Source: Parcubacteria group bacterium Gr01-1014_17 | Lineage (GTDB): Bacteria > Patescibacteriota > Minisyncoccia > Phycocordibacterales > UBA10002 | Length of the DNA: 54,968 nucleotides | Assembly: GCA_007376285.1 (NCBI GenBank) | Contig: VMFZ01000007.1 | Location: 1-54,968, forward strand | Direction of reading: 5' to 3' | Shown here: positions 1 to 54,968 of the stretch, one piece after another | How positions within the stretch are numbered: position 1 is the stretch's first letter | Layout: each line of letters opens with the position of its first letter | Notes under the pieces: generated by a model | Database searches by the model: none | What the model was told of the DNA's origin: nothing | The model's input: only the letters and a program-made list of their open reading frames with translations | Position numbers and translations under genes: made by a program

Positions 1-768
1 ATTACCGATTTTGTGGTGTTTGACGACACGCTCCCGCTTCCCGAAGCGCTTCATCTAGCCGCCTCGCTTGAAAGCAAAAGCGCGCACCCGCTAGCCCGCG
101 CGATTGTTGAAAAAGGGAAAACGCTCCCGCGCGGGCTAGCAACACCCTTTGAATACAAAGAAGTTGCTGGTATGGGAGTATCCGGTGTCGTAAACGGCAA
201 GCATATTGAACTCGGCAACTTGTCTTTTTTGGAAGGGCTTGCTGGAGGAGTTGGCGGACAAAATGTTGGGTTTGGGCGATTTCAGAATGAAGGGAAGACC
301 GTCGTGTTTATGTTTGTGAAGAAAAAGCTCGCTGCTCTCATTGCATTCAGCGATACATTGCGGCCGTTTGCAAAAGAAGCAGTCGCGGCGCTTGTGAATC
401 TCGGCAAGGAAGTCGTGCTTCTGACAGGAGACAACAAAAAAACCGCGGAAGCGATTGCGCGCCAGTTGAATATCACCACAGTTCTCGCCGAAGTATTTCC
501 GCAAGACCGGGCGCGCGTCATAAAAGAATTGCAAGGTGCAGAGTCCGCGCGGCGCCTGCCTGCGCAGGCAGGTACCGTTGCCGTGGTAGAGAACAATGAA
601 ATACGGGTGGGTGAGAATACCGTTATATGCGCAGGCGACGCTCTTCAGAGTGTAGTGTCTGCGTTTGCGAACAGCAGAAAAACAATGCGTACCGTGAAGA
701 TGTACATTTTTTTGCAGTTTTTATGGTACGCGGTCGCGCTTGGTGTCTTGATTTTATTTCGCATCTGA
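1..768 (+). CDS. P1B-type (heavy-metal) ATPase C-terminal part, 5'-truncated by the window edge; hinge motif degenerate
   Basis: Frame is open from base 1. N-domain SAHPLARAIV and GMGVSG, P-domain LLTGDN, AEVFPQDR. The GDGxND hinge reads VENNE. Confidence 0.8.
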   Translation: MTDFVVFDDTLPLPEALHLAASLESKSAHPLARAIVEKGKTLPRGLATPFEYKEVAGMGVSGVVNGKHIELGNLSFLEGLAGGVGGQNVGFGRFQNEGKTVVFMFVKKKLAALIAFSDTLRPFAKEAVAALVNLGKEVVLLTGDNKKTAEAIARQLNITTVLAEVFPQDRARVIKELQGAESARRLPAQAGTVAVVENNEIRVGENTVICAGDALQSVVSAFANSRKTMRTVKMYIFLQFLWYAVALGVLILFRI

Positions 769-790
769 TAGATACTGTGTGCAGATGCAA

Positions 791-824
791 GTCGCCTCAT
801 CGGCGACTCGCCGAAGAGGTGAGA
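791..824. repeat. Palindromic repeat family A (gtcgcctcatcggcgacycgccgaagaggyg)
   Basis: Near-identical copies at 15461, 31522 and 40309; stem cgcctc-a-tcggcg / cgccga-a-gagg. Confidence 0.85.
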
Positions 825-836
825 AAGGATACTATA

Positions 837-1037
837 ATGAACGCAAATGAAGTGGATGTGACTGACAAAGTCAGAATTGTGAGGGGTGATTGGGCAAATC
901 AGGTTGGGAAGGTAACGCACAAAATCGTTTTGTTTCCGATTCCAGACGAACCGGCAAAGGCGCTTTTGACAATTCAACTTGAAGGTTTTAATCGCTCCGT
1001 GCAAAAGAACAATCTTGAAGTTGAAAAAATCGCCTAA
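837..1037 (+). CDS. Small KOW-motif protein, 66 aa
   Basis: ATG at 837 after SD-like AAAGGA; VRIVRGDWANQVGKV fits the KOW pattern. Confidence 0.6.
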   Translation: MNANEVDVTDKVRIVRGDWANQVGKVTHKIVLFPIPDEPAKALLTIQLEGFNRSVQKNNLEVEKIA

Positions 1038-1077
1038 TAGCACGGGCGGTTTTTTTCTTTTATGTTAGTATCTTTTT

Positions 1078-1917
1078 ATGTCTCTAAAAATAGGAATTGT
1101 TGGCTTGCCAAATGTTGGGAAGAGTACGCTATTTAACGCGCTCACCAAACAGAGCGTACCGGCAGAGAATTACCCATTTTGCACGATTGACCCAAGTGTC
1201 GGTATTGTACCGGTGCCTGACGAACGGCTGAATAAACTCTCGATGCTTTCACATTCCAAAAAGACAATTCCCGCCATTGTGGAGTTTGTGGACATTGCAG
1301 GGCTCGTGCGCGGCGCATCCGAAGGCGAGGGGCTCGGCAACAAATTTCTCTCACACATCCGCGAGGTGGATGCGATTGCGGAAGTGGTGCGTGTGTTTTC
1401 CGCCGAAGGCGGATCCGCCTATGGCGGACAAGTTATTCATGTTCACGAAAAAGTAGACCCGCTTTTTGATATTGAGATTATAAACTTGGAGTTGGAAAAA
1501 GCGGGGTTGAAAAAACCGGTGTTGTATGTACTCAACTCATCCGAAGCGAGTGAGAATATGACAGAGAAAATAAAAGGGAAAATCCCCGGACGGTTTGTGG
1601 AAGTAGACCCTGTGTTCGGCACGGGGATGGCTCAGTTGATTGTTGAAGCGTACGCGCTTTTGGATTTAATTTCATTTTTCACGACAGGCGAAGACGAAAC
1701 GCGGGCGTGGACGACGAAGCGTGGAAGCACAGCACCCGAAGCGGGCAAGGCGCTCCATACCGACTTCCGCGACAAATTCATCCGCGCCGAAGTTATCCAT
1801 TACGACAAGTTGGTGGAAGCGGGTAGCTACCTCGCCGCGCGCGAGCGCGGGTGGGTGCGCACAGAAGGAAAAGAGTATATAGTACAGGATGGGGATGTTA
1901 TTGAATTTAAAATTTAA
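1078..1917 (+). CDS. ychF: YchF Obg-family ATPase with most of the helical domain missing
   Basis: GIVGLPNVGKST, NYPFCTIDP, DIAGLV, EGLGNKFL and a TGS domain ending YIVQDGDVIEFK. Confidence 0.95.
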   Translation: MSLKIGIVGLPNVGKSTLFNALTKQSVPAENYPFCTIDPSVGIVPVPDERLNKLSMLSHSKKTIPAIVEFVDIAGLVRGASEGEGLGNKFLSHIREVDAIAEVVRVFSAEGGSAYGGQVIHVHEKVDPLFDIEIINLELEKAGLKKPVLYVLNSSEASENMTEKIKGKIPGRFVEVDPVFGTGMAQLIVEAYALLDLISFFTTGEDETRAWTTKRGSTAPEAGKALHTDFRDKFIRAEVIHYDKLVEAGSYLAARERGWVRTEGKEYIVQDGDVIEFKI

Positions 1918-1924
1918 AATTAAA

Positions 1925-2010
1925 ACACTTCGCGGAAACGCAAATTTTGTCCCCTTTACCCTCTCTACGGGGGTCCTACGGGATCCAAAATTTACATTTC
2001 CGCTTCGTGT
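1925..2010. repeat. Long imperfect intergenic hairpin (REP/MITE-like)
   Basis: acac..gcggaaa..aaatttt.tccc pairs with ggga..aaaattt..tttccgc..gtgt. Confidence 0.6.
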
Positions 2011-2018
2011 AAAAAGAT

Positions 2019-2914
2019 ATGAATCCACCTAAACTAACGCCAAAAGATTTCTTTCTCTATGTGGGTGCCTTGGCGACCCTGACCGCGTGTTCCCCGACGA
2101 GCTCACATATTATTACGGTCCGTACTCGGGCGGCATTCGTTTTGCGCTTGCGTCGCTTATCGTGATTTTCCCGATTTCACTTATCTTGTTTTCCGTCGTG
2201 AAAAAGGGGATTGCACGCGAGCCAGAAAAACTTGGGCTTGCGCTCCGCAAGTGGGTGTTGTGGATAACTATTTTTATTACCGGAGCAGCTCTCGCGGGCG
2301 ACTTGATTGCCGTGCTCTCCGGCTTCCTCGGCGGCGAGCTCACGATGCGCTTTATCTTGAAGGCACTCGCCGTGTTCGCGGTCTCCGCCTCAGTGTTTTG
2401 GTATGCCGTACTTGAAATTCGCTTGACATCGGAAAAACCAATATCGCTCCGCACGCCATTTATTGTCGGCTCTCTCATAGGTGTTATTGCGGCAATTATG
2501 TGGGGATTTTTCGTAATGGGCTCTCCTTTTACGGTGCGAAAACTCCGGATGGATGAACGGCGCGTTTCCGACCTCCAGAGCATTCAGTGGCAGGTAGTAA
2601 ATTATTGGCAGCAAAAATCGCGCTTCCCCAAATCGCTTTCTGAACTGGAAGACCCGCTTTCTGGGTACAAAGTGCCGACTGACCCAGAGACCGCAAAATC
2701 ATATGAGTTTACGCTAGGGACAGGATATGCGTTTACCCTGTGCGCGGACTTTACGCTTCCAAACGGTACGCAAAGCCGTAGCAAGACAAAGCCGTATCCG
2801 ATGCCGATGAGTGATGAGGGTCTCGCCGAGAATTGGGAACATACTGCCGGCCGCGCCTGCTTTGAGCGCGTACTTGACCCCGAGCGCTATCCGCCGTACG
2901 CCAAGACCCGCTAA
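2019..2914 (+). pseudogene. CPR-type membrane protein (DUF5671-like, from memory) with an N-terminal frameshift
   Basis: ATG 2019 gives MNPPKLTPKDFFLYVGALATL. The body DRVFPDELTYYYGPYSGGIRFALASLIV is in another frame from about 2081. Confidence 0.7.
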
Positions 2915-2948
2915 AGAAAAATCTGCGACCGTTCTTTACGGTAGTAAC

Positions 2949-2987
2949 CTATTCCAACTACTTGCTATAGCAAGTAACTGGAAGAGT
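2949..2987. repeat. Palindromic repeat family C (core tacttgctatagcaagta)
   Basis: Copies at 11644-11687 (reverse) and 31671-31714. Confidence 0.85.
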
Positions 2988-3071
2988 TGAATAAGAAAGA
3001 AAAAGTGGGTTGGTAGGGAAATGAAGTTGTTTGCTTTTTTTATATGTGAATATGAGGTAAGATTATTTGTA

Positions 3072-5354
3072 ATGAAATCCTATAATCATTCCGCGGTTGA
3101 GAAGAAGTGGCAGAAGAAGTGGGGGAAGTCGGCATACAAAACCCAAGACAAAAAGAAAGGCGCCGAGAATTTTTATTTTCTGACCGAGTTTCCGTACCCG
3201 TCCGGCAATCTTCATGTCGGGCATTGGTATGCCTTTGCCGTGCCGGATATTTTGGCGCGGTATTTGCGTATGACCGGCAAGAATGTTTTGTACCCGATTG
3301 GGTTTGACGCTTTTGGACTTCCTGCAGAAAACGCGGCACTTCAGCATGGGCTGAATCCACACACTTGGACATACGAAAATATCGCGTATATGCGCAAACA
3401 GTTCATCTCTATGGGCGCCTCGTTTGACTGGTCGCGCGAAATTACCACTTGCGACCCAGCGTACTATAAATGGACGCAGTGGCTTTTTTTGAAATTGTAC
3501 GAGCGAGGTTTGGTGTACCGAAAAAAGACGGAAGTGAATTGGTGTCCGAAAGATAAGACAGTTCTCGCAAACGAGCAGGTAAAAGATGAAAAGTGCGAAC
3601 GGTGCGGTACTTCAGTGGAAAAGCGGAAGATGGAGCAGTGGAATATTAAAATTACAGAATACGCAGAACGCCTACTGTCGGATTTGGATGTACTTGATTG
3701 CCCGGAGGAAATAAAAATCGCGCAGAGGAATTGGATTGGGAAATCAGAAGGCGCTGAAATTGAATTCAAAATACACCCCACCCCAACCCTCCCCAAAGGG
3801 AAGGGGGTTAGTGTCAAAGTTTTTACCACCCGCCCCGACACTTTGTTCGGCGTGTCGTTTATTGCACTTGCGCCGTCTCATCCGTTTGCGAAAGACGCAA
3901 AAAATCTGCGCGCTATAAATCCGGCAAACAACGAGGAAGTGCCTGTGTTCGTTGCGGATTATGTAGTAGAGGATTACGGCACGGGCGCCGTGATGGGTGT
4001 CCCGGCGCACGACGAACGCGATCGAGAGTTTGCATTAAAAAACAACATTCCGGTAAAGAATTCGGAATTGGCGCCGAAAGAAGTATTTGAGAAATTTGCA
4101 CAGAAGACCACAACCTACAAACTCCACGATTGGGTCGTGTCGCGACAGCGATATTGGGGAACGCCGATTCCGCTTATTCACTGCGAGAAATGCGAATATC
4201 AACCCGTTCCGGAAAAGGATTTACCGGTGCTTTTGCCACCCATCAAAGATTATGTGCCGACTGGCGATGGCCGCTCGCCGTTGGCGAAAGCGCGAAAGTG
4301 GGCGGAAGTGAAGTGCCCCGCGTGCGGTGGGAAAGCAGAACGAGAAACCGACACTTTAGATACTTTCGTGGATTCTTCGTGGTATTTCTTGCGCTACACC
4401 GACCCGAAAAACAAAAAAGAATTTGCGTCACGGAAAAAAATGGGCGCGTGGCTTCCGGTGGACTTTTATTCTGGCGGTGCGGAACATACGACGATGCACC
4501 TGCTCTACTCTCGCTTTTGGCACAAAGCGCTCTTTGACCTTGGGCTCGTGTCAGACAAAGAGCCGTATGTGCGCCGAATGAACCGCGGGCTTATCTTGGG
4601 GTCGGACGGACAGAAGATGAGCAAGTCGCGCGGGAATGTGATTGACCCCGATGAAGAAGTAAAACAAGTGGGCGCGGATACGGTGCGAATCTATCTTGCC
4701 TTTATCGGACCGTACAACGAAACGGGTTCGTACCCGTGGGACAAGGGAGGAATCGCAGGCATTCGCAGGTTTTTGGAACGGGTGTGGAGGTTGCAGGACA
4801 AAATTCATCCCCCACCTCGGAAGCCCTCGGCACCCCCTTCAAAGGGGGAACTCAGAAATTCCTCCCTTGAGGGAGGTGTCTCCCGTAGGGAGACGGAGGA
4901 TGTTCTTTTGCACCAAACCATCAAAAAAGTTGGGGAGGACATTATAGCAATGAAGTTTAATACCGCCATCAGCGCACTGATGGTTTTGTCAAAAGCGTTT
5001 GAGAGCGAGAAGGCCGGCGCGCGCGAGGATTTTGCAATTTTCTTGCAACTACTTGCCCCATTTGCGCCACACATTGCGGAGGAACTCTGGCATGAAAATA
5101 ACTTCAAGGGTTCGGTGCACAAAGCGCCGTGGCCAACATACGACGAAGCGAAAACACGCGAAGCGTCAGTGACAATTGTGATACAAGTAAATGGCAAGAT
5201 ACGAGGAAGCTTTTTCGCGCCGCGCGGTGTCACTGAGGCGGACGCATTTGCGCGCGCCGAGGCGCTTCCGGAAGCCGCAGCACGGCTTTCCGGGAAACAA
5301 ATTAAAAAGCGGTTTTTTGTGAAAGACCGGCTGGTGAGTTTTGTCACCACTTGA
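3072..5354 (+). CDS. leuS: Leucyl-tRNA synthetase with a shortened CP1 domain and two repeat-derived inserts
   Basis: EFPYPSGNLHVGH (HIGH), TTRPDT, GTGAVMGVPAHD, SRQRYWG, KMSKS. Start taken at MKSYNH. Confidence 0.97.
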   Translation: MKSYNHSAVEKKWQKKWGKSAYKTQDKKKGAENFYFLTEFPYPSGNLHVGHWYAFAVPDILARYLRMTGKNVLYPIGFDAFGLPAENAALQHGLNPHTWTYENIAYMRKQFISMGASFDWSREITTCDPAYYKWTQWLFLKLYERGLVYRKKTEVNWCPKDKTVLANEQVKDEKCERCGTSVEKRKMEQWNIKITEYAERLLSDLDVLDCPEEIKIAQRNWIGKSEGAEIEFKIHPTPTLPKGKGVSVKVFTTRPDTLFGVSFIALAPSHPFAKDAKNLRAINPANNEEVPVFVADYVVEDYGTGAVMGVPAHDERDREFALKNNIPVKNSELAPKEVFEKFAQKTTTYKLHDWVVSRQRYWGTPIPLIHCEKCEYQPVPEKDLPVLLPPIKDYVPTGDGRSPLAKARKWAEVKCPACGGKAERETDTLDTFVDSSWYFLRYTDPKNKKEFASRKKMGAWLPVDFYSGGAEHTTMHLLYSRFWHKALFDLGLVSDKEPYVRRMNRGLILGSDGQKMSKSRGNVIDPDEEVKQVGADTVRIYLAFIGPYNETGSYPWDKGGIAGIRRFLERVWRLQDKIHPPPRKPSAPPSKGELRNSSLEGGVSRRETEDVLLHQTIKKVGEDIIAMKFNTAISALMVLSKAFESEKAGAREDFAIFLQLLAPFAPHIAEELWHENNFKGSVHKAPWPTYDEAKTREASVTIVIQVNGKIRGSFFAPRGVTEADAFARAEALPEAAARLSGKQIKKRFFVKDRLVSFVTT

Positions 5355-5379
5355 CACGCTTTCAGCGGGGGTATATAAC
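5351..5379 (+). promoter_or_regulatory. Sigma70-type promoter overlapping the leuS stop codon
   Basis: TTGACA-17 nt-TATAAC. Confidence 0.6.
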
Positions 5380-5404
5380 TAGGTTACTATAAGATAATAT
5401 ACAT

Positions 5405-6457
5405 ATGCATATGGCAACCACCACCGCGTCCGTTATTTCATTTAGTCCAAAACAAGCCGCTACGCGGCTGTTGAAAGTCCTTCCTGCTCGTGCACGCGAT
5501 GTGCTTGTGAACCGTTATGGTCTTGGTAAAGAAACTAAACGCCAGACCCTTGATTCCATTGGTAAGCGCTACCACATTACGCGCGAGCGTGTGCGCCAAA
5601 TTGAGAATTACGCAATGGCGAGCGTCCGCAAGTCCGAAGCGTACAAGAAAGAAAAATTGTCATTTACCGAATTGGAAAAAGCGGTGCATGAGTTTGGCGG
5701 AGTGGTGGGCGAGGAAGCATTTCTTTCGTATATCTCAAAAGACGCGAGCGGGCGCAATCACGCGCAATTTCTTTTGGCGCTTGGAGAGCAATTTAAGAAA
5801 ATAAAAGAAGACGATCATTTGAAGCACCGCTGGCATATGGACGACAAGCTGGCGATGAAGGTGCACGATGCGCTCCGCAAACTGTATGACAGTTTGACGG
5901 ACAAGGATTTGGTGTCGGAATTGGACATTATCGCGCAATTTTTGACGCATGTGGAGGATTTGGACGAACATTTCAAACAGGAGCAGATTGTGAAGCGTTG
6001 GCTTAACTTGTCAAAGACCATCGGCAAGAATCCCTTGGGCGAATGGGGCCTGGTTTCTTCGCCGCATATCAAAATGAAGGGCGTGCGCGATTACGCGTTT
6101 CTTGTGATTCGCAAGCATGGCTCACCGATTCACTTTACGGAAGTTGCGCGTGCGATTGAAAAAATGTTCGGCAAAAAGGCGCATGTGGCGACCACGCACA
6201 ACGAGTTGATTAAGGACAAGCGGTTCGTTCTCGTGGGGCGCGGGCTCTACGCGCTCGCCGAGTGGGGATATATGAGCGGGGTGGTGCGCGATGTGATTGC
6301 AAAGGTTTTGGAAAAACACGGCCCGCTTACGAAACAGCAAATTTTTGACAAGGTGCTTAAAGAGCGCTATGTGAAAGAAAATACCATCTCAGTAAACTTG
6401 CAAAACAAAAAGCATTTCAAGAAAGATAAGGAAGGTAAGTACTCGGCGATGAAGTAA
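5405..6457 (+). CDS. Sigma70 region-4-like HTH plus C-terminal winged-HTH repeats (RNAP delta/HARE-HTH-like)
   Basis: RYGL..TLDSIGKRYHITRERVRQIE at the N-terminus; PIHFTEVA..TTHNELIKDKRFVLVGRGLYAL at the C-terminus. No sigma region 2. Confidence 0.75.
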   Translation: MHMATTTASVISFSPKQAATRLLKVLPARARDVLVNRYGLGKETKRQTLDSIGKRYHITRERVRQIENYAMASVRKSEAYKKEKLSFTELEKAVHEFGGVVGEEAFLSYISKDASGRNHAQFLLALGEQFKKIKEDDHLKHRWHMDDKLAMKVHDALRKLYDSLTDKDLVSELDIIAQFLTHVEDLDEHFKQEQIVKRWLNLSKTIGKNPLGEWGLVSSPHIKMKGVRDYAFLVIRKHGSPIHFTEVARAIEKMFGKKAHVATTHNELIKDKRFVLVGRGLYALAEWGYMSGVVRDVIAKVLEKHGPLTKQQIFDKVLKERYVKENTISVNLQNKKHFKKDKEGKYSAMK

Positions 6458-6472
6458 ATAATGTTGGTTTCC

Positions 6473-6604
6473 ACCTGCCCTTAACCTAAGGGGAGGTGCC
6501 GAGCGAAGCGAGGCGGAGGGGTGGTTTGCTTTATTTAAGACACCCCCTCCCCCAGCACTTAGTTAAGTGCTGGGTACTCCCCCTTTAGAAAAGGGCGAGA
6601 GGAG
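6473..6604. repeat. Large GC-rich multi-hairpin repeat, family D
   Basis: Shares tgccctt..aaggggaggtgccgag..cgaggcggagggg..cacccc..ctccccctt..aagggcgagagga with 11526-11638. Confidence 0.85.
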
Positions 6605-6612
6605 AAAGAAAA

Positions 6613-6641
6613 ACCAACGACCATATTTCATAATCGTTGGT
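6613..6641 (-). terminator. Intrinsic terminator for the minus-strand small ORF
   Basis: accaacga/tcgttggt stem with an adjacent A-tract (U-tract on minus). Confidence 0.6.
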
Positions 6642-6662
6642 AGATAACGCTTTTTGAATTTT

Positions 6663-6821
6663 TTATTTGTGCCACAAGTTCAAACAGTCGTAGTTGCAAA
6701 AATAATGTTCAACACGGTTGTAGGGCTGTCTTCGTAACACTAGAACCTTTGACCATAAAGTGATTATCTTCTTGCAACCAAGACATCTCGCGGTTCGAAT
6801 TGTTGAAACTTCAATTTCCAT
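6663..6821 (-). CDS. 52-aa TRASH/MYM-like metal-binding protein
   Basis: CLGC...YFCNYDC. Start taken at MEIEVST. Confidence 0.55.
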   Translation of the reverse strand: MEIEVSTIRTARCLGCKKIITLWSKVLVLRRQPYNRVEHYFCNYDCLNLWHK

Positions 6822-6996
6822 TGTATGGCGTTTCTTTTTATATCCTAGAAAGGGCATTCGTTTAATTTCAGGTGTATTGTTTCGGGACACCACGGCTTCC
6901 TTTCTAAAGCCAACCCGTTCCTTAAACGATTCAAGGAATACTGCTAGTACCCTAGCACAACACACACTAATCCGTCAAGTTTTCGAACGGCAGTTA

Positions 6997-7033
6997 GGCA
7001 CCCGATGTTTGCCGCCTATCAACATCGGGTGCC
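6997..7033. repeat. Palindromic repeat family B (cacccgatgt..acatcgggtg)
   Basis: 33-nt core is identical in reverse to the copy at 19701-19737. Confidence 0.9.
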
Positions 7034-7069
7034 TGCTAACCACCGCTTTGCTCATGCTATACTATCCGC

Positions 7070-8485
7070 ATGATGGGAGTGATTGCTGATTTTTTTAATG
7101 CATTCGGGGCGCTCGCGACATATTTGTTTAAAAAAGACAAAGAGAGTCCAGTGCGCTCATATTTATTTCGCGCAAGCGCGCTTGGACTCGTCGCATACGG
7201 CGTGTGGTGGAATGAATTGCTTGTACCGCTCTTTTTAGTAAGCGCGACATGGATGCGCGAACTTATGCCGCTTTGGGTACCAATCGTACTGATTGTTGTG
7301 TTTGCGCACTTGTGGGTATGGTATGTGCGCACTGTTTTTTTTGAAAAGACGGGTTATGTACTGCTTGAAATCAAACTCCCGCGCGAAATTATGCGCTCTC
7401 CCAAGGCAATGGAGCTTTTCTTTTCGTCAACAATATGGAGCAGGGGTTCGGTGACTTTCGTTGATACTTTTTGGGACGGGAAAGTCGGGCCATGGTATTC
7501 GTTTGAAATCGCATCATTCGGCGGAGATGTGCATTTTTATATTTGGGTGTGGCCGAAGCTTCGTAAAATAGTAGAAACGCAGATTTACGCGCAGTACCCA
7601 ACGGTGGAAATAAACGAAACGCCGGACTATGCGGCGCGTTACCCGTATGGTCCTGAAGGCCGTTTTATGTGGGGAACACATATAAAGCTCGCAAAGCCAG
7701 ACCCATACCCAATAAAGACCTACATTGATTACGGGCTGGATAAGGAAGAAGAAGAAGAAATAAAAGTAGACCCGATTACGCCAATGCTTGAGTTTCTCGG
7801 CGGGCTTAATAAAGGGGAACAGTGCTGGATTCAGATTTTGGCGCGGGCACATCAGGAGCGCAGTTTGGTGCACGGACATTTGTTTAAGAGGCCTGATTGG
7901 AAAGACGAGGCGCAAGAACTTATTAATGAAATCTTGATGCGCGACCCGAAAACGAAGTCAACCAGAAAAGAAAGCGCGACAGGTTTTCCTATAATGCCCA
8001 CCCTTACTGACGGAGAAAAAGAGCAGGTTGAAGCCATTGAGCGGAGTTTAAATAAACATGCGTATGAATGCATGATTCGCGCTCTGTATTTTGCCGAGGG
8101 AGACGCGCAATCGGAAATACCGAAGTCAATTCCTGGGCTCATCGGCTCATTTCGGCAATACAATGCGAACAATTTTAACGGATTTAAATTGGGCTGGTAC
8201 AACGACATTTCGGACGAAACCAAAGATATCTTGTGGTTTACTGGGTTGCGTGACAAGGTCTCTGAATACTTTATGAAGATATACGGAAGACAACTGTATG
8301 ACGCATACCGTCGCCGCTCGTTTTTCTATTACCCATATAAGAATTTTCATGTAGACAAGCCGTTTATTTTGACCGCCGAAGAGTTGGCGACGATTTACCA
8401 CTTCCCGGGCAAGGTTGCCGCAACGCCGACCATCGGCCGCGCTCCGTCGCGCAAAGCCGAACCACCGCCGAACTTGCCGATTTAA
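7070..8485 (+). CDS. Conserved hypothetical membrane-anchored protein of CPR type
   Basis: N-terminal TM helices; LLEIKLP..SPKAME, WYSFEIAS, YAQYP, YPIKTY, ELATIYHFP. Function not assigned. Confidence 0.7.
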   Translation: MMGVIADFFNAFGALATYLFKKDKESPVRSYLFRASALGLVAYGVWWNELLVPLFLVSATWMRELMPLWVPIVLIVVFAHLWVWYVRTVFFEKTGYVLLEIKLPREIMRSPKAMELFFSSTIWSRGSVTFVDTFWDGKVGPWYSFEIASFGGDVHFYIWVWPKLRKIVETQIYAQYPTVEINETPDYAARYPYGPEGRFMWGTHIKLAKPDPYPIKTYIDYGLDKEEEEEIKVDPITPMLEFLGGLNKGEQCWIQILARAHQERSLVHGHLFKRPDWKDEAQELINEILMRDPKTKSTRKESATGFPIMPTLTDGEKEQVEAIERSLNKHAYECMIRALYFAEGDAQSEIPKSIPGLIGSFRQYNANNFNGFKLGWYNDISDETKDILWFTGLRDKVSEYFMKIYGRQLYDAYRRRSFFYYPYKNFHVDKPFILTAEELATIYHFPGKVAATPTIGRAPSRKAEPPPNLPI

Positions 8486-8487
8486 TC

Positions 8488-9429
8488 ATGGGCGCAAAAC
8501 TCTTTTTTGTTATCGCACTTTTTTTATTTGCGTTCGTGCAGGCATTTTACAACCGCCCGCCGCTTGATTTTCCAAGAGAGACATTTCTGACGATTGAAAA
8601 GGGAACTGCGCTCGCTGTAATTGCGGACGACTTTGATAAGCGGAGAATAGTGCGCTCTCCGTTTTGGTTCAAGGTGTTCGTGACGCTACGCGCGGGTTCA
8701 GACGGCGCGATTGCCGGCGATTACTTTTTCAGAGAGCGCGCCTCGGCTTTGCGGATTGCAGAGCGGCTTGTTACCGGAGAATACGGCTTGGAAGAAACGC
8801 GCGTGGTAATTCCAGAGGGCTTAACAAATAAAGAAATTGCAACTCTTTTTGCGCGCGCGCTGCCAAAGTTCAGCGCGCGCGAGTTCCTTTCCCTTGCGGA
8901 GAAAAAAGAAGGGTATCTTTTTCCTGACACCTACCAATTTTTGCCCAATATTCAAGCGTCGGGAGTCATTGCGGTAATGGAGGAGAATTTTAATAAAAAA
9001 ATCACGGGGCTTGAACCGCTTGTACAGATTTTTAAGAAACCGCTTCGCGATATCATTATCATGGCTTCGCTTCTTGAAAAAGAGGCACGAACGCTGGACA
9101 CGCGCCGCCGCATTGCCGGCATTTTATGGAAGCGCTTGCGGCTCGGTATGCCGCTTCAGGTAGATGCCGTGTTTCCATATATCTTTGAAGGCAAAGCGTA
9201 TGATTTGACCGACGGCGATTTGCTCGTAGATTCGCCATACAATACATATAAATACAAAGGACTTCCAGTTGGCGCAATTTCAAACCCAGGCTTAGACGCG
9301 CTCCGCGCGGCAGTAACGCCTATAGACACGCCGTATCTGTATTATTTGTCAGACAAGAATGGCGATATGCACTACGCCAAAACACACGAGGAGCATCTCG
9401 TAAACCGCGTGCGGTATTTGAATATGTAG
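8488..9429 (+). CDS. mltG: Endolytic transglycosylase MltG
   Basis: IPEG, EGYLFPDTY, MASLLEKEA, LQVDA, SPYNTY, ISNPG, YLYY. Confidence 0.93.
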   Translation: MGAKLFFVIALFLFAFVQAFYNRPPLDFPRETFLTIEKGTALAVIADDFDKRRIVRSPFWFKVFVTLRAGSDGAIAGDYFFRERASALRIAERLVTGEYGLEETRVVIPEGLTNKEIATLFARALPKFSAREFLSLAEKKEGYLFPDTYQFLPNIQASGVIAVMEENFNKKITGLEPLVQIFKKPLRDIIIMASLLEKEARTLDTRRRIAGILWKRLRLGMPLQVDAVFPYIFEGKAYDLTDGDLLVDSPYNTYKYKGLPVGAISNPGLDALRAAVTPIDTPYLYYLSDKNGDMHYAKTHEEHLVNRVRYLNM

Positions 9430-9458
9430 GGCAAATTTGGTATAATATAGGTACTAAA

Positions 9459-11516
9459 ATGGCTAAAAATAAGGCAGAAAACAAGGCGGAAAAGGTAAAA
9501 AAACAAGGAGGTGGCGGGCATCTCTACGATGCGTCTTCCATTACGGTTTTGGAAGGGCTTGAACCGGTGCGCAAGCGCCCCGGAATGTATATCGGCACGA
9601 CAGGTCTTGATGGCCTGCACCATCTTATTACCGAGGTTTTTGACAACTCGCGCGATGAGGCAATGGGGGGATTTGCGAACGATATTGAAGTTGCACTTTT
9701 GCCAGGCAATCGCGTGCGTGTTGTGGATAACGGCCGCGGCATTCCAGTTGACATGCACAAGCAAACGAAAGTGTCCGCGCTGGAGACCATTATGACTACG
9801 CTCCACTCTGGAGCAAAGTTCGGAGGGGAGGGGTATAAAATTTCCGGCGGTCTTCACGGCGTTGGTGCGTCTGTCGTCAATGCGCTTTCAGTGTGGATGG
9901 AAGTAGTTGTGCACAAAGACGGCGGCGTGTATCGGCAGGAGTATGCGCGCGGCGATGCAAAAGCAAAAGTTAAAAAGATTGACGGAAGTAAAAAACACGG
10001 CACTATCGTTACATTTGAACCGGACCCGAAGATTTTTCCAGAGATTGCGTTTAACGGCGACAAAGTTGCTGCGCATATGCGTGAGCAGGCGTATCTCGTG
10101 AAGGGACTCCGCATCAGTGTCATTGACGCGCGCGCATTCGCCCAGCCGATAGACATCGCTGATGTATTTTATATTCGCGAGTTGGAACTTGATGTCCCAT
10201 CCCAGTCGTTTTATTTCGAAGGCGGGTTAATATCGCTCGTGCAGTTTTATAATGAAAACCAGAAGCCGGTGCATAAACACATCTTTTCGGTAGAAAAAGC
10301 AGGCGATGGCGTGGAGGAAGTGGCAGTTGCGCTTCAGTACACCGATGATATTTCAGCGCGCATTGTCGCGTTTGCAAACAATATATCAAATCCAGAGGGT
10401 GGTACACATATTACCGGCTTCAAAACCGCACTCACGCGTACCTTAAACACCTATGCGCGGAAGGCGGGAACCGTGAAAGAGAACGACGACAACTTTACCG
10501 GCGATGATGTGCTTGAAGGTCTTACGGCAGTCGTGTCGGTTAAGCTCCGCGAAATCCAGTTTGAGGGCCAGACAAAAACAAAGCTCGGGAGCGTGGAAGC
10601 GCAGGGCGCGGTCGCAACGGTGTTTGGCGAATCTTTCGCGGCTTTTTTAGAGGAACATCCGGAAGACGCACGCGCGATTGTCAATAAAGTGATACTCGCG
10701 CTTCGCGCGCGCAAGGCGGCAAAAGCCGCAAAGGATTCCGTACTCCGCAAGGGTGCCCTAGAGGGTATGACACTGCCTGGAAAACTTGCGGATTGCGAAA
10801 CAAAGAGCGCAGAAGAAGCGGAGCTTTTCATAGTAGAGGGCGACAGTGCAGGTGGAAGTGGAAAGCAGGGTAGGGACCGCCGCACGCAAGCCATACTTCC
10901 GCTTAAAGGCAAGATTTTAAATGTGGAGCGTGCGCGGCTGGACAAGATTCTTGGATTTGCGGAAATAAAAGCGCTCGTGATTGCGCTCGGTACCGGCATT
11001 TCCGATTCATTTGATGTTGCAAAACTACGCTATCACAAAATCATTATCGCCACAGATGCAGATGTTGATGGCGCGCATATCAGAACGCTTCTCTTGACGC
11101 TCTTTTTCCGCTATTTCCGCGCGCTTATTGACGGCGGGTACATTTATATCGCTCAGCCACCATTGTATAAAATAAAAAAGGGGAAAGAGTTTTTCTACGC
11201 GTTTTCAGACGAGGAAAAGACAAAAGTCCTCGGTAAAGATGCGGAAAAGATTGAGGAAATTGAGACAGGGGAAGAAGAAACGGCAGAAAAGAAAGCCCAG
11301 AAAATATCTGTTCAGCGCTACAAAGGGTTGGGTGAGATGAACCCCGAGGAACTCTGGGAAACGACGATGGACCCGGCGCGCCGCACGCTGAAAAAGGTTT
11401 CGGTAGAGGATGCGCAAGAAGCGGACAAGACCTTTGATACGCTAATGGGCGAAGATGTCCCCGCTCGCAAGGCATTCATACAGGCGAACGCCAAAAAGGC
11501 GACTTTGGATATATAA
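9459..11516 (+). CDS. gyrB: DNA gyrase subunit B
   Basis: RKRPGMYIG, GGLHGVG, VEGDSAGG, PLKGKILNV, TDADVDG, YKGLGEMN. Confidence 0.96.
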   Translation: MAKNKAENKAEKVKKQGGGGHLYDASSITVLEGLEPVRKRPGMYIGTTGLDGLHHLITEVFDNSRDEAMGGFANDIEVALLPGNRVRVVDNGRGIPVDMHKQTKVSALETIMTTLHSGAKFGGEGYKISGGLHGVGASVVNALSVWMEVVVHKDGGVYRQEYARGDAKAKVKKIDGSKKHGTIVTFEPDPKIFPEIAFNGDKVAAHMREQAYLVKGLRISVIDARAFAQPIDIADVFYIRELELDVPSQSFYFEGGLISLVQFYNENQKPVHKHIFSVEKAGDGVEEVAVALQYTDDISARIVAFANNISNPEGGTHITGFKTALTRTLNTYARKAGTVKENDDNFTGDDVLEGLTAVVSVKLREIQFEGQTKTKLGSVEAQGAVATVFGESFAAFLEEHPEDARAIVNKVILALRARKAAKAAKDSVLRKGALEGMTLPGKLADCETKSAEEAELFIVEGDSAGGSGKQGRDRRTQAILPLKGKILNVERARLDKILGFAEIKALVIALGTGISDSFDVAKLRYHKIIIATDADVDGAHIRTLLLTLFFRYFRALIDGGYIYIAQPPLYKIKKGKEFFYAFSDEEKTKVLGKDAEKIEEIETGEEETAEKKAQKISVQRYKGLGEMNPEELWETTMDPARRTLKKVSVEDAQEADKTFDTLMGEDVPARKAFIQANAKKATLDI

Positions 11517-11525
11517 CCATTTTTT

Positions 11526-11638
11526 CCTCCTGCCCTTGTTTAAGGGGAGGTGCCGAGTCCGCGAGGCGGAGGGGTTTCTTTGCAGGGCGCAAACCACCCC
11601 CTCTCCTAACCTCTCCCCCTTAAACAAGGGCGAGAGGA
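11526..11638. repeat. Large GC-rich multi-hairpin repeat, family D
   Basis: Same architecture as 6473-6604. Confidence 0.85.
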
Positions 11639-11643
11639 AAGTG

Positions 11644-11687
11644 ACTCTTCCAGTTAACTGCTATAGCAAGTAATTGGAATAGTGAAC
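11644..11687. repeat. Palindromic repeat family C
   Basis: Reverse complement nearly identical to 31671-31714. Confidence 0.85.
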
Positions 11688-11718
11688 TGGATGAGTAATG
11701 AAAAATAGACAAAGAAAA

Positions 11719-11746
11719 CCCCGCGACCATATTTCAGATCGCGGGG
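11719..11746 (-). terminator. Terminator-like hairpin
   Basis: ccccgcga/tcgcgggg stem; shares cgaccatatttca with 6613-6641. Confidence 0.5.
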
Positions 11747-11838
11747 AAAGGAAAATAGTGTTGTTCTACAAGGAAAGAATACTACTCGGAAACACTCTTG
11801 GACGACCTGTCAAGGTTTGCACGTAAAAATTCTCACAC

Positions 11839-11867
11839 TTGACATCTAGACCACTATCTGCTATACT
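11839..11867 (+). promoter_or_regulatory. Near-consensus sigma70 promoter
   Basis: TTGACA-17 nt-TATACT with TG at the extended -10 position. Confidence 0.75.
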
Positions 11868-12010
11868 GTGCCTAGAAAACGCTGACGGGCAAAAAGGCAT
11901 TCGCCAATGTTTGTTCCGCTAGTTGCTCCTTTTAAGAGCTACAGGTTTGTTGCTGTCCTTGTTCCAATCAGCAACCTGAAATAGGACAGAGTCCTATTTT
12001 GGAGGCGTGT

Positions 12011-12094
12011 ATGATTACACTTCCAAATGGGCAGAAGATATCTTGGCCCGAGTGGGTCAAGATTATCACAGCCCATCTTCCGGTTACCGAGTAA
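12011..12094 (+). CDS. 27-aa small ORF MITLPNGQKISWPEWVKIITAHLPVTE
   Basis: GGAGG 5 nt before the ATG; lies between a promoter and a terminator. Confidence 0.5.
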   Translation: MITLPNGQKISWPEWVKIITAHLPVTE

Positions 12095-12137
12095 CCAGAA
12101 TGGCTTCGCGGGAAATGTGCCATTAGAGACATCCCGT

Positions 12138-12171
12138 ACCCTCACACTTGTCTGACAAGTGTGAGGGTTTT
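12138..12171. terminator. Hairpin between the small ORF and the dnaE stop, possibly bidirectional
   Basis: 15-bp perfect inverted repeat accctcacacttgtc/gacaagtgtgagggt followed by Ts on the plus strand. Confidence 0.7.
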
Positions 12172-12174
12172 CAT

Positions 12175-15100
12175 TTACGCCAGCGCCTTCGCTTTTTCCG
12201 CCACCATACTGACAGTATTGTTGCGATTTGAGATGCGGCCTTTGAGCGCGACAAGCGCGTCGGGGGAGAAAAGTGCCTTGTGTTCGTTCCACACGCGCGG
12301 AAACACAACGACTTCAATTGTGCCGGAAAAGTCCGCAAGTTTCAGAAACGCCATAATCTCATTTTTCTTCGTAATAATCGTTTTCACTTCCTGCAAAATA
12401 CCCCCAACCACAACTACCATTCCTTCTTTATATTCTTCTTTTGCTCGCTGTATGTTGACCTCGCGTTTTTCCAAAACAGCGCGAAACTTGTCTAACGGAT
12501 GTCCGGAAATATAAAGCCCGAGCAGTTCTTTTTCCCACCCAAGCTTTTCTTCTTGAGTAGCGGGTGCCGCTTCGGCAATCCGCAGCCCCGCACTTGCCGG
12601 CAGGGCGCTAAAGAGGGAAACTCCGGAGTGCTCCGCGCTTTCTTTTCCGTACTGAAGCAGAAGTTCAATGTTCGCAAGCATTTGCCCGCGTTCGCCGAAT
12701 TCATCCATCGCCCCGCTTTTTATGAGCGCTTCCAACGCTTTCTTATTCAGATTGCGGTCTTTGACGCGCTCTAGAAAATGGGATAGATTTTTGAACGAAC
12801 CTTTCGCCGTGCGTTCCGCAATAATTGACTGCGCCACCCCCTCGCCGAAGTTTTTGATGGTCGTTAAACCAAAACGTATTTTATCCACTCCGACATCTTT
12901 CACCATCGTAAACCCGCTGAAACTCTCGTTAATAGATGGAGGTAAGACCAGAATATTCATCCGTTTGCAGTCCGCGACTGTCTCGCCGATTTTTTCCACA
13001 TCTCCGGAATCAGCAGTCAGCACCGCGGCCATATAAATAGCAGGAAAGTTCGCTTTCATATATGCGGTCTGGTACGCCACTTTTCCGTAGCTTGCCGCGT
13101 GCGCCTTGTTGAATCCGTACGCGGCAAAGGGCTCAATCAATCTCCACAATTGCTCTGCTTTTTCTTTTGTGGTTCCATTTTTAATAAATCCTTCAATCAA
13201 CTTCACCCGCTGCGCTTCCATTTCCGCCGGAATCTTCTTGCCCATTGCCTTGCGGAGCTTGTCCGCCTCAAGCCACGAGTAACCGCCGAGTGTAATGGCG
13301 GTCAAAAGCACATCATCTTGATAGGTAATCACACCGTACGAATCCGCCAGAATATCTTTGAGCCGAGGGTCGAGGTAGGTGATTAAGCGCGGATTGTGTT
13401 TGCGTTCAATGTACTGTGGAATCGTTTCCATAGGTCCAGGTCGGTAGAGCGCGACCATTGCGTTGATGTCAAGAATTGAAGTCGGCTTGAGTTCTTTCAA
13501 ATAGCGCGTCATTCCCGCACCGTTGAGTTGGAAGAGCCCTCCGGTCTCGCCGCGCGCGAGCATCTCAAATGTTTTCCTGTCATCAATCGGAATATTTTCT
13601 ATATCAATAGTAACGCCTTCCAGTTCCTTCGCTCGTGCAACCGCGTCCGCTAGAATAGAAAGATTTTTAATTCCGAGAAAGTCAAACTTGAGAAGTCCAG
13701 CTTCTTCTACCGCATACATATCGTACTGCGTTATGAGCTTGCCGCCTTTGGGATCTAGTTGGAGCGGTGCATAATCGGTCAATGGCGTTGGCGCAATCAC
13801 CACTCCCGCGGCATGCACGGAAATGTGCCGCGCACACCCCTCAATCTTTTTCGCCATATCTATAATTTGTTTCGTATCATCGTCGTCTTTGTAAAGTTTT
13901 GCGAGTTCTGGTACGAGTTCCAAAGCGCGTTCAATAGACATAGGGAATCCTTGCGAACCGAATGGAATGAGTTTTGCGATACGATCGCCGAGCGCATAGT
14001 CAAAGCCCATCGCGCGCGCCACATCGCGCACCGAACCGCGCGCCATCATAGTACCAAAGGTTCCAATTTGCGCGACTTTATCCGCGCCGTATTTTTGTTT
14101 CGCATATTCAATCATCTCGTCGCGCCGATTGTCGGCAAAATCCATATCGATATCGGGCGCGGATGGCCGCTCTGGGTTTAGAAACCGCTCAAACGGGAGC
14201 TTGTACTCAAGCGGGTTTACATTGGTGATGCCCGCAAGAAATGTGGAAAGCGAACCGGCGACCGAGCCGCGAATGGTTGTCAAAATCCCGCGCTCATGCG
14301 CAAAGCGTAGCAAATCCGCTACTACGAGAAAGTACGGCGCGTATCCTTTTCTTGCGATGATTTCAAGCTCGTACGCGACGCGTTTTTCCGTCTCCTGTGT
14401 TTTTTGGATATTTCGGCGCGCGTACCCAGCTTCCACTGTCTTGCGAAACGCTTCGTCTGGCGCAACACCACCAGTGTCAATGATGGGGAATACCCATGTG
14501 CCGAGCGTTAGTTCCAGATTGCATCGTTCCGCAATGCGAGCGGTTTCCGCGAGCGCCACTGGAATATGCGCAAAGCGGCGCACTGCTTCTTCTGCGGAAA
14601 CAAAAGAATAATCTTGATTACCTTCCACCTCGCGCTCTCCGAGAGCGCCTCCTGCGGAAACGAGTAGCATCGTATCGCGCGCGGGCTTGTCTTCTTGTTC
14701 AAGATAAAATACGGGCTCTACGGCAACGAGTGGAATCGCGAGCGTTGCTGACAGTTCCTGAATCATTGGCAGAAGCACTGCCGCGTCTGCAGTTGTTTTT
14801 TCGCTTCCAATACCGAGCCGCAGGCGCTCGGTTCCGAATATGCCAAGAAGGCGCACAAGAAACGCTTTTGCGCGCTCTTTGTCTTTTATGCGAAGCGCCG
14901 TTGCGACCTCGGATGCGCCGAAAGGTACGATTGCTATAAGCCCTCCGTTGTATTTTTCTAACAATTCAAAGTCAGCGCGCGGCTTGTAGTAAAACCCTTC
15001 CAAATGTGCGGCGGTGGAAAGTTTAATAAGGTTTTTGTAGCCGAGTTCGTTCTCGGCAAGGAGAATGAGGCGTGTCCGGCGGTTGTCTATTCCTCCGACT

Positions 15101-15336
15101 TTGTCGTGCCGCGTCCGCGCGGCGAGGTAACAATCAATACCAAGAATCGGCTTGATGCCTTCTTTTTTACATTCTTTATAAAACTCAATCGCGCCGTAGA
15201 GGTTGCCGTTGTCGGTTAGCGCGAGCGCCTCCATTCCCACCTTTTTCGCTTTCGCCACGAGGTCTGGTATTTTTGGAAGCGCAGCAAGCAAACTATAGTG
15301 ACTATGCGTGTTGAGTGGTATAAAAAAAGAGGACAT
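12175..15336 (-). CDS. dnaE: DNA polymerase III alpha subunit
   Basis: HSHYSLL, ALTDNG, RGSVAGS, PDIDMDF, KFDFLG, YAFN-like YGFNKAH and an OB fold. Start taken at MSSFFIP. Confidence 0.97.
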   Translation of the reverse strand: MSSFFIPLNTHSHYSLLAALPKIPDLVAKAKKVGMEALALTDNGNLYGAIEFYKECKKEGIKPILGIDCYLAARTRHDKVGGIDNRRTRLILLAENELGYKNLIKLSTAAHLEGFYYKPRADFELLEKYNGGLIAIVPFGASEVATALRIKDKERAKAFLVRLLGIFGTERLRLGIGSEKTTADAAVLLPMIQELSATLAIPLVAVEPVFYLEQEDKPARDTMLLVSAGGALGEREVEGNQDYSFVSAEEAVRRFAHIPVALAETARIAERCNLELTLGTWVFPIIDTGGVAPDEAFRKTVEAGYARRNIQKTQETEKRVAYELEIIARKGYAPYFLVVADLLRFAHERGILTTIRGSVAGSLSTFLAGITNVNPLEYKLPFERFLNPERPSAPDIDMDFADNRRDEMIEYAKQKYGADKVAQIGTFGTMMARGSVRDVARAMGFDYALGDRIAKLIPFGSQGFPMSIERALELVPELAKLYKDDDDTKQIIDMAKKIEGCARHISVHAAGVVIAPTPLTDYAPLQLDPKGGKLITQYDMYAVEEAGLLKFDFLGIKNLSILADAVARAKELEGVTIDIENIPIDDRKTFEMLARGETGGLFQLNGAGMTRYLKELKPTSILDINAMVALYRPGPMETIPQYIERKHNPRLITYLDPRLKDILADSYGVITYQDDVLLTAITLGGYSWLEADKLRKAMGKKIPAEMEAQRVKLIEGFIKNGTTKEKAEQLWRLIEPFAAYGFNKAHAASYGKVAYQTAYMKANFPAIYMAAVLTADSGDVEKIGETVADCKRMNILVLPPSINESFSGFTMVKDVGVDKIRFGLTTIKNFGEGVAQSIIAERTAKGSFKNLSHFLERVKDRNLNKKALEALIKSGAMDEFGERGQMLANIELLLQYGKESAEHSGVSLFSALPASAGLRIAEAAPATQEEKLGWEKELLGLYISGHPLDKFRAVLEKREVNIQRAKEEYKEGMVVVVGGILQEVKTIITKKNEIMAFLKLADFSGTIEVVVFPRVWNEHKALFSPDALVALKGRISNRNNTVSMVAEKAKALA

Positions 15337-15374
15337 GCGAGTAGTATAACTTATTTTTCGTTTTCTCATGGAGA

Positions 15375-15404
15375 TTGACTTTTCTATACCCCCTGTGTTA
15401 TACT
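15375..15404 (+). promoter_or_regulatory. Promoter divergent from dnaE
   Basis: TTGACT-18 nt-TATACT with an extended TG. Confidence 0.5.
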
Positions 15405-15460
15405 CTTTTGCAGACATTCTGCTTACGGAGGCAGTGGTCCTTGAAGTTAAAACCTTACAA

Positions 15461-15494
15461 GTCGCCTCATCGGCGACCCGCCGAAGAGGCGGGA
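15461..15494. repeat. Palindromic repeat family A
   Basis: gtcgcctcatcggcgacccgccgaagaggcggga, followed by AAGGA and the ATG at 15505. Confidence 0.85.
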
Positions 15495-15504
15495 AAGGAA
15501 AAAT

Positions 15505-16098
15505 ATGAGTAATTGGCAAGACCCTGACCTGAAAAACGGCAGGGGAGCGCCGACCCATTCCGGGTTCGGCTTAATCTGCAAAGTGGATGAAAATGGGCTG
15601 GTGTCTGTATTGTGCATGGACTCTCTTGAACAAGATCCAAGAACAAAACAGGACACTATGAAGCTTCAGTTTCCTGGCGGTACTGGTATTGCGGGGGAAA
15701 CGCCGCTTACGACAACCACACGAGAGACAAGCGCCGAGGTTACTGTAGACCAACGGGCGCTTCCGTTGCGGCGCACCGAGTTGATTCATAAAGTCATAAA
15801 GCCTGGAGATGTGAGCAAGGGCGGGGGAATTCACACTCAGTATTTCTTTTTACTGGAGTTGGAAATCCTTGTGAGCTATCGGACTTTCCAGAAAACAGAA
15901 ACGGATGGGACATTGTTGTTCCAGCCGAAGTTTTTGGAAATCGGCGAGTTTACGGAAAGTCGCCTGGCTAAGAAAACTCACAAAGAAGCGGCGGCAAATC
16001 TACTCCACCACCTTGCGGAAACGCACCATCTAAGTCCCCAAATTAAAGGGTCATACGGGGAAGTGCTTGAGCGCTTTCCGAAAATAATGTTTTTTTGA
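15505..16098 (+). CDS. Nudix-fold protein with a degenerate Nudix box
   Basis: LQFPGGTGIAGETPLTTTTRETSAEV resembles GX5EX7REUXEE. Confidence 0.6.
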   Translation: MSNWQDPDLKNGRGAPTHSGFGLICKVDENGLVSVLCMDSLEQDPRTKQDTMKLQFPGGTGIAGETPLTTTTRETSAEVTVDQRALPLRRTELIHKVIKPGDVSKGGGIHTQYFFLLELEILVSYRTFQKTETDGTLLFQPKFLEIGEFTESRLAKKTHKEAAANLLHHLAETHHLSPQIKGSYGEVLERFPKIMFF

Positions 16099-16115
16099 AC
16101 CGTAATATGGCACAC

Positions 16116-16149
16116 AGCGCGCAAACCCTTCGGGTTTGCGCGCTTTTTT
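16116..16149 (+). terminator. Intrinsic terminator
   Basis: 13-bp stem agcgcgcaaaccc/gggtttgcgcgct followed by a T-tract. Confidence 0.8.
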
Positions 16150-16200
16150 GTTTTCTGATATACTTCTACTTGTCATATTTAAATATTTAAATATTCTTCA

Positions 16201-16395
16201 ATGGTAGTCCGAATGCGTTCAACAAAAGGCCACCGAGACCACCGGCGCGCGCATCACAAACTTTCTGCGCTCACGCTTTCGCCGTGTCCAGAATGCAAAG
16301 CACTGACGCCGCCTCATACTGCATGCGCGAATTGCGGGAAATATCGGGGGAGAAATATGGTGAAGATTGTTGTAAAGAAAGCAAAAAATAAATAA
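16201..16395 (+). CDS. rpmF: 50S ribosomal protein L32 (zinc type)
   Basis: TKGHRDHRRAH, CPEC..PHTACANCGKYRGR. Confidence 0.93.
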   Translation: MVVRMRSTKGHRDHRRAHHKLSALTLSPCPECKALTPPHTACANCGKYRGRNMVKIVVKKAKNK

Positions 16396-16484
16396 TCGAT
16401 GCGAATCTGGCGAATGTGATGCGAATTTCGCGAATAAAGATTTGTAGATTCGCATTTAATTCGTAGATTAGCATCGAGTTCACT

Positions 16485-17399
16485 ATGGCAAACAGGCACC
16501 TTGGCAGATCAATAGCGCTTCAATCACTCTTTGAGTGGGATTTCCGCGCGCTTCCGGACAAAGCGCTTGCGGACATAGAATCGCGCAACACCGCAGAGTT
16601 TGCGCCGGGAATAGAAGAAAGCAACTCGTTCGTGCATACGCTCACCAGCGGCGTGCTCAAAAAACGCAAAGACATTGATAAAATTATCAGCAAAGCAGCG
16701 CCAGAGTGGCCGATTGAACGCATTTCATATTTAGACCGCAATGTACTCCGTCTAGGACTCTACGAGCTTCTATTTTCGGACCGCAAAGAAGTGCCAGCAA
16801 AAGTCGCGATTAACGAAGCGATAGAATTGGCGAAAACCTACGGCGGCGATGCGAGTGGTAGATTTGTAAACGGTGTGCTCGGCTCCGTGTATCGCGAGCT
16901 TGGCGAGCCGGGCAAAAACGAAGCGCCTAAGCGCGCGAAGCGCGCGGAAGTTCCGTATGAAAAAATGCTCATACAGAAGCTTGGCGGCGCGGTCGTATAT
17001 GCGAGAGACGGCGCCGACATCTATATAGCACTCGTGCACGACATTTTTGGGCACTGGACTTTGTCTAAGGGCAAAATCGGCGATACTCCAGAAATAGCCA
17101 ATGAGGGCGTTGAGACCGGAACTATTCGCGAAATTAAAGAAGAGCTTGGTTTGGATATCGCAATAAAAGAAGCAATCGGGTTCAACGAATATATCGCCTC
17201 CGACCCTGAAAAAGGAAAGATAAGGAAGCAAGTGCATTACTTCCTCGGTGAATCGGCGTTTGCGCCTCTCAAACTTGGAACATCGGGTGGTCTGGACGAT
17301 GCGCGTTGGTTTAAGTTGAAAGATATCGTGACCCTCAATTTTTACCAGGACACGCTCCCGATTGTAACGAAAGCGGTGAATATTTTACTAAAAAAGTAG
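16485..17399 (+). CDS. nusB: NusB fused to a C-terminal Nudix hydrolase domain
   Basis: DRNVLRLGLYEL, VAINEAIELAKTYG, FVNGVL; then WTLSKGK..REIKEELGL. Confidence 0.92.
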   Translation: MANRHLGRSIALQSLFEWDFRALPDKALADIESRNTAEFAPGIEESNSFVHTLTSGVLKKRKDIDKIISKAAPEWPIERISYLDRNVLRLGLYELLFSDRKEVPAKVAINEAIELAKTYGGDASGRFVNGVLGSVYRELGEPGKNEAPKRAKRAEVPYEKMLIQKLGGAVVYARDGADIYIALVHDIFGHWTLSKGKIGDTPEIANEGVETGTIREIKEELGLDIAIKEAIGFNEYIASDPEKGKIRKQVHYFLGESAFAPLKLGTSGGLDDARWFKLKDIVTLNFYQDTLPIVTKAVNILLKK

Positions 17400-17401
17400 C
17401 T

Positions 17402-18091
17402 ATGGATTTTGCAAATTTTGAAAAAAAGATTGGTATTGCGTTTAGCGATAAGGACCTGCTCCGTATCGCCTTTACGCACCGCTCGTATTTAAACGAGCAT
17501 CGCGGAACAAAAACCGAACACAACGAACGGCTGGAATTTTTGGGCGATGCGGTGCTTGAACTTTTGGTTACCGAATTCTTGTTTAAAAAATACCCGCACA
17601 AAGCCGAGGGCGATTTAACGATGTACCGCGCCGGACTTGTGAATGCCGTCACCCTTGCGGGCGTTGCCGAGAATCTCGGTATGAACGACTATATGCTCCT
17701 CTCGCGCGGCGAGGCGAAAGATACGGGCCGCGCGCGTGAGGTGATTCTCGCAAACGCGATTGAGGCGCTCATCGGCGCGCTTTACTTGGACGGCGGATAC
17801 GCGAAGGCGGGCGAGTTTGTATCGCGCTTTGTTTTGCCACTCACCGAAAACATTGTCGCGGAAGGGAAGTGGTTGGATGCAAAAAGCCATTTTCAAGAAA
17901 AAGCGCAAGACATTGCGGGTGTGACGCCCTCGTACGAAACCGTGCGCGAAACGGGGCCCGACCACGACAAGCATTTTACCATCGCAGTTTTCCTCGGCCG
18001 CGAAAAAGTGGCGGAAGGGAACGGGAAGTCAAAACAAGAGGCGGAACAAGCCGCCGCCGCGCAGGCACTCAAGGCCAAACAGTGGGGTTGA
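17402..18091 (+). CDS. rnc: Ribonuclease III
   Basis: THRSY, NERLEFLGDAVL, EALIGALYLD and a dsRBD with GPDHDKHF and KQEAEQ. Confidence 0.97.
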   Translation: MDFANFEKKIGIAFSDKDLLRIAFTHRSYLNEHRGTKTEHNERLEFLGDAVLELLVTEFLFKKYPHKAEGDLTMYRAGLVNAVTLAGVAENLGMNDYMLLSRGEAKDTGRAREVILANAIEALIGALYLDGGYAKAGEFVSRFVLPLTENIVAEGKWLDAKSHFQEKAQDIAGVTPSYETVRETGPDHDKHFTIAVFLGREKVAEGNGKSKQEAEQAAAAQALKAKQWG

Positions 18092-18116
18092 CACCACAGG
18101 CGATAGGTGCTATAAT
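18088..18116 (+). promoter_or_regulatory. Perfect sigma70 consensus promoter overlapping the rnc stop
   Basis: TTGACA-17 nt-TATAAT with an extended TG. Confidence 0.8.
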
Positions 18117-18183
18117 AGCCGTTACCAAGGCAATGGGAAAGCGCCTGCGCCTCGGTCGTTAGCTTTAATTCTCTTTGACATTT

Positions 18184-18627
18184 ATGATTGAAACTCTTGG
18201 AGGACTTTTGTTTTTTCTGTCTGTGTTTTACGGCAATACAGAGATTTCGTCAGCCGCGCCGACACCAATCGTGCCGGTTGCGGACAATCCGATTACGCTT
18301 GAACAATATGTCCGCGATTATTTCGCCGATAATGCAGTTCTTGCTGAAGTCGCGAAGTGCGAGTCCCGTTTTCGTCACTTTGACGCATACGGAGTACTCC
18401 GCGGCGATTACGACCGAAATGATGTTGGCGTGATGCAGATTAACGAGCGTTATCATTCGCCGCGCGCGGAAAGAAATGGGTTTGACATTAAAACCCTTGA
18501 AGGAAATCTCGGCTACGCAAAATGGCTTTACGACAAAGAAGGCCTTCAGCCATGGGCTTCGTCCGGCAAGTGCTGGAAAGGAGCTCAAACGCTCGCAGTG
18601 GTGAAAGACGCGAATCAGAAAAATTAA
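18184..18627 (+). CDS. Secreted lysozyme-fold/SLT-like transglycosylase
   Basis: Signal-like N-terminus, AKCES (catalytic Glu), GVMQIN, NLGYAKWLY, PW. Confidence 0.75.
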   Translation: MIETLGGLLFFLSVFYGNTEISSAAPTPIVPVADNPITLEQYVRDYFADNAVLAEVAKCESRFRHFDAYGVLRGDYDRNDVGVMQINERYHSPRAERNGFDIKTLEGNLGYAKWLYDKEGLQPWASSGKCWKGAQTLAVVKDANQKN

Positions 18628-18662
18628 AAGTTACTGAAAACTCCCAGAATAGCTGGGAGTTT

Positions 18663-19604
18663 TCATTTGAGTGGATGGAACTGTCGATGTGTTTTCTCAG
18701 CATAGCGGTCAGAGGCGTGCACATATCGCGTAGTCGTATGGAGCGACTCGTGGCCGAGGAGAATCTGGAGCGCGGCGGGGTTAGCGCCTTGCTCCGCCGA
18801 ATAGGTCGCAAACCCGTGCCGCAGGGAATGTGCGGAGGTTGGTATGTTGATGCCAAGCAGTTCTCTGTATTCTTTTATTTTCATTTGCAGATAATTTGCA
18901 GAAATACGAGCCTTTGTGTCGTCCGCGTTTTTTCCGCGATAGGGAATGAAGAGTGCCTGGTTTCCGTCGGCGCGCGTCTTCAGGTACTCCTTTATATGTT
19001 TCTGTGCGCGCTCCGTGAGATATACAAATCGTTCTTTCTTGCCCTTTCCACGGATAAATATTTTGCCCGATGCGTCAAGACGGTTGCGGTCGAGCGACAA
19101 TAGCTCCGAGATGCGCATACCGGTGGAAAAAAGCGTCTCCAACATTGTGCGGTTGCGTAGCGCGATGTTTTTATTGCGCTCAAACTTGGTCGGCGATTCA
19201 ATGAGGCGCACAAGTGCTTCAAACTCCGCAACGCGCGCATGCGTCCGCGGCATCTTGAGAAGCTTCAGTGCCTCCGGCGCAACTGGCGCATTGTAATCCA
19301 TATCAATAAGGTATGTGAGGTATCGCCGTACGCTAGAGAGTGCGCGATTCACCGAGCCGGCGGAGAGGCGCTTTTTAGAGTTGCGCGCGGCGGCGGTTTT
19401 GCGGTCGCGCGACACCAGATACGCTTTATATTGTTCCAGCGATTGTTTTTTTATTTTCTCAAAAGAAATTTTTAATTCGCGCGAAAGAAAGTCTGCAAAG
19501 GTTTTCAAGTCGCGCTCGTAATTGTAGAGCGTCTCGGGGGAGTAGTTGTTCGTTTGTATGAACAACAAAAATTCATCCGAATGGGGAAGGGACTGTTCTG
19601 TCAT
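18663..19604 (-). CDS. XerC/XerD-family tyrosine recombinase
   Basis: TGMRISEL, GKGKKER, HSLRH, LLGH, TTRY. Start could be 19604 or 19613. Confidence 0.92.
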   Translation of the reverse strand: MTEQSLPHSDEFLLFIQTNNYSPETLYNYERDLKTFADFLSRELKISFEKIKKQSLEQYKAYLVSRDRKTAAARNSKKRLSAGSVNRALSSVRRYLTYLIDMDYNAPVAPEALKLLKMPRTHARVAEFEALVRLIESPTKFERNKNIALRNRTMLETLFSTGMRISELLSLDRNRLDASGKIFIRGKGKKERFVYLTERAQKHIKEYLKTRADGNQALFIPYRGKNADDTKARISANYLQMKIKEYRELLGINIPTSAHSLRHGFATYSAEQGANPAALQILLGHESLHTTTRYVHASDRYAEKTHRQFHPLK

Positions 19605-19616
19605 AAAATACATTCT

Positions 19617-19657
19617 CTACTACTCAGTCCATTGCGCAGCAATGTACTGAGTAGTAG
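19617..19657. repeat. Palindrome immediately upstream of the xer gene
   Basis: ctactactcagt/actgagtagtag arms with an inner cattgc/gcaatg stem. Confidence 0.6.
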
Positions 19658-19700
19658 GGATATTATACTCATATTATAAAATCCCCGCCAGACCCACACA

Positions 19701-19737
19701 AACACCCGATGTTGATAGGCGGCAAACATCGGGTGTT
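19701..19737. repeat. Palindromic repeat family B
   Basis: aacacccgatgttgataggcggcaaacatcgggtgtt. Confidence 0.9.
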
Positions 19738-19742
19738 GTACC

Positions 19743-19940
19743 CTACTGCGCCGGCAGAATGTTTTTCACCGCGTTCCAAAGCTTTACCACAAGCCCCCAC
19801 GCATACGCTAAGTTGTCTCGTACTGATGGTGAACTTATAATGTCGCGCAGGTTGTATCCAAGATAGCCCAACACGACAAGCGCAATAACAATAAGAAGCA
19901 CCGCTTTTACCACTCCCCTATTTTCGTTTATTTTTTTCAT
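19743..19940 (-). CDS. 65-aa membrane protein with a prepilin-like N-terminus
   Basis: MKKINENRG followed by a hydrophobic helix and an amphipathic helix. Confidence 0.7.
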   Translation of the reverse strand: MKKINENRGVVKAVLLIVIALVVLGYLGYNLRDIISSPSVRDNLAYAWGLVVKLWNAVKNILPAQ

Positions 19941-19950
19941 ATATTAAAAA

Positions 19951-21243
19951 TCAAAACGAGCATACAAGTCGCGGACCTTCAAGAAGTTTTCTATATTTTT
20001 CTTTTTTCTCTGGAGAATAGAAATCAGGCCAGCAAACCGAATAGCGGTGCATGGCGTAGGAACCCTGTGCCGCGAGTTTGCCCTCTTCATTCATATTGTA
20101 AAGTCCGAAGTCCCAGTTCCCCGCCTGCGGCGTACCGGAGGTATAGCCAATGAGTTCTCCCGCCGCAAACTCAATAGTTTTTGTGGCAGGCGCGGTGCGG
20201 CTGTCGGCGATTTTCGGGGTTGCCGTAAATAATTCGTCTGTGAGCGAAGGAATAAGCTCGTCGGCGTGGTCAAACTTAAACTGGTAGCCGCAGCCCTCTT
20301 TCACGCGGAAAAACAAGAGATATTGAGCTGGGCTTTCGGGCGAGTCCTTCGTATAGGAACCGGAGTCATAGATACTCGCAATCGGCGCGTAAAGCGGCAT
20401 TCTCGCATGGACGGTATTGATGAATGAGTGTCCCTTCGGTCCTTCGTGCGACGGAGAACCAGGAGCCGTAATACTCTGAATCTTGGAAAAATCCGTGATG
20501 TCTGCGGTCAGCACGGGAGGCGCGGCTTCCGCGCATGCCTTCTTGGCGGCTACTTTTGCCGCGTCATTCTCCGCGGCTTTCGCCGCACGAGCAGCGTCCT
20601 CAATGTGGGGACTCAAGGCACGCACAATTTTGCGTAATCGTTCTATTTCGCTTTTTGCATACCCACCTGTCTCAAAAGAAACCAGGTCCCGAAGTACGCG
20701 GTCAGAATGTTGTTCTGGGAACATGGATCGGCTTTTCTGCGCTTCTTCAATCTCTCCTTTGACAGCGAGAAACTCATACTTACCTATCCCACTAGATTCA
20801 GAGGGTATTTTAGAATTTGCCGCATCAGTAATATGCGGACTTAAGCTTTGCACGATTTTTCGCAATCGTTCAATGTCAGCTTTTGCATAATTACCCGTCT
20901 CAAAGGCGGCAAGGTCGCGGAGAATACGATTTGAGTGCTCTTCTCCAAAACGAATTTCCCTCTTCTGTGCATCTTCAATTTCCTGCACCACTGCAGGCCA
21001 TGCGGAAGATGATTGCGTTTTTGATTGCATCTTTCTCGCAGGCGTTTTTTTCTTTGCTTCTTTTCTTGTAAAAGCTTTTTTGGTTGAAGAGGCGCGCGCC
21101 ACCGCCGCGCTTTCAGACGCGCTCCCCTCTCCTTGTGTGTTCGGTGGCGACCCGACTATCGCGCTTCCGAGCGCGAGCACCACAATCGCCAGTACCAAAA
21201 GCGCCGCAGGCGCAAATCCCCTATTTTCATTTATTTTTTTCAT
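19951..21243 (-). CDS. Exported protein with a prepilin-like leader, two ~60-aa repeats and a degenerate M23/LytM-like C-domain
   Basis: MKKINENRG-FAPAALL; repeat EIEdAQK..HS.R.LRDL..FETG.YAK..IERLRKIV..LSPHI occurs twice; KGHSF, FDHA, AGELIGYT. Confidence 0.7.
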   Translation of the reverse strand: MKKINENRGFAPAALLVLAIVVLALGSAIVGSPPNTQGEGSASESAAVARASSTKKAFTRKEAKKKTPARKMQSKTQSSSAWPAVVQEIEDAQKREIRFGEEHSNRILRDLAAFETGNYAKADIERLRKIVQSLSPHITDAANSKIPSESSGIGKYEFLAVKGEIEEAQKSRSMFPEQHSDRVLRDLVSFETGGYAKSEIERLRKIVRALSPHIEDAARAAKAAENDAAKVAAKKACAEAAPPVLTADITDFSKIQSITAPGSPSHEGPKGHSFINTVHARMPLYAPIASIYDSGSYTKDSPESPAQYLLFFRVKEGCGYQFKFDHADELIPSLTDELFTATPKIADSRTAPATKTIEFAAGELIGYTSGTPQAGNWDFGLYNMNEEGKLAAQGSYAMHRYSVCWPDFYSPEKKEKYRKLLEGPRLVCSF

Positions 21244-22703
21244 TAGGGTATTCTAAAGTTTTTGAACTGCCACGGGTCTTCCATATCTAACTCCTCCGGA
21301 AACAAACCATCGCGCCCTTTAAGCGGCGTCCAATCACTATATTCATCGTACATTTTGCCCATATAGGGCTCAATGATCTTCATAACACATTCAAAATCAA
21401 TATCATCCGCCTCTACGACACCACTCTGCGGATTCTTGATAGCCCATACCATTGCCCCGAGTACGCCCGCGGTTACCTGAAGGCCAGTAGCATTTTGGTA
21501 GGGGGCGAGCTTCCGCGCTTCGTCAATCGTGAGTTGCGAGCCATACCAGTACGCTCCTTTTTTATGCCCCATAAGAAGGACGCCAAGCTCGTCCATACCG
21601 CTTACTATTTCATCCAAAAGTATTTTTTGTTCATCTTGTAACTGGCGATTCTTGCCAAAGGCCTCCTCAAGCGACAAAACCGCCGCGTCACATGGTCGGT
21701 AGGCATAGTGAACGGTGGGCCGATAGACAACCACATCCCCTTCCCTGTGCGTTAAGAATTCTGAAATTGATATAGATTCATTGTGGGTAACAAGACGGCC
21801 TAAAAAGTTTTTTTGGAGCGGTGTCCATGTTTGCACGAAAGTAATAGCCCCCGGTCGCTCCATATAAATGGGAGATTGTCTTTCCTCCGAATGTTTTTTT
21901 GCTTCTTTCGGCCAGTGCTTTTCGTGTGTCCCCCACCCAAGCTCTGATGGTTGTGTGACTCCTTCAGCATGAAAACCATACACGGACCATGTATTTTCAA
22001 AACAGCCGATTTTCTTCGGTTTATCTGATTTCTGCGTGTCGTATTCGGCAATGTGAATGGTCTTGATATCTAAATCTTTGGCAAGTTTTGCCCACTCCTC
22101 GCGACTTTTCGGCGTCTCCACTTCGTGACCGGTGTCTTTCGCGACATTAAGAAGCGCTCTCTTGAGAAAATGAGAGATAATCCCCGGATTCGCGCCATGC
22201 GCAATCACTGCGGTCGGACTAGGGTTTGTAGGATTTTTAAGAGCAAGAGCCGTTTCTCTCAATCCGAAATTGGAGCGTTGTGTAAAAGTAAGGGTTGGGT
22301 CAACATATCCGCCAGTCCAAGGTTCAATGCAGGTATCTATATAAAGTGTCCCTCTATCTTGACAGAATTTGATGAGATTTACTGAAGAAACATCCACCGA
22401 GAGATTTACTAAAAAGCCCTTTTCTCCAAGAAGTGGTTCAAGTACCTTATGATAATTCTGCGGGTTGAGGGGTTCTACAACAAAGTGTACCCCTTCTTTT
22501 TTAGCAATTTCTTTTCCGCGGTCGTCTCCCGTAACAATCGTAATGTCTTTCTTGTCTACGCCGATATGTCGCAAGATAAGCGGCAGGACTCCTTGTCCTA
22601 TACTTCCAAAACCAACGAGCACAATCTTTTCTGGAAATTGTACATGTATTTTTTCCGGATGCGAGGTTTTGGAATGCGTTGTTGTATGTTTAGTTTCTGA
22701 CAT
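21243..22703 (-). CDS. hss: Homospermidine synthase
   Basis: VGFGSIGQG Rossmann motif, LVNLSVDV, YIDTCIEPW, HGANPG, SELGWG, HNESISI, PTVHYAY, GMDELGVLL, NATGLQV. Confidence 0.93.
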   Translation of the reverse strand: MSETKHTTTHSKTSHPEKIHVQFPEKIVLVGFGSIGQGVLPLILRHIGVDKKDITIVTGDDRGKEIAKKEGVHFVVEPLNPQNYHKVLEPLLGEKGFLVNLSVDVSSVNLIKFCQDRGTLYIDTCIEPWTGGYVDPTLTFTQRSNFGLRETALALKNPTNPSPTAVIAHGANPGIISHFLKRALLNVAKDTGHEVETPKSREEWAKLAKDLDIKTIHIAEYDTQKSDKPKKIGCFENTWSVYGFHAEGVTQPSELGWGTHEKHWPKEAKKHSEERQSPIYMERPGAITFVQTWTPLQKNFLGRLVTHNESISISEFLTHREGDVVVYRPTVHYAYRPCDAAVLSLEEAFGKNRQLQDEQKILLDEIVSGMDELGVLLMGHKKGAYWYGSQLTIDEARKLAPYQNATGLQVTAGVLGAMVWAIKNPQSGVVEADDIDFECVMKIIEPYMGKMYDEYSDWTPLKGRDGLFPEELDMEDPWQFKNFRIP

Positions 22704-22888
22704 ATTCTAAAATAATACCGCATTCGTTCGTATGTGTACATCGTGTACATGTAGATATCCCCGTCGATATATATATTATTTTAATTAATACTAGAATTAT
22801 ACCATACTCAAAAGTTGTGTTATGCACAGTAAAGAGTATTCTTGCCGTTAGATTGTTCTTAGAAAACTTGCTACGGAAAGATCATCAT

Positions 22889-24253
22889 ATGGATAAAAAT
22901 ACTGTGTTTGCCAAACTTGCATCTCGTACTCCCCTTTTTGACATTATGCCGATGGTGGCGAGGAAACGCATCATGGGAACCGAAAGCGAATATGGCGTAC
23001 AAAATACACTGCTCGGTGATAATCCGATTATCGCCTACGACCGGCTTCCAGCAATGCTTCAAAACGGTGGAGAGGTGTATGAGGATAGAGGGCATGTTGA
23101 ATATGCAAGCCCTGAAACCGCAAACATCGTTGCCGCTGTTGCATATTACGAAGCGGGAAAAGTGATTTGTCACAGAGAGCGATACTCACCCGAATTATAT
23201 TGCAACAATAACGACTGGTATGACAATACTTTCGGCGCACATGAGAATTACTTCACCTGCGCACAGCGCGCTGTCTGGCCTCGTTTGATTCCGTTTCTCA
23301 TTGCTCGCACAGTACTCTGCGGCGCAGGATGGGTCAACGAAAAAAGTCGTTTTGAAATCTCACAACGAGCTCATACGATATGTCAAGCTCAACATCCAGA
23401 TACCACGACGAATCGTCCGGTCTTGAATCTGCGCCCTGAATCGCTTGCGCGCGTGAAAGGTTTTGACCGCCTTCATCTTATTTGCGGCGATGCAACTATG
23501 TCGGAGGTTTCAACTTTTCTCCGTCTCGGCACAACAAGTTGCATATTAGAGATGTTAGAGCTCAATGCATTACCAGAAATTACCTATAACGAAACATATG
23601 CGCCTGCTGATATAAAGATGATCTCAAATCGCGAATGGCACTTGCGCGGCGTGACGAGCGGACCGCGTAGCGTGTTGGCTCTGCTCGCGCTGTATCTTGA
23701 GCGTGCGATAGAGCTCTTCTCTCACCGAGATGAGGTTACAGACGCGCTCTTGATTATCTGGGAAGACACCCTGCATAAACTTGAGAGCGATCACCAGAAG
23801 CTCTGGCGGAGGTTGGATTGGGCCACCAAGCTCTTTCTGTTGAATACCTTTGACGCAGTGGTGAATGACTCAACTGGGGATTGGGCGCGTGCGCAAGATA
23901 TGGCGTATCATTCGCTTAATCCTAAGGAAGGTCTCTACTACTACTTAGCGCAACAGGGGGAGATGGAGCGAATCGTTAGCGATGAACTGATTGTTCATGC
24001 AATGTATGAACCGCCTTCAGATACGCGCGCGTACGCGCGCGGAAAGACCGTGCAGTTGCTTGAAGAGCGTGGAGGAGAGCGCGTGCTCTGCGCCAACAGT
24101 TGGGACCATCTCTCTATTATTGATGTAGCCGCTAGCGGGTACAATCGCGTGATAAGAACGCCAAACCCGCGTCGCTACCTATCAATTCCTATGCCTGACC
24201 CGCGCGAAACCTACACGCATCTCGTGGAGAAAGTAAGAAAAGAATTAAGTTAA
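22889..24253 (+). CDS. Pup ligase/deamidase (PafA/Dop) family protein
   Basis: RIMGTESEYG, NGG.VY.D..H.EYASPE, NND..TFGAHENY, PFL..R..LCGAG, SQRA, RP.LN, RLHLICGD, DW..K, PP.DTRAYARG. Confidence 0.9.
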   Translation: MDKNTVFAKLASRTPLFDIMPMVARKRIMGTESEYGVQNTLLGDNPIIAYDRLPAMLQNGGEVYEDRGHVEYASPETANIVAAVAYYEAGKVICHRERYSPELYCNNNDWYDNTFGAHENYFTCAQRAVWPRLIPFLIARTVLCGAGWVNEKSRFEISQRAHTICQAQHPDTTTNRPVLNLRPESLARVKGFDRLHLICGDATMSEVSTFLRLGTTSCILEMLELNALPEITYNETYAPADIKMISNREWHLRGVTSGPRSVLALLALYLERAIELFSHRDEVTDALLIIWEDTLHKLESDHQKLWRRLDWATKLFLLNTFDAVVNDSTGDWARAQDMAYHSLNPKEGLYYYLAQQGEMERIVSDELIVHAMYEPPSDTRAYARGKTVQLLEERGGERVLCANSWDHLSIIDVAASGYNRVIRTPNPRRYLSIPMPDPRETYTHLVEKVRKELS

Positions 24254-24257
24254 AATA

Positions 24258-24290
24258 ACACCCGATGTCTGCAATTTAGACATCGGGTGT
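24258..24290. repeat. Palindromic repeat family B, ctgcaatttag-loop variant
   Basis: Sits between two convergent stop codons; the same loop occurs at 41514-41548. Confidence 0.85.
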
Positions 24291-24293
24291 CTC

Positions 24294-26726
24294 TTATGGT
24301 AGCTGCACCGTACTCGTCGCCACATTCCCCTCAAAACTCACATTGATGGCTTTGACAATTATTGCTCCAACTGCGGCGGACAAACCGGTACTGTTGTGTA
24401 TGAACGACACATTCTCCAGTGAAATGGGAGAGGAGTCGTAGTTGAGTCCGATGTCCATATAGCGGATGGTAGTATTCAAGAAGTCAGAGGTCGCATTGGG
24501 TTTCAGGTAGATGCCGGAAGGGTTCAAGGCAATCGGAGTGGTAGAGCCAGTGCCGTGAACATCGCTTCCGTCAGAGTCGTCTGCCCAGTTGGTGAAGATG
24601 ACTGGGTTTGATGGAGTTCCTTGCGCTTCCAGTCGTCCATATACCTCTAGAGAATAGCGGTCGGTCTTCCACACGCTCCCCGCTTCAGCAATAAGACCTG
24701 CTCCTGTGGGTATGGTAATCGTACTCGGGATGATGTAGGGGAAGGAGGTGTTCTTGGAGAAGGTAGAGGTAGCTCCGGCAGAGAGGAGGTTGCCTGAAGA
24801 GAGACGGACACCGTTCCATTGACCGTTGCTTGAACCAGAGTTGTTCTGTATTCTCCCGCTTCCAGAGAGTCCGCCTCCCCAGGTGAAAGCTCCACTGGTG
24901 TTGTTCGTAAAGGTATTACTGCTAATCGTACCCCTCGTGTCCCAGAAGTTCATACCGTAGGAGTTGTCGGTGATAGTGTTGCTGGAGATGGCGGGCGCTC
25001 CACCGCTCCCATAGATGCCGTAGGAGGGAGTGTCGGTGGTATGATAACGAATAGTATTACTGCTGACGGTAGAGGACGCGGTGTCTAGGTAGATACCGTA
25101 TGTCTTGCCGTATTCAATTATGGAGTTGCTGATTGTGGGAGAGGAGTTCGTAATGTAGATGTTTGCCTTCTGTTCTCCTCCGGAGAATTTGCCTCCATAG
25201 CGCACGGTACCGTATGAGAGCGTACCGGTACTGCCCGCGAGATACTGGATGCCGTACCAATCACCTGCTTGTGGTGAGGTATTCGAACCATCTCTGTTGA
25301 AATCACCACCATATGTATCATCAAAGTAGCTGGTAAAGATTGAGGGAGAAGATGCAGTTCCTGATGTTGTGAGATTGCCGTTCACCTTGATGCCTGCGGT
25401 ACTGAGGAACTTGATTACCGCGCCGGATTGGAGCGATAGCGTAGCTCCGTTCGCTACGGTGAACCATGCGTTGTCCACGAAGTACGGACTGCCGGTAGCG
25501 GTAAGAGTGAGGGTGCCTGAGGTAAGGTCGCTTCCGTAGTTCACGAGATAGTTGGCGTAGTTTCTGGCTCTCGGGGTCCCACGAATACTTCCCCCTGCTT
25601 GGTCTGTTCCGTTTTTGATGTTGTTGCGGTCTCCTCTATTGGCTGCCCAGCCGTCACTGGTGAGTCCAGATACATCTGGTGCCTTGCGCTCCATAGAGAG
25701 ATAGTTGCCTCCTCCCCCAATGCCGCACCAGCCGCCGCATGCAGAAAAGTCTAATTCATCTATCGTAGAAGTCGCGGTTCCAGAAAAGTACGACAGGTAA
25801 AGATGCTCGCCAGACATATCTCCTAGTCCTGAACCAAAACTCGTCCACAAGTCAGCTGTTACATTGGCGATGGGTGATTCACTCGCTTCGTTTGTTTCTC
25901 CGCTGTTCTTCCGTTCAATTAGGTAATATACGCCTGATGCAATGCTGCCAGACAGCTGAATGTAGGGCGCGCCATCTGCTGAGTAGAGCGTCCAGCCAGA
26001 GAGAGACACGGTATTACTTGTTTTGTTGTAGAGTTCAATCCATTCATCCTCCGAACCCGTCGCAGGTATGTCAGAACCGTACCAATATATTTCGTTGAGC
26101 ACAATGTCTCCTGCAGATGGAACATACGGAGTTGGTGTGGGGGCGGGGGCTGGTGCTGGACTTGCACTAGTGCTGCTTGTGGTGAGCGAAGTCGAACCAC
26201 CTCCTCCTCCACCGCCTCCACCACGAAACCCGTCTGGACCGATTGGAATCGGAAACGGGTCGTAGATGGGGTTGGTGGTTGGTTGAGATGGAGTCGGGGC
26301 AGTAACAATGGTCGGTGGCGCGGGAACAGTAAGAGGAAGCTGGACTGGCGCCGCCGCCTTTGGCGGCGGCGCAATTGCTGTCTTTGTTTTTTGTGGTACA
26401 ACTGTTACTTGCTCTGATATTCCAACATTCCTAGGAATGTTGGAAGGTAGAGATACTGGCTCCGGAACGATATTTACAAGCGCAATCGCAGCCCCAGCGA
26501 AAGTGTTGTCTATGACAATAGGCGTACTCTCAAAAATACTTGCGAACGCGCTCATGATTTTTGCTGCCGCAATTCCCCTTCCTGTCTCAACAACATTCGT
26601 ATTATGAATCTTCTCCACCTGCGTCTCCGTCTTATCTTGCTTCACAAAATATATCGCGAGCCCCACCACCAGTGCAATAAACGCAACCAGCACCACTCCC
26701 ACGCCCCACTTTAGTATTTTCAGCAT
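24294..26726 (-). CDS. Membrane-anchored surface protein: Pro/Gly linker, lamin-tail domain, right-handed beta-helix
   Basis: N-terminal TM; IVLNEIYW..DEWIELYNKT..VSLSGWTL (LTD); GDWYGI and ISNSII/ISSNTI repeats. Confidence 0.8.
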   Translation of the reverse strand: MLKILKWGVGVVLVAFIALVVGLAIYFVKQDKTETQVEKIHNTNVVETGRGIAAAKIMSAFASIFESTPIVIDNTFAGAAIALVNIVPEPVSLPSNIPRNVGISEQVTVVPQKTKTAIAPPPKAAAPVQLPLTVPAPPTIVTAPTPSQPTTNPIYDPFPIPIGPDGFRGGGGGGGGGSTSLTTSSTSASPAPAPAPTPTPYVPSAGDIVLNEIYWYGSDIPATGSEDEWIELYNKTSNTVSLSGWTLYSADGAPYIQLSGSIASGVYYLIERKNSGETNEASESPIANVTADLWTSFGSGLGDMSGEHLYLSYFSGTATSTIDELDFSACGGWCGIGGGGNYLSMERKAPDVSGLTSDGWAANRGDRNNIKNGTDQAGGSIRGTPRARNYANYLVNYGSDLTSGTLTLTATGSPYFVDNAWFTVANGATLSLQSGAVIKFLSTAGIKVNGNLTTSGTASSPSIFTSYFDDTYGGDFNRDGSNTSPQAGDWYGIQYLAGSTGTLSYGTVRYGGKFSGGEQKANIYITNSSPTISNSIIEYGKTYGIYLDTASSTVSSNTIRYHTTDTPSYGIYGSGGAPAISSNTITDNSYGMNFWDTRGTISSNTFTNNTSGAFTWGGGLSGSGRIQNNSGSSNGQWNGVRLSSGNLLSAGATSTFSKNTSFPYIIPSTITIPTGAGLIAEAGSVWKTDRYSLEVYGRLEAQGTPSNPVIFTNWADDSDGSDVHGTGSTTPIALNPSGIYLKPNATSDFLNTTIRYMDIGLNYDSSPISLENVSFIHNSTGLSAAVGAIIVKAINVSFEGNVATSTVQLP

Positions 26727-26840
26727 AGGAGGTTATTATTTAACACTTTTTCCTCAACGCAAAATCATTTATCCACTTTTTTATTTTGACAAACAAAAAC
26801 AGCTCCGACTCTTATATGCTTATTCGCGCGAATTAGACGA

Positions 26841-26869
26841 TTGACATGACATAAAGATAAGTGTAGTGT
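26841..26869 (+). promoter_or_regulatory. Sigma70-type promoter
   Basis: TTGACA-17 nt-TAGTGT. Confidence 0.5.
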
Positions 26870-26896
26870 AAAACACGGATAAGAACAAATTCAACA

Positions 26897-27037
26897 GTGA
26901 AAAGATTTCTGGCTACCGCGCCAGAATTCGGGCTAAAATTTGTGATTTTCCGGAAGGAAGGTCCGCATGGGCCGATTCGTCCGTGGAAATTTGAAAAGCC
27001 CCAGCGTCAAAGCAGACAGCATAAAACCGCTATCTGA
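26897..27037 (+). CDS. Putative 46-aa basic small ORF (GTG start)
   Basis: VKRFLATAPEFGLKFVIFRKEGPHGPIRPWKFEKPQRQSRQHKTAI, between a promoter and a terminator. Confidence 0.4.
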   Translation: MKRFLATAPEFGLKFVIFRKEGPHGPIRPWKFEKPQRQSRQHKTAI

Positions 27038-27044
27038 AAAGAAA

Positions 27045-27072
27045 AACCCCTCTGACTACGGCCAGAGGGGTT
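27045..27072. terminator. Bidirectional-looking terminator
   Basis: aacccctctg/cagaggggtt stem with an A-tract on the left and Ts on the right. Confidence 0.7.
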
Positions 27073-27076
27073 GTTA

Positions 27077-28354
27077 CTACAAATACAACAGAGGGTTGAG
27101 GTAAGCTCCGGGGTTGGCAACCGGAATAATATAATTGCGCCCACACACACGGCTTGGGCGCGTGGCGACTTGCACACCTTGTGTTGCAAACACGGTGAAG
27201 TGAAGATGCGGACCAGTGGCGTACCCAGTTGCGCCACTGTAGCCGACCACTTCGCCAGTAGAAACGCCCTGCCCTTCGGAAACGCGGATGAGCGAAAGGT
27301 GGGCGTAGAGGGTCGTAAGCCCGTTGCTGTGTTCAATTAAAATCCACTTTCCGTAAGAAGCGCCGCTACAGGTGCGGTCGGTATCGCCAACTCCTTTTAC
27401 CACACCAGAGAGCGCGGTCTTAATCGGCGTTCCAACGCCGGCGCGAAAGTCAACGCCGTTGTGTCCGCTCCCGTTGTACGCGCCGCTTTTCGCAAATGCC
27501 GTAGCGCCAAAGTATTGTGTAATTTTTATCGCGTCCAGCGGCCAGCGCAACACTCCGGAGCCCACCTGCGGCAGGCGCGACGGGTCTAGTTCAAACTTCA
27601 ACTGCGATTCGTATTCCAAAAGCTCGTTTTCAAACGCTTCGCGGAGCGCCAATTTGTCTTGCAGTAATTTTTTGTAATTTGTTTCTTTGTTTTTTGTCGC
27701 GGTCAAAAACGCCTGCTGTGTTGTGCGCTCTCCGTCTGCAATTCGTTTGCGGTCCGCGCGCTCGTTTTTAAGCGCGGTGAGCTCTTTTCTTTTTGCGTCA
27801 ATTTCGGCACGGTTCTCTTCCAACTCGGCTTTTAATTCTTTAACACCACGAATGCTGTCTGCAAGCCGCGCTTCAACCGCGCGAAGCGCCTCCGCTTCGC
27901 GCCACGCACCTGAAAACCCGTTTTCATTCAAAAAAATCTCTACAGGACTTTCGCGATGCCCCTCTGCAAGTAGGCGGAGCGCTTTCTCCAGTCCCGCGTT
28001 TCCGCGCCCAATACGCTTCTCTTGCACTCCTATATTTTCTGTGAGCGCGTCTATGGAAAGAGTGGCTGCACTTATTCTGCTCTCTGTTGCCTTGATTTCC
28101 GCAAGGAGCTTTTTGCGTGTCAAGTCCAACTCCGCAATCGCATTTTTCAAAGAGTTCGCTTCCCCACCGAGCTTGTCAAGTTCGCCCTGATAGGCGGCAA
28201 TTTCTTTTTCAAGAGCCGCAATCTGCTCGTTGCGCTCGCTGATTTTGGTTTGTAAGTCCGCGATATCTGAATACACAGGCAAAACGGCGAGCGTAGTAAG
28301 CGCGCATAATATGGCGGCAACGCGCCAAAAGATTTCACCGTGGCTGTTTTGCAT
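27077..28354 (-). CDS. Coiled-coil plus M23 peptidase (EnvC/MepM-like)
   Basis: Signal peptide, long coiled coil, HNGVDF (HxxxD), YAHL, TGPHLHF. Confidence 0.92.
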   Translation of the reverse strand: MQNSHGEIFWRVAAILCALTTLAVLPVYSDIADLQTKISERNEQIAALEKEIAAYQGELDKLGGEANSLKNAIAELDLTRKKLLAEIKATESRISAATLSIDALTENIGVQEKRIGRGNAGLEKALRLLAEGHRESPVEIFLNENGFSGAWREAEALRAVEARLADSIRGVKELKAELEENRAEIDAKRKELTALKNERADRKRIADGERTTQQAFLTATKNKETNYKKLLQDKLALREAFENELLEYESQLKFELDPSRLPQVGSGVLRWPLDAIKITQYFGATAFAKSGAYNGSGHNGVDFRAGVGTPIKTALSGVVKGVGDTDRTCSGASYGKWILIEHSNGLTTLYAHLSLIRVSEGQGVSTGEVVGYSGATGYATGPHLHFTVFATQGVQVATRPSRVCGRNYIIPVANPGAYLNPLLYL

Positions 28355-29258
28355 ACTGCTTGTTGAGCCAGTTGAGTTTGTTGGAGTCCAGCATCGCTCC
28401 ACCTTTTTGCACGCGTTCCAAACTAAAATGCTGAAGGAGGTCGCTCCACGACAAGACCTCGCTTGCATCTCCAGATGGATGCCAGCCAAGCAACGCGAGG
28501 AAATTTACCATTGCTTCCGGCGCAATCTCTGCGTTTCTATAATGTGCGAGCGATACCGATTCTCCGTGTTTTCGTTTGGAAAGTTTGGAACGGTCAGGCG
28601 CTAAAATCAAAGGCAGATGCGCGTACGCGGGGCGCGGCGCACCGATGGATTCCTGAATTAAAATCTGCCGCGCGGTGTTGGAGATATGGTCTTCTCCGCG
28701 GATGATGTGTGTGACTCCCATTTCAAAGTCATCCACCACAACCGCAAGGTGGTACAGCGGCTCAGAAACCGACTTGGCGATGACGAAATCCTTAAGTTCT
28801 GTCGTATCAAAAGAAACCTCCCCGCGCACAATATCTTGAAACGAAACGCGCTTGTTGGGATTTTTAAATCGGACGACTTCTATCATCCCCTCCTCAGTTG
28901 AGGAGGGGTGCCCGAAGGGCGGGGTGGTGGTGTTAGTTATCTTTTTTGGCTCTCTTGACACATACGCCGCGCCAGATTTTATTAGCGTAGTGAGGTGTTT
29001 CTGATATATGTCTGTTCGCTCCGACTGGCGATATATGTCATCTGGTTTTATCCCTAACCATTTTAACCCGCTAAAAATATCTTCTTCATATTTCTTCTCC
29101 GAGCGTTCTTTATCGGTATCTTCAATGCGTAAAATAAACGAGCCGCCGTGCTGTTTGGTGAAAATATAATTAAAGAGCGCGGTACGCGCGCCGCCGATGT
29201 GAAGCGGCCCCGTGGGGCTCGGCGCAAATCGAACGATGACTTTGTGTTCTTTTTTCAT
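28335..29258 (-). CDS. gltX: Glutamyl-tRNA synthetase catalytic domain only (~307 aa, no anticodon-binding domain)
   Basis: RFAPSPTGPLHIGG, LRIEDTD, VVDD, RGEDH, KLSKR; ends shortly after KLNWLN. Confidence 0.88.
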   Translation of the reverse strand: MKKEHKVIVRFAPSPTGPLHIGGARTALFNYIFTKQHGGSFILRIEDTDKERSEKKYEEDIFSGLKWLGIKPDDIYRQSERTDIYQKHLTTLIKSGAAYVSREPKKITNTTTPPFGHPSSTEEGMIEVVRFKNPNKRVSFQDIVRGEVSFDTTELKDFVIAKSVSEPLYHLAVVVDDFEMGVTHIIRGEDHISNTARQILIQESIGAPRPAYAHLPLILAPDRSKLSKRKHGESVSLAHYRNAEIAPEAMVNFLALLGWHPSGDASEVLSWSDLLQHFSLERVQKGGAMLDSNKLNWLNKQYAKQPR

Positions 29259-29262
29259 ATAG

Positions 29263-30390
29263 TTATTTTTCGTGTGAAAGCCCAATCTCAAGAAGCTTCT
29301 CGGCAATCACGAGCGCGGCGTCTTGCTTCGCGAACGCGCGCGCGGCGCGCGCCATCTCGGCGCGGCGGCCCTCATCGCCCATAATTTTCGCAATTTCCGC
29401 AAGAAAGAGCGCTGGCGAGAGATTTGTTTCTTCCAAGACAGCCGCCGCGCCATTCTCCGCATATACATACGCATTTTTGCGCTGATGGTCGCCATTTGAT
29501 TCGGTGATGGGAATAACAATGGATGGCAAACCCCAGACGGCAATTTCAAAAATCGTTGAGCCGGCGCGCGAGACAGCGAGCGATGCGGCAGATGCCGCCA
29601 TACGAAGCGCCTCTTCATCTAGAAATGCAAACGGATGGTAACGCACGACGCGGCCGCTTCCTTCCAAGATGACGAGGCCACGCGCCGCCGCCTCGGCAAG
29701 GTTTTCTTTTCCGGTCTGATGAATAATCTGAAACTGTTCGGTGAGTTTGGAGAGCGAAGAAAGAATAAGCTCGTTGATTGCCTGCGCTCCTTGCGAGCCG
29801 CCGAGCACCAGGAGCACTGGAACATTTGCTTCCAGTTTTAAAAATATGCGCGCGCCATCTGCGCTCGGCAAAAGTAATGCTTTGCGCACCGGATGTCCGG
29901 TCCATGCGGTTTTCTCTGGCGGGAAAAACTGCGCGGCATCCGCAAACGAAACCGCGATGCGCGCGGCAAACTTCCCCGCCCAGCGGTTCACCCTGCCCGG
30001 CACGGAGTCGGATTCGTGAATCACGACCGGAATGCGGAGGATGCGCGCGGCAAGCAAAGTTGGAAAACTCCCGTACCCGCCTTTGCCGAACACCACATCA
30101 GTATAATGATAAAAAAGAAGCCAGAGGGTTTTGACGACACCCCACGCGGTGGTGAATGCGTCAATGATATTTTTCTTGTCCGTATAGCGCCGGAGCTTGC
30201 CGGCAGGCGTTTGAACAAAGATGATATTATGTTTCGCCAAAAGCCCCGCGTCGCACGGGTCAGGGGAAAAAAAATAGAGCTGCGGCTCCACGAGTCGCTT
30301 TTCGCGCGCAAGCGCGCGCACTTCCTCCGCTACCGCAATAATCGGGTAGAAATGCCCGCCTGTTCCGCCTCCGGTAAATACGATTTTCAT
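29263..30390 (-). CDS. murG: MurG N-acetylglucosaminyl transferase
   Basis: GGGTGGH, GKGGYGS, HESD, GGSQGA, HQTG, DHQRKNA. Confidence 0.96.
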   Translation of the reverse strand: MKIVFTGGGTGGHFYPIIAVAEEVRALAREKRLVEPQLYFFSPDPCDAGLLAKHNIIFVQTPAGKLRRYTDKKNIIDAFTTAWGVVKTLWLLFYHYTDVVFGKGGYGSFPTLLAARILRIPVVIHESDSVPGRVNRWAGKFAARIAVSFADAAQFFPPEKTAWTGHPVRKALLLPSADGARIFLKLEANVPVLLVLGGSQGAQAINELILSSLSKLTEQFQIIHQTGKENLAEAAARGLVILEGSGRVVRYHPFAFLDEEALRMAASAASLAVSRAGSTIFEIAVWGLPSIVIPITESNGDHQRKNAYVYAENGAAAVLEETNLSPALFLAEIAKIMGDEGRRAEMARAARAFAKQDAALVIAEKLLEIGLSHEK

Positions 30391-30402
30391 ACGCGCATTG
30401 TA

Positions 30403-31500
30403 TCACTTTAAATGCCGCGAGACATTCAAAATCAACCCAACTTCAATGAGCGCGGCGATCATCGCGGTGCCACCATGAGAGATGAGCGGAAGCGTCAAGC
30501 CCGAGAGCGGAAAGAGCCCCAGCATTGAGGAGAAGTTGAGAAACGCAGCGCCGGTGATGAGGGTCGTGCACCCGAGCGCCAAGAGCCGTTCAAACGCATC
30601 AGGCGCACGCGCTGAGATGCGAAGCCCTCGGAACGCAAGTCCGGTAAAAAGTAAAACAAGCAAGAGCGTCCCGATGAGGCCGAACTCCTCGCCGAAGACG
30701 GCGAATATGGAGTCGCTCGTTGGCTCAGGCAAGCGGTCAAATTTCTGCACGCTCCGCCCAAACCCTTTGCCGGTAAGCCCGCCGCTCCCAATAGCAATAA
30801 GCGATTGCTGCAGTTGATAGCTGGCGCCAAGCGGGTCACGGTCGGGATTGATAAAAACCGTGAGACGCTCCAACAAATACGGCCGAACGGAAAAAAGCAC
30901 TGTCGCGCCTATGAGCCCTACAATGCCGAGCGTTAGTAAATGCTTCATCGGATAACCGCCGACTGCGTAAAGTGCGGCTCCTGCGGCAATCACAATTGCA
31001 AACGAATCGGTATCGGGCTGTGAGAGAAAGAGAGCACCGGCAACAATCAGAAAAAGAAAGAAAATTAAAAATGTCTTCCGATGATGTATCTCTCGAGCGG
31101 CGTTTCCTTGCGCGAGCCAAGCAGCAAGTACAATGACAAATGCGAGTTTGAAAATTTCTCCCGGCTGAACGGAAACGCCAAAAAGCGAGAACCACCGCTG
31201 TGCTCCTCCGTAAGAAACGCCGATATCAGGAATCAGCAACAGAACCATCGGTATAGTGGCGGCGATGCCTATAACCCATGCGTACTTTTTTACAAACGAA
31301 AGAGGGATGCGCGCGGCGATGGCGCAACAGACGAGCCCGAGCGCAATGCTTGCAAATTGCGTGAGCGCCGTGCTCGCAAACAACCCTCCTTCTTTGAGTA
31401 ATAATCCAAACGAGGCGGAAGTGAAAATGACATACCCGCCGACGACAAGCAGTCCTGCGATAAAAAGAAAAATTCGGTCAACAGATTGTTTTCTGCGCAT
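30403..31500 (-). CDS. ftsW: SEDS family protein FtsW/RodA
   Basis: GAQRW, QPGEIFK, QPD, YQLQQS, LPEPTSDSIF, GLTLPLISHGG. Start taken at MRRKQ. Confidence 0.9.
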   Translation of the reverse strand: MRRKQSVDRIFLFIAGLLVVGGYVIFTSASFGLLLKEGGLFASTALTQFASIALGLVCCAIAARIPLSFVKKYAWVIGIAATIPMVLLLIPDIGVSYGGAQRWFSLFGVSVQPGEIFKLAFVIVLAAWLAQGNAAREIHHRKTFLIFFLFLIVAGALFLSQPDTDSFAIVIAAGAALYAVGGYPMKHLLTLGIVGLIGATVLFSVRPYLLERLTVFINPDRDPLGASYQLQQSLIAIGSGGLTGKGFGRSVQKFDRLPEPTSDSIFAVFGEEFGLIGTLLLVLLFTGLAFRGLRISARAPDAFERLLALGCTTLITGAAFLNFSSMLGLFPLSGLTLPLISHGGTAMIAALIEVGLILNVSRHLK

Positions 31501-31508
31501 ATTCGTAT

Positions 31509-31577
31509 GGCACCCGATGTTGTCTCCTCTTCGGCGACCCGCCGATGAGGCGGGATGGCGGGCAAACATCGGGTGCC
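31509..31577. repeat. Composite element: family A nested inside the loop of family B
   Basis: gcacccgatgtt-[gtctcctcttcggcgacccgccgatgaggcggga]-..ggcaaacatcgggtgc. Confidence 0.85.
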
Positions 31578-31670
31578 TAAAATTAAACGAGTTTTATTAT
31601 TGTATCACTGTTTTTTACTCGATTTTGATGAAGCTGGTTTTTCTTTGTCTGTTTTTTTACTACACACCAT

Positions 31671-31714
31671 GTTCACTATTCCAACTACTTGCTATAGCAA
31701 TTAACTGGAAGAGT
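31671..31714. repeat. Palindromic repeat family C
   Basis: gttcactattccaactacttgctatagcaattaactggaagagt. Confidence 0.85.
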
Positions 31715-31758
31715 GCTGAAAACAGCCAATAAGCGTGGGGAGGGGGGAATTTATGATA

Positions 31759-32814
31759 CTATCCAATCAGCGCCACAATCGTGCCGACCATGGCGAAAAG
31801 GACCGAAAGCACCCAATAGCGCATGGTTACTTTGTACGGCGGCCAGCCGAGCGCTTCAAAGTGGTGATGCAGTGGCGCGACTAGAAATACCTTCTTGCCT
31901 CTGAACTTTTTTGATGCCACCTGCACTATGTTGGAAAGGGTGGTGAGCAAAAGCGGGGCGGCGATAATCGGAAGCACGGCGATACCTTTTCCGCCATCTA
32001 CGGCGTCAGTCATAAACGCGACAATTGTTAATGCGAGTGTGAGCGCCATCGTGCCGGTTTCGGAAAGATAAAAGCGCGCTGGCGGAATGTTGAACCAGAG
32101 GAACGCAAGAATGCCGCCCACGAGCGCCGCGCAAAGCGCGGCGAGGTTGAATTGGTCTTGGAAAAAAGCAATCAAAGAATATGCTCCGAACATAATCGCA
32201 AACACGCCTCCGGCAAGACCGTCTATGCCGTCTATCACACCTCCAGAATACACCGCGAGCGCAATCAAGATAAAAAGCGGAATGAAAAACATTCCGACTT
32301 GCACTTCACCAACAAACGGAAACGATACCGCGCTAGTTTCTAGTTTGACAAAAAACCAAAGCGCGGCAAGTAGTGAAATAACGGTAACGGCAATAAGACG
32401 CTTCTTAAGCGAGATTCCTCCCGCTCCGCGCACTTCCAGAAAATCATCTACTAATCCAACCAACGCTCCCAAAAGAAGTGCTGCAAGTGGGAGCCATGTT
32501 TGGCCACGGCTCACGAAGTCCAGTTTTGAGAAGAGTTCTGAAGAAACAAGTAGCGGTAGAAGCCACAAGAGAAGCGCGGTTGCACATGCGGCGACCCACA
32601 CCACTACCCCGCCCATTTTCGGTGTGCCGACTTCGCGCGTTTCGTGTAGTTTGTTGAAAATAGGCGCGTCATTTCCGTCAAGCGCGCGTTTGCCTGCGCG
32701 CTTTTTCCACATTTTGCGCGTATACAAAAAATTCGTCAACACCGGCGCAAAGCCGATGCCGATTGCAAACGAGATAACTCCAGGTAGAAGTGTTTTTACT
32801 ACATCTAAAATCAT
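31759..32814 (-). CDS. mraY: Phospho-MurNAc-pentapeptide transferase
   Basis: GTPKMGG, GLVDD, DGIDGL, FLWFN, APLHHHFE. Confidence 0.95.
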   Translation of the reverse strand: MILDVVKTLLPGVISFAIGIGFAPVLTNFLYTRKMWKKRAGKRALDGNDAPIFNKLHETREVGTPKMGGVVVWVAACATALLLWLLPLLVSSELFSKLDFVSRGQTWLPLAALLLGALVGLVDDFLEVRGAGGISLKKRLIAVTVISLLAALWFFVKLETSAVSFPFVGEVQVGMFFIPLFILIALAVYSGGVIDGIDGLAGGVFAIMFGAYSLIAFFQDQFNLAALCAALVGGILAFLWFNIPPARFYLSETGTMALTLALTIVAFMTDAVDGGKGIAVLPIIAAPLLLTTLSNIVQVASKKFRGKKVFLVAPLHHHFEALGWPPYKVTMRYWVLSVLFAMVGTIVALIG

Positions 32815-32822
32815 AAAGATAT

Positions 32823-33752
32823 TTATTTAGGGTCGTCTTTCTGCAAATACTGGAGCGTTGCGGCGACCAGTGTCTTTACATCCTCAAACCGTTCATCTTC
32901 TGTAGAGCCGAGTACCGCGATGGCAATTGGCTTCCCAACGCCTGCGTCAAATACAATCGCCAAATTGCCGCCAGCAAGGTCAGTAAGTCCTGTTTTGGAC
33001 GCGCGAAGCAGGGGGATGTCTGTTACAATTTTGTTCGTGTTGTCGGCTTCGTGCTTGTTACCATTTTCTTTCGTAAACAACGATGTCTGCTTCGTGGTCG
33101 CGTCAAAAAGCTCGGGATGCGTGAGGTACGCACGGGAAATCAGGCGCGCTACATCGTGTGCAGAACCGTACCCGCCGGCGAGTCCTTCGCTTTCATCCAA
33201 TCCGGTTTCGTTTAGAAAATATGTTTCGGTAAGTCCAAACTTTTCCGATTCGCCGTTCATTGCCGTAATAAATTGATTTCTATTATCTGATAGGTCTCCG
33301 CCGCCAGAAACAAAACTCCCGGCAACTGCTGCCGCCGCGGCGGCTCCCTCATTTGAGGATGCCGCCAGAGAGAACGAAAGCAAGTCCTTGAGAGGCCACT
33401 GTTCGTTGTTGAGCGGAACAAGTGCGTAGCTTGGCGCGATAGCGAGCGCGGTCACCGCAGTCATTATTTTTGTGAGCGAAGCAAGTGGAAGCTGGGCATC
33501 CGCATTTTTCTCAAAAATCGTCTTGCCGGTTGAAACATCAAACACTTCCGCCGCGCCAGCCGTGAGCACTACTTCATCAAACGGAGATGGAGCAGTAATT
33601 GCGGCCCCTATTATCGCATACGCCGCACCCGGCGCTCTTTCTTCGGCAAATCGCAAAGAAGATGGAGAAGACACACCAGCAAGCGCACCTACTAAGGCGC
33701 CAGCGACAGCAAACGAAGCAAAAAAACGAAATTGGTGATGCGATTCATTCAT
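32823..33752 (-). CDS. D-Ala-D-Ala carboxypeptidase (peptidase S11)
   Basis: ASLTK (SxxK), SSN (SxN), KTG. Start taken at MNESHH. Confidence 0.88.
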   Translation of the reverse strand: MNESHHQFRFFASFAVAGALVGALAGVSSPSSLRFAEERAPGAAYAIIGAAITAPSPFDEVVLTAGAAEVFDVSTGKTIFEKNADAQLPLASLTKIMTAVTALAIAPSYALVPLNNEQWPLKDLLSFSLAASSNEGAAAAAAVAGSFVSGGGDLSDNRNQFITAMNGESEKFGLTETYFLNETGLDESEGLAGGYGSAHDVARLISRAYLTHPELFDATTKQTSLFTKENGNKHEADNTNKIVTDIPLLRASKTGLTDLAGGNLAIVFDAGVGKPIAIAVLGSTEDERFEDVKTLVAATLQYLQKDDPK

Positions 33753-34290
33753 CTTGTTTATTCTCTGTTTTAGCGGCAAATGCGTCAAGTTCTTTTTTCG
33801 CGACAGCATAGTCCGGTAATTCTTCAACGCGCGACACACCGAGATGCGCGAGAAGCTCAAGTGTTGGTTCATACACAAATCCGCGCGCGTCTTTTGGGTT
33901 CGTCTTGCGCGCGACCAGTCCGCGTGCCGCGAGCTCGCGTAGAGTAAATGTGGAATTGACGCCACGAATCCAATCAATCTCGCGCCGCGTCGCACATGCG
34001 CGGTAAAGCACGACCGCAAGCGCTTCCGCACCCGCCTTCCCCACATCACGCGCGAGTTCTTCTTGCAAAATCTTTTCTACGAGCGCGCTTGTTTCTGGAG
34101 CGGTGCGCAATTCCACTTCGTCTCCCGCACGCACGAACGACACGCCTCTTCCAGCGAGATGTGCTTCAAGAACTGCAAGCCCCGCCTCAACTGTTTTTTT
34201 ATCAACACCTAAAATATCCGCAAGCTGTTTTATGCTCACGGATTCTGCTTTAAAAAAAAGAATGGCTTCTAGTTGTGCATCAATGTTCAT
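33745..34290 (-). CDS. scpB: SMC segregation protein B
   Basis: LEAILF, EALAVVLY, IDWIRGVNS; follows scpA. Confidence 0.93.
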   Translation of the reverse strand: MNIDAQLEAILFFKAESVSIKQLADILGVDKKTVEAGLAVLEAHLAGRGVSFVRAGDEVELRTAPETSALVEKILQEELARDVGKAGAEALAVVLYRACATRREIDWIRGVNSTFTLRELAARGLVARKTNPKDARGFVYEPTLELLAHLGVSRVEELPDYAVAKKELDAFAAKTENKQDE

Positions 34291-35015
34291 TGGTATTTTG
34301 GTACGCCGACTTCATTTGTTTCCATTAGTATATCGTCAAAATGCTTTTCTTGTGTCACGCGAATGGCGCCTCGGCGGATAAGCTCAAGCATCGCAAGAAA
34401 ACTCACGATGATTTCTTTTTTTGCTTTTGCGCCGAGTGCTCCCGCGAAATCACGAAAACCTAAACGGAGGCACGCCTGAATCCGCCCAGTTAAGCGCGCA
34501 ATCGTATCATCAAGCGAGAGTACTTTTTCCACAACGACTTTCGGAAGCGCCGCAACGCGCGGCAAGTTCATAAGGAGCGAGCGGAGTGCCTCCGCGAGCG
34601 ACGCAATAGTAGTTGACGGAGAGGGAGTAAAAAGCGGAGAGCGCTCGCGCGCCTCAAGAGAAAACAAGATATGTTTACCGAAACGGGTGCGCAACTTCCC
34701 CGCATACCAGCGCACTTTCTGGTACAGCGCGAGGCGCGCTTCAAGCTCTGCAATGTCTATTTTCTCTTCCACTGTGAGCTCAAGAGACGGCAAGAGCGAT
34801 TTTGATTTTATCAAAAGAAGCGTTGAAGCGACCAAAATAAAAGAAGCGCCTTCGGCAATTGGAAACTCTTCAAACTGTTTTGCGTACGCAATGAAATCGT
34901 CCGCCACGACGGACAGCGACACATCGCTTACATGAAGCTTGCGCCCCTCAATCAAATCCAAAAGCACATCCAATGGCCCCTCAAACTTTTCATGCTTTAC
35001 CGTAAACGCAGACAT
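34287..35015 (-). CDS. scpA: SMC segregation protein A
   Basis: FEGPLDVLLDLI, LLLIKSKSLLP, FLAMLEL. Confidence 0.93.
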   Translation of the reverse strand: MSAFTVKHEKFEGPLDVLLDLIEGRKLHVSDVSLSVVADDFIAYAKQFEEFPIAEGASFILVASTLLLIKSKSLLPSLELTVEEKIDIAELEARLALYQKVRWYAGKLRTRFGKHILFSLEARERSPLFTPSPSTTIASLAEALRSLLMNLPRVAALPKVVVEKVLSLDDTIARLTGRIQACLRLGFRDFAGALGAKAKKEIIVSFLAMLELIRRGAIRVTQEKHFDDILMETNEVGVPKYQ

Positions 35016-35017
35016 TT

Positions 35018-36349
35018 TTATTTTGACAATAGCGTGTCAATGCGGTTCAGATCGCGAGGGAAAAGGGTCGCTTCTTTGACATTTGAAAGGCCCAAGAGCT
35101 TTTGGGTCAGCCGTTCCAACCCCATACCGAAGCCTCCGTGCGGCGGCATTCCGTACTTGAATGCTTGCAAATAAAACGAGAACTTTTCGGGGTCCAGCCC
35201 CTTTTCTTTGAGCGATGCGATGAGCGCGTCGTAGTCGTGAATGCGCTGTGCGCCAGTCGTAATCTCAACGCCGCGAAACAGAAGGTCAAACCCTTTGGTA
35301 TACATCGGGTTCGCTTCGTCACGGTATGTATAGAACGGGCGCTTTGCGGTAGGAAAATGCGTGATGAATATAAAGTCAGATTTATGCTCTTTTTTTGCGT
35401 GCTCGCAAAGCCATCGCTCGTCTTCTGGGTCTAGGTCCATAGCGTCGGTTTTGTTCGCACCAGTTTCTTTTTTGATTAGCGTAAGCGCGTCAGTTAATTT
35501 CATTGACGGAATCTTTTTTGGCACTGCAGGAATTTCTTCCTCCAAACATGCGAACTCCTCAGCGCACTGCGCCTTTAGTTCTTTTTCCAAATGCAAAAGA
35601 AAACGATTTTCAATTTCCATCACATCCGTATGGTCGGTAATAAATCCAAACTCAATATCCAAACTCGTATATTCATTGATATGCCGCGTGGTACTGTGTT
35701 TCTCTGCGCGATACACATTGCCGACTGTAAAGACGCGCTCAAACACGCCGACCATAATCTGCTTGTAGAGCTGTGGCGATTGCGCCAAGTGCGCCGTGTG
35801 CTTGAAATACGAAACATCAAACGAGTTCGCCCCACCCTCCGCATCGTCTCCGATAAGTTTTGGCGCTTGAAACTCTGTAAAACCTTCGCGCGTATAAAAC
35901 TCGCGGAATGCTTTCACAGTATACGCTTGTACTTTGAAAATTGCTGTATGTTTTTTGTCGCGTAAGGTGAGCGGGAGATAATCCAAGTGTGTATCTATAT
36001 TTGTGTCGGCGCCGAGTTCAAACGGCAATTCTTTCGCCTTCCCCAACACATTGATTTCCAATACTTCCATCTCAATCTCGCCGTTTGGCTCGTCTTTGTT
36101 GACCATCTTCTCTGGCCGCTTGTTCACCTTTCCGGTAACGGCAATCACCCACTCGGGGCGGACGGTAGCCGCGAGTTCGTGTGCTTCTTTATGATTCGGA
36201 AGCGCAACCATCTGCACTTTGCCCGACGCATCGCGCAAATCAATAAAAATTAGTTTACCGTGGTCGCGTCGCACATCCACAAACCCGGCAATCGTAACCT
36301 CTGTGCCAACATGCTCTTTCAAGTCCTTTATGAGCGTTCTGTTTTTCAT
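35018..36349 (-). CDS. aspS: Archaeal-type (probably non-discriminating) aspartyl-tRNA synthetase
   Basis: OB fold FIDLRD, EGGA, LAQSPQLYKQ, RAE, GAQRIH, PHGGFGMGLER; 443 aa with no GAD insert. Confidence 0.88.
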   Translation of the reverse strand: MKNRTLIKDLKEHVGTEVTIAGFVDVRRDHGKLIFIDLRDASGKVQMVALPNHKEAHELAATVRPEWVIAVTGKVNKRPEKMVNKDEPNGEIEMEVLEINVLGKAKELPFELGADTNIDTHLDYLPLTLRDKKHTAIFKVQAYTVKAFREFYTREGFTEFQAPKLIGDDAEGGANSFDVSYFKHTAHLAQSPQLYKQIMVGVFERVFTVGNVYRAEKHSTTRHINEYTSLDIEFGFITDHTDVMEIENRFLLHLEKELKAQCAEEFACLEEEIPAVPKKIPSMKLTDALTLIKKETGANKTDAMDLDPEDERWLCEHAKKEHKSDFIFITHFPTAKRPFYTYRDEANPMYTKGFDLLFRGVEITTGAQRIHDYDALIASLKEKGLDPEKFSFYLQAFKYGMPPHGGFGMGLERLTQKLLGLSNVKEATLFPRDLNRIDTLLSK

Positions 36350-36417
36350 AGTTACTATAGTAACAAAGATTTTGTATTCCCACCCCCTATGGAAACATAC
36401 CAACATTCTGCAGAATG

Positions 36418-36696
36418 TCAGAATGATTTTAAGAAAGCAAAGAACTTTTCTCCGTAGGGCGAGAGCGTATGCTCCACTTCCCTGCCCTTATACTTTTTAT
36501 TAACTAATCCAGATTGCGACAACTTTCTCACATGTTCCGATATTGTTTTAATGTCGCAATCCAAACGGTCGGCTATATTACCCAAAGCAACCTTCGGATT
36601 TTTCTGAATCAAAAACAAAATCTCAATGCGCCAGTGATTTGCCGCGCCTTTGAAATGCCTCTCCAATTGCTTTGCGGTTTTAATTTTTTCCACCAT
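36418..36696 (-). CDS. ArsR/SmtB-family winged-helix regulator
   Basis: ANHWRIEIL..IADRL..TISEHVRKL..GLV. Confidence 0.85.
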   Translation of the reverse strand: MVEKIKTAKQLERHFKGAANHWRIEILFLIQKNPKVALGNIADRLDCDIKTISEHVRKLSQSGLVNKKYKGREVEHTLSPYGEKFFAFLKSF

Positions 36697-36767
36697 TGTT
36701 TATGCGCTTACCAGTATACCAAGTATTTGCTGTAAATCCTACACCGACCATTATCTCTAACACCATA

Positions 36768-36807
36768 AAAAACATACCAACATTCTGCAGAATGTTGGTA
36801 TGTTTTT
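36768..36807. promoter_or_regulatory. Perfect 40-bp palindrome upstream of the ArsR gene (operator-like)
   Basis: aaaaacataccaacattctg-cagaatgttggtatgttttt; a 26-nt copy lies at 36393-36418. Confidence 0.6.
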
Positions 36808-36955
36808 ACTCCCGCTGGCGCCGGTACATCCGAACTTCACGGCGACAGTTTGGCGCACGGGTGGAGCCTCGCGGCGTCGGTTGCGACTGATAAGCGCCAT
36901 AATCTCTTTCGCAACCCAAGCCCTAGCGCCCGTTCGGCGAACGACTAGAGCACAT
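36808..36955 (-). ncRNA. Candidate structured non-coding RNA, class uncertain
   Basis: GC-rich and without a convincing ORF, three stacked hairpins, TGgTATGAT extended -10 just upstream on the minus strand. Confidence 0.35.
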
Positions 36956-37014
36956 AGCAAAATCATACCAAAAATACGGCTCTGGGGATAGGTAAAACAG
37001 GGGTCGGAAAACGC

Positions 37015-37043
37015 TTGACAAGATGTACGGATAGTGCTATGCT
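37015..37043 (+). promoter_or_regulatory. Sigma70-type promoter
   Basis: TTGACA-17 nt-TATGCT with an extended TG. Confidence 0.65.
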
Positions 37044-37113
37044 TTCAGCAGACGCTGGCGAACGCCAGATGTTCTTAAACAAACAAAATCTCACTCAACT
37101 GAAAGTGAAAGAA

Positions 37114-37458
37114 ATGAAAACAGATCACGAAATAAGCACCCAAGAGGCAGAGGAACTGCTTAACGGAATTGTGGCGGACTACAAAGATTCCAAGTGGGGA
37201 AAGGCCAAGGGACATGCGATTCAGGCGAACCTTGATTCACTTTCACGAGTTGCTCTGGTGTATCAGCAACTCGGAGAGTTGTATACGCAGAGAGGGGCTC
37301 TCTGTCTCTGCGAAGCTCGCGGTGCCGCCGAAATTCGTTTTTTTATCCAGGAAATCACGGGAAGACTTCGGAAAGGTGCCAATCCGGATACAGAGTTTTT
37401 CGGACTCATGAATACAGTCCGAGGAAGGTGTTGCCCTCAGACAATGCCACTTTATTAG
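37114..37458 (+). CDS. Hypothetical helical protein, 114 aa
   Basis: ATG downstream of the promoter; no recognised motif. Confidence 0.6.
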   Translation: MKTDHEISTQEAEELLNGIVADYKDSKWGKAKGHAIQANLDSLSRVALVYQQLGELYTQRGALCLCEARGAAEIRFFIQEITGRLRKGANPDTEFFGLMNTVRGRCCPQTMPLY

Positions 37459-37526
37459 GGTTTGTTGGTCTTCGAACACTCAAACAGAACCCTGAACCGC
37501 AGACAATAATGTCTGCGGTTTTCTTT

Positions 37527-38477
37527 TTAATACAACTTAACACCAATCTTCTCGCGCACCATTTCCATTTTCGTTTGTGCAATGGCGCGAGCGCGCTCGC
37601 CTCCGTCTTTGAGAATTTGGAGGACGCGCGCCGTGTCGCCAGCAATCGCTTTGCGTTTTTCGCGGAGCGGGGCAATGAACTTTTTCATATCGGCGGTGAG
37701 TGCGTCTTTCAGTTCTTTATACTTCCCCGCTTTTTCCTCGTACAGTTTTGCGAGTTCGGACTCAGTGCGGAAGAGTTTGTGAATCTCATACACATTTTTC
37801 GGAACGCCCGCGCTTGAGTCCGTCACAATGCTCATCACAAGCTTTTCTATATCGGAATCTTCTGCAAAGAGCAGAATCGTGTTGCCGTAACTTTTACTCA
37901 TTTTTTGCCCATCAATACCAGGCACGACCGCAACTTCTTTCATAATATGTGCCACCGGCAATTTAAAGGTCTCGCCATAAATACGATTAAATTTTTCCGC
38001 GATGTCTCGCGCAATTTCCACATGCTGTTTTTGGTCTGCGCCGACTGGAACGACATCCGTATCATAAAGCAAAATATCTGCCGCCATAAGCACTGGGTAA
38101 TTAAAAAGCCCGACGCTTGCCTCTTTCTTTTTCGCCACGGCATCTTTGTACGCATGCGCGCGTTCCAAGTACGGTACAGTAATAATCGTATCAAAAATCC
38201 ACGCGAGTTCGGTGTGTGCAGATACATCCGATTGTTTAAACAGAATTGATTGCGTTGGGTCAATACCAATCGCCAAGTAATCAATCGCAAGGTTGATTAT
38301 ATTTTCGCGCATCACTTTTGGGTCTTGAATGATGTTGAGCGCGTGGTAGTCAGCAATCATAAAAAAGCAGTGGTGCGCGGTTTGCATTTCCACAAACTGC
38401 TTCATCGCGCCGAAATAGTTGCCGATATGCGGCCTGCCCGACGGCTTGATTCCCGATAAAAGTATCTTTTTGAACAT
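37527..38477 (-). CDS. trpS: Tryptophanyl-tRNA synthetase
   Basis: SGIKPSGRPHIGNY, YPVLMAADIL, VGADQKQH, KMSKS. Confidence 0.96.
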   Translation of the reverse strand: MFKKILLSGIKPSGRPHIGNYFGAMKQFVEMQTAHHCFFMIADYHALNIIQDPKVMRENIINLAIDYLAIGIDPTQSILFKQSDVSAHTELAWIFDTIITVPYLERAHAYKDAVAKKKEASVGLFNYPVLMAADILLYDTDVVPVGADQKQHVEIARDIAEKFNRIYGETFKLPVAHIMKEVAVVPGIDGQKMSKSYGNTILLFAEDSDIEKLVMSIVTDSSAGVPKNVYEIHKLFRTESELAKLYEEKAGKYKELKDALTADMKKFIAPLREKRKAIAGDTARVLQILKDGGERARAIAQTKMEMVREKIGVKLY

Positions 38478-38484
38478 GCGCATA

Positions 38485-39852
38485 TTATAGCACAAGCTCC
38501 TGCCAGAGTTCCGCGCCGAGCGCCATGCCGCGCTTGAAGTTTGCAAGTTCAAATTTTTCGTTCGGAGAGTGCGCGTTGTCGTCGGGAAGCGCAAGTCCGA
38601 TAAGCAAACTATGAACGCCAAGGATTTTCTTGAAATCCGTTACAACAGGGATAGAACCGCCCTCGCGTATAAAGCGTGGCTGCGCACCGAATACGCGCTT
38701 TATGGCGCGCTCCGCCGCGCTGACCGCGGCGCTCGTCGGCTCAAAGAAGTACGGCTCGGCTCCATGCCCGTTTTTTATTTCCATCGTTACCGTCGTCGGA
38801 CAATGCGTCGTGAGGTGCTTCCTCACAGCGGCAATAACTTTCTGCGGTTCCTGATGCGGTACCAATCGCATTGTGATTTTCGCGTGCGCAAGCGACGGTA
38901 CGATGGTTTTTGAGCCAATACCCTGATACCCGCTCGTGAGCCCATTTATTTCAATTGTCGGGCGAATCGTTGTGTGCTCAATGTGACTAAATCCTTTTTC
39001 TCCAAACAAGCACGGAACTTTAAGGAATGCGCGATAGCGTTCCGCATCTCCCGCATCATCTTCGTGCATCGCTTTGCGTTCTTTCGCCGAAAGTGCGCAC
39101 ACGCCATCGTAGAACCCGCTCACAAGAATTTTGCCTGTTTTTTTATCGCGGAGTGTTGCGAGAAGGTGCGCTAACGCTAGCGCAGGGTTCTCAATAGAGC
39201 CGCCGTACGAGCCGGAGTGCACATCGCGATCTGGACCTCGCAGCGTAATCTCAAACGCGGCAATACCGCGAAGCGCGTAGGTTATTGCAGGTGTTTTAAG
39301 CGAGGGCATATTCGTATCGGAAATGACCACGCCGTCTGCCGCGAGCATCTTTTTGTTTTTCTTCAAAAAGAACGATAAGTTGGAACTGCCTACCTCCTCC
39401 TCCCCTTCAATCACAAACGAAATGTCGCACGGTAAAGGCGTATATGTTTTAATATACGCTTCTACTGCTTTTAGGTGCGCAAAGTGCTGTCCTTTGTTAT
39501 CGGAGGAGCCACGCGCAAAAATTTTACCACCGCGAATTGTCGGCGTAAACGGAGGCGTTTTCCAGAGTTCAAGCGGCTCCGGCGGTTGAACATCGTAGTG
39601 GCCATAGACAATATAGTGAAGTTTTTTTGCTGCACTGCCTTTTGTAGTTGCAACAAGTACAGGATTTCCTGCTGTTGGGTACAGCGTTGCAGAAAGACCT
39701 ATCTTGCGACAATGTGCAAGAAGCCACTCCGCGCACTTTTGCATCTGCTTTTTATCGCCGCTCGCGGATACACTCGCAAGCGAGACATACTCCTTGAGTT
39801 CCTCAAGGAATCGCGGATATTCTTTTTTGAGATATGCGTGAACTTTTTGCAT
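38485..39852 (-). CDS. M20-family dipeptidase
   Basis: GHYDVQP, ARGSSDNKG, EGEEE, EGGSIP, AHSPNE. Confidence 0.92.
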   Translation of the reverse strand: MQKVHAYLKKEYPRFLEELKEYVSLASVSASGDKKQMQKCAEWLLAHCRKIGLSATLYPTAGNPVLVATTKGSAAKKLHYIVYGHYDVQPPEPLELWKTPPFTPTIRGGKIFARGSSDNKGQHFAHLKAVEAYIKTYTPLPCDISFVIEGEEEVGSSNLSFFLKKNKKMLAADGVVISDTNMPSLKTPAITYALRGIAAFEITLRGPDRDVHSGSYGGSIENPALALAHLLATLRDKKTGKILVSGFYDGVCALSAKERKAMHEDDAGDAERYRAFLKVPCLFGEKGFSHIEHTTIRPTIEINGLTSGYQGIGSKTIVPSLAHAKITMRLVPHQEPQKVIAAVRKHLTTHCPTTVTMEIKNGHGAEPYFFEPTSAAVSAAERAIKRVFGAQPRFIREGGSIPVVTDFKKILGVHSLLIGLALPDDNAHSPNEKFELANFKRGMALGAELWQELVL

Positions 39853-39863
39853 AATTCTAATTT

Positions 39864-39902
39864 CCGCCCCCGATGTTGATGGGCTTCAAACATCGAGGGC
39901 GG
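39864..39902. repeat. Divergent family B palindrome
   Basis: ccgcccccgatgtt..aaacatcgagggcgg. Confidence 0.65.
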
Positions 39903-40112
39903 TGTTTGAAGATTTGATTGTAAGTAACCCCGACGCTTTGGATGTAAAATCCAAAGGTCGGGGGTGAACTATCTCTCCGCCTCTAGGGCGGGTCGCCTTT
40001 TAGCGACTTACCACACTTTATCGCCGTAGTGAATCATAATGGTTATGATCTAAACGATTTTTGTCGTAACGAACCATCCAACACTCGTTGGCGGCTCTCC
40101 TGAAATTTTTTC

Positions 40113-40262
40113 TTACAGGAAATGCGGGTCGGTGCGGGTCCACCATTGCATCCAGATTTTTACATCGCGCGGTTTGTTGTTTCCGTTGGTAAACGCCACA
40201 CGGAGTTTTCGAGATTTGTCGGCGCTTCGCCGAACTCTCGAACCGTTATTTTTTACCTTCAT
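40113..40262 (-). CDS. Putative 49-aa basic small protein
   Basis: MKVKNNGSRV.. after SD-like GAAAGG. Confidence 0.45.
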   Translation of the reverse strand: MKVKNNGSRVRRSADKSRKLRVAFTNGNNKPRDVKIWMQWWTRTDPHFL

Positions 40263-40308
40263 TTTTATGCCTTTCGTTTTGGTTTTTTTGGTAAAGAGAT
40301 ATTTCAAA

Positions 40309-40343
40309 GTCGCCTCTCCGGCGACCCGCCGATGAGGCGGGAA
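40309..40343. repeat. Palindromic repeat family A
   Basis: gtcgcctctccggcgacccgccgatgaggcggga. Confidence 0.85.
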
Positions 40344-40347
40344 CAAA

Positions 40348-40373
40348 ACAGCCCTCCGTGTCTGGAGGGCTGA
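40348..40373 (-). terminator. Intrinsic terminator
   Basis: cagccctcc/ggagggctg stem with a U-tract on the minus strand. Confidence 0.65.
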
Positions 40374-40397
40374 TTGGTATTTTGCGTAAAAGTATAT

Positions 40398-40499
40398 TTA
40401 GGAAGCGCGCAATGCACAAATCAACTCTCCAGAGGAAAGCTTGCGGATAAGGTGCCAGAAATACATGACACCAGTGCGTTGTGTGCGCGTTAAATTCAT
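40398..40499 (-). CDS. Putative 33-aa small ORF MNLTRTQRTGVMYFWHLIRKLSSGELICALRAS
   Basis: AAGGA SD; upstream TTGACA-16 nt-TACGAT; downstream terminator. Confidence 0.45.
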   Translation of the reverse strand: MNLTRTQRTGVMYFWHLIRKLSSGELICALRAS

Positions 40500-40614
40500 A
40501 GTATCCTTATATCGTATACCTATTGTTTTTGATGTCAAGCGGGGGTGTGGAAAACAATTGCAATTGTCTTTTACAATGATAGTATGCCTAACGGATAAGA
40601 AAAAGAAAGATCTT

Positions 40615-40932
40615 ATGCAAAATGGGATTGACATACCAGATATTAAAGCAATGAGTTTGGCGGAAGCGTGCGCTTCCACGGGAAAGCGGCCAGAACAATT
40701 TCCGGAAAACAAAAAATGTGCGGGATGTAATTGTATACTCTCACGATACAACCCATACATGCTCTGTAATTCATGTCAGAGGGCAATACGAACGGTAGAA
40801 CTCAAAAAAGTCAATTCCGCGCTACCACAGAGAAATGGGCATATATACTGGAGTGCATCTGTCATGGCGTTTCAAGAGCGTACGCCACTACCGCAACACG
40901 AACAAGTGCGAGAAAACATCTTTGCGAGGTAA
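40615..40932 (+). CDS. Hypothetical zinc-ribbon protein
   Basis: CAGC..CNSC; followed by the agacggcac/gtgccgtct terminator at about 40943-40970. Start uncertain. Confidence 0.6.
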   Translation: MQNGIDIPDIKAMSLAEACASTGKRPEQFPENKKCAGCNCILSRYNPYMLCNSCQRAIRTVELKKVNSALPQRNGHIYWSASVMAFQERTPLPQHEQVRENIFAR

Positions 40933-40961
40933 AACAAAGCACAGACGGCACTTTGTGCCGT

Positions 40962-41672
40962 CTATTTTTTTGGATGCAACGCGGCAATAGCCGACAAAAT
41001 TATTCCGGCTTCTTTTTGATATTTCTTCTGGTCATTCTCCGGTAAAACAATTGGCGTGCCGAATACGGCAACGATATGCCTCCGGAGCAATAAGAAATCG
41101 CCGAGCGTCATATTAAAATCGCCGAAAATGCGCACTGGCACAACAGAACAGCCAGTGCGGTACGCAAGATATGCGACACCGCCATGTGCTTCTTTTCCTA
41201 TATTTCCATCGCGCGTCTTGCGCCCCTCAGGAAAGATTAAAACGCTCCCGCCTTTTTCAAGTATATTTATGTGTGTCGCGAGCGACTTCTCGTAGTCCTT
41301 AAAACCAGCAGTTGCATGATGCGAGCCCCATAATTTAAAAAGTAATCCGCCATAGAAAATCTGCCTCCAACCGGATGTTTTATAAAACGCACGCGGGCGA
41401 GATACATAAAATATCGGCAAAAGTGGCGAAAGAAATGGGAGCGCCGCAGGAACAACAATCGCATCCAATTCGCTTGAATGATTCGCTGCAAAGATTACTC
41501 CTCTGCCTTTTTCGGCACCAGATGTCTGCAATTTAGACATCTGGTGCCTCTGCGATTCTAGATTTCCAAGACCTTGCACCTCAAACTTGCAAAACAAAAA
41601 CAAAACGGCGCGCGTCGCGTGCCAGATTGCCTTTTGCAATATAAGCGGAGAAATAAAGAAAAAATTGTTCAC
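40962..41672 (-). CDS. plsC: PlsC-like lysophospholipid acyltransferase
   Basis: NHSSELD (HxxxxD), FPEGRK.RDG, VVPV. Start placed at GTG 41672 because 41684 lies inside the tRNA. Confidence 0.85.
   Translation of the reverse strand: MNNFFFISPLILQKAIWHATRAVLFLFCKFEVQGLGNLESQRHQMSKLQTSGAEKGRGVIFAANHSSELDAIVVPAALPFLSPLLPIFYVSRPRAFYKTSGWRQIFYGGLLFKLWGSHHATAGFKDYEKSLATHINILEKGGSVLIFPEGRKTRDGNIGKEAHGGVAYLAYRTGCSVVPVRIFGDFNMTLGDFLLLRRHIVAVFGTPIVLPENDQKKYQKEAGIILSAIAALHPKK
41514..41548. repeat. Family B palindrome inside the plsC coding sequence
   Basis: ggcaccagatgtctgcaatttagacatctggtgcc encodes RHQMSKLQTSGA. Confidence 0.85.
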
Positions 41673-41675
41673 ACA

Positions 41676-41747
41676 TACCCCCAAGAGGAATTGAACCGCT
41701 ATCTCAAGCTTCGGAGGCTTGCGCTCTATCCGTTGAGCTATGGGGGC
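41676..41747 (-). tRNA. tRNA-Arg(CCG), CCA not encoded
   Basis: GCCCCCATAGCTCAACGGATAGAGC, anticodon arm CAAGC-CTCCGAA-GCTTG, TTCAATT loop, TGGGGGTA end. Confidence 0.93.
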
Positions 41748-41756
41748 GAAAATCCA

Positions 41757-42878
41757 TTATATCCCCTCTTTCTTTAACTCTTCAACCAGATGTTTCGCGC
41801 TTTTAGAGAGTTTGTTCGGCAAGTCAATTTTGATTTTGATGAGAAGGTCTCCGCGCTTTCCTCCGGAAACTGGTACACCTTTTCCGCGCACGCGCAAAAT
41901 CTCGCCGTGTGTGATTCCTTCCGGAATCTTAACTGTCATATCGCCGTCTAGTGTTTTCAACGCGTATTCTCCTCCCAATAATGCCGTGGAAAGTTTAATC
42001 GGCAATTCGGTAATCAAGTTTGCGCCTTCTTTGCGGAAGAGTGAGTGTTTGCCCACATGCACCTTGATATACAAATCCCCTGCCGTGCCGCTCGCCACCG
42101 CTTCTCCCGCGCCCGCCATGCGGATAACTTCACCGTCTTCAATGCCCGCCGGAATACGGACGGAAATTTCTTCCTGTTTTTTCATCACTCCGTGCCCATG
42201 ACACACCGTACATTTCTCCGAAGGTACTTGCCCTTTACCGCGGCACGCGGTACAAGGGCGCACGGTTTGCATAGAACCGAAAAATGAGCGGCGCGTCTCG
42301 CGTACCTGTCCTTTACCGTTGCAAGTGTCGCAGGTTTTCTGTCCCGCCTCTGGCTTGCCGCCAGAGCCGCGGCAAGTGTTGCACAATGCGGTCTTTCCAA
42401 TGAGCACGCGGCGCTCGGCGCCGAATACTGCCTCTGGAAATGCGAGTTCTACATCAATGGAGATATCGCGCCCGCGCGTCGGTCGTCGTGAACTTGTTGA
42501 ACGGCCGCCGAACATATCTCCAAACATATCGCCCAAATCAAATTCAACTTGCGCGCCGCTTCCGCCGCCAAACCCAGCACGACGCACAAAATCAGAAAAA
42601 TCAAACCCTCCGCCTTCGGCGGAAAACCCGCCAAAACCCCCTTGCCCACCGCTCGGCGCCGCACCTTCAGAAAATACCCTGCCGTACGCATCGTACTCGG
42701 CGCGTTTTTTATCATCGGAGAGAACACTGTATGCCTCGCTTGCTTCCTTGAATCGTTTTTCGTCCCCTCCTTTTTTGTCAGGATGAAATTTGTGCGCCAG
42801 ATTCCTGAACGCCTTTTTTATGTCGTCCTTTGACGCCGTTTTATTGATGCCGAGTGTTTCGTAATAGTCGTGAGCCAT
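41757..42878 (-). CDS. dnaJ: Chaperone DnaJ
   Basis: HPD, G/F region and four CxxCxGxG repeats. Confidence 0.97.
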
Positions 42879-42896
42879 ACAGACATACTATCACTT

Positions 42897-44771
42897 TTAT
42901 TTGGTTTCTGCATCTCTCACATTACCCTCCGGTCCTTTTTCGTCTTTTTTCTGTCCAGCACTTTCTTGCGCCGCTTTCGCCATAATCTCCCCTATTTTTT
43001 GCAACTCGCGTGAGAGCGCTTCAGTCGCGGTCTTTATGTTAGAAACATCGGCACTATTGTTTGCCGTCTTGAGGTCTGATACTTTATCTTCTATCGCCTT
43101 GCGCACTTCAGCTGGTACTTTCTCACCCGCATCCTTCAATGATTTTTCTGCTGTATATACAAGCTGTTCCGAAAGATTTTTCGCTTCCGCGAATTCACGC
43201 TTTTTCTCGTCATCCGCCGCGTGCGCTTCGGCTTCTTTCGTCATTCGTTCAATATCCGCTTTTGAAAGCGTAGAGCGCGCCTCAATGCGAATTGATTGCT
43301 CTTTGCCGCTCGTCTTGTCTTTCGCTTTTACCGACAAGATGCCGTTTACATCCACATCAAACGACACCTCCACTTGTGGAAGCCCACGCGGAGACGGCGG
43401 TATGCCGTCCAAGATAAACTTGCCAAGTGACTTGTTGTCGTCAGCCATCGGTCGTTCTCCTTGCACAATATGAATCTCAACGCTCGTCTGGTTGTCCGCC
43501 GCAGTGGAAAAAATCTGCGATTTGGTAACGGGAATCGTTGTGTTGCGTTCAACAATTTTGGTGGCAACTCCGCCTAATGTTTCAAGCCCAAATGAAAGCG
43601 GTATGACATCAAGCAGAAGCACATCCTTCACATCCCCTCCCAAGATGCCACCCTGAATCGCCGCACCAATGGCAACGACTTCATCGGGGTTCACGCCCAT
43701 ATGCAGTTCTCTTTTGAAAAAATCCTTCACTGCTTTTTGGATTGCGGGCATACGGGTTTGGCCGCCGACCATCACCACTTCGTTAATGTCGCTTACCTTA
43801 AACGGAGACGCTTCAATCGCGCGCTTGGTAATTGTCATCGCGCGCCCGATAAACTCGGCCGTAAGCTCTTCCAACTTTGCACGCGAGAACTTGAGCACCA
43901 AATGCTTTGGCCCTTCCGCGCCGGAAGAAATAAACGGTAAGTTAATCTCGCTTTCAAATGCTGTTGAGAGTTCAATCTTCGCTTTCTCTGCCGCTTCCTC
44001 AAGCCGTTGGAGCGCGAGCGCATCTTTCCGTACATCAATACCTTCCTGCTTTTTGAACTCATCGGCAATATAACCGATAATTTTCTGGTCAATGTCGTGC
44101 CCGCCCAAGTGCGAATCGCCGTCGGTCGCCTTAACTTCAATCAAGTCGTCTGCAACTTCCAACACCGAAATGTCAAAGGTTCCGCCGCCGAAGTCAAACA
44201 CCGCAATCTTTTCGTTTTTCTTTTTGTTGAAGCCGTACGCGAGCGCCGCTGCAGTTGGTTCGTTGATAATGCGCTTCACCTCAAGCCCTGCGATTTTGCC
44301 CGCATCTTTGGTCGCCTGCCGCTGGCTGTCGTTGAAGTATGCGGGCACGGTGATCACCGCTTCAGTAATCGGCTCGCCAAGGCGCGCTTCCGCATCGGCT
44401 TTAAGCTTCGCCAAAATCTTTGCAGAGATTTCTTCAGGCCGCTCCCACTTGTCGCCAAGTTTTACTTCAATGCCGCCATTGCCGGCTTTCCGCACCTCGT
44501 ACGGTACGGTCTTGATATCTTTTTGCGCCGCAGGGTCGTCAAAGGAATGTCCGATGAAGCGCTTGATGGTATAGACGGTATTTTTCGGGTTCGTGACCGC
44601 TTGCCGTTTCGCCAAGAGCCCGGCGAGCCTCTCGCCGGTTTTTGAAAGCGCGACAATAGACGGGGTCGTCCGCGCGCCTTCGCTGTTTTCAATAATTTTT
44701 GGTACACCCCCTTCCACGACTGCCATCGCGGAATAAGTCGTTCCGAGGTCAATGCCTAAGATTTTGCTCAT
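42897..44771 (-). CDS. dnaK: Chaperone DnaK
   Basis: [36 protein letters not shown]. Confidence 0.98.
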
Positions 44772-44847
44772 AGTTTTGAAGTTTTAAATAGTTTTTTAAT
44801 TTGACACAAATTGGTTTTGGTGGATGAGTTTTTTCATACCTATTTAT

Positions 44848-45133
44848 TCACTTCATTTTTCTCCACAGTGAAAGCATTTGACGATCAAAGGTGAGCAACA
44901 ACGCATTCATCTCAATAGCAATCCGAATCAACGCGATGTCTGCGCGCGGCACCAACCCCAAGCCGATAAGTCAAAAGCGTCGATACTTCCTGAATAACAT
45001 ACGGATGTATAATTGATGTTACTTGTCCTAACTTTTCAGCGACTTGTAACGACTCTAAGTGAAAATGGTCAATCTCGTTGTAAAACGCAAGAATAACACT
45101 ACTATCTAGAACAACTCGACTAGTTGGCTCCAT
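44848..45133 (-). pseudogene. PIN-domain (VapC-like) toxin with an internal deletion and frameshift
   Basis: VVLDSSVI..QEV in one frame; ADIALI..LLTFDRQM in another from about 44945. Confidence 0.75.
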
Positions 45134-45302
45134 ACAGTATTTTGTCGATGTCTTGCGATAAAGTACGATTCCGAGGATTTTTGCTTTTTACAATATGTTT
45201 CCTGGCAAGTTCAAAGAAAGAGAAACCTCTTTTTTTATTTCCCTCTTTATTTTTCGCCTCGCCCCAAAAAGACATAATTAATTTCTTTTGTTTGGTAAGC
45301 AT
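45120..45302 (-). CDS. Putative antitoxin of the PIN toxin
   Basis: 60 aa, overlaps the toxin start, ends LSQDIDKILYG. Confidence 0.65.
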   Translation of the reverse strand: MLTKQKKLIMSFWGEAKNKEGNKKRGFSFFELARKHIVKSKNPRNRTLSQDIDKILYGAN

Positions 45303-45347
45303 AGAATTATTGTAACATGTCACACAACCCGCAACAAGCGGATTTCT

Positions 45348-45902
45348 TTACTGTGGTTTATACTCCCCTATCTTCACTTTCGCCGGTTCAAGTATTTTAC
45401 CATGAAGCGCAAACCCTTTCTCTACCACTTCGCGCACCGTGTGGTTTTGCGATTGCTCCGCAACAGGTACAACGCCGATACTCGCGTGCTTGTTTCCGTC
45501 AAATGCGTCTCCAACTTTCGGCTCAATTGGCGACACGCCTGCTTTCAGAAGCGCGCCGCGAAACTGCCCGTAAATGTGTTCAATACCAACCCGCCAATTT
45601 GCGTCAATTTTCTCCCTCGTTTCTGCGGTGCCCATCGCGCGCTCAAAGTTTTGGAGCACCGGCAAAAGCTCCGCGACAAACGCCTCGTTTGCAAACTTGA
45701 TAAACGCGCCGCGCGCCTTTTCCTCATCTTTTCGCGCATTGATAAAATCCGCCTTCGCCCTCTGCCAGCCCGCGAGGTACTCCTCGCGTTCTTTCCGGCA
45801 CGCGGAAAGTTCCCCCTTCAGTTTTTTAATCGCTTCTGCAGGGTCTTTAACATTATCCGTATCTGTTTCGGATTCAATTATAATATCTTTTTCGTTGTCC
45901 AT
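45348..45902 (-). CDS. grpE: Nucleotide exchange factor GrpE
   Basis: QRAKADFIN, LLPVLQNFE, KGFALHGKILEPAKV. Confidence 0.94.
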   Translation of the reverse strand: MDNEKDIIIESETDTDNVKDPAEAIKKLKGELSACRKEREEYLAGWQRAKADFINARKDEEKARGAFIKFANEAFVAELLPVLQNFERAMGTAETREKIDANWRVGIEHIYGQFRGALLKAGVSPIEPKVGDAFDGNKHASIGVVPVAEQSQNHTVREVVEKGFALHGKILEPAKVKIGEYKPQ

Positions 45903-45904
45903 AT

Positions 45905-46330
45905 TTATCTCTTTGACCACTGCGGCGCTTTGCGCGCCTTCTTTAGTCCGAACTTGCGACGTTCTTTGGCACGCGGGTCGCGTTTGAGAAAACCGGCTTT
46001 TTTGAGTTTTTTGCGAAGCTCCGGCTCAGCTTCCACGAGCGCGCGCGCGACGCCGTGCCGCACCGCTTCCGCCTGGGATGACAGTCCTCCTCCAGAAATA
46101 TGCGCTGACACGCCGTAGCGCGCGCGAGCCGGCTCGTGCAATGCAAACACATCGCGCGCTACGCGGCGCTGTTCGGCGGTCTTAAAATATTCGTCAAAGG
46201 TTTGGTCTTTAACTACAAAGGTGCCCGCGCCCCCTTTGAGCAGGCGCACGCGCGCCGCGGCGGTCTTGCGGCGGCCTATTGCTTCTATGTATTCGTGGCT
46301 CGCCACTGCTTTTGTTTTTTCTTTTGGCAT
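45905..46330 (-). CDS. rpsI: 30S ribosomal protein S9
   Basis: GRRKTA, GGGLSSQA, ERRKFG, PQWSKR. Confidence 0.97.
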   Translation of the reverse strand: MPKEKTKAVASHEYIEAIGRRKTAAARVRLLKGGAGTFVVKDQTFDEYFKTAEQRRVARDVFALHEPARARYGVSAHISGGGLSSQAEAVRHGVARALVEAEPELRKKLKKAGFLKRDPRAKERRKFGLKKARKAPQWSKR

Positions 46331-46351
46331 AGTTTTTTTATAGGCATAATA

Positions 46352-46696
46352 TCACTCCTTAATCGTCAGATTTTTGATAATCCGCGCGCGGAGCTTGTTT
46401 TTCGGAAGCATACCATACACCGCGCGTTGCACGACAATACCAACGCCGCGGCGCGCAAGAAGCTTGCCGAGAGTTTCCTCTTTCAAGCCGCTTGGGTACC
46501 CCGAATATCGCTGATACGCTTTTTGTTTTTGCTTTTTCTCCGTCATAAACAATTTGCCAGCGTTTTCTATAACAACACGCTCTTTTGGTTCTTCATTGCG
46601 CGTAAAACTGGGGTTCGCTTTGCCGCGCAAAAGATGCGCCGCTTCGCTGGCGATTCGTCCGAGCTTTTTACCGTCTGCGTTTATGATGTGATTCAT
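46352..46696 (-). CDS. rplM: 50S ribosomal protein L13
   Basis: LGRIAS..LRGK, SGYPSGL, GMLPKN. Confidence 0.95.
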   Translation of the reverse strand: MNHIINADGKKLGRIASEAAHLLRGKANPSFTRNEEPKERVVIENAGKLFMTEKKQKQKAYQRYSGYPSGLKEETLGKLLARRGVGIVVQRAVYGMLPKNKLRARIIKNLTIKE

Positions 46697-47043
46697 ACAA
46701 ATTCAATAATTGCGCGCGGCGCGCCATCGCTTTTGCGGAAGCCGGTTTTCACGATGCGCGTATAGCCGCCGGCGCGTTTCTCATATTTCTTACCGATATT
46801 CTTAAAAAGCAACTCTGCGCCAGACGCATTCCCCATACGCCGAACAGCGAAGCGGCGCGCCACAATCGTCCCACGCTTCGCGTGCGTTACGAGCCGCTCT
46901 ACAAACGGGCGTAGCGCTTTGGCGCGCGCTTCGGTCGTCTCAATTTTTCCGTGTAGCACAAGTGCGCGCGCGAGTGAGCGCATAAATGCAAGGCGTACTT
47001 TCCGCACCCGCCCGAATTTTTTGTTTTTGCTGTGGTGTCTCAT
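46693..47043 (-). CDS. rplQ: 50S ribosomal protein L17
   Basis: MRH, IETTEARAK, GGYTRI. Confidence 0.96.
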   Translation of the reverse strand: MRHHSKNKKFGRVRKVRLAFMRSLARALVLHGKIETTEARAKALRPFVERLVTHAKRGTIVARRFAVRRMGNASGAELLFKNIGKKYEKRAGGYTRIVKTGFRKSDGAPRAIIEFV

Positions 47044-47993
47044 TATTTTAAAGTAATGCCAAAATTGCCGAGCATCTTTTTAATCTCCTGCACGCCCTTG
47101 CTGCCGAGCCCGTCAATATCTAAAATATCCTCTTCTTTCTTGCGCACCAAACCGCCGACCGTGCGAATGCCGGCGTTTGATAGCGCAATTTTTGCGCGCG
47201 CCGACAAATCAAGCGTATCAACTCGCGTTTTAAGCACTTCGGGGTCAATGTCGCGCCGCGCCTCTCTCGGCGCTTTTGCAACAACGGCCGCTACTGGCGC
47301 TTCTTCTTCACGAAACCCGACCACCGCGCGCAATTGGTTAATCATAAGCTGAATTGATTTCTCCAAAGCTTCGCGCGGCGAGACAGTTCCGTCGGTTTCA
47401 ATCGTAAGGCGGAGTCGGTTAAAGTCGGTCCGTTCTCCGACCCGCATATTTTCCACTTCGTAATTCACGCGCCGCACCGGCGTGAAAATCGCGTCAAGCG
47501 CAATCGCGCCGATATCCACACGCTCTTTCTGCACCGTTTCTTTCGGCACATAGCCAAGACCTTTTTCTACGCGCGCTTCAATATCAAGTACGGTTCCTTT
47601 TCCTGAAATAGACGCAATAGCTTGTTCGGGATTCAGTACGGAAACTTGCCCTGGGCACTCAAACGATGCGGCGGTAATTTCTTTCGGACCCTTCACTTTA
47701 AGAGAAATGGTTTGCTGTTCATCGGTCGTTAGGTTAAAACGCACACGCTTCAAATTAAGGATGATTGAAATGACATCTTCTTTCACTCCCTCAATCGTCG
47801 TAAACTCGTGCGATGCGCCTGCAATTTTTACCGAGGTAATCGCGGCGCCCGGGAGCGACGAGAGAATGATCCGGCGGAGAGAGTTGCCAAGCGTGTGCCC
47901 ATATCCTGGGTAAAGACCGTCTATTTCATACGAACCGACATGCGCCTCTTCTTTGATAATGCGCGGCTTTGATGGAAGTACGATATTAAGCAT
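47043..47993 (-). CDS. rpoA: RNA polymerase alpha subunit
   Basis: GYGHTLGNSLRRIILSS, GVKEDV, DAIFTPV and an alpha-CTD. Confidence 0.97.
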   Translation of the reverse strand: MLNIVLPSKPRIIKEEAHVGSYEIDGLYPGYGHTLGNSLRRIILSSLPGAAITSVKIAGASHEFTTIEGVKEDVISIILNLKRVRFNLTTDEQQTISLKVKGPKEITAASFECPGQVSVLNPEQAIASISGKGTVLDIEARVEKGLGYVPKETVQKERVDIGAIALDAIFTPVRRVNYEVENMRVGERTDFNRLRLTIETDGTVSPREALEKSIQLMINQLRAVVGFREEEAPVAAVVAKAPREARRDIDPEVLKTRVDTLDLSARAKIALSNAGIRTVGGLVRKKEEDILDIDGLGSKGVQEIKKMLGNFGITLK

Positions 47994-48076
47994 ACAAATA
48001 TTAAAAATGGTTAATTGTTTCAAAAAATACGAAATATACTATAGCACAGAGGCGCATTTCTTGCAAAGCGAGCCTA

Positions 48077-48667
48077 CTAGCGGCGGTAAAACTCAAGCAC
48101 GACATCAGCGCGGAAAGGTAGTTCTTCGCGCCGAAGATGAGGCGACCCTGTAATGGTGATGGTCCGCTTTTCCTTATCGTACGAAAGCCACGGTGGCGTT
48201 ACTTTTATTTCTTTATCTTCGGACCACATCTTCTTATCTACGCTCGCGGAGCGCACAGCGATCATTTCCCCAGCGAAAACCGCGCGCGATGGAATGGTGT
48301 TTCGGCGGCCATTGATGGTCAAGTGGCCGTGGGATACGAGTTGGCGCGCCGCGCGCCGTGTCGGCGCAAGCCCCGCGCGATAGGCGACATTATCCAACCG
48401 CGTTTCAAGAAGTGTAATAAGCGCATCAGCCGCTGCACCTTTTTTGAGGAGCGCTGCGCGCGCGTATGTTCGTATTTGCCGATTACCAAGACCGTAGAAA
48501 AAGCGCGCTTTCTGTTTTTCCGCAAGCTGGACCGCGTAGTCGCTCCGCGCGCGCATTTTCTTGCCCGCGCGCTGGCCTTCGCGCAGAGCAAATTTTTGCG
48601 TGCTCGTTTTCTCAAACAGTTCTGGGCCGTAGCGCCGCGCAATTTTGTATCGTGGTCCTATCTGCAT
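48077..48667 (-). CDS. rpsD: 30S ribosomal protein S4
   Basis: SDYAVQLAEKQK, LETRLDNV, RQLVSHGH. Confidence 0.96.
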   Translation of the reverse strand: MQIGPRYKIARRYGPELFEKTSTQKFALREGQRAGKKMRARSDYAVQLAEKQKARFFYGLGNRQIRTYARAALLKKGAAADALITLLETRLDNVAYRAGLAPTRRAARQLVSHGHLTINGRRNTIPSRAVFAGEMIAVRSASVDKKMWSEDKEIKVTPPWLSYDKEKRTITITGSPHLRREELPFRADVVLEFYRR

Positions 48668-48690
48668 ATTTCAATATTTAAATATTTAAA

Positions 48691-49122
48691 TTAAACGCGG
48701 CGTGGCTTTTTCGGCCGCGGACCGTTAAACGGCACTGGCGTTACATCCTTAATGCTTTTAATCATAATGCCTTTGGACATAAAACCGCGAATGGCGGATT
48801 CACGGCCAGACCCGACGCCACGCACAACGACCGACACTTCTTTCATACCCATAAGCAAGCCCTTCGCGCCGAGGGTCTCGCCAACTTTTGCCGCCGCAAA
48901 CGGCGTGCCTTTTTTCGCCCCTTGAAAACCGAGTGCGCCAGACGAAGAAAATGCGACCACATTTCCCTTGTCGTCGGCAAGCGTCAGCGTTGTGTTGTTG
49001 TATGATGCGCGCACGGTAAGGATGCCACTCTCAATTTTCTTCTTTGAACGCGCGACGGCTGGAGTACCTCCCGCAGCCTCCGCACCTGCCTCTCCTTTTG
49101 TGATTATTCGTTTTTTTCCCAT
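48691..49122 (-). CDS. rpsK: 30S ribosomal protein S11
   Basis: SYNNT, KGTPFAA, DVTPVPFNG. Confidence 0.96.
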   Translation of the reverse strand: MGKKRIITKGEAGAEAAGGTPAVARSKKKIESGILTVRASYNNTTLTLADDKGNVVAFSSSGALGFQGAKKGTPFAAAKVGETLGAKGLLMGMKEVSVVVRGVGSGRESAIRGFMSKGIMIKSIKDVTPVPFNGPRPKKPRRV

Positions 49123-49126
49123 AAAA

Positions 49127-49507
49127 TTACTTCTTCTCTACCGCCTTGCGGCCAGTACCCATCGTCTTCCGCACATTGCCGCGGCGAGTGCGCGAGTTGG
49201 TTTTAGTGCGCTGGCCGCGCACCGGAAGACCGCGCGAGTGCCGCGTCCCGCGATACGATTTAATGTCCTTCAAACGCTTGATGTTACCCGCAACCGCGCG
49301 CTTCAAATCCCCTTCCAGCGTCCGCTTCTCTATTTCAATGTGGAGCGCCTGCTCTTCCGCGGGAGACAATTCCGCTGGTTTTTTAGCGGGATTTACTCCA
49401 ACTTGCAATAAAATAGAGCGCGCGTTTGAGCGGCCAACGCCGTAGAGAATCGGCAAGCCAAATTCAAGCTGTTTCTTTTCCGGAATAGTGATACCTTTAA
49501 TACGCAT
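49127..49507 (-). CDS. rpsM: 30S ribosomal protein S13
   Basis: YGVGR, EGDL, YRGTRH..GLPVRGQRTKTN. Confidence 0.96.
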   Translation of the reverse strand: MRIKGITIPEKKQLEFGLPILYGVGRSNARSILLQVGVNPAKKPAELSPAEEQALHIEIEKRTLEGDLKRAVAGNIKRLKDIKSYRGTRHSRGLPVRGQRTKTNSRTRRGNVRKTMGTGRKAVEKK

Positions 49508-49511
49508 AAAA

Positions 49512-49628
49512 TTATCCCTGCCGTTGTTTGTGTCGCGGATTGCCTGTGCACACAATAAAAACGCGTCCGCGCCTGCGGACAACGAAACACTTCGGACATC
49601 GAACTTTTACTGATGCTTTTACATTCAT
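49512..49628 (-). CDS. rpmJ: 50S ribosomal protein L36 (absent from the ORF track)
   Basis: Manual translation: [38 protein letters not shown]. Confidence 0.95.
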
Positions 49629-49840
49629 AAACGCTTTACAATCCGCCCCTTACCGCCGTAGCGGTCCAATTCCACCTCAACCTTGTCTCCGACGAGAACA
49701 CGAATCCGATGCAAGCGCATTTTGCCCGCTAAGTACGCAAGCACGAGCTTCTCCGGCTCAATTTCAACGCGGAAAAGCGCGTCAGGCAACGCCTCGACGA
49801 CCCTCCCGTTCACCTTCATCGGCTTTTCAGCTGTTCCCAT
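49625..49840 (-). CDS. infA: Translation initiation factor IF-1
   Basis: [27 protein letters not shown]. Confidence 0.96.
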
Positions 49841-49882
49841 CTACATTAAAAAGATAGCAAAATAAAAGAAAAAGGTCAACTA
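49841..49882 (-). promoter_or_regulatory. infA operon promoter, duplicated at 50368-50409
   Basis: TTGACC-17 nt-TATCTT, ending 10 nt before the ATG. Confidence 0.65.
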
Positions 49883-49889
49883 AAGAAAG

Positions 49890-50147
49890 TTAGTATAACT
49901 CATCATGCGTGCCAACATCCGTATAGAGCACTTCGCCACCGGAAAGAAACAAAAAAGTGATGCGGTATGAGTAATCAACTGAATATGCCCATTCTGCACC
50001 CCGCTTGCCGTGAAGCTTGTGCGTCCCGAGTCGCGGATGAAAGGGATTATCTATAAAGAGTTTCTCTCGTTCTTTTGCTTTTTCTTGAAGTAAGCGCGGA
50101 AGCTTCTTGAAGTGTCGGTCAAAGAGCGGCGCGGTAGAAATGCGCAT
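49890..50147 (-). CDS. RelE/ParE-superfamily toxin
   Basis: FDRHFKKL, NPFHPRL.THKLHG, YRITF, VGTHDELY. Confidence 0.88.
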   Translation of the reverse strand: MRISTAPLFDRHFKKLPRLLQEKAKEREKLFIDNPFHPRLGTHKLHGKRGAEWAYSVDYSYRITFLFLSGGEVLYTDVGTHDELY

Positions 50148-50148
50148 G

Positions 50149-50364
50149 TTACATAAGGTCGGCAAGTGACTTGATACGCCGCGTACTTCCATTTTGATGT
50201 GCTCGTATGCTCATCGCCACCCGACGGTCAAGGCGCGCTGCCGCGCGGCCAGAAAGATACCGCACCGGTATTTGATTGGCTCGCAGCGCTTCATAGTCCC
50301 GACGGGGCACAACGACAAGGTCATCTCCCCTACTAATTGTTTTTGGAATAGTGATTGTGTTCAT
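50149..50364 (-). CDS. Antitoxin of the RelE-like toxin
   Basis: 71 aa directly upstream of the toxin; DDLVVVPRRDYE. Confidence 0.75.
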   Translation of the reverse strand: MNTITIPKTISRGDDLVVVPRRDYEALRANQIPVRYLSGRAAARLDRRVAMSIRAHQNGSTRRIKSLADLM

Positions 50365-50406
50365 AATCTACATTAAAAAGATAGCAAGATAATAAAAAAG
50401 AGTCAA

Positions 50407-50967
50407 CTACACTCTAAGCCAAAACACAAGTGAACCAATGATAAACAAAATCCCAATGCTTCTTAATACCATCTTTATCCAAGATTTGGTACAACTCTGT
50501 GTCTGAATATCTGAAAAGTGTTTAGTAAAGAAAAAAACAGTTGCTATAAAAACTACAAGATACGCAAGCATAAATACTCCCCACATTCCTGTGCTGTATT
50601 CATAAATATCATCTCTCCACCCTCTACAGACCGAATGTAATCCAAACAACGCTTTTTTAAAAAAGAAGTATGAACCCGGGCCATCACCACAATCCCCTCG
50701 ATTGAAAAGAAGCGCTAGCAATTGCACTACCAATAAAACTAACATGCTCCAGATGGAAATGTTTAAAAGTTTATGTTTTCTTACCGCACGAACGATACTA
50801 ATCACAAACAACACTAACAGTATTGACCCAAATACCACAACTCCATACACCATAACTCCAATTCCTGACCATCCTCCTGAAGTCAGAAGAAACAGCCATA
50901 AACTGGCGATAGCGTATACAAATACAACTAAAAAGAAATCCCAGACAGTTAAAATAACTCCCTTCAT
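50407..50967 (-). CDS. Hypothetical multi-pass membrane protein (AT-rich)
   Basis: About five hydrophobic segments and a CGDGPG..C loop. Confidence 0.7.
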   Translation of the reverse strand: MKGVILTVWDFFLVVFVYAIASLWLFLLTSGGWSGIGVMVYGVVVFGSILLVLFVISIVRAVRKHKLLNISIWSMLVLLVVQLLALLFNRGDCGDGPGSYFFFKKALFGLHSVCRGWRDDIYEYSTGMWGVFMLAYLVVFIATVFFFTKHFSDIQTQSCTKSWIKMVLRSIGILFIIGSLVFWLRV

Positions 50968-51009
50968 TTCATTATTTTAATACTAACATATTAATCTTCA
51001 GTACATCAA

Positions 51010-53193
51010 TTAAGGAAGGAGCGTAAAAAAGACTTTTCCGACATTCACAGTATTAACGAACACCTCTATCTCGTAACGCCCGTGAGTGACTGCTACTCCA
51101 TTATTTAGCACTGACGGTATTGAAAATTGCAGTGTAGCGCCGTCTGTAGAAAATACTGCTAAATTCCTATAGTCTTCACCTTTTGAGATCCGTACTCTGT
51201 TTTGTCCCTGATTAAAACCACTGCCTTTGAGTGTTACTAATGTGCCTATGGACCCAGAAAGTGGTTCGATGCTGGAAAGTGTAAGCGGTTCAGGTGTAGG
51301 TGTAACATTCACCGTGAGCGTTTCCTTAGTTCGCATTCCGCTCGTTTTATTGACGATTTCGTATCCTATCTTTGTCAAACCAAGTTTGGCATCCGCTGGT
51401 AGCTTAAATGACAACGGTGCCCGTGCCATTTCAACCAGTTTCCTCGGATGCACCTCTCTGACGATATTAACAGCACTAGTATCTTGGTTGGAAAAAACTG
51501 TTGTGGCATAAAAATCAGATGCTCCACATGTAGTACTGTCCATATTTTCAAATACGACCATGACCGGTGAGATTGAAACATCAGGATGTGCCTCAACTGG
51601 TTGAGACGGAGCCAGTTCAACGCGAGGCGCTCTACGAGTGCATAAGCCAGATTCAACTACCACATCAAATGTAATTGACTCCGATGTGGTGTTTTTGATT
51701 GGACCAATTGTAATCCCGGTATCATCATCGGTAAATACAGTGCCATCCTCTTTTGTCAATAACCACGGCGCGCCAGATGCGTTTGGGCCAGCTTCAAGCA
51801 AATAAGAAATGGGGTCGCTGGGAGAAAGAATGCGGTTAATAAGCAATCCGAATCTGGTGCTTGAACGTCCGGCATTCTGAAATGCATTGAATCCGGTACC
51901 GCGTCTATATTCAAGATAATAAGGAACAAAGGAAGATCCTAACATTTTGATTTTAGCGATTTTCTGGTCATTCGAACCTTCAAAAGGAGAAAGTGTATAC
52001 TGTCCGCTTTTTTCAATGACAATCGTCTCACTGGGAATAATCCAACCGAATCGTTCTTTAAACACGGCGTTTAGATGGTAACCATAATATGGAGTACCCA
52101 ATATATCATATTCATTTCCATAATCTATACTCTTGCATGTATTGCCGAAGATGTCGGCACCACAGTCAAGCCGAAATGCATGCGGAGCCCCGAAACCATG
52201 TAGGAGTTCATGTGCAAAATTCTGGTCGAATAGAATAAACTTGAATGGAGGCGGTGCACCAGTTCTGGTTAATTGATAGCTTGCAAAAGAGCTACGCGAA
52301 AGATTGACACAGCTTTGTGACGCCCGGTGTACTCTTCCGTCGCCAATAGTAATATCTATCTTTCCTATTGTACCACTACTAACGCCAACATTTGGATGAT
52401 CTACCAAAAAGACTATATGTTGGTATTGTCCAACATTGATGTTGTGTTCTTGTAAGAAACTATCGAATGCGCCGTAAGTAGATAGTCGTACATTTTCATA
52501 CCCAAGTGAACACATTTCAACCTGTGCAGGTCCATTTGTTGGAAGAGTGAACCAGCCAAAAACATCACCGCCTAATTTTGTACGATTATACGACTGCTCA
52601 TTGATAAATTTCTGTATTGTGCCGTTAAAGATTCTTGATTTGATTTCATCGCTTGAAAACGGAACAGGACCGGAATCTCGATAATTAACAAGAAAAACAA
52701 TAATTTTTTGCTCTCCCAAAATAGATGTTGTGGAAGGCTGTTCTCGTTGTTTTAAAGAAGAAGGTGGTGGAGTAACAGGAGGTGGGGTAGGATTAACTGG
52801 ATTCTTGAATGTAGACGGTGCAGAACCTGTGATTTTAAGTAGGACAGAATCATCTGCACGGTTGCCGTCTCCGTCTATGCATGCGATGCGAACGGTAATA
52901 GCATTTACAACAGAACTACCGAGCTTTCCCGATATTTTACCGTCTAACAATAAGTCCTTCTTTGACCAATTACCCTTACAGCGCTTCGCGCCGTCGCTTT
53001 CCCAACTGATAGTGATGCGGCTTCCGACGGCAACTTCCACAAGACCATCACTACCGTTGACTTTCAAATCAACCGATAGCGTGTCAAAGATGTTTTCGTT
53101 TTGCAGGAGATTGTCTGCTGGTTGGGCGTGTACAGTTGTAATCGCTACAAGCGTGACGAGCCCAAAAATGATAAATAGCAAAATCTTTTTCAT
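51010..53193 (-). CDS. Secreted metzincin metalloprotease (M6/M11-like) with Ig-like/IPT domains
   Basis: Signal peptide, HELLHGFGAPH (HExxHxxGxxH), YGNEYDILG, YYLEYR, C-terminal SGSIGTLVTLKGSGF. Confidence 0.82.
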   Translation of the reverse strand: MKKILLFIIFGLVTLVAITTVHAQPADNLLQNENIFDTLSVDLKVNGSDGLVEVAVGSRITISWESDGAKRCKGNWSKKDLLLDGKISGKLGSSVVNAITVRIACIDGDGNRADDSVLLKITGSAPSTFKNPVNPTPPPVTPPPSSLKQREQPSTTSILGEQKIIVFLVNYRDSGPVPFSSDEIKSRIFNGTIQKFINEQSYNRTKLGGDVFGWFTLPTNGPAQVEMCSLGYENVRLSTYGAFDSFLQEHNINVGQYQHIVFLVDHPNVGVSSGTIGKIDITIGDGRVHRASQSCVNLSRSSFASYQLTRTGAPPPFKFILFDQNFAHELLHGFGAPHAFRLDCGADIFGNTCKSIDYGNEYDILGTPYYGYHLNAVFKERFGWIIPSETIVIEKSGQYTLSPFEGSNDQKIAKIKMLGSSFVPYYLEYRRGTGFNAFQNAGRSSTRFGLLINRILSPSDPISYLLEAGPNASGAPWLLTKEDGTVFTDDDTGITIGPIKNTTSESITFDVVVESGLCTRRAPRVELAPSQPVEAHPDVSISPVMVVFENMDSTTCGASDFYATTVFSNQDTSAVNIVREVHPRKLVEMARAPLSFKLPADAKLGLTKIGYEIVNKTSGMRTKETLTVNVTPTPEPLTLSSIEPLSGSIGTLVTLKGSGFNQGQNRVRISKGEDYRNLAVFSTDGATLQFSIPSVLNNGVAVTHGRYEIEVFVNTVNVGKVFFTLLP

Positions 53194-53200
53194 GTGAAAA

Positions 53201-53638
53201 TTATACCACGGACTGTTTTTCCATAAATTCCACAAAATACTTGGCGAATTGGCGAAAAATATCCGGTGCTTTTTGCAGATTTTCATAAATACCTTCGGGA
53301 GTAATCTTGTCATAATCATGCGCAACGAGATTGCGGAATTTCATCATGTCTTCATTCTCTTTCGCAAACGACGGGGGTACAATTCCACACTCCCCCAAAA
53401 GCGCAATAATTTCAGCGTAATTTTTCGCCTGTTTTTGAAACACTTCAGTAATAATGTGATTGCCGATATCGGTAATCATTTCAATTGAAGTGAACATATT
53501 CAAGGCGGCGGAGTCCTGCGTTTTATAATCGGCAAAAAACGCATCGCGCCCTTCCATGCGCAATTCCTCCAGGATTTTCGTGTATTCCTGTAACTTAAAA
53601 AGCTTTTCGTGAATTGTGTTCTTGTTAAGCGGCGACAT
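53201..53638 (-). CDS. HEPN (DUF86/HepT-like) RNase toxin
   Basis: FRNLVAHDY (Rx4H). Confidence 0.88.
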   Translation of the reverse strand: MSPLNKNTIHEKLFKLQEYTKILEELRMEGRDAFFADYKTQDSAALNMFTSIEMITDIGNHIITEVFQKQAKNYAEIIALLGECGIVPPSFAKENEDMMKFRNLVAHDYDKITPEGIYENLQKAPDIFRQFAKYFVEFMEKQSVV

Positions 53639-54086
53639 AGGTTTGCGAACGAATTGGCACTCGTCCAAATGCTCCTGATTTTATCTGTTCGCGTAAAATT
53701 CGGTAGGATGTCTCGCGCAAATACCGAGTATCTTCATATTCATGCAGAACAGCGCATGCAAGTCGCGCCCGTGCGGTGGAATCCTTAACAAAAATGACTT
53801 CTCCTTCTAACACCGCCTCATAGCGAAGCACGGGATTGGTTGTTTCGTTTAAATTAATCACATCGGCGTCTCTCACTGAAAACCCTTGAGCGATTTCGTG
53901 TGAGATGGCTAGCTTTTTATCGTATTGTTTTTCGCGAGGTACTTTGTTTTCATCAAACAACACCGCCACATCAATATCAGAGTTATACCCCATCTGTCCG
54001 CGCGCAGCCGAACCAAAAAGATACCCGACGATAATGTCGTGTTTTTCCATAATATCCGCTATTTTCTTTTTATCCATTTCGTTCAT
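53625..54086 (-). CDS. Minimal nucleotidyltransferase (MntA-like antitoxin)
   Basis: YLFGSAARG..SDIDVAV; overlaps the HEPN gene. Confidence 0.9.
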   Translation of the reverse strand: MNEMDKKKIADIMEKHDIIVGYLFGSAARGQMGYNSDIDVAVLFDENKVPREKQYDKKLAISHEIAQGFSVRDADVINLNETTNPVLRYEAVLEGEVIFVKDSTARARLACAVLHEYEDTRYLRETSYRILREQIKSGAFGRVPIRSQTYVAA

Positions 54087-54115
54087 AAAGATATTTTAAC
54101 ACAAAAAAAGAAAGA

Positions 54116-54968
54116 TTAAGGACTCTCTATTTCTGATGTGAGTTGCTTAATTACCACCGAAATCTTTTTGGCGTTATCGGGAAATGTTTTCTTCCAGAAA
54201 GGGCGTATAATCACTTGAGAGCGTTCAATTGCCGGGTACGAGGCGAGCACCGAAACGGTCTCGCTTTTCAGTTTTCCGGACAGGTCTTGTTTCAAGCGTT
54301 CTTCGTCTAACTTCCAAACAACCGTACCGGAACCGCGAAGCCCAAAAAGCACTCTCCCATCAGCATTTTTTCCAAAATCCGATTTATTCAGAAATTCAAA
54401 CGATAATCCTTCCAGTGTCTCAAACACAACCGGCGCATTGTCGTAACGCAAGAGCGCGCGGCGCGCAATATAAGATGCGAGCGCATCGCGTTTAAATACA
54501 AACGCTGTTAATGTTCCCCGTTCCGTTACCGAGACCTTCTTATCCTGTGTTTCCTGCTCCGGCTCCGAGGTTACTTTAAACGAATATCCGTTTGGTAACA
54601 TAATAGAATCAGATGGAACTTTTTCCGCTGCCCCAGAAGCGAGCTTTGCTTCCAATGCTTTGCGGAGCGTTGCGCGCGCGGCGCTTACCTTTTCCGGAGA
54701 GACAAACGGCGCCACTCCTACAAAGCCGCCGTTCATAGCCGTTTTAGAGCGCGCATAAAATCCGGCATACCGCTCGGCACTGCTTTTGAATCCAGGCACC
54801 GTAAAATCAGACAAGCCGATATTGTAGTCCGCTCCGGCGCGGTCAGCGTACACGCTCGTCTCAATGCTACCCGGAAGCGTCTTACCGCCCGACACGGTTT
54901 TGCCCGGCACGATGATTGATTCCGGAATTCGGAAAATCAAGCCATTCAGAGTTTCAAAGCGCGTATTT
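54116..54968 (-). CDS. Hypothetical CPR protein (baseplate-J-like, tentative), 5'-truncated by the window edge
   Basis: Long open frame with GADYNIGLSDFTVPG and IRPFWKKTFP. Family assignment is from memory only. Confidence 0.6.
   Translation of the reverse strand, partial: NTRFETLNGLIFRIPESIIVPGKTVSGGKTLPGSIETSVYADRAGADYNIGLSDFTVPGFKSSAERYAGFYARSKTAMNGGFVGVAPFVSPEKVSAARATLRKALEAKLASGAAEKVPSDSIMLPNGYSFKVTSEPEQETQDKKVSVTERGTLTAFVFKRDALASYIARRALLRYDNAPVVFETLEGLSFEFLNKSDFGKNADGRVLFGLRGSGTVVWKLDEERLKQDLSGKLKSETVSVLASYPAIERSQVIIRPFWKKTFPDNAKKISVVIKQLTSEIESP

Follow-up and report, generated by a model that had tools for sequence, protein, structure and literature searches.

Short In-Frame Palindromes in Parcubacterial Genes as Probable Copies of Two Families of Miniature Hairpin Insertion Elements

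Introduction

The closest known analogues of the short palindromes described herein are intragenic REPs, Rickettsia RPEs, and cyanobacterial SDRs. SDRs, 21–27 nt long, are reportedly the smallest mobile repeats on record; they are said to have been recognised as insertions between orthologous regions, to be associated with hairpins, and to be nested. To our knowledge, no transposase is known for them, and SDRs are not known to reside mainly in frame within essential genes. Going by this description, the parcubacterial elements are similar in that they are dispersed repeats of less than 30 nt, occur as insertions between related genomes, and nest in each other. However, they belong to another phylum, have other sequences, and are built from shorter units of 15–18 nt.

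REPs are GC-rich stem-loops of 20–40 bp with a GTAG or CGTC head, present in hundreds of copies and mostly extragenic (Di Nocera et al. 2013, PMC3733652; PMC3116915). Intragenic REPs are often located in DNA replication and repair genes, frequently as dimers encoding 20–30 amino acids, and it has been proposed that a tyrosine HUH transposase mobilises REPs in trans, a route that leaves no duplication (PMC3733652; PMC3116915). The elements studied here resemble the REP/REPIN–RAYT system as short, GC-rich, dispersed stem-loops that differ between related genomes and are in part intragenic. Unlike REPs, they are units of 15–18 nt (5–6 amino acids) without a tag, have a low copy number (4–18 per genome), and are nearly all intragenic; in the host genome (610 kb, 92% coding; hereafter G000), the 18-mer lies within an ORF in nine out of nine cases. 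GTAG and CGTC are absent, the first four bases being CCTG in the 18-mer and TCCG in the 15-mer, and the flanks carry no conserved tetranucleotide.

Rickettsia RPEs are about 100–150 bp long, encode a conserved peptide of 30–50 amino acids, and are confined to Rickettsia (PMC10969869). The likeness lies in the in-frame palindromic repeats in unrelated housekeeping genes of a reduced genome, absent from orthologues and translated into a peptide that the fold tolerates. With 15, 18, 30, or 33 nt (+5–11 amino acids), though, the present elements are roughly ten times smaller and extend across CPR classes and beyond. MITEs exceed 50 bp and feature terminal inverted repeats around an unrelated core, target-site duplications, and DDE transposases (PMC10969869). 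The present elements share with them a non-autonomous nature, inverted-repeat ends, dispersal, and a variable copy number, but not the target-site duplication. In the literature searched, we found no description of these elements or of in-frame palindromic inserts in CPR, and no match to the exact 18-mer sequence.

Palindromes in the Window and Their Excess over Chance

The window is a stretch of 54,968 nucleotides from Parcubacteria group bacterium Gr01-1014_17 (Parcubacteria/CPR), an ultra-small groundwater bacterium. An initial annotation had placed four palindromes inside its coding sequences, and all four were recovered in a sequence check, with agreeing translations. The first, at 555–572 (strand given as "."), is an exact copy of the 18-nt palindrome CCTGCCTGCGCAGGCAGG, translated as (R)LPAQAG within the ORF at 1–768 (+), a degenerate P-type ATPase paralogue. 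This ATPase region is too diverged from the orthologue of a relative (G012) to offer a clean empty site; the copy is in the standard frame and is one of nine exact copies. The second is a tandem pair of hairpin units TCCGCC-N3-GGCGGA in ychF on the + strand, composed of TCCGCCGAAGGCGGA (1399–1413, loop GAA, SAEGG) and TCCGCCTATGGCGGA (1414–1428, loop TAT, SAYGG). As single-stranded DNA, this 30-mer forms two hairpins (−12.5 kcal/mol). A solo unit, TCCGCC-GAA-GGCGGA in the sense of the gene, occupies 42609–42623 on the − strand in the G/F-rich region of dnaJ (SAEGG); on the given strand it reads TCCGCCTTCGGCGGA, the reverse complement of the first 15-mer of ychF. Finally, the 25-nt palindrome GCGCCGCCGCCTTTGGCGGCGGCGC (GCGCCGCCGCC-TTT-GGCGGCGGCGC, 11-bp stem) is found at 26348–26372 on the − strand, in the Pro/Ala-rich linker of an LTD/beta-helix surface protein, and its core CCGCC-AAA-GGCGG is translated as PPKA. 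Pfam supports YchF, DnaJ, the HAD/P-type-ATPase fragment, and the LTD/beta-helix surface protein as hosts. As annotated, the first three units are multiples of 3 nt and the 25-nt palindrome is not. The suggestion that they form a class of very short insertion elements is supported for three of the four; the 25-nt palindrome, a single copy whose surrounding region does not align to G012, can only be counted as a possible member.

The nine exact copies of CCTGCCTGCGCAGGCAGG in G000 have unrelated flanks and are all translated as LPAQAG. All eight LPAQAG peptides in called genes are encoded by the identical 18 nt, while the ninth belongs to an ORF omitted by the gene caller. The frequencies were compared with a null obtained by shuffling synonymous codons, in which every protein and the codon usage are preserved. 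They lie far above it, with 9 observed versus 1.15 expected for the GCCTGC stem without a loop and 6–7 versus 0.05 for the TCCGCC stem with a 3-nt loop. Throughout the G000 genome, hairpins with a 6-bp stem and a 3-nt loop number 220 versus 130 ± 9, and of the nine SAxGG peptides that the proteome contains, six use the exact palindromic codon set (0.02 expected). Chance or codon usage as the origin is ruled out by these nulls. As a separate observation, GCGCGC-stem hairpins (RAxRA/ARxAR) are 5–7 times above the null.

Across the phylum, the 18-mer was detected in 8 of 301 genomes (1–15 copies each, with bursts of 4 to 15), while a reversed control pattern gave no match; within the genus it is present in 10 of 19 genomes. 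The GTDB species genomes contain at least 120 loci, distributed over many CPR classes and some Bacteroidota, and the tandem 30-mer was found on at least 120 metagenome contigs. Among viral contigs there were 25 matches, mostly in contigs of 58–67% GC with mixed frames, which may partly be due to chance; only three low-GC contigs look like they hold true copies. It is highly improbable that the palindromes arose by chance or through codon usage in Gly/Ala/Ser-rich loops, or that they are artefacts of assembly. The G/F region of DnaJ and the linker of the surface protein are indeed of low complexity and prone to short palindromes by chance, but the shuffled null (0.05 and 0.02 versus 6 observed in each case), the empty control, and the recurrence of identical inserts in assemblies of many independent studies, and in orthologues of two species, argue otherwise.

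Insertions Relative to Orthologues

In alignments with orthologues, the palindromes appear as insertions, and conservation of the same residues without palindromic DNA, which would have spoken against the initial annotation, was not observed. Compared with 28 relatives, CysRS has six additional amino acids in G000 only. In MurA, too, six additional amino acids are confined to G000, and RecJ, RNase J, and the proteins at C21:24396 and on C14 are each six amino acids longer than in G012. On the DNA level, alignment with relatives revealed exact 18-nt inserts in CysRS, MurA, RecJ, RNase J, SecA, and others. The tandem TCCGCC pair accounts for 33 nt (+11 amino acids) in RecG of G000 and for 30 nt (+10) in MurD of G012. 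In YchF, SAEGGSAYGG is missing from the three closest relatives (90–92% identical). The site is filled in G000 and, with a perfect palindromic pair of 30 nt (net +8 amino acids), in the non-sister genome G001, but empty in the closest relatives of G000. For DnaJ, G012 reads GFD-GFG where G000 has a longer segment, with a net gain of four amino acids in a low-complexity region. YchF, DnaJ, and the MurD of G000 display further small changes adjoining the insert.

Target-site duplications were not found: when 18 or 30 nt are removed exactly, the remainder lines up with the empty site of the orthologue. Exact deletion of the 18-mer restores a native-type codon in six aligned G000 cases (GA^C, CG^C, CG^C, CG^T, AG^C, and CA^C), and since the junction bases in RecJ differ (C and T), even a duplication of 1 nt is excluded. 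In clean cases the insert always comprises the entire unit and ends sharply; neither partial nor over-long copies were seen. Nested copies also occur, inserted exactly at the midpoint of a copy already in place. A native loop codon with arms added on either side would fit the net gains in DnaJ (+4) and in YchF of G001 (+8); it is ruled out by RecG (+33 nt) and MurD of G012 (+30 nt), where the loops are part of the gain. The idea of a footprint left by a larger element with CCTGCCTGC...GCAGGCAGG ends was likewise rejected, as nothing longer was found, only nested 18-nt and 8-nt-loop variants.

An indel scan of G000 against the whole genome of G012, with a hairpin threshold of a stem of at least 6 bp, showed that 17% of the lineage-specific insertions of 5–6 amino acids contain such a stem, compared with 7% of random CDS windows. 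For insertions of 10–12 amino acids, the values are 36% and 11%. The sets of occupied sites differ between the two genomes. Nevertheless, two 18-mer copies are common to both and identical at all 36 nt, including all synonymous positions, even though 45% of conserved codons differ (P about 1e-4). One old insertion followed by simple neutral decay is no explanation for this identity, which calls for DNA-level constraint, re-insertion at hot spots, or recent exchange.

Such conservation would be expected if the palindromes were functional DNA sites under selection (a site for a dimeric protein, an uptake signal, or a recombination site) and not selfish mobile DNA. The shape of the 18-mer, similar to a dimer binding site, and its identity across phyla point in the same direction. 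We nonetheless regard this explanation as very unlikely. The sites originate by insertion instead of substitution, their density is just 4–15 per genome, and 97% of the sampled genomes of the phylum, as well as close relatives such as G008 and G018, have no 18-mer. In addition, positions differ between sister genomes, and the host genes are unrelated, with no positional logic. DNA uptake sequences (DUS/USS) arise by substitution at orthologous positions and reach a very high density of about 1 per kb, whereas the 18-mer arises by insertion and amounts to 9 copies in 610 kb.

Frame and Target Preference

The 18-mer is read in one codon phase in 9/9 copies of G000, 11/14 of its relatives, and 51/78 of other genomes, and the 30-mer in 79/93 (85%) of the long open frames on metagenome contigs. 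The initial annotation held that inserts survive only when they keep the frame. Yet the downstream frame is kept by any copy because every unit length is a multiple of 3 nt, and the bias concerns the codon phase instead. It reflects selection on the encoded peptide, target preference, or both. With regard to the target, the 18-mer is flanked by R|Y in 60% of cases (25% expected). The 30-mer prefers TT|AA, with A at the second outward flank position in 84%, and AAA was already present at both empty sites examined. The length rule and the single phase, which yields small flexible peptides (LPAQAG, SAxGG), would account for the persistence of the inserts in loops of essential proteins of a 92% coding genome.

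Search for a Mobilising Enzyme

No gene linked in cis emerged from all-against-all clustering of the ORFs at 120 18-mer loci, which returned housekeeping families only, with a maximum of nine loci per family. The G000 genome encodes two Y1_Tnp-like ORFs (C8:2545–3252 and C21:18106–18777). In contrast to the REP/RAYT arrangement, they are flanked not by the 18-mer or the 15-mer, but by different hairpins, namely CCAAGG stems and a 29-nt AT palindrome. Y1_Tnp was rejected as the mobiliser, as it occurs in 24 of 31 relatives, some of which have neither element. DUF559, likewise set aside as the mobiliser, is still a lead: strong matches are restricted to the genus and G025, and these are also the genomes in which TCCGCC 15-mers abound. 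This co-occurrence exists at the genus level only and comprises two independent lineages. There were no DUF559 matches among the ORFs of the 120 loci, and within the genus DUF559 copy number does not correlate with element copy number. G000 has two DUF559 genes (C15:238–626 and C7:2777–3130), which do not adjoin the elements and are flanked by other hairpins.

Copying without any dedicated enzyme can also be envisaged. A stalled nascent strand would switch template to another copy or to imported DNA via 1–3 nt of microhomology, copy the hairpin, and return (MMBIR/template switching). The lack of a target-site duplication and of a linked gene, the TT/AA and R/Y flanks, which lengthen the palindrome as brief stretches of microhomology, the insertions at centres of other palindromes, where forks stall, and the strong single-stranded hairpins are all compatible with this route. 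It is nevertheless unlikely given that clean inserts are always sharp-ended whole units and that the same 18 nt appear in bursts across distant phyla, which suggests a sequence-specific agent coming and going with lineages.

Two Putative Families of Miniature Insertion Elements

On the whole, the comparison of sequences makes it probable that the palindromes are copies of miniature insertion elements, non-coding and able to form hairpins, which fall into two families. Of these, Family 1 would consist of the exact 18-nt palindrome. Family 2 would be the TCCGCC-N3-GGCGGA hairpin unit, usually as a 30-nt tandem of two units whose loops are roughly complementary (consensus TCCGCC-AAA-GGCGGA-TCCGCC-TCT-GGCGGA), whereas solo 15-mers most likely represent halves left by deletion between two direct repeats. 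The 15-mer is not clearly an independent class, because it is usually half of a 30-nt tandem and has the CCGCC/GGCGG stem in common with the 33-nt double hairpin. Its loops vary widely between copies, which is unusual and counts against simple copy-and-paste. Further points against this reading are that the search yielded no mobilising enzyme, that the two shared 18-mer copies are identical, and that small changes accompany the inserts in YchF, DnaJ, and the MurD of G000. Each unit enters whole, with a length of exactly 18, 30, or 33 nt and no target-site duplication, and copying would take place in trans. The likeliest agent to act on the extruded hairpin may be a structure- or sequence-specific single-stranded DNA enzyme that leaves no duplication, either of the HUH/Y1 type or a small nuclease.

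The insertions appear to be clean and recent and to affect essential genes of the host and its relatives. Each seems to add 5 to 11 harmless amino acids, a behaviour like that of some of the smallest mobile DNA elements known. A bolder proposal, which we advance tentatively as a real possibility, is that mobile elements of 15–30 nt, smaller than any described, are active here in the form of the 18-nt palindrome and the 30-nt double hairpin. They would cross distant phyla, insert site-preferentially and without duplication into essential genes, be moved by an unrecognised enzyme or by enzyme-free hairpin copying, and rank among the main origins of short loop insertions in CPR proteins. Their sequence would be maintained at the DNA level, as is suggested by the resistance of the shared copies to synonymous drift.

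Biological Meaning

If the elements are mobile, the lower size limit of mobile DNA would move to 15–18 nt, and a gene-dense genome would select elements with a multiple-of-three length and a harmless translation. A biochemical question follows: which activity can recognise an 18-bp palindrome, or a hairpin of the TCCGCC type, and insert it with no duplication? Because the insertions differ between sister species, the elements can serve as natural markers of recent events. In terms of annotation, LPAQAG and SAxGG(SAxGG) segments in CPR proteins would have to be considered element-derived and not functional motifs. More broadly, the elements would provide a concrete mechanism for many of the short lineage-specific loop insertions in CPR proteins, with hairpins in 17–36% of the insertions of 5–12 amino acids between two sister species.

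Micro-palindromes of the window and their excess over chance

The presence of micro-palindromes inside coding sequences is confirmed, and all four sequences named in the initial annotation lie at their reported positions in the window, which is contig C24 of a source genome assembled into 30 contigs (610 kb). Pfam identifies the host genes as a HAD/P-type-ATPase fragment (1-768), holding an exact 18-nt palindrome (the 18-mer) at 555-572; YchF (1078-1917), with two tandem hairpin units TCCGCC-N3-GGCGGA (15-mers) at 1399-1428; DnaJ (41757-42878, minus strand), with one 15-mer at 42609-42623; and an LTD/beta-helix surface protein (24294-26726, minus strand), with a 25-nt palindrome at 26348-26372. 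The first ychF 15-mer and the dnaJ 15-mer are reverse complements of each other, and each therefore reads TCC GCC GAA GGC GGA (SAEGG) in the sense of its gene.

In the source genome, the 18-mer CCTGCCTGCGCAGGCAGG is found in nine copies with unrelated flanks, and the 15-mer in seven, one of them immediately preceded by an N6 variant. The comparison with a codon-shuffled null model proposed in the initial annotation was made by shuffling synonymous codons inside each ORF, which keeps every protein and its codon usage. Counts in the ORFs lay far above this null, both for TCCGCC stems with a 3-nt loop (6 observed, 0.05 expected) and for GCCTGC stems without a loop (9 observed, 1.15 expected); hairpins with a 6-bp stem and a 3-nt loop number 220 genome-wide against 130 ± 9. 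Six of the nine SAxGG peptides in the proteome use exactly the codons TCC-GCC-nnn-GGC-GGA (0.02 expected from codon usage), and the same 18 nt lie behind every LPAQAG found, despite CTG and CCT being minor codons. The peptide is therefore dictated by the DNA palindrome and not the reverse. Also enriched, at 5-7 times the synonymous-shuffle null, are hairpins whose stems alternate G and C (CGCGCG/GCGCGC; loops of 1, 3 or 4 nt) and which encode RAxRA or ARxAR; examples in the window lie at 16931, 24024, 29335 and 30304.

Block insertion at empty sites

Orthologues were sought in 30 relatives. The CysRS of the source genome reads KISD-LPAQAG-GIYFD, where D and G are directly adjacent in each of the 28 other orthologues (at most 79% identical). 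Only the source genome's MurA carries six additional residues compared with orthologues 83, 80, 75 and 74% identical. A whole-genome comparison with the close relative G012 (645 kb; 367 aligned reciprocal best hits, median identity 76%) revealed 18-nt inserts specific to the source genome in MurA, RecJ, RNase J, contig C14 and C21:24396, the last reading LPAQTG with one mismatch, and inserts specific to G012 at C3:5702 (LPAQAG) and C22:4547 (CLRRQ phase). Exact deletion of the 18-mer restores a native-type codon, mostly identical or synonymous to that of the relatives: GA^C in CysRS, CG^C in MurA and RNase J, CG^T in RecJ, AG^C in C21 and CA^C in SecA. No target-site duplication was found at the aligned insertion sites, and in RecJ even a 1-nt duplication is excluded because the two junction bases differ.

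Insertions of the TCCGCC unit are seen as well. RecG of the source genome has gained a clean 33 nt, TCCGCC-GTAGTA-GGCGGA followed by TCCGCC-TCT-GGCGGA (SAVVGGSASGG), and MurD of G012 a clean 30 nt (SAKGGSASGG). YchF reads VF-SAEGGSAYGG-QV-IHV against VF-EDKD-IIHV in its three closest orthologues (90-92% identical); together with DnaJ and the source genome's MurD it is a less clean case, because a few neighbouring changes accompany the insert. Outside that clade, the full-length YchF of relative G001 (77% identical) carries the perfect 30-nt palindrome TCCGCCGGAGGCGGATCCGCCTCCGGCGGA directly after the same TTT codon, implying that the site was filled independently in each or that the sequence passed from one lineage to another. 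The YchF of the source genome and its three closest relatives (L152-L154) is itself only about 279 aa long and is devoid of the whole central helical (coiled-coil) domain kept in all other relatives (alignment gap of about 60 aa). When all insertions specific to the source genome or to G012 are considered, 17% of those of 5-6 aa and 36% of those of 10-12 aa contain a perfect stem of 6 bp or more, compared with 7% and 11% of random coding windows.

The proposal of a second, much shorter class of insertion element is supported by alignment with orthologues lacking the insert for the 18-mer and the TCCGCC unit. The 25-nt palindrome is present once in the source genome, its length is not a multiple of 3, and its host region, a Pro/Ala-rich linker, fails to align with G012; the sense-strand core of the palindrome, CCGCC-AAA-GGCGG, matches the commonest loop form of the TCCGCC family in PPKA phase, a likeness in sequence that amounts to resemblance only. 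The 18-mer at 555-572 lies in a degenerate ATPase paralogue whose G012 orthologue is too diverged there for empty-site comparison. The Pfam match of this diverged ORF ends just ahead of the 18-mer and its GDGxND region is unrecognisable; in G012 this paralogue (C13) is accompanied by a canonical CopA-like gene (C5).

Anatomy, target preference and nesting

The 18-mer is a sharp unit: among 125 copies in other genomes, only a preceding purine and a following pyrimidine are conserved beyond it (60% of copies, 25% expected). As single-stranded DNA it is predicted to form a stem of 7 bp closed by a GCGC loop (-6.5 kcal/mol). The 15-mer normally occurs doubled, as a 30-nt tandem pair, and the pattern of the pair matched at least 120 metagenome contigs, mostly from groundwater and sediment. 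The matches listed comprise 123 distinct sites, 15 of them perfect 30-nt palindromes; 93 lie in long open frames, and 79 of these encode SAxGGSAxGG, most commonly SAKGGSASGG (26 sites; reverse orientation SARGGSAFGG, 6). Among them, the first loop on the sense strand is A-rich (AAA 29, CAA 11, AGA 9, GAA 7, GGA 6) and the second T/C-rich (TCT 20, TCC 18, TCG 13, TTT 9). The flanks are TT/.../AA; the second outward base is A in 84% of the matches listed, against a background of 10% each for TT and AA. Because AAA is already present in both clean empty sites examined, TT/AA is a target preference and not part of the element.

According to folding predictions, the 30-mer would form two small hairpins (-12.5 kcal/mol) or, with complementary loops, one 13-bp stem (-18.7 kcal/mol). 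Its CCGCC/GGCGG stem is also that of hairpin B in a 33-nt double hairpin abundant in the source genome, GTCGCC-TCWTC-GGCGAC-CCGCC-GAWGA-GGCGG, and judging from this shared stem the two classes may be related. Two micro-families related to the 18-mer, a 24-nt form CCTGCC-RATCGGCG-GGCAGG (LPIGGQA / PPADRRAG; C18:711, C18:54507, C27:8627) and the non-palindromic CTGCCCGTACAGG (LPVQ(A/V)G; C11:65700, C27:2682), appear to be insertions specific to the source genome.

Site occupancy, nesting and distribution are as would be expected of mobile DNA. The two sister genomes differ in their occupied sites: G012 holds four exact 18-mers and seven 15-mers, and the only sites it has in common with the source genome are SecA and C11/C16. 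Elements also insert into one another. In G012 the C11/C16 copy is interrupted precisely at its midpoint by another 18-nt element, CCTGCCTGC-CCTGCGTGCGCAGGCACG-GCAGGCAGG. This composite recurs, with one inner base different, at G012 C12:62315, a site empty in the source genome. In the source genome itself, C19:4551 reads LP-LARAGG-AQAG. A longer AT-rich palindrome, AGTATTTTG/CAAAATACT, holds at its centre a CCGCC hairpin in the source genome (C10:12002, C11:48165) or an 18-mer variant in G012 (C10:21541, C12:72492), which suggests insertion into hairpin tips.

Distribution and shared copies

In an even draw of 301 genomes from the phylum, eight contained the exact 18-mer (15, 9, 7, 6 and 4 copies in five, the source genome included, and one in three), and a reversed control pattern gave no match. 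With one mismatch allowed, 10 of 19 genomes of the genus contain 1-10 copies each. GTDB species genomes hold at least 120 loci of the 18-mer (WWE3, Microgenomates, Saccharibacteria, many Parcubacteria groups, some Bacteroidota and others). Every one of the 19 genomes of the genus contains the 15-mer (2-18 copies), as does one other genus (12 copies); elsewhere in the order the count is 0-2. One 18-mer, in a metagenome-assembled genome labelled Gammaproteobacteria (L026), lies in a type IV prepilin leader, RREAG-LPAQAG-WTLAELL, directly before the G/WTLAELL cleavage motif.

Unexpectedly, the two 18-mers shared with G012 are identical (36/36 nt). The codons of these two genomes differ at 45% of the conserved residues (L 62%, P 56%, A 51%, Q 40%, G 56%), and two conserved LPAQAG segments would retain all twelve codons by chance with a probability of about 1e-4. 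The palindrome may be held constant at the DNA level, hot spots may have been filled independently, as in YchF, or exchange may have been recent. SecA of relatives G007 and G018 (87% identical) has the empty site CAC AAA. Within the genus this site (C8:8950, after YDPLH) is a hypervariable hot spot of insertion (L429-L451), with low-complexity inserts of 15-70 aa in other species, such as GISNNQFPISKP...

Reading frame

Eight of the nine 18-mers lie within called genes and the ninth (C7:4627) within an open frame of 325 codons; each of the nine has the phase C/CTG CCT GCG CAG GCA GG/N, LPAQAG. Confirmed genes (ychF twice, dnaJ, murD, recG) hold five of the seven 15-mers and the 18-nt N6 variant, all in phase 0 and encoding SAxGG; the other two 15-mers, at C27:20121 and C17:16462, fall in doubtful ORFs. 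Other phases would yield PACAGR or CLRRQ from the 18-mer and Pro- or Arg-rich peptides from the 15-mer, and the frame bias probably reflects selection. For the 30-mer a target effect adds to selection, because TT/AA in T/TAA/ codon phase is a stop codon. The suggestion that such elements survive only when they keep the frame retains a valid core: since 92% of the genome codes, only elements of 3n length with a benign reading can accumulate.

Possible mechanism and relation to known elements

The comparisons demonstrate block insertion of a fixed hairpin unit without duplication, palindromic target preference, centre nesting, patchy bursts and intragenic persistence. Copying would most likely take place in trans, on hairpins folded from single-stranded DNA and through a type of enzyme that leaves no duplication; natural candidates are an HUH/Y1 transposase, as proposed for REPs, and a small nuclease combined with repair. 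An enzyme-free template-switch route, for which the TT/AA and R/Y flanks are available as microhomologies, is a serious alternative to such an enzyme. ORF clustering across 120 18-mer loci gave only housekeeping families and no cis-linked gene. The source genome encodes two Y1_Tnp-like and two DUF559 ORFs, neither pair flanked by micro-palindromes. At C21:18077-18785, one Y1_Tnp-like ORF (223 aa) is bracketed by two hairpins sharing a CCAAGG/CCTTGG stem, an IS200/RAYT-like layout unrelated to the micro-palindromes. Strong DUF559 matches (PF04480) are confined to the genus and relative G025, exactly the set rich in TCCGCC 15-mers (source genome and 30 relatives; two of the 13 genera sampled in the order); DUF559 is a lead rather than a finding, because only two independent lineages are involved and it does not correlate with the 15-mer within the genus.

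The cyanobacterial SDRs that Elhai reportedly described in 2008 (cited in PMC3116915) follow a common principle with the micro-palindromes, and they are the closest likeness in size and nesting. The principle is likewise common to intragenic REPs and RPE-4/6 (PMC3733652) and to RPEs (PMC10969869). Unlike REP-RAYT systems, the micro-palindromes have neither a GTAG or CGTC tag nor a flanked RAYT gene, and are neither extragenic nor high-copy; their size does not fit RPEs, and they lack the duplication of DDE-type MITEs. The 18-mer sequence had no match in the literature searched. The interpretation as insertion elements is supported for the 18-mer and the TCCGCC unit, whose novelty with respect to the known families is that they are smaller and predominantly intragenic.

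What the first reader, a model, noticed from the sequence alone, without database searches (positions are those of the whole stretch)
3774..28931. GC-rich palindromic elements inserted in frame in two aminoacyl-tRNA synthetases
Seen: LeuRS carries HPTPTLPKGKG (3774-3807) in CP1 and HPPPRKPSAPPSKGELRNSSLEGGVSRRETED (about 4806-4902). GluRS carries TTTPPFGHPSSTEEG (28886-28931). Each is encoded by hairpins (cccccttcaaaggggg, cctcccttgagggagg, cccctcctcagttgaggagggg) that match arms of the intergenic elements at 6473-6604 and 11526-11638. Known: Rickettsia palindromic elements insert in frame in protein genes. Inference: a mobile non-autonomous repeat is creating new peptide loops in essential enzymes.
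Basis: partly seen in the sequence, partly recalled or inferred. Interest (0 to 1): 0.75.

Follow-up and report, generated by a model that had tools for sequence, protein, structure and literature searches.

The report
Nuclease-linked hairpin repeats inside tRNA synthetases
Two aminoacyl-tRNA synthetase genes of this small-genome (Patescibacteria) bacterium carry translated remnants of a GC-rich hairpin repeat which, in related genomes, flanks a small DUF559 nuclease gene; this gives a first clue to how the repeat spreads and to what the uncharacterised DUF559 family does.

Summary
LeuRS (3072-5354 +) has extra segments at 3774-3806 and 4806-4901. A C-terminally truncated GluRS (28335-29258 -) has one at 28887-28934.

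All three keep the reading frame, fall in low-confidence loops of the AlphaFold models, and are missing from the closest and from distant orthologs.

Two intergenic elements (6468-6606, 11523-11641) are palindromes built from two inverted half-units: hairpin A, hairpin B, arm C.

- **LeuRS site 2** is two such half-units. A profile built only from other genomes finds it (E 0.003).
- **LeuRS site 1** does not fold better than shuffled sequence. It is 29/31 identical to the 5' end of an in-frame DUF559 nuclease cassette at the same site in two LeuRS orthologs.
- **The GluRS insert** folds strongly but matches the profile weakly.

DUF559 genes lie 6-133 nt from the repeat motif in 4 of 40 motif-bearing loci, in Patescibacteria and Clostridia.

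Repeat segments stay 81-100% identical at third codon positions where the host genes show 44-53%. Hairpins change by compensatory substitutions. The GluRS insert needs 9-10 gains or losses across close orthologs.

Best reading: ORF-less derivatives of a DUF559-associated, homing-like selfish element. That DUF559 does the mobilising is inferred, not shown.

The parts
3072..5354 (+). LeuRS gene (760 aa from the likely start). It hosts two inserts and has a reduced CP1 editing domain.
   Evidence: PDB and NCBIfam matches; ortholog alignment A1.
3774..3806 (+). LeuRS site 1 insert, HPTPTLPKGKG. It has an arm C'-like run and a degenerate hairpin (ccctcccc AAA gggaagggg). It looks like the ORF-less remnant, or the empty form, of a DUF559 cassette.
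   Evidence: 3775-3805 is 29/31 identical to the 5' end of the in-frame DUF559 insertion in L131 and L132. Loop between strands 224-234 and 247-252 of the model. Folding z about 0.
4806..4901 (+). LeuRS site 2 insert (32 aa): a reverse-complement half-unit, a 12-nt spacer, then a forward half-unit.
   Evidence: nhmmer E 0.003 with a profile from other genomes; alignment A10. Absent in P0001 and in distant orthologs. Model residues 582-603 have pLDDT below 50.
4809..4848 (+). Reverse-complement half-unit C'-B1'-A': ccccacc, then tcgg aagcc ctcggca, then the hairpin ccccctt CA aaggggg.
   Evidence: Aligns with GGTGCCGAG..CGAGGYGG..GGGG of the family on the minus strand.
4861..4901 (+). Forward half-unit A-B2-C: cctccct TG agggagg, then gtctccc GTA gggagac, then ggaggat.
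   Evidence: The B2 hairpin resembles the upstream terminal repeat of the L019 DUF559 unit.
28335..29258 (-). Truncated GluRS gene (307 aa, catalytic core only) that hosts one insert.
28887..28934 (-). GluRS insert, NTTTPPFGHPSSTEEG. In gene sense it reads arm C' (caccaccacccc), then hairpin gccc TTCG ggc, then a 10-bp hairpin cccctcctca AC tgaggagggg.
   Evidence: Model residues 108-122 have pLDDT below 50, between strands 98-104 and 125-131. Patchy among orthologs. 47/48 nt identical to L013.
6468..6606 (.). Full intergenic palindromic element (A-B-C, loop, C'-B'-A'), 139 nt, 10 nt after the stop of the sigma-70-like gene.
11523..11641 (.). Full intergenic palindromic element, 119 nt, 6 nt after the gyrB stop. 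L003 has a shorter copy (A plus arm C) at the orthologous place.

Best explanation
The three in-frame segments are derivatives of one family of GC-rich, multi-hairpin repeats.

**The unit.** The basic half-unit is about 50 nt and has three parts:
- hairpin A: CCTCCCCTT, a loop, AAGGGGAGG;
- hairpin B: either GCC-GA-G..C-GA-GGC with tandem G.A mismatches, or a fully paired variant;
- a G-rich arm C: GGAGGGGTGG.

Two inverted half-units flank a small gene for a DUF559 (Vsr-like, PD-(D/E)XK) nuclease. The compact unit in L019 is about 455 nt.

**ORF-less versions in the window.**
- The two intergenic palindromes have the order A-B-C, loop, C'-B'-A'.
- LeuRS site 2 has the order C'-B'-A', spacer, A-B-C.
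- LeuRS site 1 keeps only the two ends of the cassette.
- The GluRS insert is a single half-unit.

**Why copies persist in essential genes.** Only copies that keep the frame, carry no stop codon and fall in a surface loop should survive. These are translated as Pro/Gly/Ser/Lys/Glu-rich disordered loops.

**Spread.** The same gene site is gained and lost repeatedly among related lineages. This fits a homing-like cycle of invasion, loss of the nuclease ORF, decay or loss, and re-invasion. The hairpin ends are held constant at the nucleotide level, most likely as cis sites for the nuclease or for recombination.

**Shown:** the family relation, the adjacency to DUF559, the nucleotide-level conservation, the compensatory changes, the patchy same-site distribution and the loop location.

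**Inferred:** translation of the inserts, DUF559 as the mobilising enzyme, and the homing mechanism.
For: 1. **Family membership.** Half-unit profile hits are E 0.003 in the window and E 0.006 in L002. The joint alignment is A10.

2. **Structure is conserved.**
   - 84% of cells are paired, against 45-58% when the partners are slid.
   - 8 pairs change on both sides.
   - The covariation score beats 500 of 500 shuffles.
   - Between the window and L002 inserts, three compensatory double changes keep two hairpins while the peptide changes.

3. **DUF559 link.**
   - An in-frame DUF559 domain (Pfam E 9e-34) sits at LeuRS site 1 in L131 and L132, flanked by the same hairpins.
   - The window's site 1 is 29/31 identical to the 5' end of that cassette.
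   - DUF559 ORFs lie 6, 20, 93 and 133 nt from the motif in L025, L019, L021 and L030.
   - L019 shows the repeat-nuclease-repeat unit directly.
   - The closest free-standing DUF559 proteins begin with the hairpin-coded peptide SPSPTLP-KGKG.

4. **Nucleotide-level conservation, measured as third-codon-position identity.**
   - L131/L132 cassette ends: 19/22, against 374/739 in the rest of LeuRS (p 6e-4).
   - Window/L002 site 2: 25/31, against 322/728 (p 5e-5).
   - Window/L131 forward half: 15/15, against 385/721 (p 9e-5).
   - Window/L013 GluRS insert: 15/16, against 144/283 (p 5e-4).
   - The DUF559 ORF itself is saturated at these positions (53/121) and is under purifying selection (pN 0.23, pS 0.77).

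5. **Same-site gain and loss.**
   - 9-10 events are needed for 10 insert-bearing GluRS genes in all 100 bootstrap trees.
   - Sister pairs of one insert-bearing and one empty gene have 91-100% support.
   - The genome GCA_030697445.1 lacks both the LeuRS site 2 and the GluRS inserts.

6. **Loop location** in both models.

7. **Breadth.** The exact motif gives 45 matches in 40 loci where about one is expected by chance (my estimate from the pattern length). They include Patescibacteria, Clostridia, a Flavobacteriaceae genome and a Rhizomicrobium genome.
Against: - No DUF559 gene, transposase or other nuclease lies in the 55-kb window. Any enzyme would have to act in trans, and whether this genome has one is unknown.
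- The GluRS insert and LeuRS site 1 are not significant against the profile. Site 1 has no fold signal.
- No target-site duplication or common target motif was seen.
- DUF559 sits between half-units in two different arrangements: between C and C' in L019, and between A' and A in L025, L131, L021 and L030. The true boundaries of the unit are therefore unresolved.
- A lone PD-(D/E)XK nuclease is not known to carry out transposition. Homing does not explain spread to new intergenic sites.
- The motif-bearing loci were ascertained with an exact pattern. The alignment used for covariation was chosen by hand.
- High identity of the inserts could come from gene conversion rather than from selection.
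Confidence: 0.72

Rival explanations
1. The repeat is a classical miniature inverted-repeat element, moved in trans by an ordinary transposase that was not sampled. DUF559 genes would then be passengers, or would simply tend to sit next to the repeats.
For: The elements have terminal inverted repeats, occur in many copies per genome (at least 8 contigs of MAG CAYORD01 and 7 of JAZQQE01) and are mostly intergenic. No nuclease is known to transpose alone.
Against: No target-site duplication was seen. No transposase lies in the window. The only ORF found between the repeat ends is DUF559, in 6 independent loci from two phyla.
Confidence: 0.12
2. The hairpins are control or insulating structures (terminator, mRNA stabiliser or operator) that belong to DUF559 gene cassettes. 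Only the nuclease cassette moves. The in-gene and intergenic ORF-less copies are scars left where the ORF was deleted, not mobile units themselves.
For: In Clostridia, hairpin A is followed by a T-run on the opposite strand, like an intrinsic terminator. Hairpins upstream of free-standing Vsr-like endonuclease genes have been described as control elements (PMC2677866). Site 1 of the window looks like a deletion derivative.
Against: ORF-less copies far outnumber DUF559 ORFs: 4 ORFs for 45 motif matches. The hairpins stay conserved inside host coding sequence, where terminator function would be harmful. Window copies have no T-run.
Confidence: 0.12
3. The element moves as single-stranded DNA, like REP sequences with their RAYT transposase or palindrome-associated derivatives of IS200/IS605. 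A Y1 transposase would recognise the imperfect hairpins.
For: Hairpins with conserved mismatches fit this model: the G.G mismatch in hairpin A of the Patescibacteria copies and the tandem G.A in hairpin B. The absence of a target-site duplication also fits.
Against: No Y1 transposase was seen in the window. There is no conserved GTAG-type head. DUF559, not TnpA, is the linked ORF.
Confidence: 0.03
4. The segments are ordinary lineage-specific low-complexity loop expansions, with palindromes that arose by chance or by template switching. No mobile element is involved.
For: Both LeuRS sites and the GluRS site vary in length across Patescibacteria. A perfect 11-bp GC hairpin also occurs in conserved YceG coding sequence. 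The native GluRS loop (GAAGGGGAA) already resembles one arm.
Against: The segments match intergenic repeats of other genomes. They show compensatory changes and third-position conservation. LeuRS site 1 is homologous to the end of a DUF559 cassette.
Confidence: 0.01

Closest known systems
Rickettsia palindromic elements (Ogata et al. 2000, as summarised in PMC10969869)
   Same: They are short palindromic repeats present in many copies. They insert in frame into unrelated housekeeping genes, are translated, and appear compatible with the protein fold.
   Different: The host phylum and the sequences are different. Here the ends are shared across phyla and are linked to a DUF559 nuclease ORF, whereas the summary read here (PMC10969869) names no autonomous partner for the Rickettsia elements. 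Here the same gene site is occupied recurrently in different lineages.
Vsr-like (EDxHD) homing endonucleases such as I-Bth0305I, and 'fractured genes' (PMC2677866, PMC3239194)
   Same: The nuclease belongs to the same PD-(D/E)XK clade as Vsr, DUF559 and I-Bth0305I (PMC3424549). These genes insert into conserved essential genes, have hairpins next to the endonuclease ORF, and are patchily distributed.
   Different: There is no intron, intein or split gene. The DUF559 domain is read straight through as part of LeuRS. The ends are conserved 50-nt inverted repeats, and ORF-less copies are dispersed in intergenic DNA. Sequence similarity to I-Bth0305I was not detected (one search found only 3HRL).
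Bacterial miniature inverted-repeat elements (Correia, ERIC, BOX, Nezha; review PMC10969869)
   Same: They are 100-150 nt with terminal inverted repeats, fold into long hairpins, are mostly intergenic and are sometimes intragenic in frame.
   Different: No target-site duplication was seen. The partner ORF is a 115-130 aa nuclease rather than a DDE or other known transposase.
REP/BIME elements with RAYT, and IS200/IS605 palindrome-associated elements
   Same: They are imperfect GC-rich hairpins with conserved mismatches, in many intergenic copies, with no target-site duplication.
   Different: No Y1 transposase was seen. The half-unit has several hairpins and is longer. In-frame copies inside genes are prominent here.
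Palindromic amphipathic repeat coding elements (PMC2996958)
   Same: They are palindromic coding repeats that can be translated and are horizontally distributed.
   Different: Those are tandem intragenic repeats that encode amphipathic helices in surface proteins. They are not single hairpin inserts linked to a nuclease. I saw only the title and abstract.

Membership tests
Rickettsia palindromic elements | Palindromic repeat of about 100-150 bp in many copies per genome | tested here: met
   Two full copies of 119 and 139 nt in the window. At least 8 contigs of a related MAG carry the exact motif.
Rickettsia palindromic elements | In-frame, stop-free insertion in protein-coding genes, at surface positions | tested here: met
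   Three inserts in two genes keep the frame. They fall in low-pLDDT loops.
Rickettsia palindromic elements | Sequence relation to the RPE families of Rickettsia | not tested
   No RPE sequences were on hand. The host is a Patescibacteria genome. I treat the resemblance as an analogy only.
Miniature inverted-repeat transposable element | Terminal inverted repeats shared with a longer, ORF-bearing partner | tested here: met
   The L019 unit has the order A-B-C, DUF559 ORF, C'-B'-A'. The window elements have the same ends without the ORF.
Miniature inverted-repeat transposable element | Target-site duplication | tested here: not met
   No flanking direct repeats appear in comparisons of filled and empty sites.
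Miniature inverted-repeat transposable element | Partner encodes a recognised transposase | tested here: not met
   The partner ORF matches only DUF559 and, weakly, MTES_1575, which are PD-(D/E)XK nuclease families.
Homing endonuclease gene (Vsr-like family) | Nuclease of the Vsr/DUF559 PD-(D/E)XK clade | tested here: met
   PF04480 at E 9e-34 to 8e-31. PDB 3HRL at E 3e-19. The clade grouping is from PMC3424549.
Homing endonuclease gene (Vsr-like family) | Occupies one precise site of a conserved gene, with a patchy distribution among close relatives | tested here: met
   LeuRS site 1 in L131 and L132, against empty orthologs. For the GluRS site, 9-10 events are needed in all bootstrap trees.
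Homing endonuclease gene (Vsr-like family) | Housed in a self-splicing intron or an intein, or free-standing between gene halves | tested here: not met
   P0002 (902 aa) and P0007 (922 aa) are continuous ORFs. The only Pfam matches in the insert are DUF559 and MTES_1575. No Rfam intron was found.
Homing endonuclease gene (Vsr-like family) | The enzyme cuts the empty allele, and the element is copied in by repair | not testable with these tools
   This needs biochemistry or genetics.
REP/RAYT or IS200/IS605-derived palindromes | A linked Y1 (TnpA or RAYT) transposase | tested here: inconclusive
   None is in the window's Pfam annotation. The other loci and the rest of the genome were not screened.
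Known structured RNA families (Rfam 15) | Match to a curated covariance model | tested here: not met
   Only a tRNA was found in the window. No family covers the elements in the window or in five other loci.

The most novel reading that the evidence does not exclude
DUF559 proteins, a very large family with no assigned role, would be the nucleases of a family of very small selfish elements of about 0.45 kb, found across bacterial phyla. Each element is bounded by conserved inverted repeats of about 50 nt that contain several hairpins. These elements would home into precise sites of conserved essential genes, where they are read through in frame as part of the host protein. They would then decay into ORF-less palindromes that persist as intergenic repeats and as new peptide loops.
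Probability: 0.4. Interest if true: 0.85.

Novelty: new variant of a known kind. Interest (0 to 1): 0.72.

Why it matters
In-frame palindromic repeats in essential genes are best known from Rickettsia. This finding extends them to Patescibacteria.

It also supplies a candidate enzyme partner, a DUF559 nuclease sitting between the same repeat ends. One case has the whole nuclease domain translated as part of a leucyl-tRNA synthetase.

If the link holds, three things follow:
- It gives a testable function to a large domain family of unknown function.
- It explains a class of GC-rich 'PSP..KGEG'-type peptides seen in predicted proteins of several phyla.
- It offers a natural system for studying how selfish DNA creates new surface loops and domain insertions in core translation enzymes.

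It is also a practical warning for annotation. Such repeats inflate or extend ORF calls in genomes assembled from metagenomes.

Tried and rejected
- **Rfam.** Scans of the window and of five element-bearing loci found no family for the element.
- **Full-length covariance model R1.** It recovered only the two intergenic copies. The in-gene pieces scored E 0.2-2, among generic hairpins, so it was not useful for partial copies. A sequence profile of the half-unit worked better.
- **Viral contigs.** A scan for the motif found nothing.
- **Literature.** Searches for the core sequence, for DUF559, and for such repeats in Patescibacteria found no description of this element.
- **YceG hairpin.** The 11-bp perfect GC hairpin at 8852-8881 was considered as a fourth insert. 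It was rejected because it lies in sequence conserved with the ortholog.
- **dnaE repeat.** The repeat at 15458-15499 lies inside the long dnaE ORF and was considered as an in-frame insert. It was rejected because the called start is downstream of it.
- **Target-site duplications and a common target motif.** None were found.
- **LeuRS site 1 as a hairpin.** Rejected on folding. Its identity comes from homology to the cassette end.
- **Inteins or introns as an explanation.** Rejected because the frame is always kept and no such domains or RNA families match.
Full report
**What the window is.**
The window is a 55-kb piece of a Patescibacteria (Parcubacteria-type) genome. The closest LeuRS and GluRS relatives all come from such genomes. 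The same contig occurs in ENA sample ERZ27284378.
- LeuRS is at 3072-5354 (+).
- The 'GluRS' at 28335-29258 (-) is a 307-aa catalytic core without the anticodon-binding domain. It passes the bacterial gltX cut-off but covers only profile positions 1-318 of 470. Its close orthologs share the short form.

**Checking the observation.**
The three peptides and their coordinates are correct.

Perfect hairpins lie at 4833-4848, 4861-4876, 4878-4894 and 28887-28908.

Folded as single strands against dinucleotide shuffles:
- the intergenic element scores z = -5.9;
- the GluRS insert scores -4.1 and -5.0 on the two strands;
- LeuRS site 2 scores only -1.8 and -2.4;
- LeuRS site 1 scores about 0.

So site 1 is not a hairpin beyond chance.

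The intergenic elements at 6468-6606 and 11523-11641 are quasi-palindromes whose two strands align with each other.

**Anatomy of the repeat.**
The repeat is built from a half-unit of about 50 nt with three parts:
- hairpin A: CCT(C/G)CCCTT, a loop, AAGGGGAGG;
- hairpin B: type B1 is GCC-GA-G, a loop, C-GA-GGC, with tandem G.A mismatches; type B2 is fully paired;
- a G-rich arm C: GGAGGGGTGG.

The intergenic elements have the order A-B-C, a short loop, then C'-B'-A'.

On an alignment of 27 half-units:
- the two hairpins are paired in 84% of cells, against 45-58% when the partners are slid;
- eight pairs change on both sides;
- the covariation score exceeds all 500 shuffles.

This alignment was hand-picked, and part of it was ascertained with an exact pattern, so these figures are supportive rather than decisive. 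No Rfam family matches the element.

**Are the in-gene segments members of the family?**
I built a sequence profile of the half-unit from other genomes only. In the window it finds the two intergenic elements (E 1e-14), their palindromic partner halves, and one further place: LeuRS site 2 (4811-4847, minus strand, E 0.003). The homologous insert in ortholog L002 scores E 0.006.

Site 2 reads as a reverse-complement half-unit with B1, a 12-nt spacer, then a forward half-unit with B2.

The GluRS insert and LeuRS site 1 are not significant against the profile. For GluRS the case rests on four points:
- its strong fold signal;
- its layout of arm C', a small TTCG hairpin and a 10-bp hairpin;
- the variant in L050, where the same site carries a hairpin followed by GAGGGGTGG;
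- its behaviour among orthologs, described below.

**Orthologs.**
- LeuRS site 2 is empty in the closest ortholog (P0001, 83% identity) and in all distant ones.
- It holds a homologous insert in P0006 and half of one in P0002.
- It holds unrelated palindromic inserts in P0003, P0004 and P0005.

Between the window and L002 inserts, three double substitutions are compensatory:
- two in ccccctt/aaggggg becoming ccctcct/aggaggg;
- one in gtctccc/gggagac becoming gtctcgc/gcgagac.

The hairpins survive while the peptide changes.

The GluRS insert is present in 10 of about 37 short-form orthologs. The others share a 9-residue loop.

In 100 bootstrap trees built without the insert columns:
- 9-10 gains or losses are always needed;
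- sister pairs of one insert-bearing and one empty gene have up to 100% support.

In about 66 more distant GluRS genes the loop is nearly always of the ancestral length.

**Location in the proteins.**
All three inserts map to low-confidence, unstructured loops.
- In GluRS the insert lies between two strands.
- LeuRS site 2 lies between two helices of the anticodon-binding domain.
- LeuRS site 1 lies at the tip of the first hairpin of CP1.

**The nuclease link.**
Two LeuRS orthologs carry an in-frame insertion of about 430 nt at site 1. They are P0002 (L131), from the same sample as the window and 77% identical, and P0007 (L132).

The insertion encodes a complete DUF559 domain (PF04480, E 9e-34; PDB 3HRL, E 3e-19). 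It is bounded as follows:
- on the 5' side by cccatcccc plus the hairpin cccttccc AAA gggaaggg;
- on the 3' side by ccttccc TTT ggggagg plus GGAGGGGTGG.

Window 3775-3805 is 29/31 identical to the 5' end of this cassette. Site 1 of the window is therefore the ORF-less form of the cassette.

A tblastn search of all held loci found DUF559 ORFs 6, 20, 93 and 133 nt from the motif in four of the 40 motif-anchored loci. These are L025 and L019 (Patescibacteria) and L021 and L030 (Eubacterium).

- L019 shows a compact unit: A-B2-C, 15 nt, the DUF559 ORF, then C'-B1'-A'. This is the ORF-bearing counterpart of the window's intergenic palindromes.
- L025 and L131 show the other order, C'..A', ORF, A..C. 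This is the counterpart of LeuRS site 2.

The closest free-standing DUF559 proteins begin with the hairpin-coded peptide SPSPTLP-KGKG.

The window itself has no DUF559 gene and no transposase.

**Constraint at the nucleotide level.**
Between L131 and L132 the host gene and the DUF559 ORF are saturated at third codon positions (0.51 and 0.44 identity). The DUF559 ORF is under purifying selection (pN 0.23, pS 0.77). Yet the two hairpin ends are identical at 19 of 22 third positions (p 6e-4).

The same pattern holds in three other comparisons:
- window against L002 at site 2: 25/31, against 0.44 in the rest of the gene (p 5e-5);
- window against L131 for the forward half-unit: 15/15 (p 9e-5);
- the GluRS insert against L013: 47/48 nt overall, 15/16 at third positions, against 0.51 (p 5e-4).

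Because the ORF between the ends has diverged with the host, recent transfer of the whole cassette does not explain the L131/L132 case. That leaves selection on the DNA or RNA sequence of the ends, or their homogenisation against other copies.

For GluRS, near-identical inserts sit in hosts that are not each other's closest relatives. This points to horizontal, site-specific spread.

**Breadth.**
The exact 21-base motif has 45 matches in 40 loci of the species-representative genome collection, where I estimate about one by chance from the pattern length.

The hosts include:
- several Patescibacteria, one with at least 8 contigs;
- many Clostridia, including the isolate Eubacterium coprostanoligenes ATCC 51222;
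- a Flavobacteriaceae genome;
- a Rhizomicrobium genome.

The full two-hairpin core is kept in most of these loci. There are no matches in viral contigs.

**How it most likely works.**
I commit to the following. These are ORF-less derivatives of a selfish element made of a DUF559 nuclease gene between two inverted multi-hairpin ends. It invades precise sites of conserved genes and intergenic DNA. Only in-frame, stop-free copies in tolerant loops survive in essential genes, and these are translated. The nuclease ORF is then lost and the ends decay piecemeal, as in site 1, in the half-insert of P0002 and in the GluRS variants.

- **Shown:** the family relation, the adjacency to the nuclease, the nucleotide-level conservation, the compensatory change, the recurrent same-site gain or loss, and the loop location.
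- **Inferred:** translation of the inserts, DUF559 as the acting enzyme, and the mode of movement.

The main weaknesses are these:
- no enzyme in the window;
- no target-site duplication and no common target motif;
- two different placements of the ORF relative to the half-units;
- no known way for a lone PD-(D/E)XK nuclease to move DNA to new sites.

**Comparison with what is known.**
- In behaviour this resembles Rickettsia palindromic elements, which make in-frame, surface-tolerated inserts (PMC10969869). It is not shown to be related to them.
- DUF559 belongs to the same PD-(D/E)XK clade as Vsr and the homing endonuclease I-Bth0305I (PMC3424549). Hairpins next to free-standing Vsr-like endonuclease genes have been noted before (PMC2677866).
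- Here there is no intron, intein or split gene. ORF-less copies are dispersed like miniature inverted-repeat elements, but without a target-site duplication or a recognised transposase.
- I found no paper that describes DUF559 with such repeats, or such repeats in Patescibacteria. The library is incomplete, so prior description cannot be excluded.

**Verdict.**
It is also extended: the repeat has a candidate nuclease partner and a reach across phyla. I rate it a new variant of a known kind, with interest 0.72.

Noticed in passing
window 28335-29258 (-): The GluRS is only the catalytic core (307 aa). The next gene, an M23 peptidase, begins right at its end, so the anticodon-binding domain is missing. 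About 37 close orthologs share the short form, while more distant Patescibacteria have the full 450-aa enzyme.
   Followed up: partly
window 3072-5354 (+); proteins P0008-P0120: This LeuRS has a much reduced CP1 editing domain: 91 aa between FTTRPDT and YKLHDW. It also lacks the leucine-specific domain. Many other Patescibacteria LeuRS carry a NUDIX domain in CP1, and about 50 carry an alpha/beta-hydrolase domain of about 190 aa exactly at site 1.
   Followed up: partly
L131 1140-1649; L132 1451-1942: A whole DUF559 nuclease domain is read through in frame inside LeuRS in two independent samples. It is under purifying selection (pN 0.23, pS 0.77).
   Followed up: yes
window 788-829, 15458-15499, 31519-31560, 40306-40347: A second repeat family has four copies: a double hairpin, GTCGCC-TCATC-GGCGAC followed by CCCGCC-GAAGA-GGCGGG. 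The copy at 31519-31560 lies in the first 17 codons of the called FtsW ORF, which is about 21 aa longer than in relatives. Similar cccgcc..ggcggg hairpins sit in the GluRS loop of L073 and L074.
   Followed up: partly
window 2949-2987, 11645-11683, 31676-31714: A 39-nt AT-rich palindrome (CTATTCCAACTACTTGCTATAGCAAGTAACTGGAAGAGT) occurs three times in intergenic DNA. One copy directly abuts the element at 11523-11641. It could be an operator-like site.
   Followed up: no
window 6996-7034, 19701-19737, 24258-24290, 41514-41548: A third family of 13-14 bp hairpins (ACACCCGATGTT .. AACATCGGGTGT) lies after genes, like terminators. The peptide GHPMSDI at LeuRS site 1 of P0029 suggests this family can also sit in frame.
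   Followed up: no
L003 2708-2869; L005 4029-4196; P0007 and P0008 site 2: A different palindromic element, with AT-rich ends (ACACATTTTCAAAATGTC .. GACTTTTGAAAATGCTGT), occupies LeuRS site 2 in other orthologs. The site is therefore a hot spot for several repeat families.
   Followed up: partly
L081 (GluRS locus), insert of 52 aa: A distant GluRS has a 40-residue extra segment at the same loop, with direct repeats of aaagtcttcggat(t/g)cccgagagc.
   Followed up: no
L063 811-1164 and flanks: A DUF559 gene lies just upstream of a GluRS gene. It is flanked on both sides by another closed unit: CCTCACCCC, a hairpin, GGGGTGAGG. DUF559 genes may therefore be associated with more than one kind of GC-rich structured end.
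   Followed up: partly
window 8852-8881: A perfect 11-bp GC hairpin lies inside conserved YceG coding sequence (FARALPKFSARE). It is not an insert, and it served as a control.
   Followed up: yes

Follow-up and report, generated by a model that had tools for sequence, protein, structure and literature searches.

Pupylation is regarded as an actinobacterial process, with UBact as the corresponding system of a few further phyla; both are tied to the proteasome. The window analyzed here, a 54,968-nt stretch of DNA from Parcubacteria group bacterium Gr01-1014_17, contains a gene of the PafA/Dop family, and Pfam annotation of 38 of its ORFs shows ordinary housekeeping genes (encoding LeuRS, GyrB, DnaE, MurG, FtsW, MraY, DnaK/J, RpoA, and ribosomal proteins). 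What does a lone Pup-ligase homolog do in such a genome? A preliminary description of this DNA had proposed that the enzyme, encoded head-to-head with the homospermidine synthase gene hss, may conjugate polyamines or act on the Pup system of a host. A conserved family member, catalytically intact as judged by its residues and kept alone in reduced CPR genomes, suggests that the PafA/Dop family performs tagging in a wider range of organisms and in a more modular manner than hitherto described, and proteasome-independent use may exist in organisms with minimal proteostasis machinery.

Organization of the locus

The features of the locus are listed in Table 1. The ligase ORF has alternative starts at 22817 and 22889; because its orthologs in alignment A1 all begin with MD, the start was placed at 22889 and the divergent spacer set at 185 nt, which bears out the head-to-head arrangement of the pafA/dop-like gene and hss described earlier. 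The coupling of hss to the following gene, exp430, holds as well, the two sharing base 21243 (1-nt overlap). The two 45-nt direct repeats are 80% identical. Scans for promoters and terminators gave matches no commoner than in shuffled sequence, except for the hairpin at 24257-24291.

Table 1. Coordinates of the features surrounding the PafA/Dop-family gene in the window.
Feature	Coordinates	Strand	Basis or remark
PafA/Dop-family (Pup_ligase) gene, P0001, 454 aa	22889-24253	+	Pfam, PDB, AlphaFold2 model
Divergent spacer, 185 nt	22704-22888		blastn and alignment with L167
hss, homospermidine synthase, bacterial type	21243-22703	-	PDB, Pfam
exp430, 430 aa, membrane-anchored	19951-21243	-	ORF list, Pfam
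Gene for 65-aa membrane-anchored protein	19743-19940	-	ORF list, blastn against L167
2.85-kb segment (exp430, hss, and 91 nt)	19942-22794		no counterpart in L167/L168
Copy 1 of 45-nt direct repeat, at 5' end of 65-aa gene (MKKINENRG...)	19896-19940	-	repeat search, family D1
Copy 2 of 45-nt direct repeat, at 5' end of exp430 (MKKINENRG...)	21199-21243	-	repeat search, family D1
Terminator-like hairpin, 14-bp stem	24257-24291		between convergent ligase gene and 810-aa LTD/beta-helix gene

Family, conservation, and predicted fold of the enzyme

The enzyme matches the Pup_ligase family (PF03136) with an E-value of 1.6e-81 and a score of 275 bits (cut-off 25), covering profile positions 71-440 of 441, and its PDB matches are Dop 4b0r (9e-50, 173 bits) and PafA 4b0t (5e-36, 128 bits). 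It contains the motifs G30-x-E32-x-E34, D66, H69-V-E71, A73-S-P-E76, H118-E-N-Y121, R176-P-V-L-N180, R194-L-H196-L-I-C-G-D201, and P375-P-S-D-T-R-A-Y-A-R-G385. Pfam, PDB, and the motif check agree on an intact, full-length PafA/Dop-family protein with all the motifs named in the preliminary description. The scores for both NCBIfam equivalogs are far under their cut-offs (190 vs. 551 for PafA, TIGR03686; 227 vs. 492 for Dop, TIGR03688), which counts against reading the enzyme as a PafA-type ligase.

The AlphaFold2 model (pLDDT 92) comprises a glutamine-synthetase-like beta-sheet cradle and the family-specific C-terminal domain. It has a TM-score of 0.81 to the Dop-Pup complex 7oyh and 0.78 to the PafA-Pup complex 4bjr, and superposes on Dop/PafA chains over its full length, including the C-terminal domain (TM 0.77-0.81 over about 480 columns), compared with merely 0.36-0.48 for YbdK and glutamate-cysteine ligases. 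The N-terminal 25 residues are conserved and form a confident helix packed against the body of the model.

Among 37 intact orthologs, with identities down to 42%, residues G30, E32, E34, H69, E71, P75, E76, H118, Q159, R160, R176, E184, R194, H196, and W405 are invariant, while D66 is found in 35/37 and R182 in 36/37; the sole degenerate member is that of locus L089 (GIDGELG). Comparison with L167, the closest syntenic relative, gave pN of 0.14 and pS of 0.73 for the ligase gene, which is consistent with purifying selection; as synonymous sites are saturated in this gene, dN/dS was not used and only the fact that pN is far below pS was taken. The ligase gene has diverged from L167 more than its neighbors have.

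The CPR enzymes are monophyletic in 100 of 100 neighbor-joining (NJ) bootstraps, and the clade, with no relative on viral contigs, is rare and appears to be CPR-specific. The branches closest to it consist of enzymes of DPANN-type contigs that are either orphans or in the ligase position. The DPANN-type modules (L090, L172, L174, and L038) comprise an AAA+OB ATPase, a long Dop-like enzyme, a Pup-like tag of 40-58 aa, and one to three ligases, and the nearest relatives of the CPR enzymes occupy the ligase slot; in the CPR clade loci, the ligase paralog is all that is seen of the module. Support was low for the predefined Dop group (5/100 bootstraps) and for the wider group of CPR and DPANN ligases (33/100), and because the NJ rooting of Dop versus PafA is unstable, we relied on discriminating residues and gene position.

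Origin of the hss segment

The identification of hss as a genuine homospermidine synthase gene, made earlier, is well founded: its product matches homospermidine synthase 4plp (2e-157, residues 24-483) and contains both saccharopine-dehydrogenase-type domains, Sacchrp_dh_NADP (PF03435) and Sacchrp_dh_C (PF16653), and many of its CPR homologs carry the name HSS. In L167, a small membrane-protein gene is followed directly by the Pup-ligase gene; in L167 and L168, the enzyme is 75% identical to that of the window, the flanking genes are the same, and hss and exp430 are absent. By blastn and alignment, L167 3776-3974 corresponds to window 19743-19941 and L167 3981-5457 to window 22795-24258. Part of the spacer (22795-22888) is homologous to the DNA upstream of the L167 ligase gene, and the remainder (22704-22794), present in the window and not in L167, came with hss. 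Because L167 runs from the small membrane-protein gene into the ligase gene, 19942-22794 constitutes a lineage-specific 2.85-kb indel, most likely a recent insertion into the lineage of the window.

Of the 13 clade loci other than the window, none carries hss; tblastn with HSS against 164 Pup-ligase loci revealed no copy, and in five further CPR loci, L165-L169, no gene of the Sacchrp_dh family appears in the gene tables. The contexts of the closest hss homologs (94, 84, and 82% identical) are unrelated to that of the window, with DNA homology ending at the hss ORF, and the three nearest hss loci are without a ligase gene. The adjacency of hss and the ligase gene is most likely an accident of insertion with no functional meaning. 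The partnership with hss proposed in the preliminary description is not supported, hss being absent from all 13 other clade loci, the syntenic L167/L168 included, and the co-occurrence check suggested there showed that relatives do not have hss and pafA linked, which that description itself had counted as adverse.

The protein encoded by exp430 has a hydrophobic N-terminal anchor and an internal repeat of about 60 aa present in two copies, belongs to no Pfam family, has no homolog in any of the loci compared, and is plausibly exported. Its assignment to JetC by PADLOC defense models was rejected, as the match was only a weak coiled-coil one; no PADLOC model matched the ligase. The 65-aa gene is conserved in L167/L168, where it adjoins the ligase gene, and shows 76% blastn identity to L167 3776-3974. 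Its product was rejected as a Pup-like tag, since its C-terminus reads ..LPAQ in the window and ..LLPTK in L167 and it begins with a membrane helix.

Search for pathway partners

Neither the window ORFs ending in G[EQ] nor the intergenic ORFs ending in E or Q yielded a credible, conserved, or Pup-like candidate in the 55 kb. HMMs of UBact (116 sequences), Pup, and the DPANN-type Pup-like tag, run against six-frame ORFs of the window and 13 clade loci, gave best E-values of about 3-4. When the Mpa, PrcA, PrcB, and accessory proteins of six reference loci were used as tblastn queries, the sole match in the window was the ligase gene itself, and Pfam detected no Mpa/ARC AAA ATPase and no PrcA/PrcB among the window ORFs. 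The HMM, tblastn, and Pfam searches thus agree with the earlier statement that the 55 kb contain no Pup/UBact, Mpa, or proteasome gene, and the orphan status described for the window extends to 13 further clade loci, where no partner was found. Across the 14 clade loci, no neighbor is conserved except DUF2914, which occurs in three mutually related loci. A profile search of a 5.8-billion-protein collection with four DPANN-type Pup-like tags gave three matches and no information on CPR, and a literature search for Pup ligase or pupylation combined with CPR, Patescibacteria, DPANN, or UBact returned nothing relevant. An upstream ORF of 146 aa ending in ..GLLE is present in L169 and is unique to that locus.

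Ligase or Dop

The absence of a long Dop-type loop, reported earlier, was confirmed: 15 residues separate the GhExE and LQNGG strands, compared with about 70 in Dop. This loop is dispensable in vitro, and its loss favors ligase activity (Hecht et al., 2020; PMC7947786). The Dop-like PPxDTRAY tail noted in the same description is indeed present; however, it gives no pointer to Dop function because ligase-position enzymes of DPANN-type modules share it.

Positions discriminating PafA from Dop were taken from Hecht et al. (2020; PMC7947786), including their Table 1. At these positions, the clade has x-G-H where Dop has H-A/T-H, and its EY-A-[ST]PE motif agrees with PafA in having Ala at the site of Dop Ser101; the Dop-specific His95, Ser101, and DFFE alpha-loop are absent (R, C, or M at 67, and Ala or Cys at 73). 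Agreement with PafA-specific features is limited to Ala73 (PafA Ala72) and the missing Dop loop. The PafA-specific Val insertion after the catalytic Asp (L-D-V-G-S) is lacking, the window enzyme reading YEDR-GH, which counts against a PafA-type ligase; also absent are the PafA helix residues H188/W190/E191 (H-I-W-E), the alpha-loop of the window enzyme being AHTICQAQHPD, and D439, position 404 being variable in the clade. The clade alpha-loop, modeled as a short helix and a strand, resembles neither that of PafA nor that of Dop, which is likewise counted against this reading.

In Dop, R90 forms a salt bridge to the alpha-phosphate of ATP (PMC8599861). Its equivalent in the CPR clade is E in 24/37, K in 6/37, and R in 2/37 sequences, whereas outside the clade it is Arg in all aligned enzymes except P0045 and P0050, "ligase" paralogs of Dop loci. 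The relaxation of this Arg, mostly to Glu, suggests that the CPR clade handles its nucleotide or substrate in an altered way.

HMMs were also trained on enzymes grouped according to where their genes lie with respect to the tag gene. In DPANN-type modules, Dop-position enzymes scored +31 to +159 bits toward Dop and ligase-position enzymes -32 to +7; the CPR clade (median +0.5) and the window enzyme (-3.7) behave like the latter. From these sequence comparisons, we infer that the enzyme is a PafA-type ligase rather than a hydrolase.

Proposed function and alternative explanations

Our leading explanation, to which we assign a probability of roughly 0.45, is that the enzyme is a stand-alone, proteasome-independent PafA-type isopeptide ligase with an unlinked tag or one that is not recognizably Pup/UBact-like. 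Mg-ATP would be bound on the beta-sheet cradle by E32, E34, H69, E71, H118, R182, R194, and H196, and a peptide or small protein would sit in the helical groove, where the gamma-carboxyl of its C-terminal Glu would be phosphorylated; D66 would then aid acyl transfer to a lysine amine. The product would be a proteasome-independent isopeptide tag, presumably encoded elsewhere in the genome or unlike Pup and UBact in recognizable sequence. Weighing against this explanation, besides the points noted above, are the failure to find a tag candidate in the window or the 13 related loci, the lack of a conserved neighbor apart from DUF2914, the relaxed Arg, and the unstable deep placement of the clade relative to Dop and PafA.

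Possible, if rather unlikely, is a changed substrate, with the enzyme acting as an ATP-dependent carboxylate-amine ligase on a small molecule or non-Pup peptide, for example in gamma-glutamylation of an amine or ligation to free Glu. The missing partners at all 14 loci, the relaxed alpha-phosphate Arg, the unique alpha-loop, and the existence of small-molecule ligases such as YbdK and glutamate-cysteine ligases in the superfamily (TM 0.36-0.48) are in line with this, whereas the PafA/Dop C-terminal domain and the helical region of the Pup groove are highly conserved (L-D310-W311-x-x-K314, W405; TM about 0.8 to Pup complexes). In a similarly doubtful variant, the clade would have left the Pup world while keeping groove and cradle, with Arg replaced by Glu/Lys, and would perform a new gamma-glutamyl or isopeptide modification of an unrelated small protein, peptide, or amine. 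The polyamine proposal of the preliminary description is a special case of the changed substrate. Besides hss adjoining the ligase gene in the window, it could appeal to a distant saccharopine-dehydrogenase-family gene 1.7 kb from the ligase gene in L001/L002, whose best PDB match in L001 is carboxyspermidine dehydrogenase (1.9e-23); however, the L001 gene scores 63 against an NCBIfam cut-off of 800 and lies on the opposite strand with four genes in between, the closest hss genes never adjoin a ligase gene, and hss is missing from the syntenic relative and the other clade loci. By a rough estimate, made with no formal test, two chance neighbors among 14 loci are unsurprising.

A Dop-type hydrolase (deamidase or isopeptidase), removing or processing a gamma-glutamyl-linked tag or amide with ADP and phosphate, is improbable. 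Dop is a slightly closer match to the enzyme than actinobacterial PafA is (173 vs. 128 bits, TM 0.81 vs. 0.78, NCBIfam 227 vs. 190), and the enzyme lacks the PafA Val insertion, has a Dop-like proline in xPE and the PPxDTRAY tail, and has an alpha-loop that is not a long helix in the model; yet the proline and the tail also occur in the enzymes that hold the ligase position in UBact and DPANN-type modules, and the loss of the Dop loop, which favors ligase activity (PMC7947786), the missing His95, Ser101, and DFFE, and the position-trained HMMs argue for a ligase. Moreover, a depupylase in a cell with neither ligase nor tag would have no substrate. CPR bacteria are frequently episymbionts, and this, with the lack of a tag encoded nearby, is circumstantially compatible with delivery of the enzyme to an actinobacterial host or action on proteins of the host's Pup system. 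We consider this earlier proposal very improbable and unsupported, as the enzyme has no signal peptide or hydrophobic N-terminus (its first 25 residues being the packed helix), no conserved secretion-system neighbor, and nearest relatives of DPANN type rather than actinobacterial. Least credible is a decaying remnant without present function, for which the lost partners, the relaxed Arg, and the divergence from L167 exceeding that of the neighbors might speak; 37 sequences are intact with invariant catalytic residues, pN is far below pS, and L089 alone shows decay.

The stand-alone isopeptide ligase favored here provides a concrete enzyme for expression and testing, and the polyamine line of work can be spared. 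If the clade has instead left the Pup world, ultra-small symbionts would possess a new chemistry, either of post-translational modification or of metabolite conjugation.

Comparison with known systems

Like PafA (4b0t, 4bjr; TIGR03686), the window enzyme is without a Dop loop, and it shares with PafA the fold including the C-terminal domain, GhExE, the catalytic Asp, HENY, and RLHxxxGD; it differs in its low identity (26-27%), the lost R90-equivalent Arg, and a neighborhood devoid of pup, mpa, dop, and proteasome genes. Dop (4b0r, 7oyh; TIGR03688) is the best match (32% identity, TM 0.81) and has xPE after the catalytic strand and the PPxDTRAYxRG tail in common with it, whereas the Dop loop, His95, Ser101, and DFFE are absent and H231 is replaced by Leu in the window enzyme. 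By chemistry, the gamma-glutamyl-polyamine synthetase PuuA and YbdK/GCS2 belong to the same superfamily of ATP-dependent carboxylate-amine ligation (in part after Iyer et al., 2008, quoted in PMC7947786); unlike them, the CPR enzyme has the PafA/Dop C-terminal domain and groove, and the structural similarity is remote (TM 0.36-0.48).

Both paralogs of the UBact-proteasome clusters (Nitrospirota, Latescibacterota, Armatimonadota, and Poribacteria) are 33-38% identical to the window enzyme, and the PafA-position one shares x-G-H-x-EYA[ST]PE and EPL with it. In contrast to the CPR loci, which are without a UBact gene, the large majority of these loci yielded one (ending in ..YRQR[ST]G[EQ]), in most cases no more than about 2 kb away from the ligase homolog, with Mpa and PrcAB alongside where checked.

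The nearest relatives are found in the DPANN-type modules, and related contigs, two of which are labeled as DPANN archaea (L038, Woesearchaeota; P0045, Nanoarchaeota). Their enzymes share with the CPR enzyme the length class, the N-terminal extension, and the GAHENYFT and DTRAY motifs, with 38-43% tblastn identity for L090 and L172 and 33% for P0045. In L090, L172, L174, and L038, unlike in the CPR loci, the ATPase, the long Dop-like enzyme, and a tag ending in GGQ or SAQ adjoin the ligase gene, in L038 together with two proteasome subunit genes, and the Arg whose conservation the CPR clade has relaxed is retained in their enzymes. L170/L171 (P0045) resemble the CPR clade in having an orphan ligase homolog. 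A precedent for a lone family member is also provided by the single-copy Dop/PafA homologs of Planctomycetes, one per genome outside Actinobacteria, which partly align with the Dop loop and served as an outgroup (Hecht et al., 2020; PMC7947786).

Gene organization of the locus

The preliminary description placed the ligase gene, encoding a Pup-ligase homolog of the PafA/Dop family, head-to-head with the homospermidine synthase gene (hss) across about 185 nt, with hss overlapping by 1 nt the gene of an exported protein. This layout was seen in the ORF map (see table), where the overlapping gene encodes a 430-aa membrane-anchored protein (exp430) and a small membrane-protein gene is the fourth of the group. 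The N-termini of all aligned orthologs read 'MD....L..L.S..PLF' and the called protein has 454 aa, so the ligase start lies at 22889 and the divergent spacer measures 185 nt. Based on its match to the solved enzyme 4plp (2e-157, residues 24-483), we regard the window HSS as a genuine homospermidine synthase. Outside these genes, the window consists of ordinary housekeeping DNA of CPR (candidate phyla radiation) type, with genes for LeuRS, GyrB, DnaE, NusB, RNase III, MurG, FtsW, MraY, DnaK/DnaJ, RpoA, several tRNA synthetases, and ribosomal proteins.

Additional elements were observed around these genes. The convergent arrangement of the ligase gene with a lamin-tail/beta-helix protein gene is kept in the clade locus L169, not in L167. 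The 3' end of the 65-aa gene is separated from the start of the XerC/D-type recombinase gene by an inverted repeat (22-nt arms, 91% complementary, 3-nt loop), which probably serves as terminator for the string formed by hss, exp430, and the small gene. GC-rich hairpins with the common core CCCGATGT...ACATCGGG occur at three sites; directly 3' of its ligase gene, L167 has 30 nt that are 100% identical to the window hairpin upstream of an M20 peptidase gene rather than to the one 3' of the window's own ligase gene.

Features of the window and of related loci carrying Pup-ligase-family genes (L-numbers)
Feature	Contig	Position	Strand	Remark
Inverted repeat	window	19614-19660		
65-aa ORF, small membrane protein	window	19743-19940	-	ORF map
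exp430 (430-aa ORF)	window	19951-21243	-	ORF map; base 21243 common with hss
hss	window	21243-22703	-	ORF map
Pup-ligase homolog	window	22889-24253	+	ORF map; start set by ortholog alignment
GC-rich hairpin	window	24257-24291		3' of ligase gene
Lamin-tail/right-handed beta-helix protein, 810 aa	window	24294-26726	-	convergent with ligase gene
GC-rich hairpin	window	39866-39895		upstream of M20 peptidase gene
Lamin-tail/beta-helix arrangement	L169	3633-6047		
GC-rich hairpin	L167	5467-5496		
DUF2914 membrane protein	L001	3896-4996		
DUF2914 membrane protein	L003	6833-7903		
DUF2914 membrane protein	L165	7629-8714		directly divergent from ligase gene
Saccharopine-dehydrogenase-family gene	L001	12334-13494		
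Saccharopine-dehydrogenase-family gene	L002	12272-13432		
Basal clade member	L089	5899-7269		degenerate active site
Pup-like module	L038	8051-18343		Woesearchaeota-labeled contig; plus two proteasome-subunit genes
Pup-like module	L090	6165-11353		unlabeled contig
Pup-like module	L172	2319-8811		unlabeled contig
Pup-like module	L174	2530-8863		unlabeled contig

Search for tag, ATPase, and proteasome genes

ORF ends, HMMs, and tblastn all upheld the earlier statement that the 55 kb hold no pup/UBact, ATPase, or proteasome gene: Pup, UBact, Mpa, PrcA, and PrcB were not found in the window. No credible ORF ending in G[EQ] was present across its 55 kb, and HMMs of UBact (built from 116 sequences harvested in this analysis), Pup, and the Pup-like tags of DPANN-type contigs (see below) reached at best only E~3. 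A tblastn search with all module proteins from six reference loci matched solely the ligase gene, and a system-level test for a Pup/UBact-proteasome locus was negative for the window locus.

Family, fold, and active site of the ligase homolog

The window protein belongs to the Pup-ligase superfamily, matching Pfam PF03136 with 275 bits and, in the PDB, Dop 4b0r (9e-50) and PafA 4b0t (5e-36). It is full length and carries every motif listed in the preliminary description, namely E32-x-E34, D66, H69-x-E71, ASPE (73-76), HENY (118-121), RPVLN (176-180), RLHLICGD (194-201), and the tail PPSDTRAYARG (375-385); the long Dop loop is likewise absent, with 15 residues at this site compared to ~70 in Dop. 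The AlphaFold2 model (pLDDT 92, pTM 0.93) superposes over its full length on Dop-Pup (TM 0.81) and PafA-Pup (TM 0.78), the next-nearest folds being YbdK and glutamate-cysteine ligases (TM 0.36-0.48). The residues for catalysis and nucleotide contact show no or almost no variation across 37 clade sequences. Equivalog and defining-residue tests assigned the protein to neither PafA nor Dop, and relatives already bear the database label 'PafA2 family protein'.

A rare clade related to ligase-position enzymes

About 40 homologs showed at least 42% identity, all of them metagenomic, and the few named ones are labeled 'Candidatus Taylorbacteria', 'Patescibacteria group', or 'bacterium'. Besides that of the window, genome bins with a clade member include those of GCA_900206355.1, GCA_964952985.1, and JBBUFP01. 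At E<=1e-3, the family as a whole counts 3724 members in a library of 1.84 billion 50%-identity representatives, roughly 270 of them at E<=1e-30, but only about a dozen are full length with 44% identity or more. This scarcity, together with the single clade locus recovered from 185,579 species representatives, marks the clade as rare. It was monophyletic in 100/100 NJ bootstraps. One basal member, encoded in L089, has GIDGELG in place of GTESEYG, HCNY in place of HENY, and Y-L-E-L-S-H-F-L-E in place of Y-E-D-R-G-H-V-E, and has probably lost its activity or taken on another role.

Nearest outside the CPR clade are enzymes from DPANN-labeled (L038, Woesearchaeota; P0045, Nanoarchaeota) and unlabeled contigs (L090, L172, L174), and both paralogs of UBact clusters. 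The DPANN-type modules are ordered as an AAA+OB ATPase, a Dop-like enzyme (610-670 aa), a 40-58-aa ORF, and one to three shorter ligases, and it is with these shorter, ligase-position enzymes that the CPR clade groups. The 40-58-aa ORF has a Pup-like C-terminal half, e.g., ..LLDGVEDLVSKDNLADNYKQSSAQ or ..LLEGIDALVSNKKLAENYTQQGGQ, and ends in GGQ or, unusually, SAQ. In the large majority of UBact-cluster loci, a UBact gene ending in ..YRQR[ST]G[EQ] lies typically within ~2 kb of the ligase homolog. Our literature search yielded neither a description of the four modules nor a publication dealing with enzymes of this kind from CPR or DPANN organisms, which does not disprove that one exists; Planctomycetes offer a precedent for a single family member (PMC7947786).

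The hss neighborhood in related loci

In L167 and L168, whose enzyme (P0004) shares about 75-76% amino acid identity with the window ligase, a 3.1-kb stretch with 82% nucleotide identity to the window carries, in syntenic order, NusB-NUDIX, RNase III, a 150-aa gene, the XerC/D-type recombinase gene, and the small membrane-protein gene, the last of which is followed directly by the ligase gene. At the nucleotide level, L167 3776-3974 corresponds to window 19743-19941 and L167 3981-5457 to window 22795-24258, and window 19942-22794 (exp430, hss, and 91 nt) is without counterpart in both loci. On this alignment, we consider the hss neighborhood a lineage-specific indel. Neither HSS nor exp430 gave a tblastn match in 164 Pup-ligase loci, and both genes were also absent from the gene tables of further clade loci, including L165-L169.

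HSS is common in CPR genomes, with matches bearing Kaiserbacteria and Paceibacterota names. The three nearest copies (94, 84, and 82% identical) have ABC/FtsX, cupredoxin, methyltransferase, or dUTPase genes as neighbors, with no ligase or exp430 homolog in the vicinity, and at the DNA level the 94% copy matches the window only within the hss ORF (21244-22666; 90% nucleotide identity). The first 45 nt of exp430 (21199-21243) and of the small gene (19896-19940) are 80% identical, both encoding MKKINENRG followed by a hydrophobic helix, a pattern that would fit a local rearrangement at this point. The exp430 protein also contains two internal ~60-aa repeats (..EIE[DE]AQK...H[SD][ND]R[IV]LRDL..FETG.YAK..IERLRKIV..LSPHI.DAA).

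All-against-all comparison of neighbors in 14 clade loci revealed no conserved partner, the sole recurrence being a DUF2914 gene in three mutually related loci; its distance upstream of the ligase gene is 0.1-4 kb, and the window's ligase gene has none nearby. A distant saccharopine-dehydrogenase-family gene in L001 and L002, 1.7 kb from the ligase gene, has carboxyspermidine dehydrogenase as its best PDB match (1.9e-23); its score of 63 bits is far below the NCBIfam cut-off (800) and it lies on the opposite strand with four genes between, and this weak link is probably due to chance.

Possible activity and comparison with Dop and PafA

We propose, with a probability of about 0.45, that the window protein is a stand-alone PafA-type enzyme acting independently of a proteasome, which would use ATP to activate the gamma-carboxyl of a C-terminal Glu and move it onto a lysine amine; the peptide tag that we infer would be unlinked or unrecognised. 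A changed substrate, either a small molecule or otherwise non-Pup, is unlikely. Dop R90 stacks on Y92 and is salt-bridged to the alpha-phosphate of ATP (PMC8599861), and nearly all aligned enzymes from outside the CPR clade have Arg at the equivalent position. Within the clade, E occurs there in 24/37 sequences (E62 in the window, about nt 23072-23074), K in 6/37, R in 2/37, and other residues in the remainder, while the other active-site residues are kept; this position is under relaxed or altered constraint. Homospermidine or another polyamine as this substrate, as the preliminary description proposed from the adjacency of hss, is very unlikely: that adjacency lies in the lineage-specific indel, and linkage is absent in syntenic loci, in other clade loci, and around the nearest hss copies. 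The host-directed modification suggested alongside it also found no support and is a slightly more distant prospect. Least probable is a relic: the ligase gene (pN 0.14, pS 0.73, saturated, relative to L167) is under purifying selection. The ligase is much more diverged from L167 (76% amino acid identity) than the adjoining housekeeping genes (window 16485-19613; 89-93%, pS 0.51-0.56), which may point to replacement of the allele or to faster evolution here. The orphan clade merits a biochemical look.

A Dop-like hydrolase is somewhat less likely than a changed substrate. Using HMMs trained solely by gene position relative to the tag, with scores as bits favoring the Dop model, Dop-position enzymes of DPANN-type modules scored +31 to +159 and ligase-position enzymes -32 to +7; for the CPR clade the median was +0.5, and the score of the window protein was -3.7. 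Positions separating Dop from PafA have been listed (Hecht et al., 2020; PMC7947786), and a hydrolase becomes a ligase through loss of the Dop loop combined with changes in the 'alpha-loop' and near its catalytic Asp (PMC7947786). Compared to PafA, the CPR clade lacks the Val insertion and every PafA helix residue, and its alpha-loop resembles neither enzyme. In contrast to Dop, it has neither the Dop loop nor the DFFE motif and carries x-G-H where Dop has H-A/T-H. At the Dop Ser101 position it has Ala (26/37), as does PafA, or Cys (9/37), and at the Dop H231 position Leu, as in UBact PafA-position enzymes.
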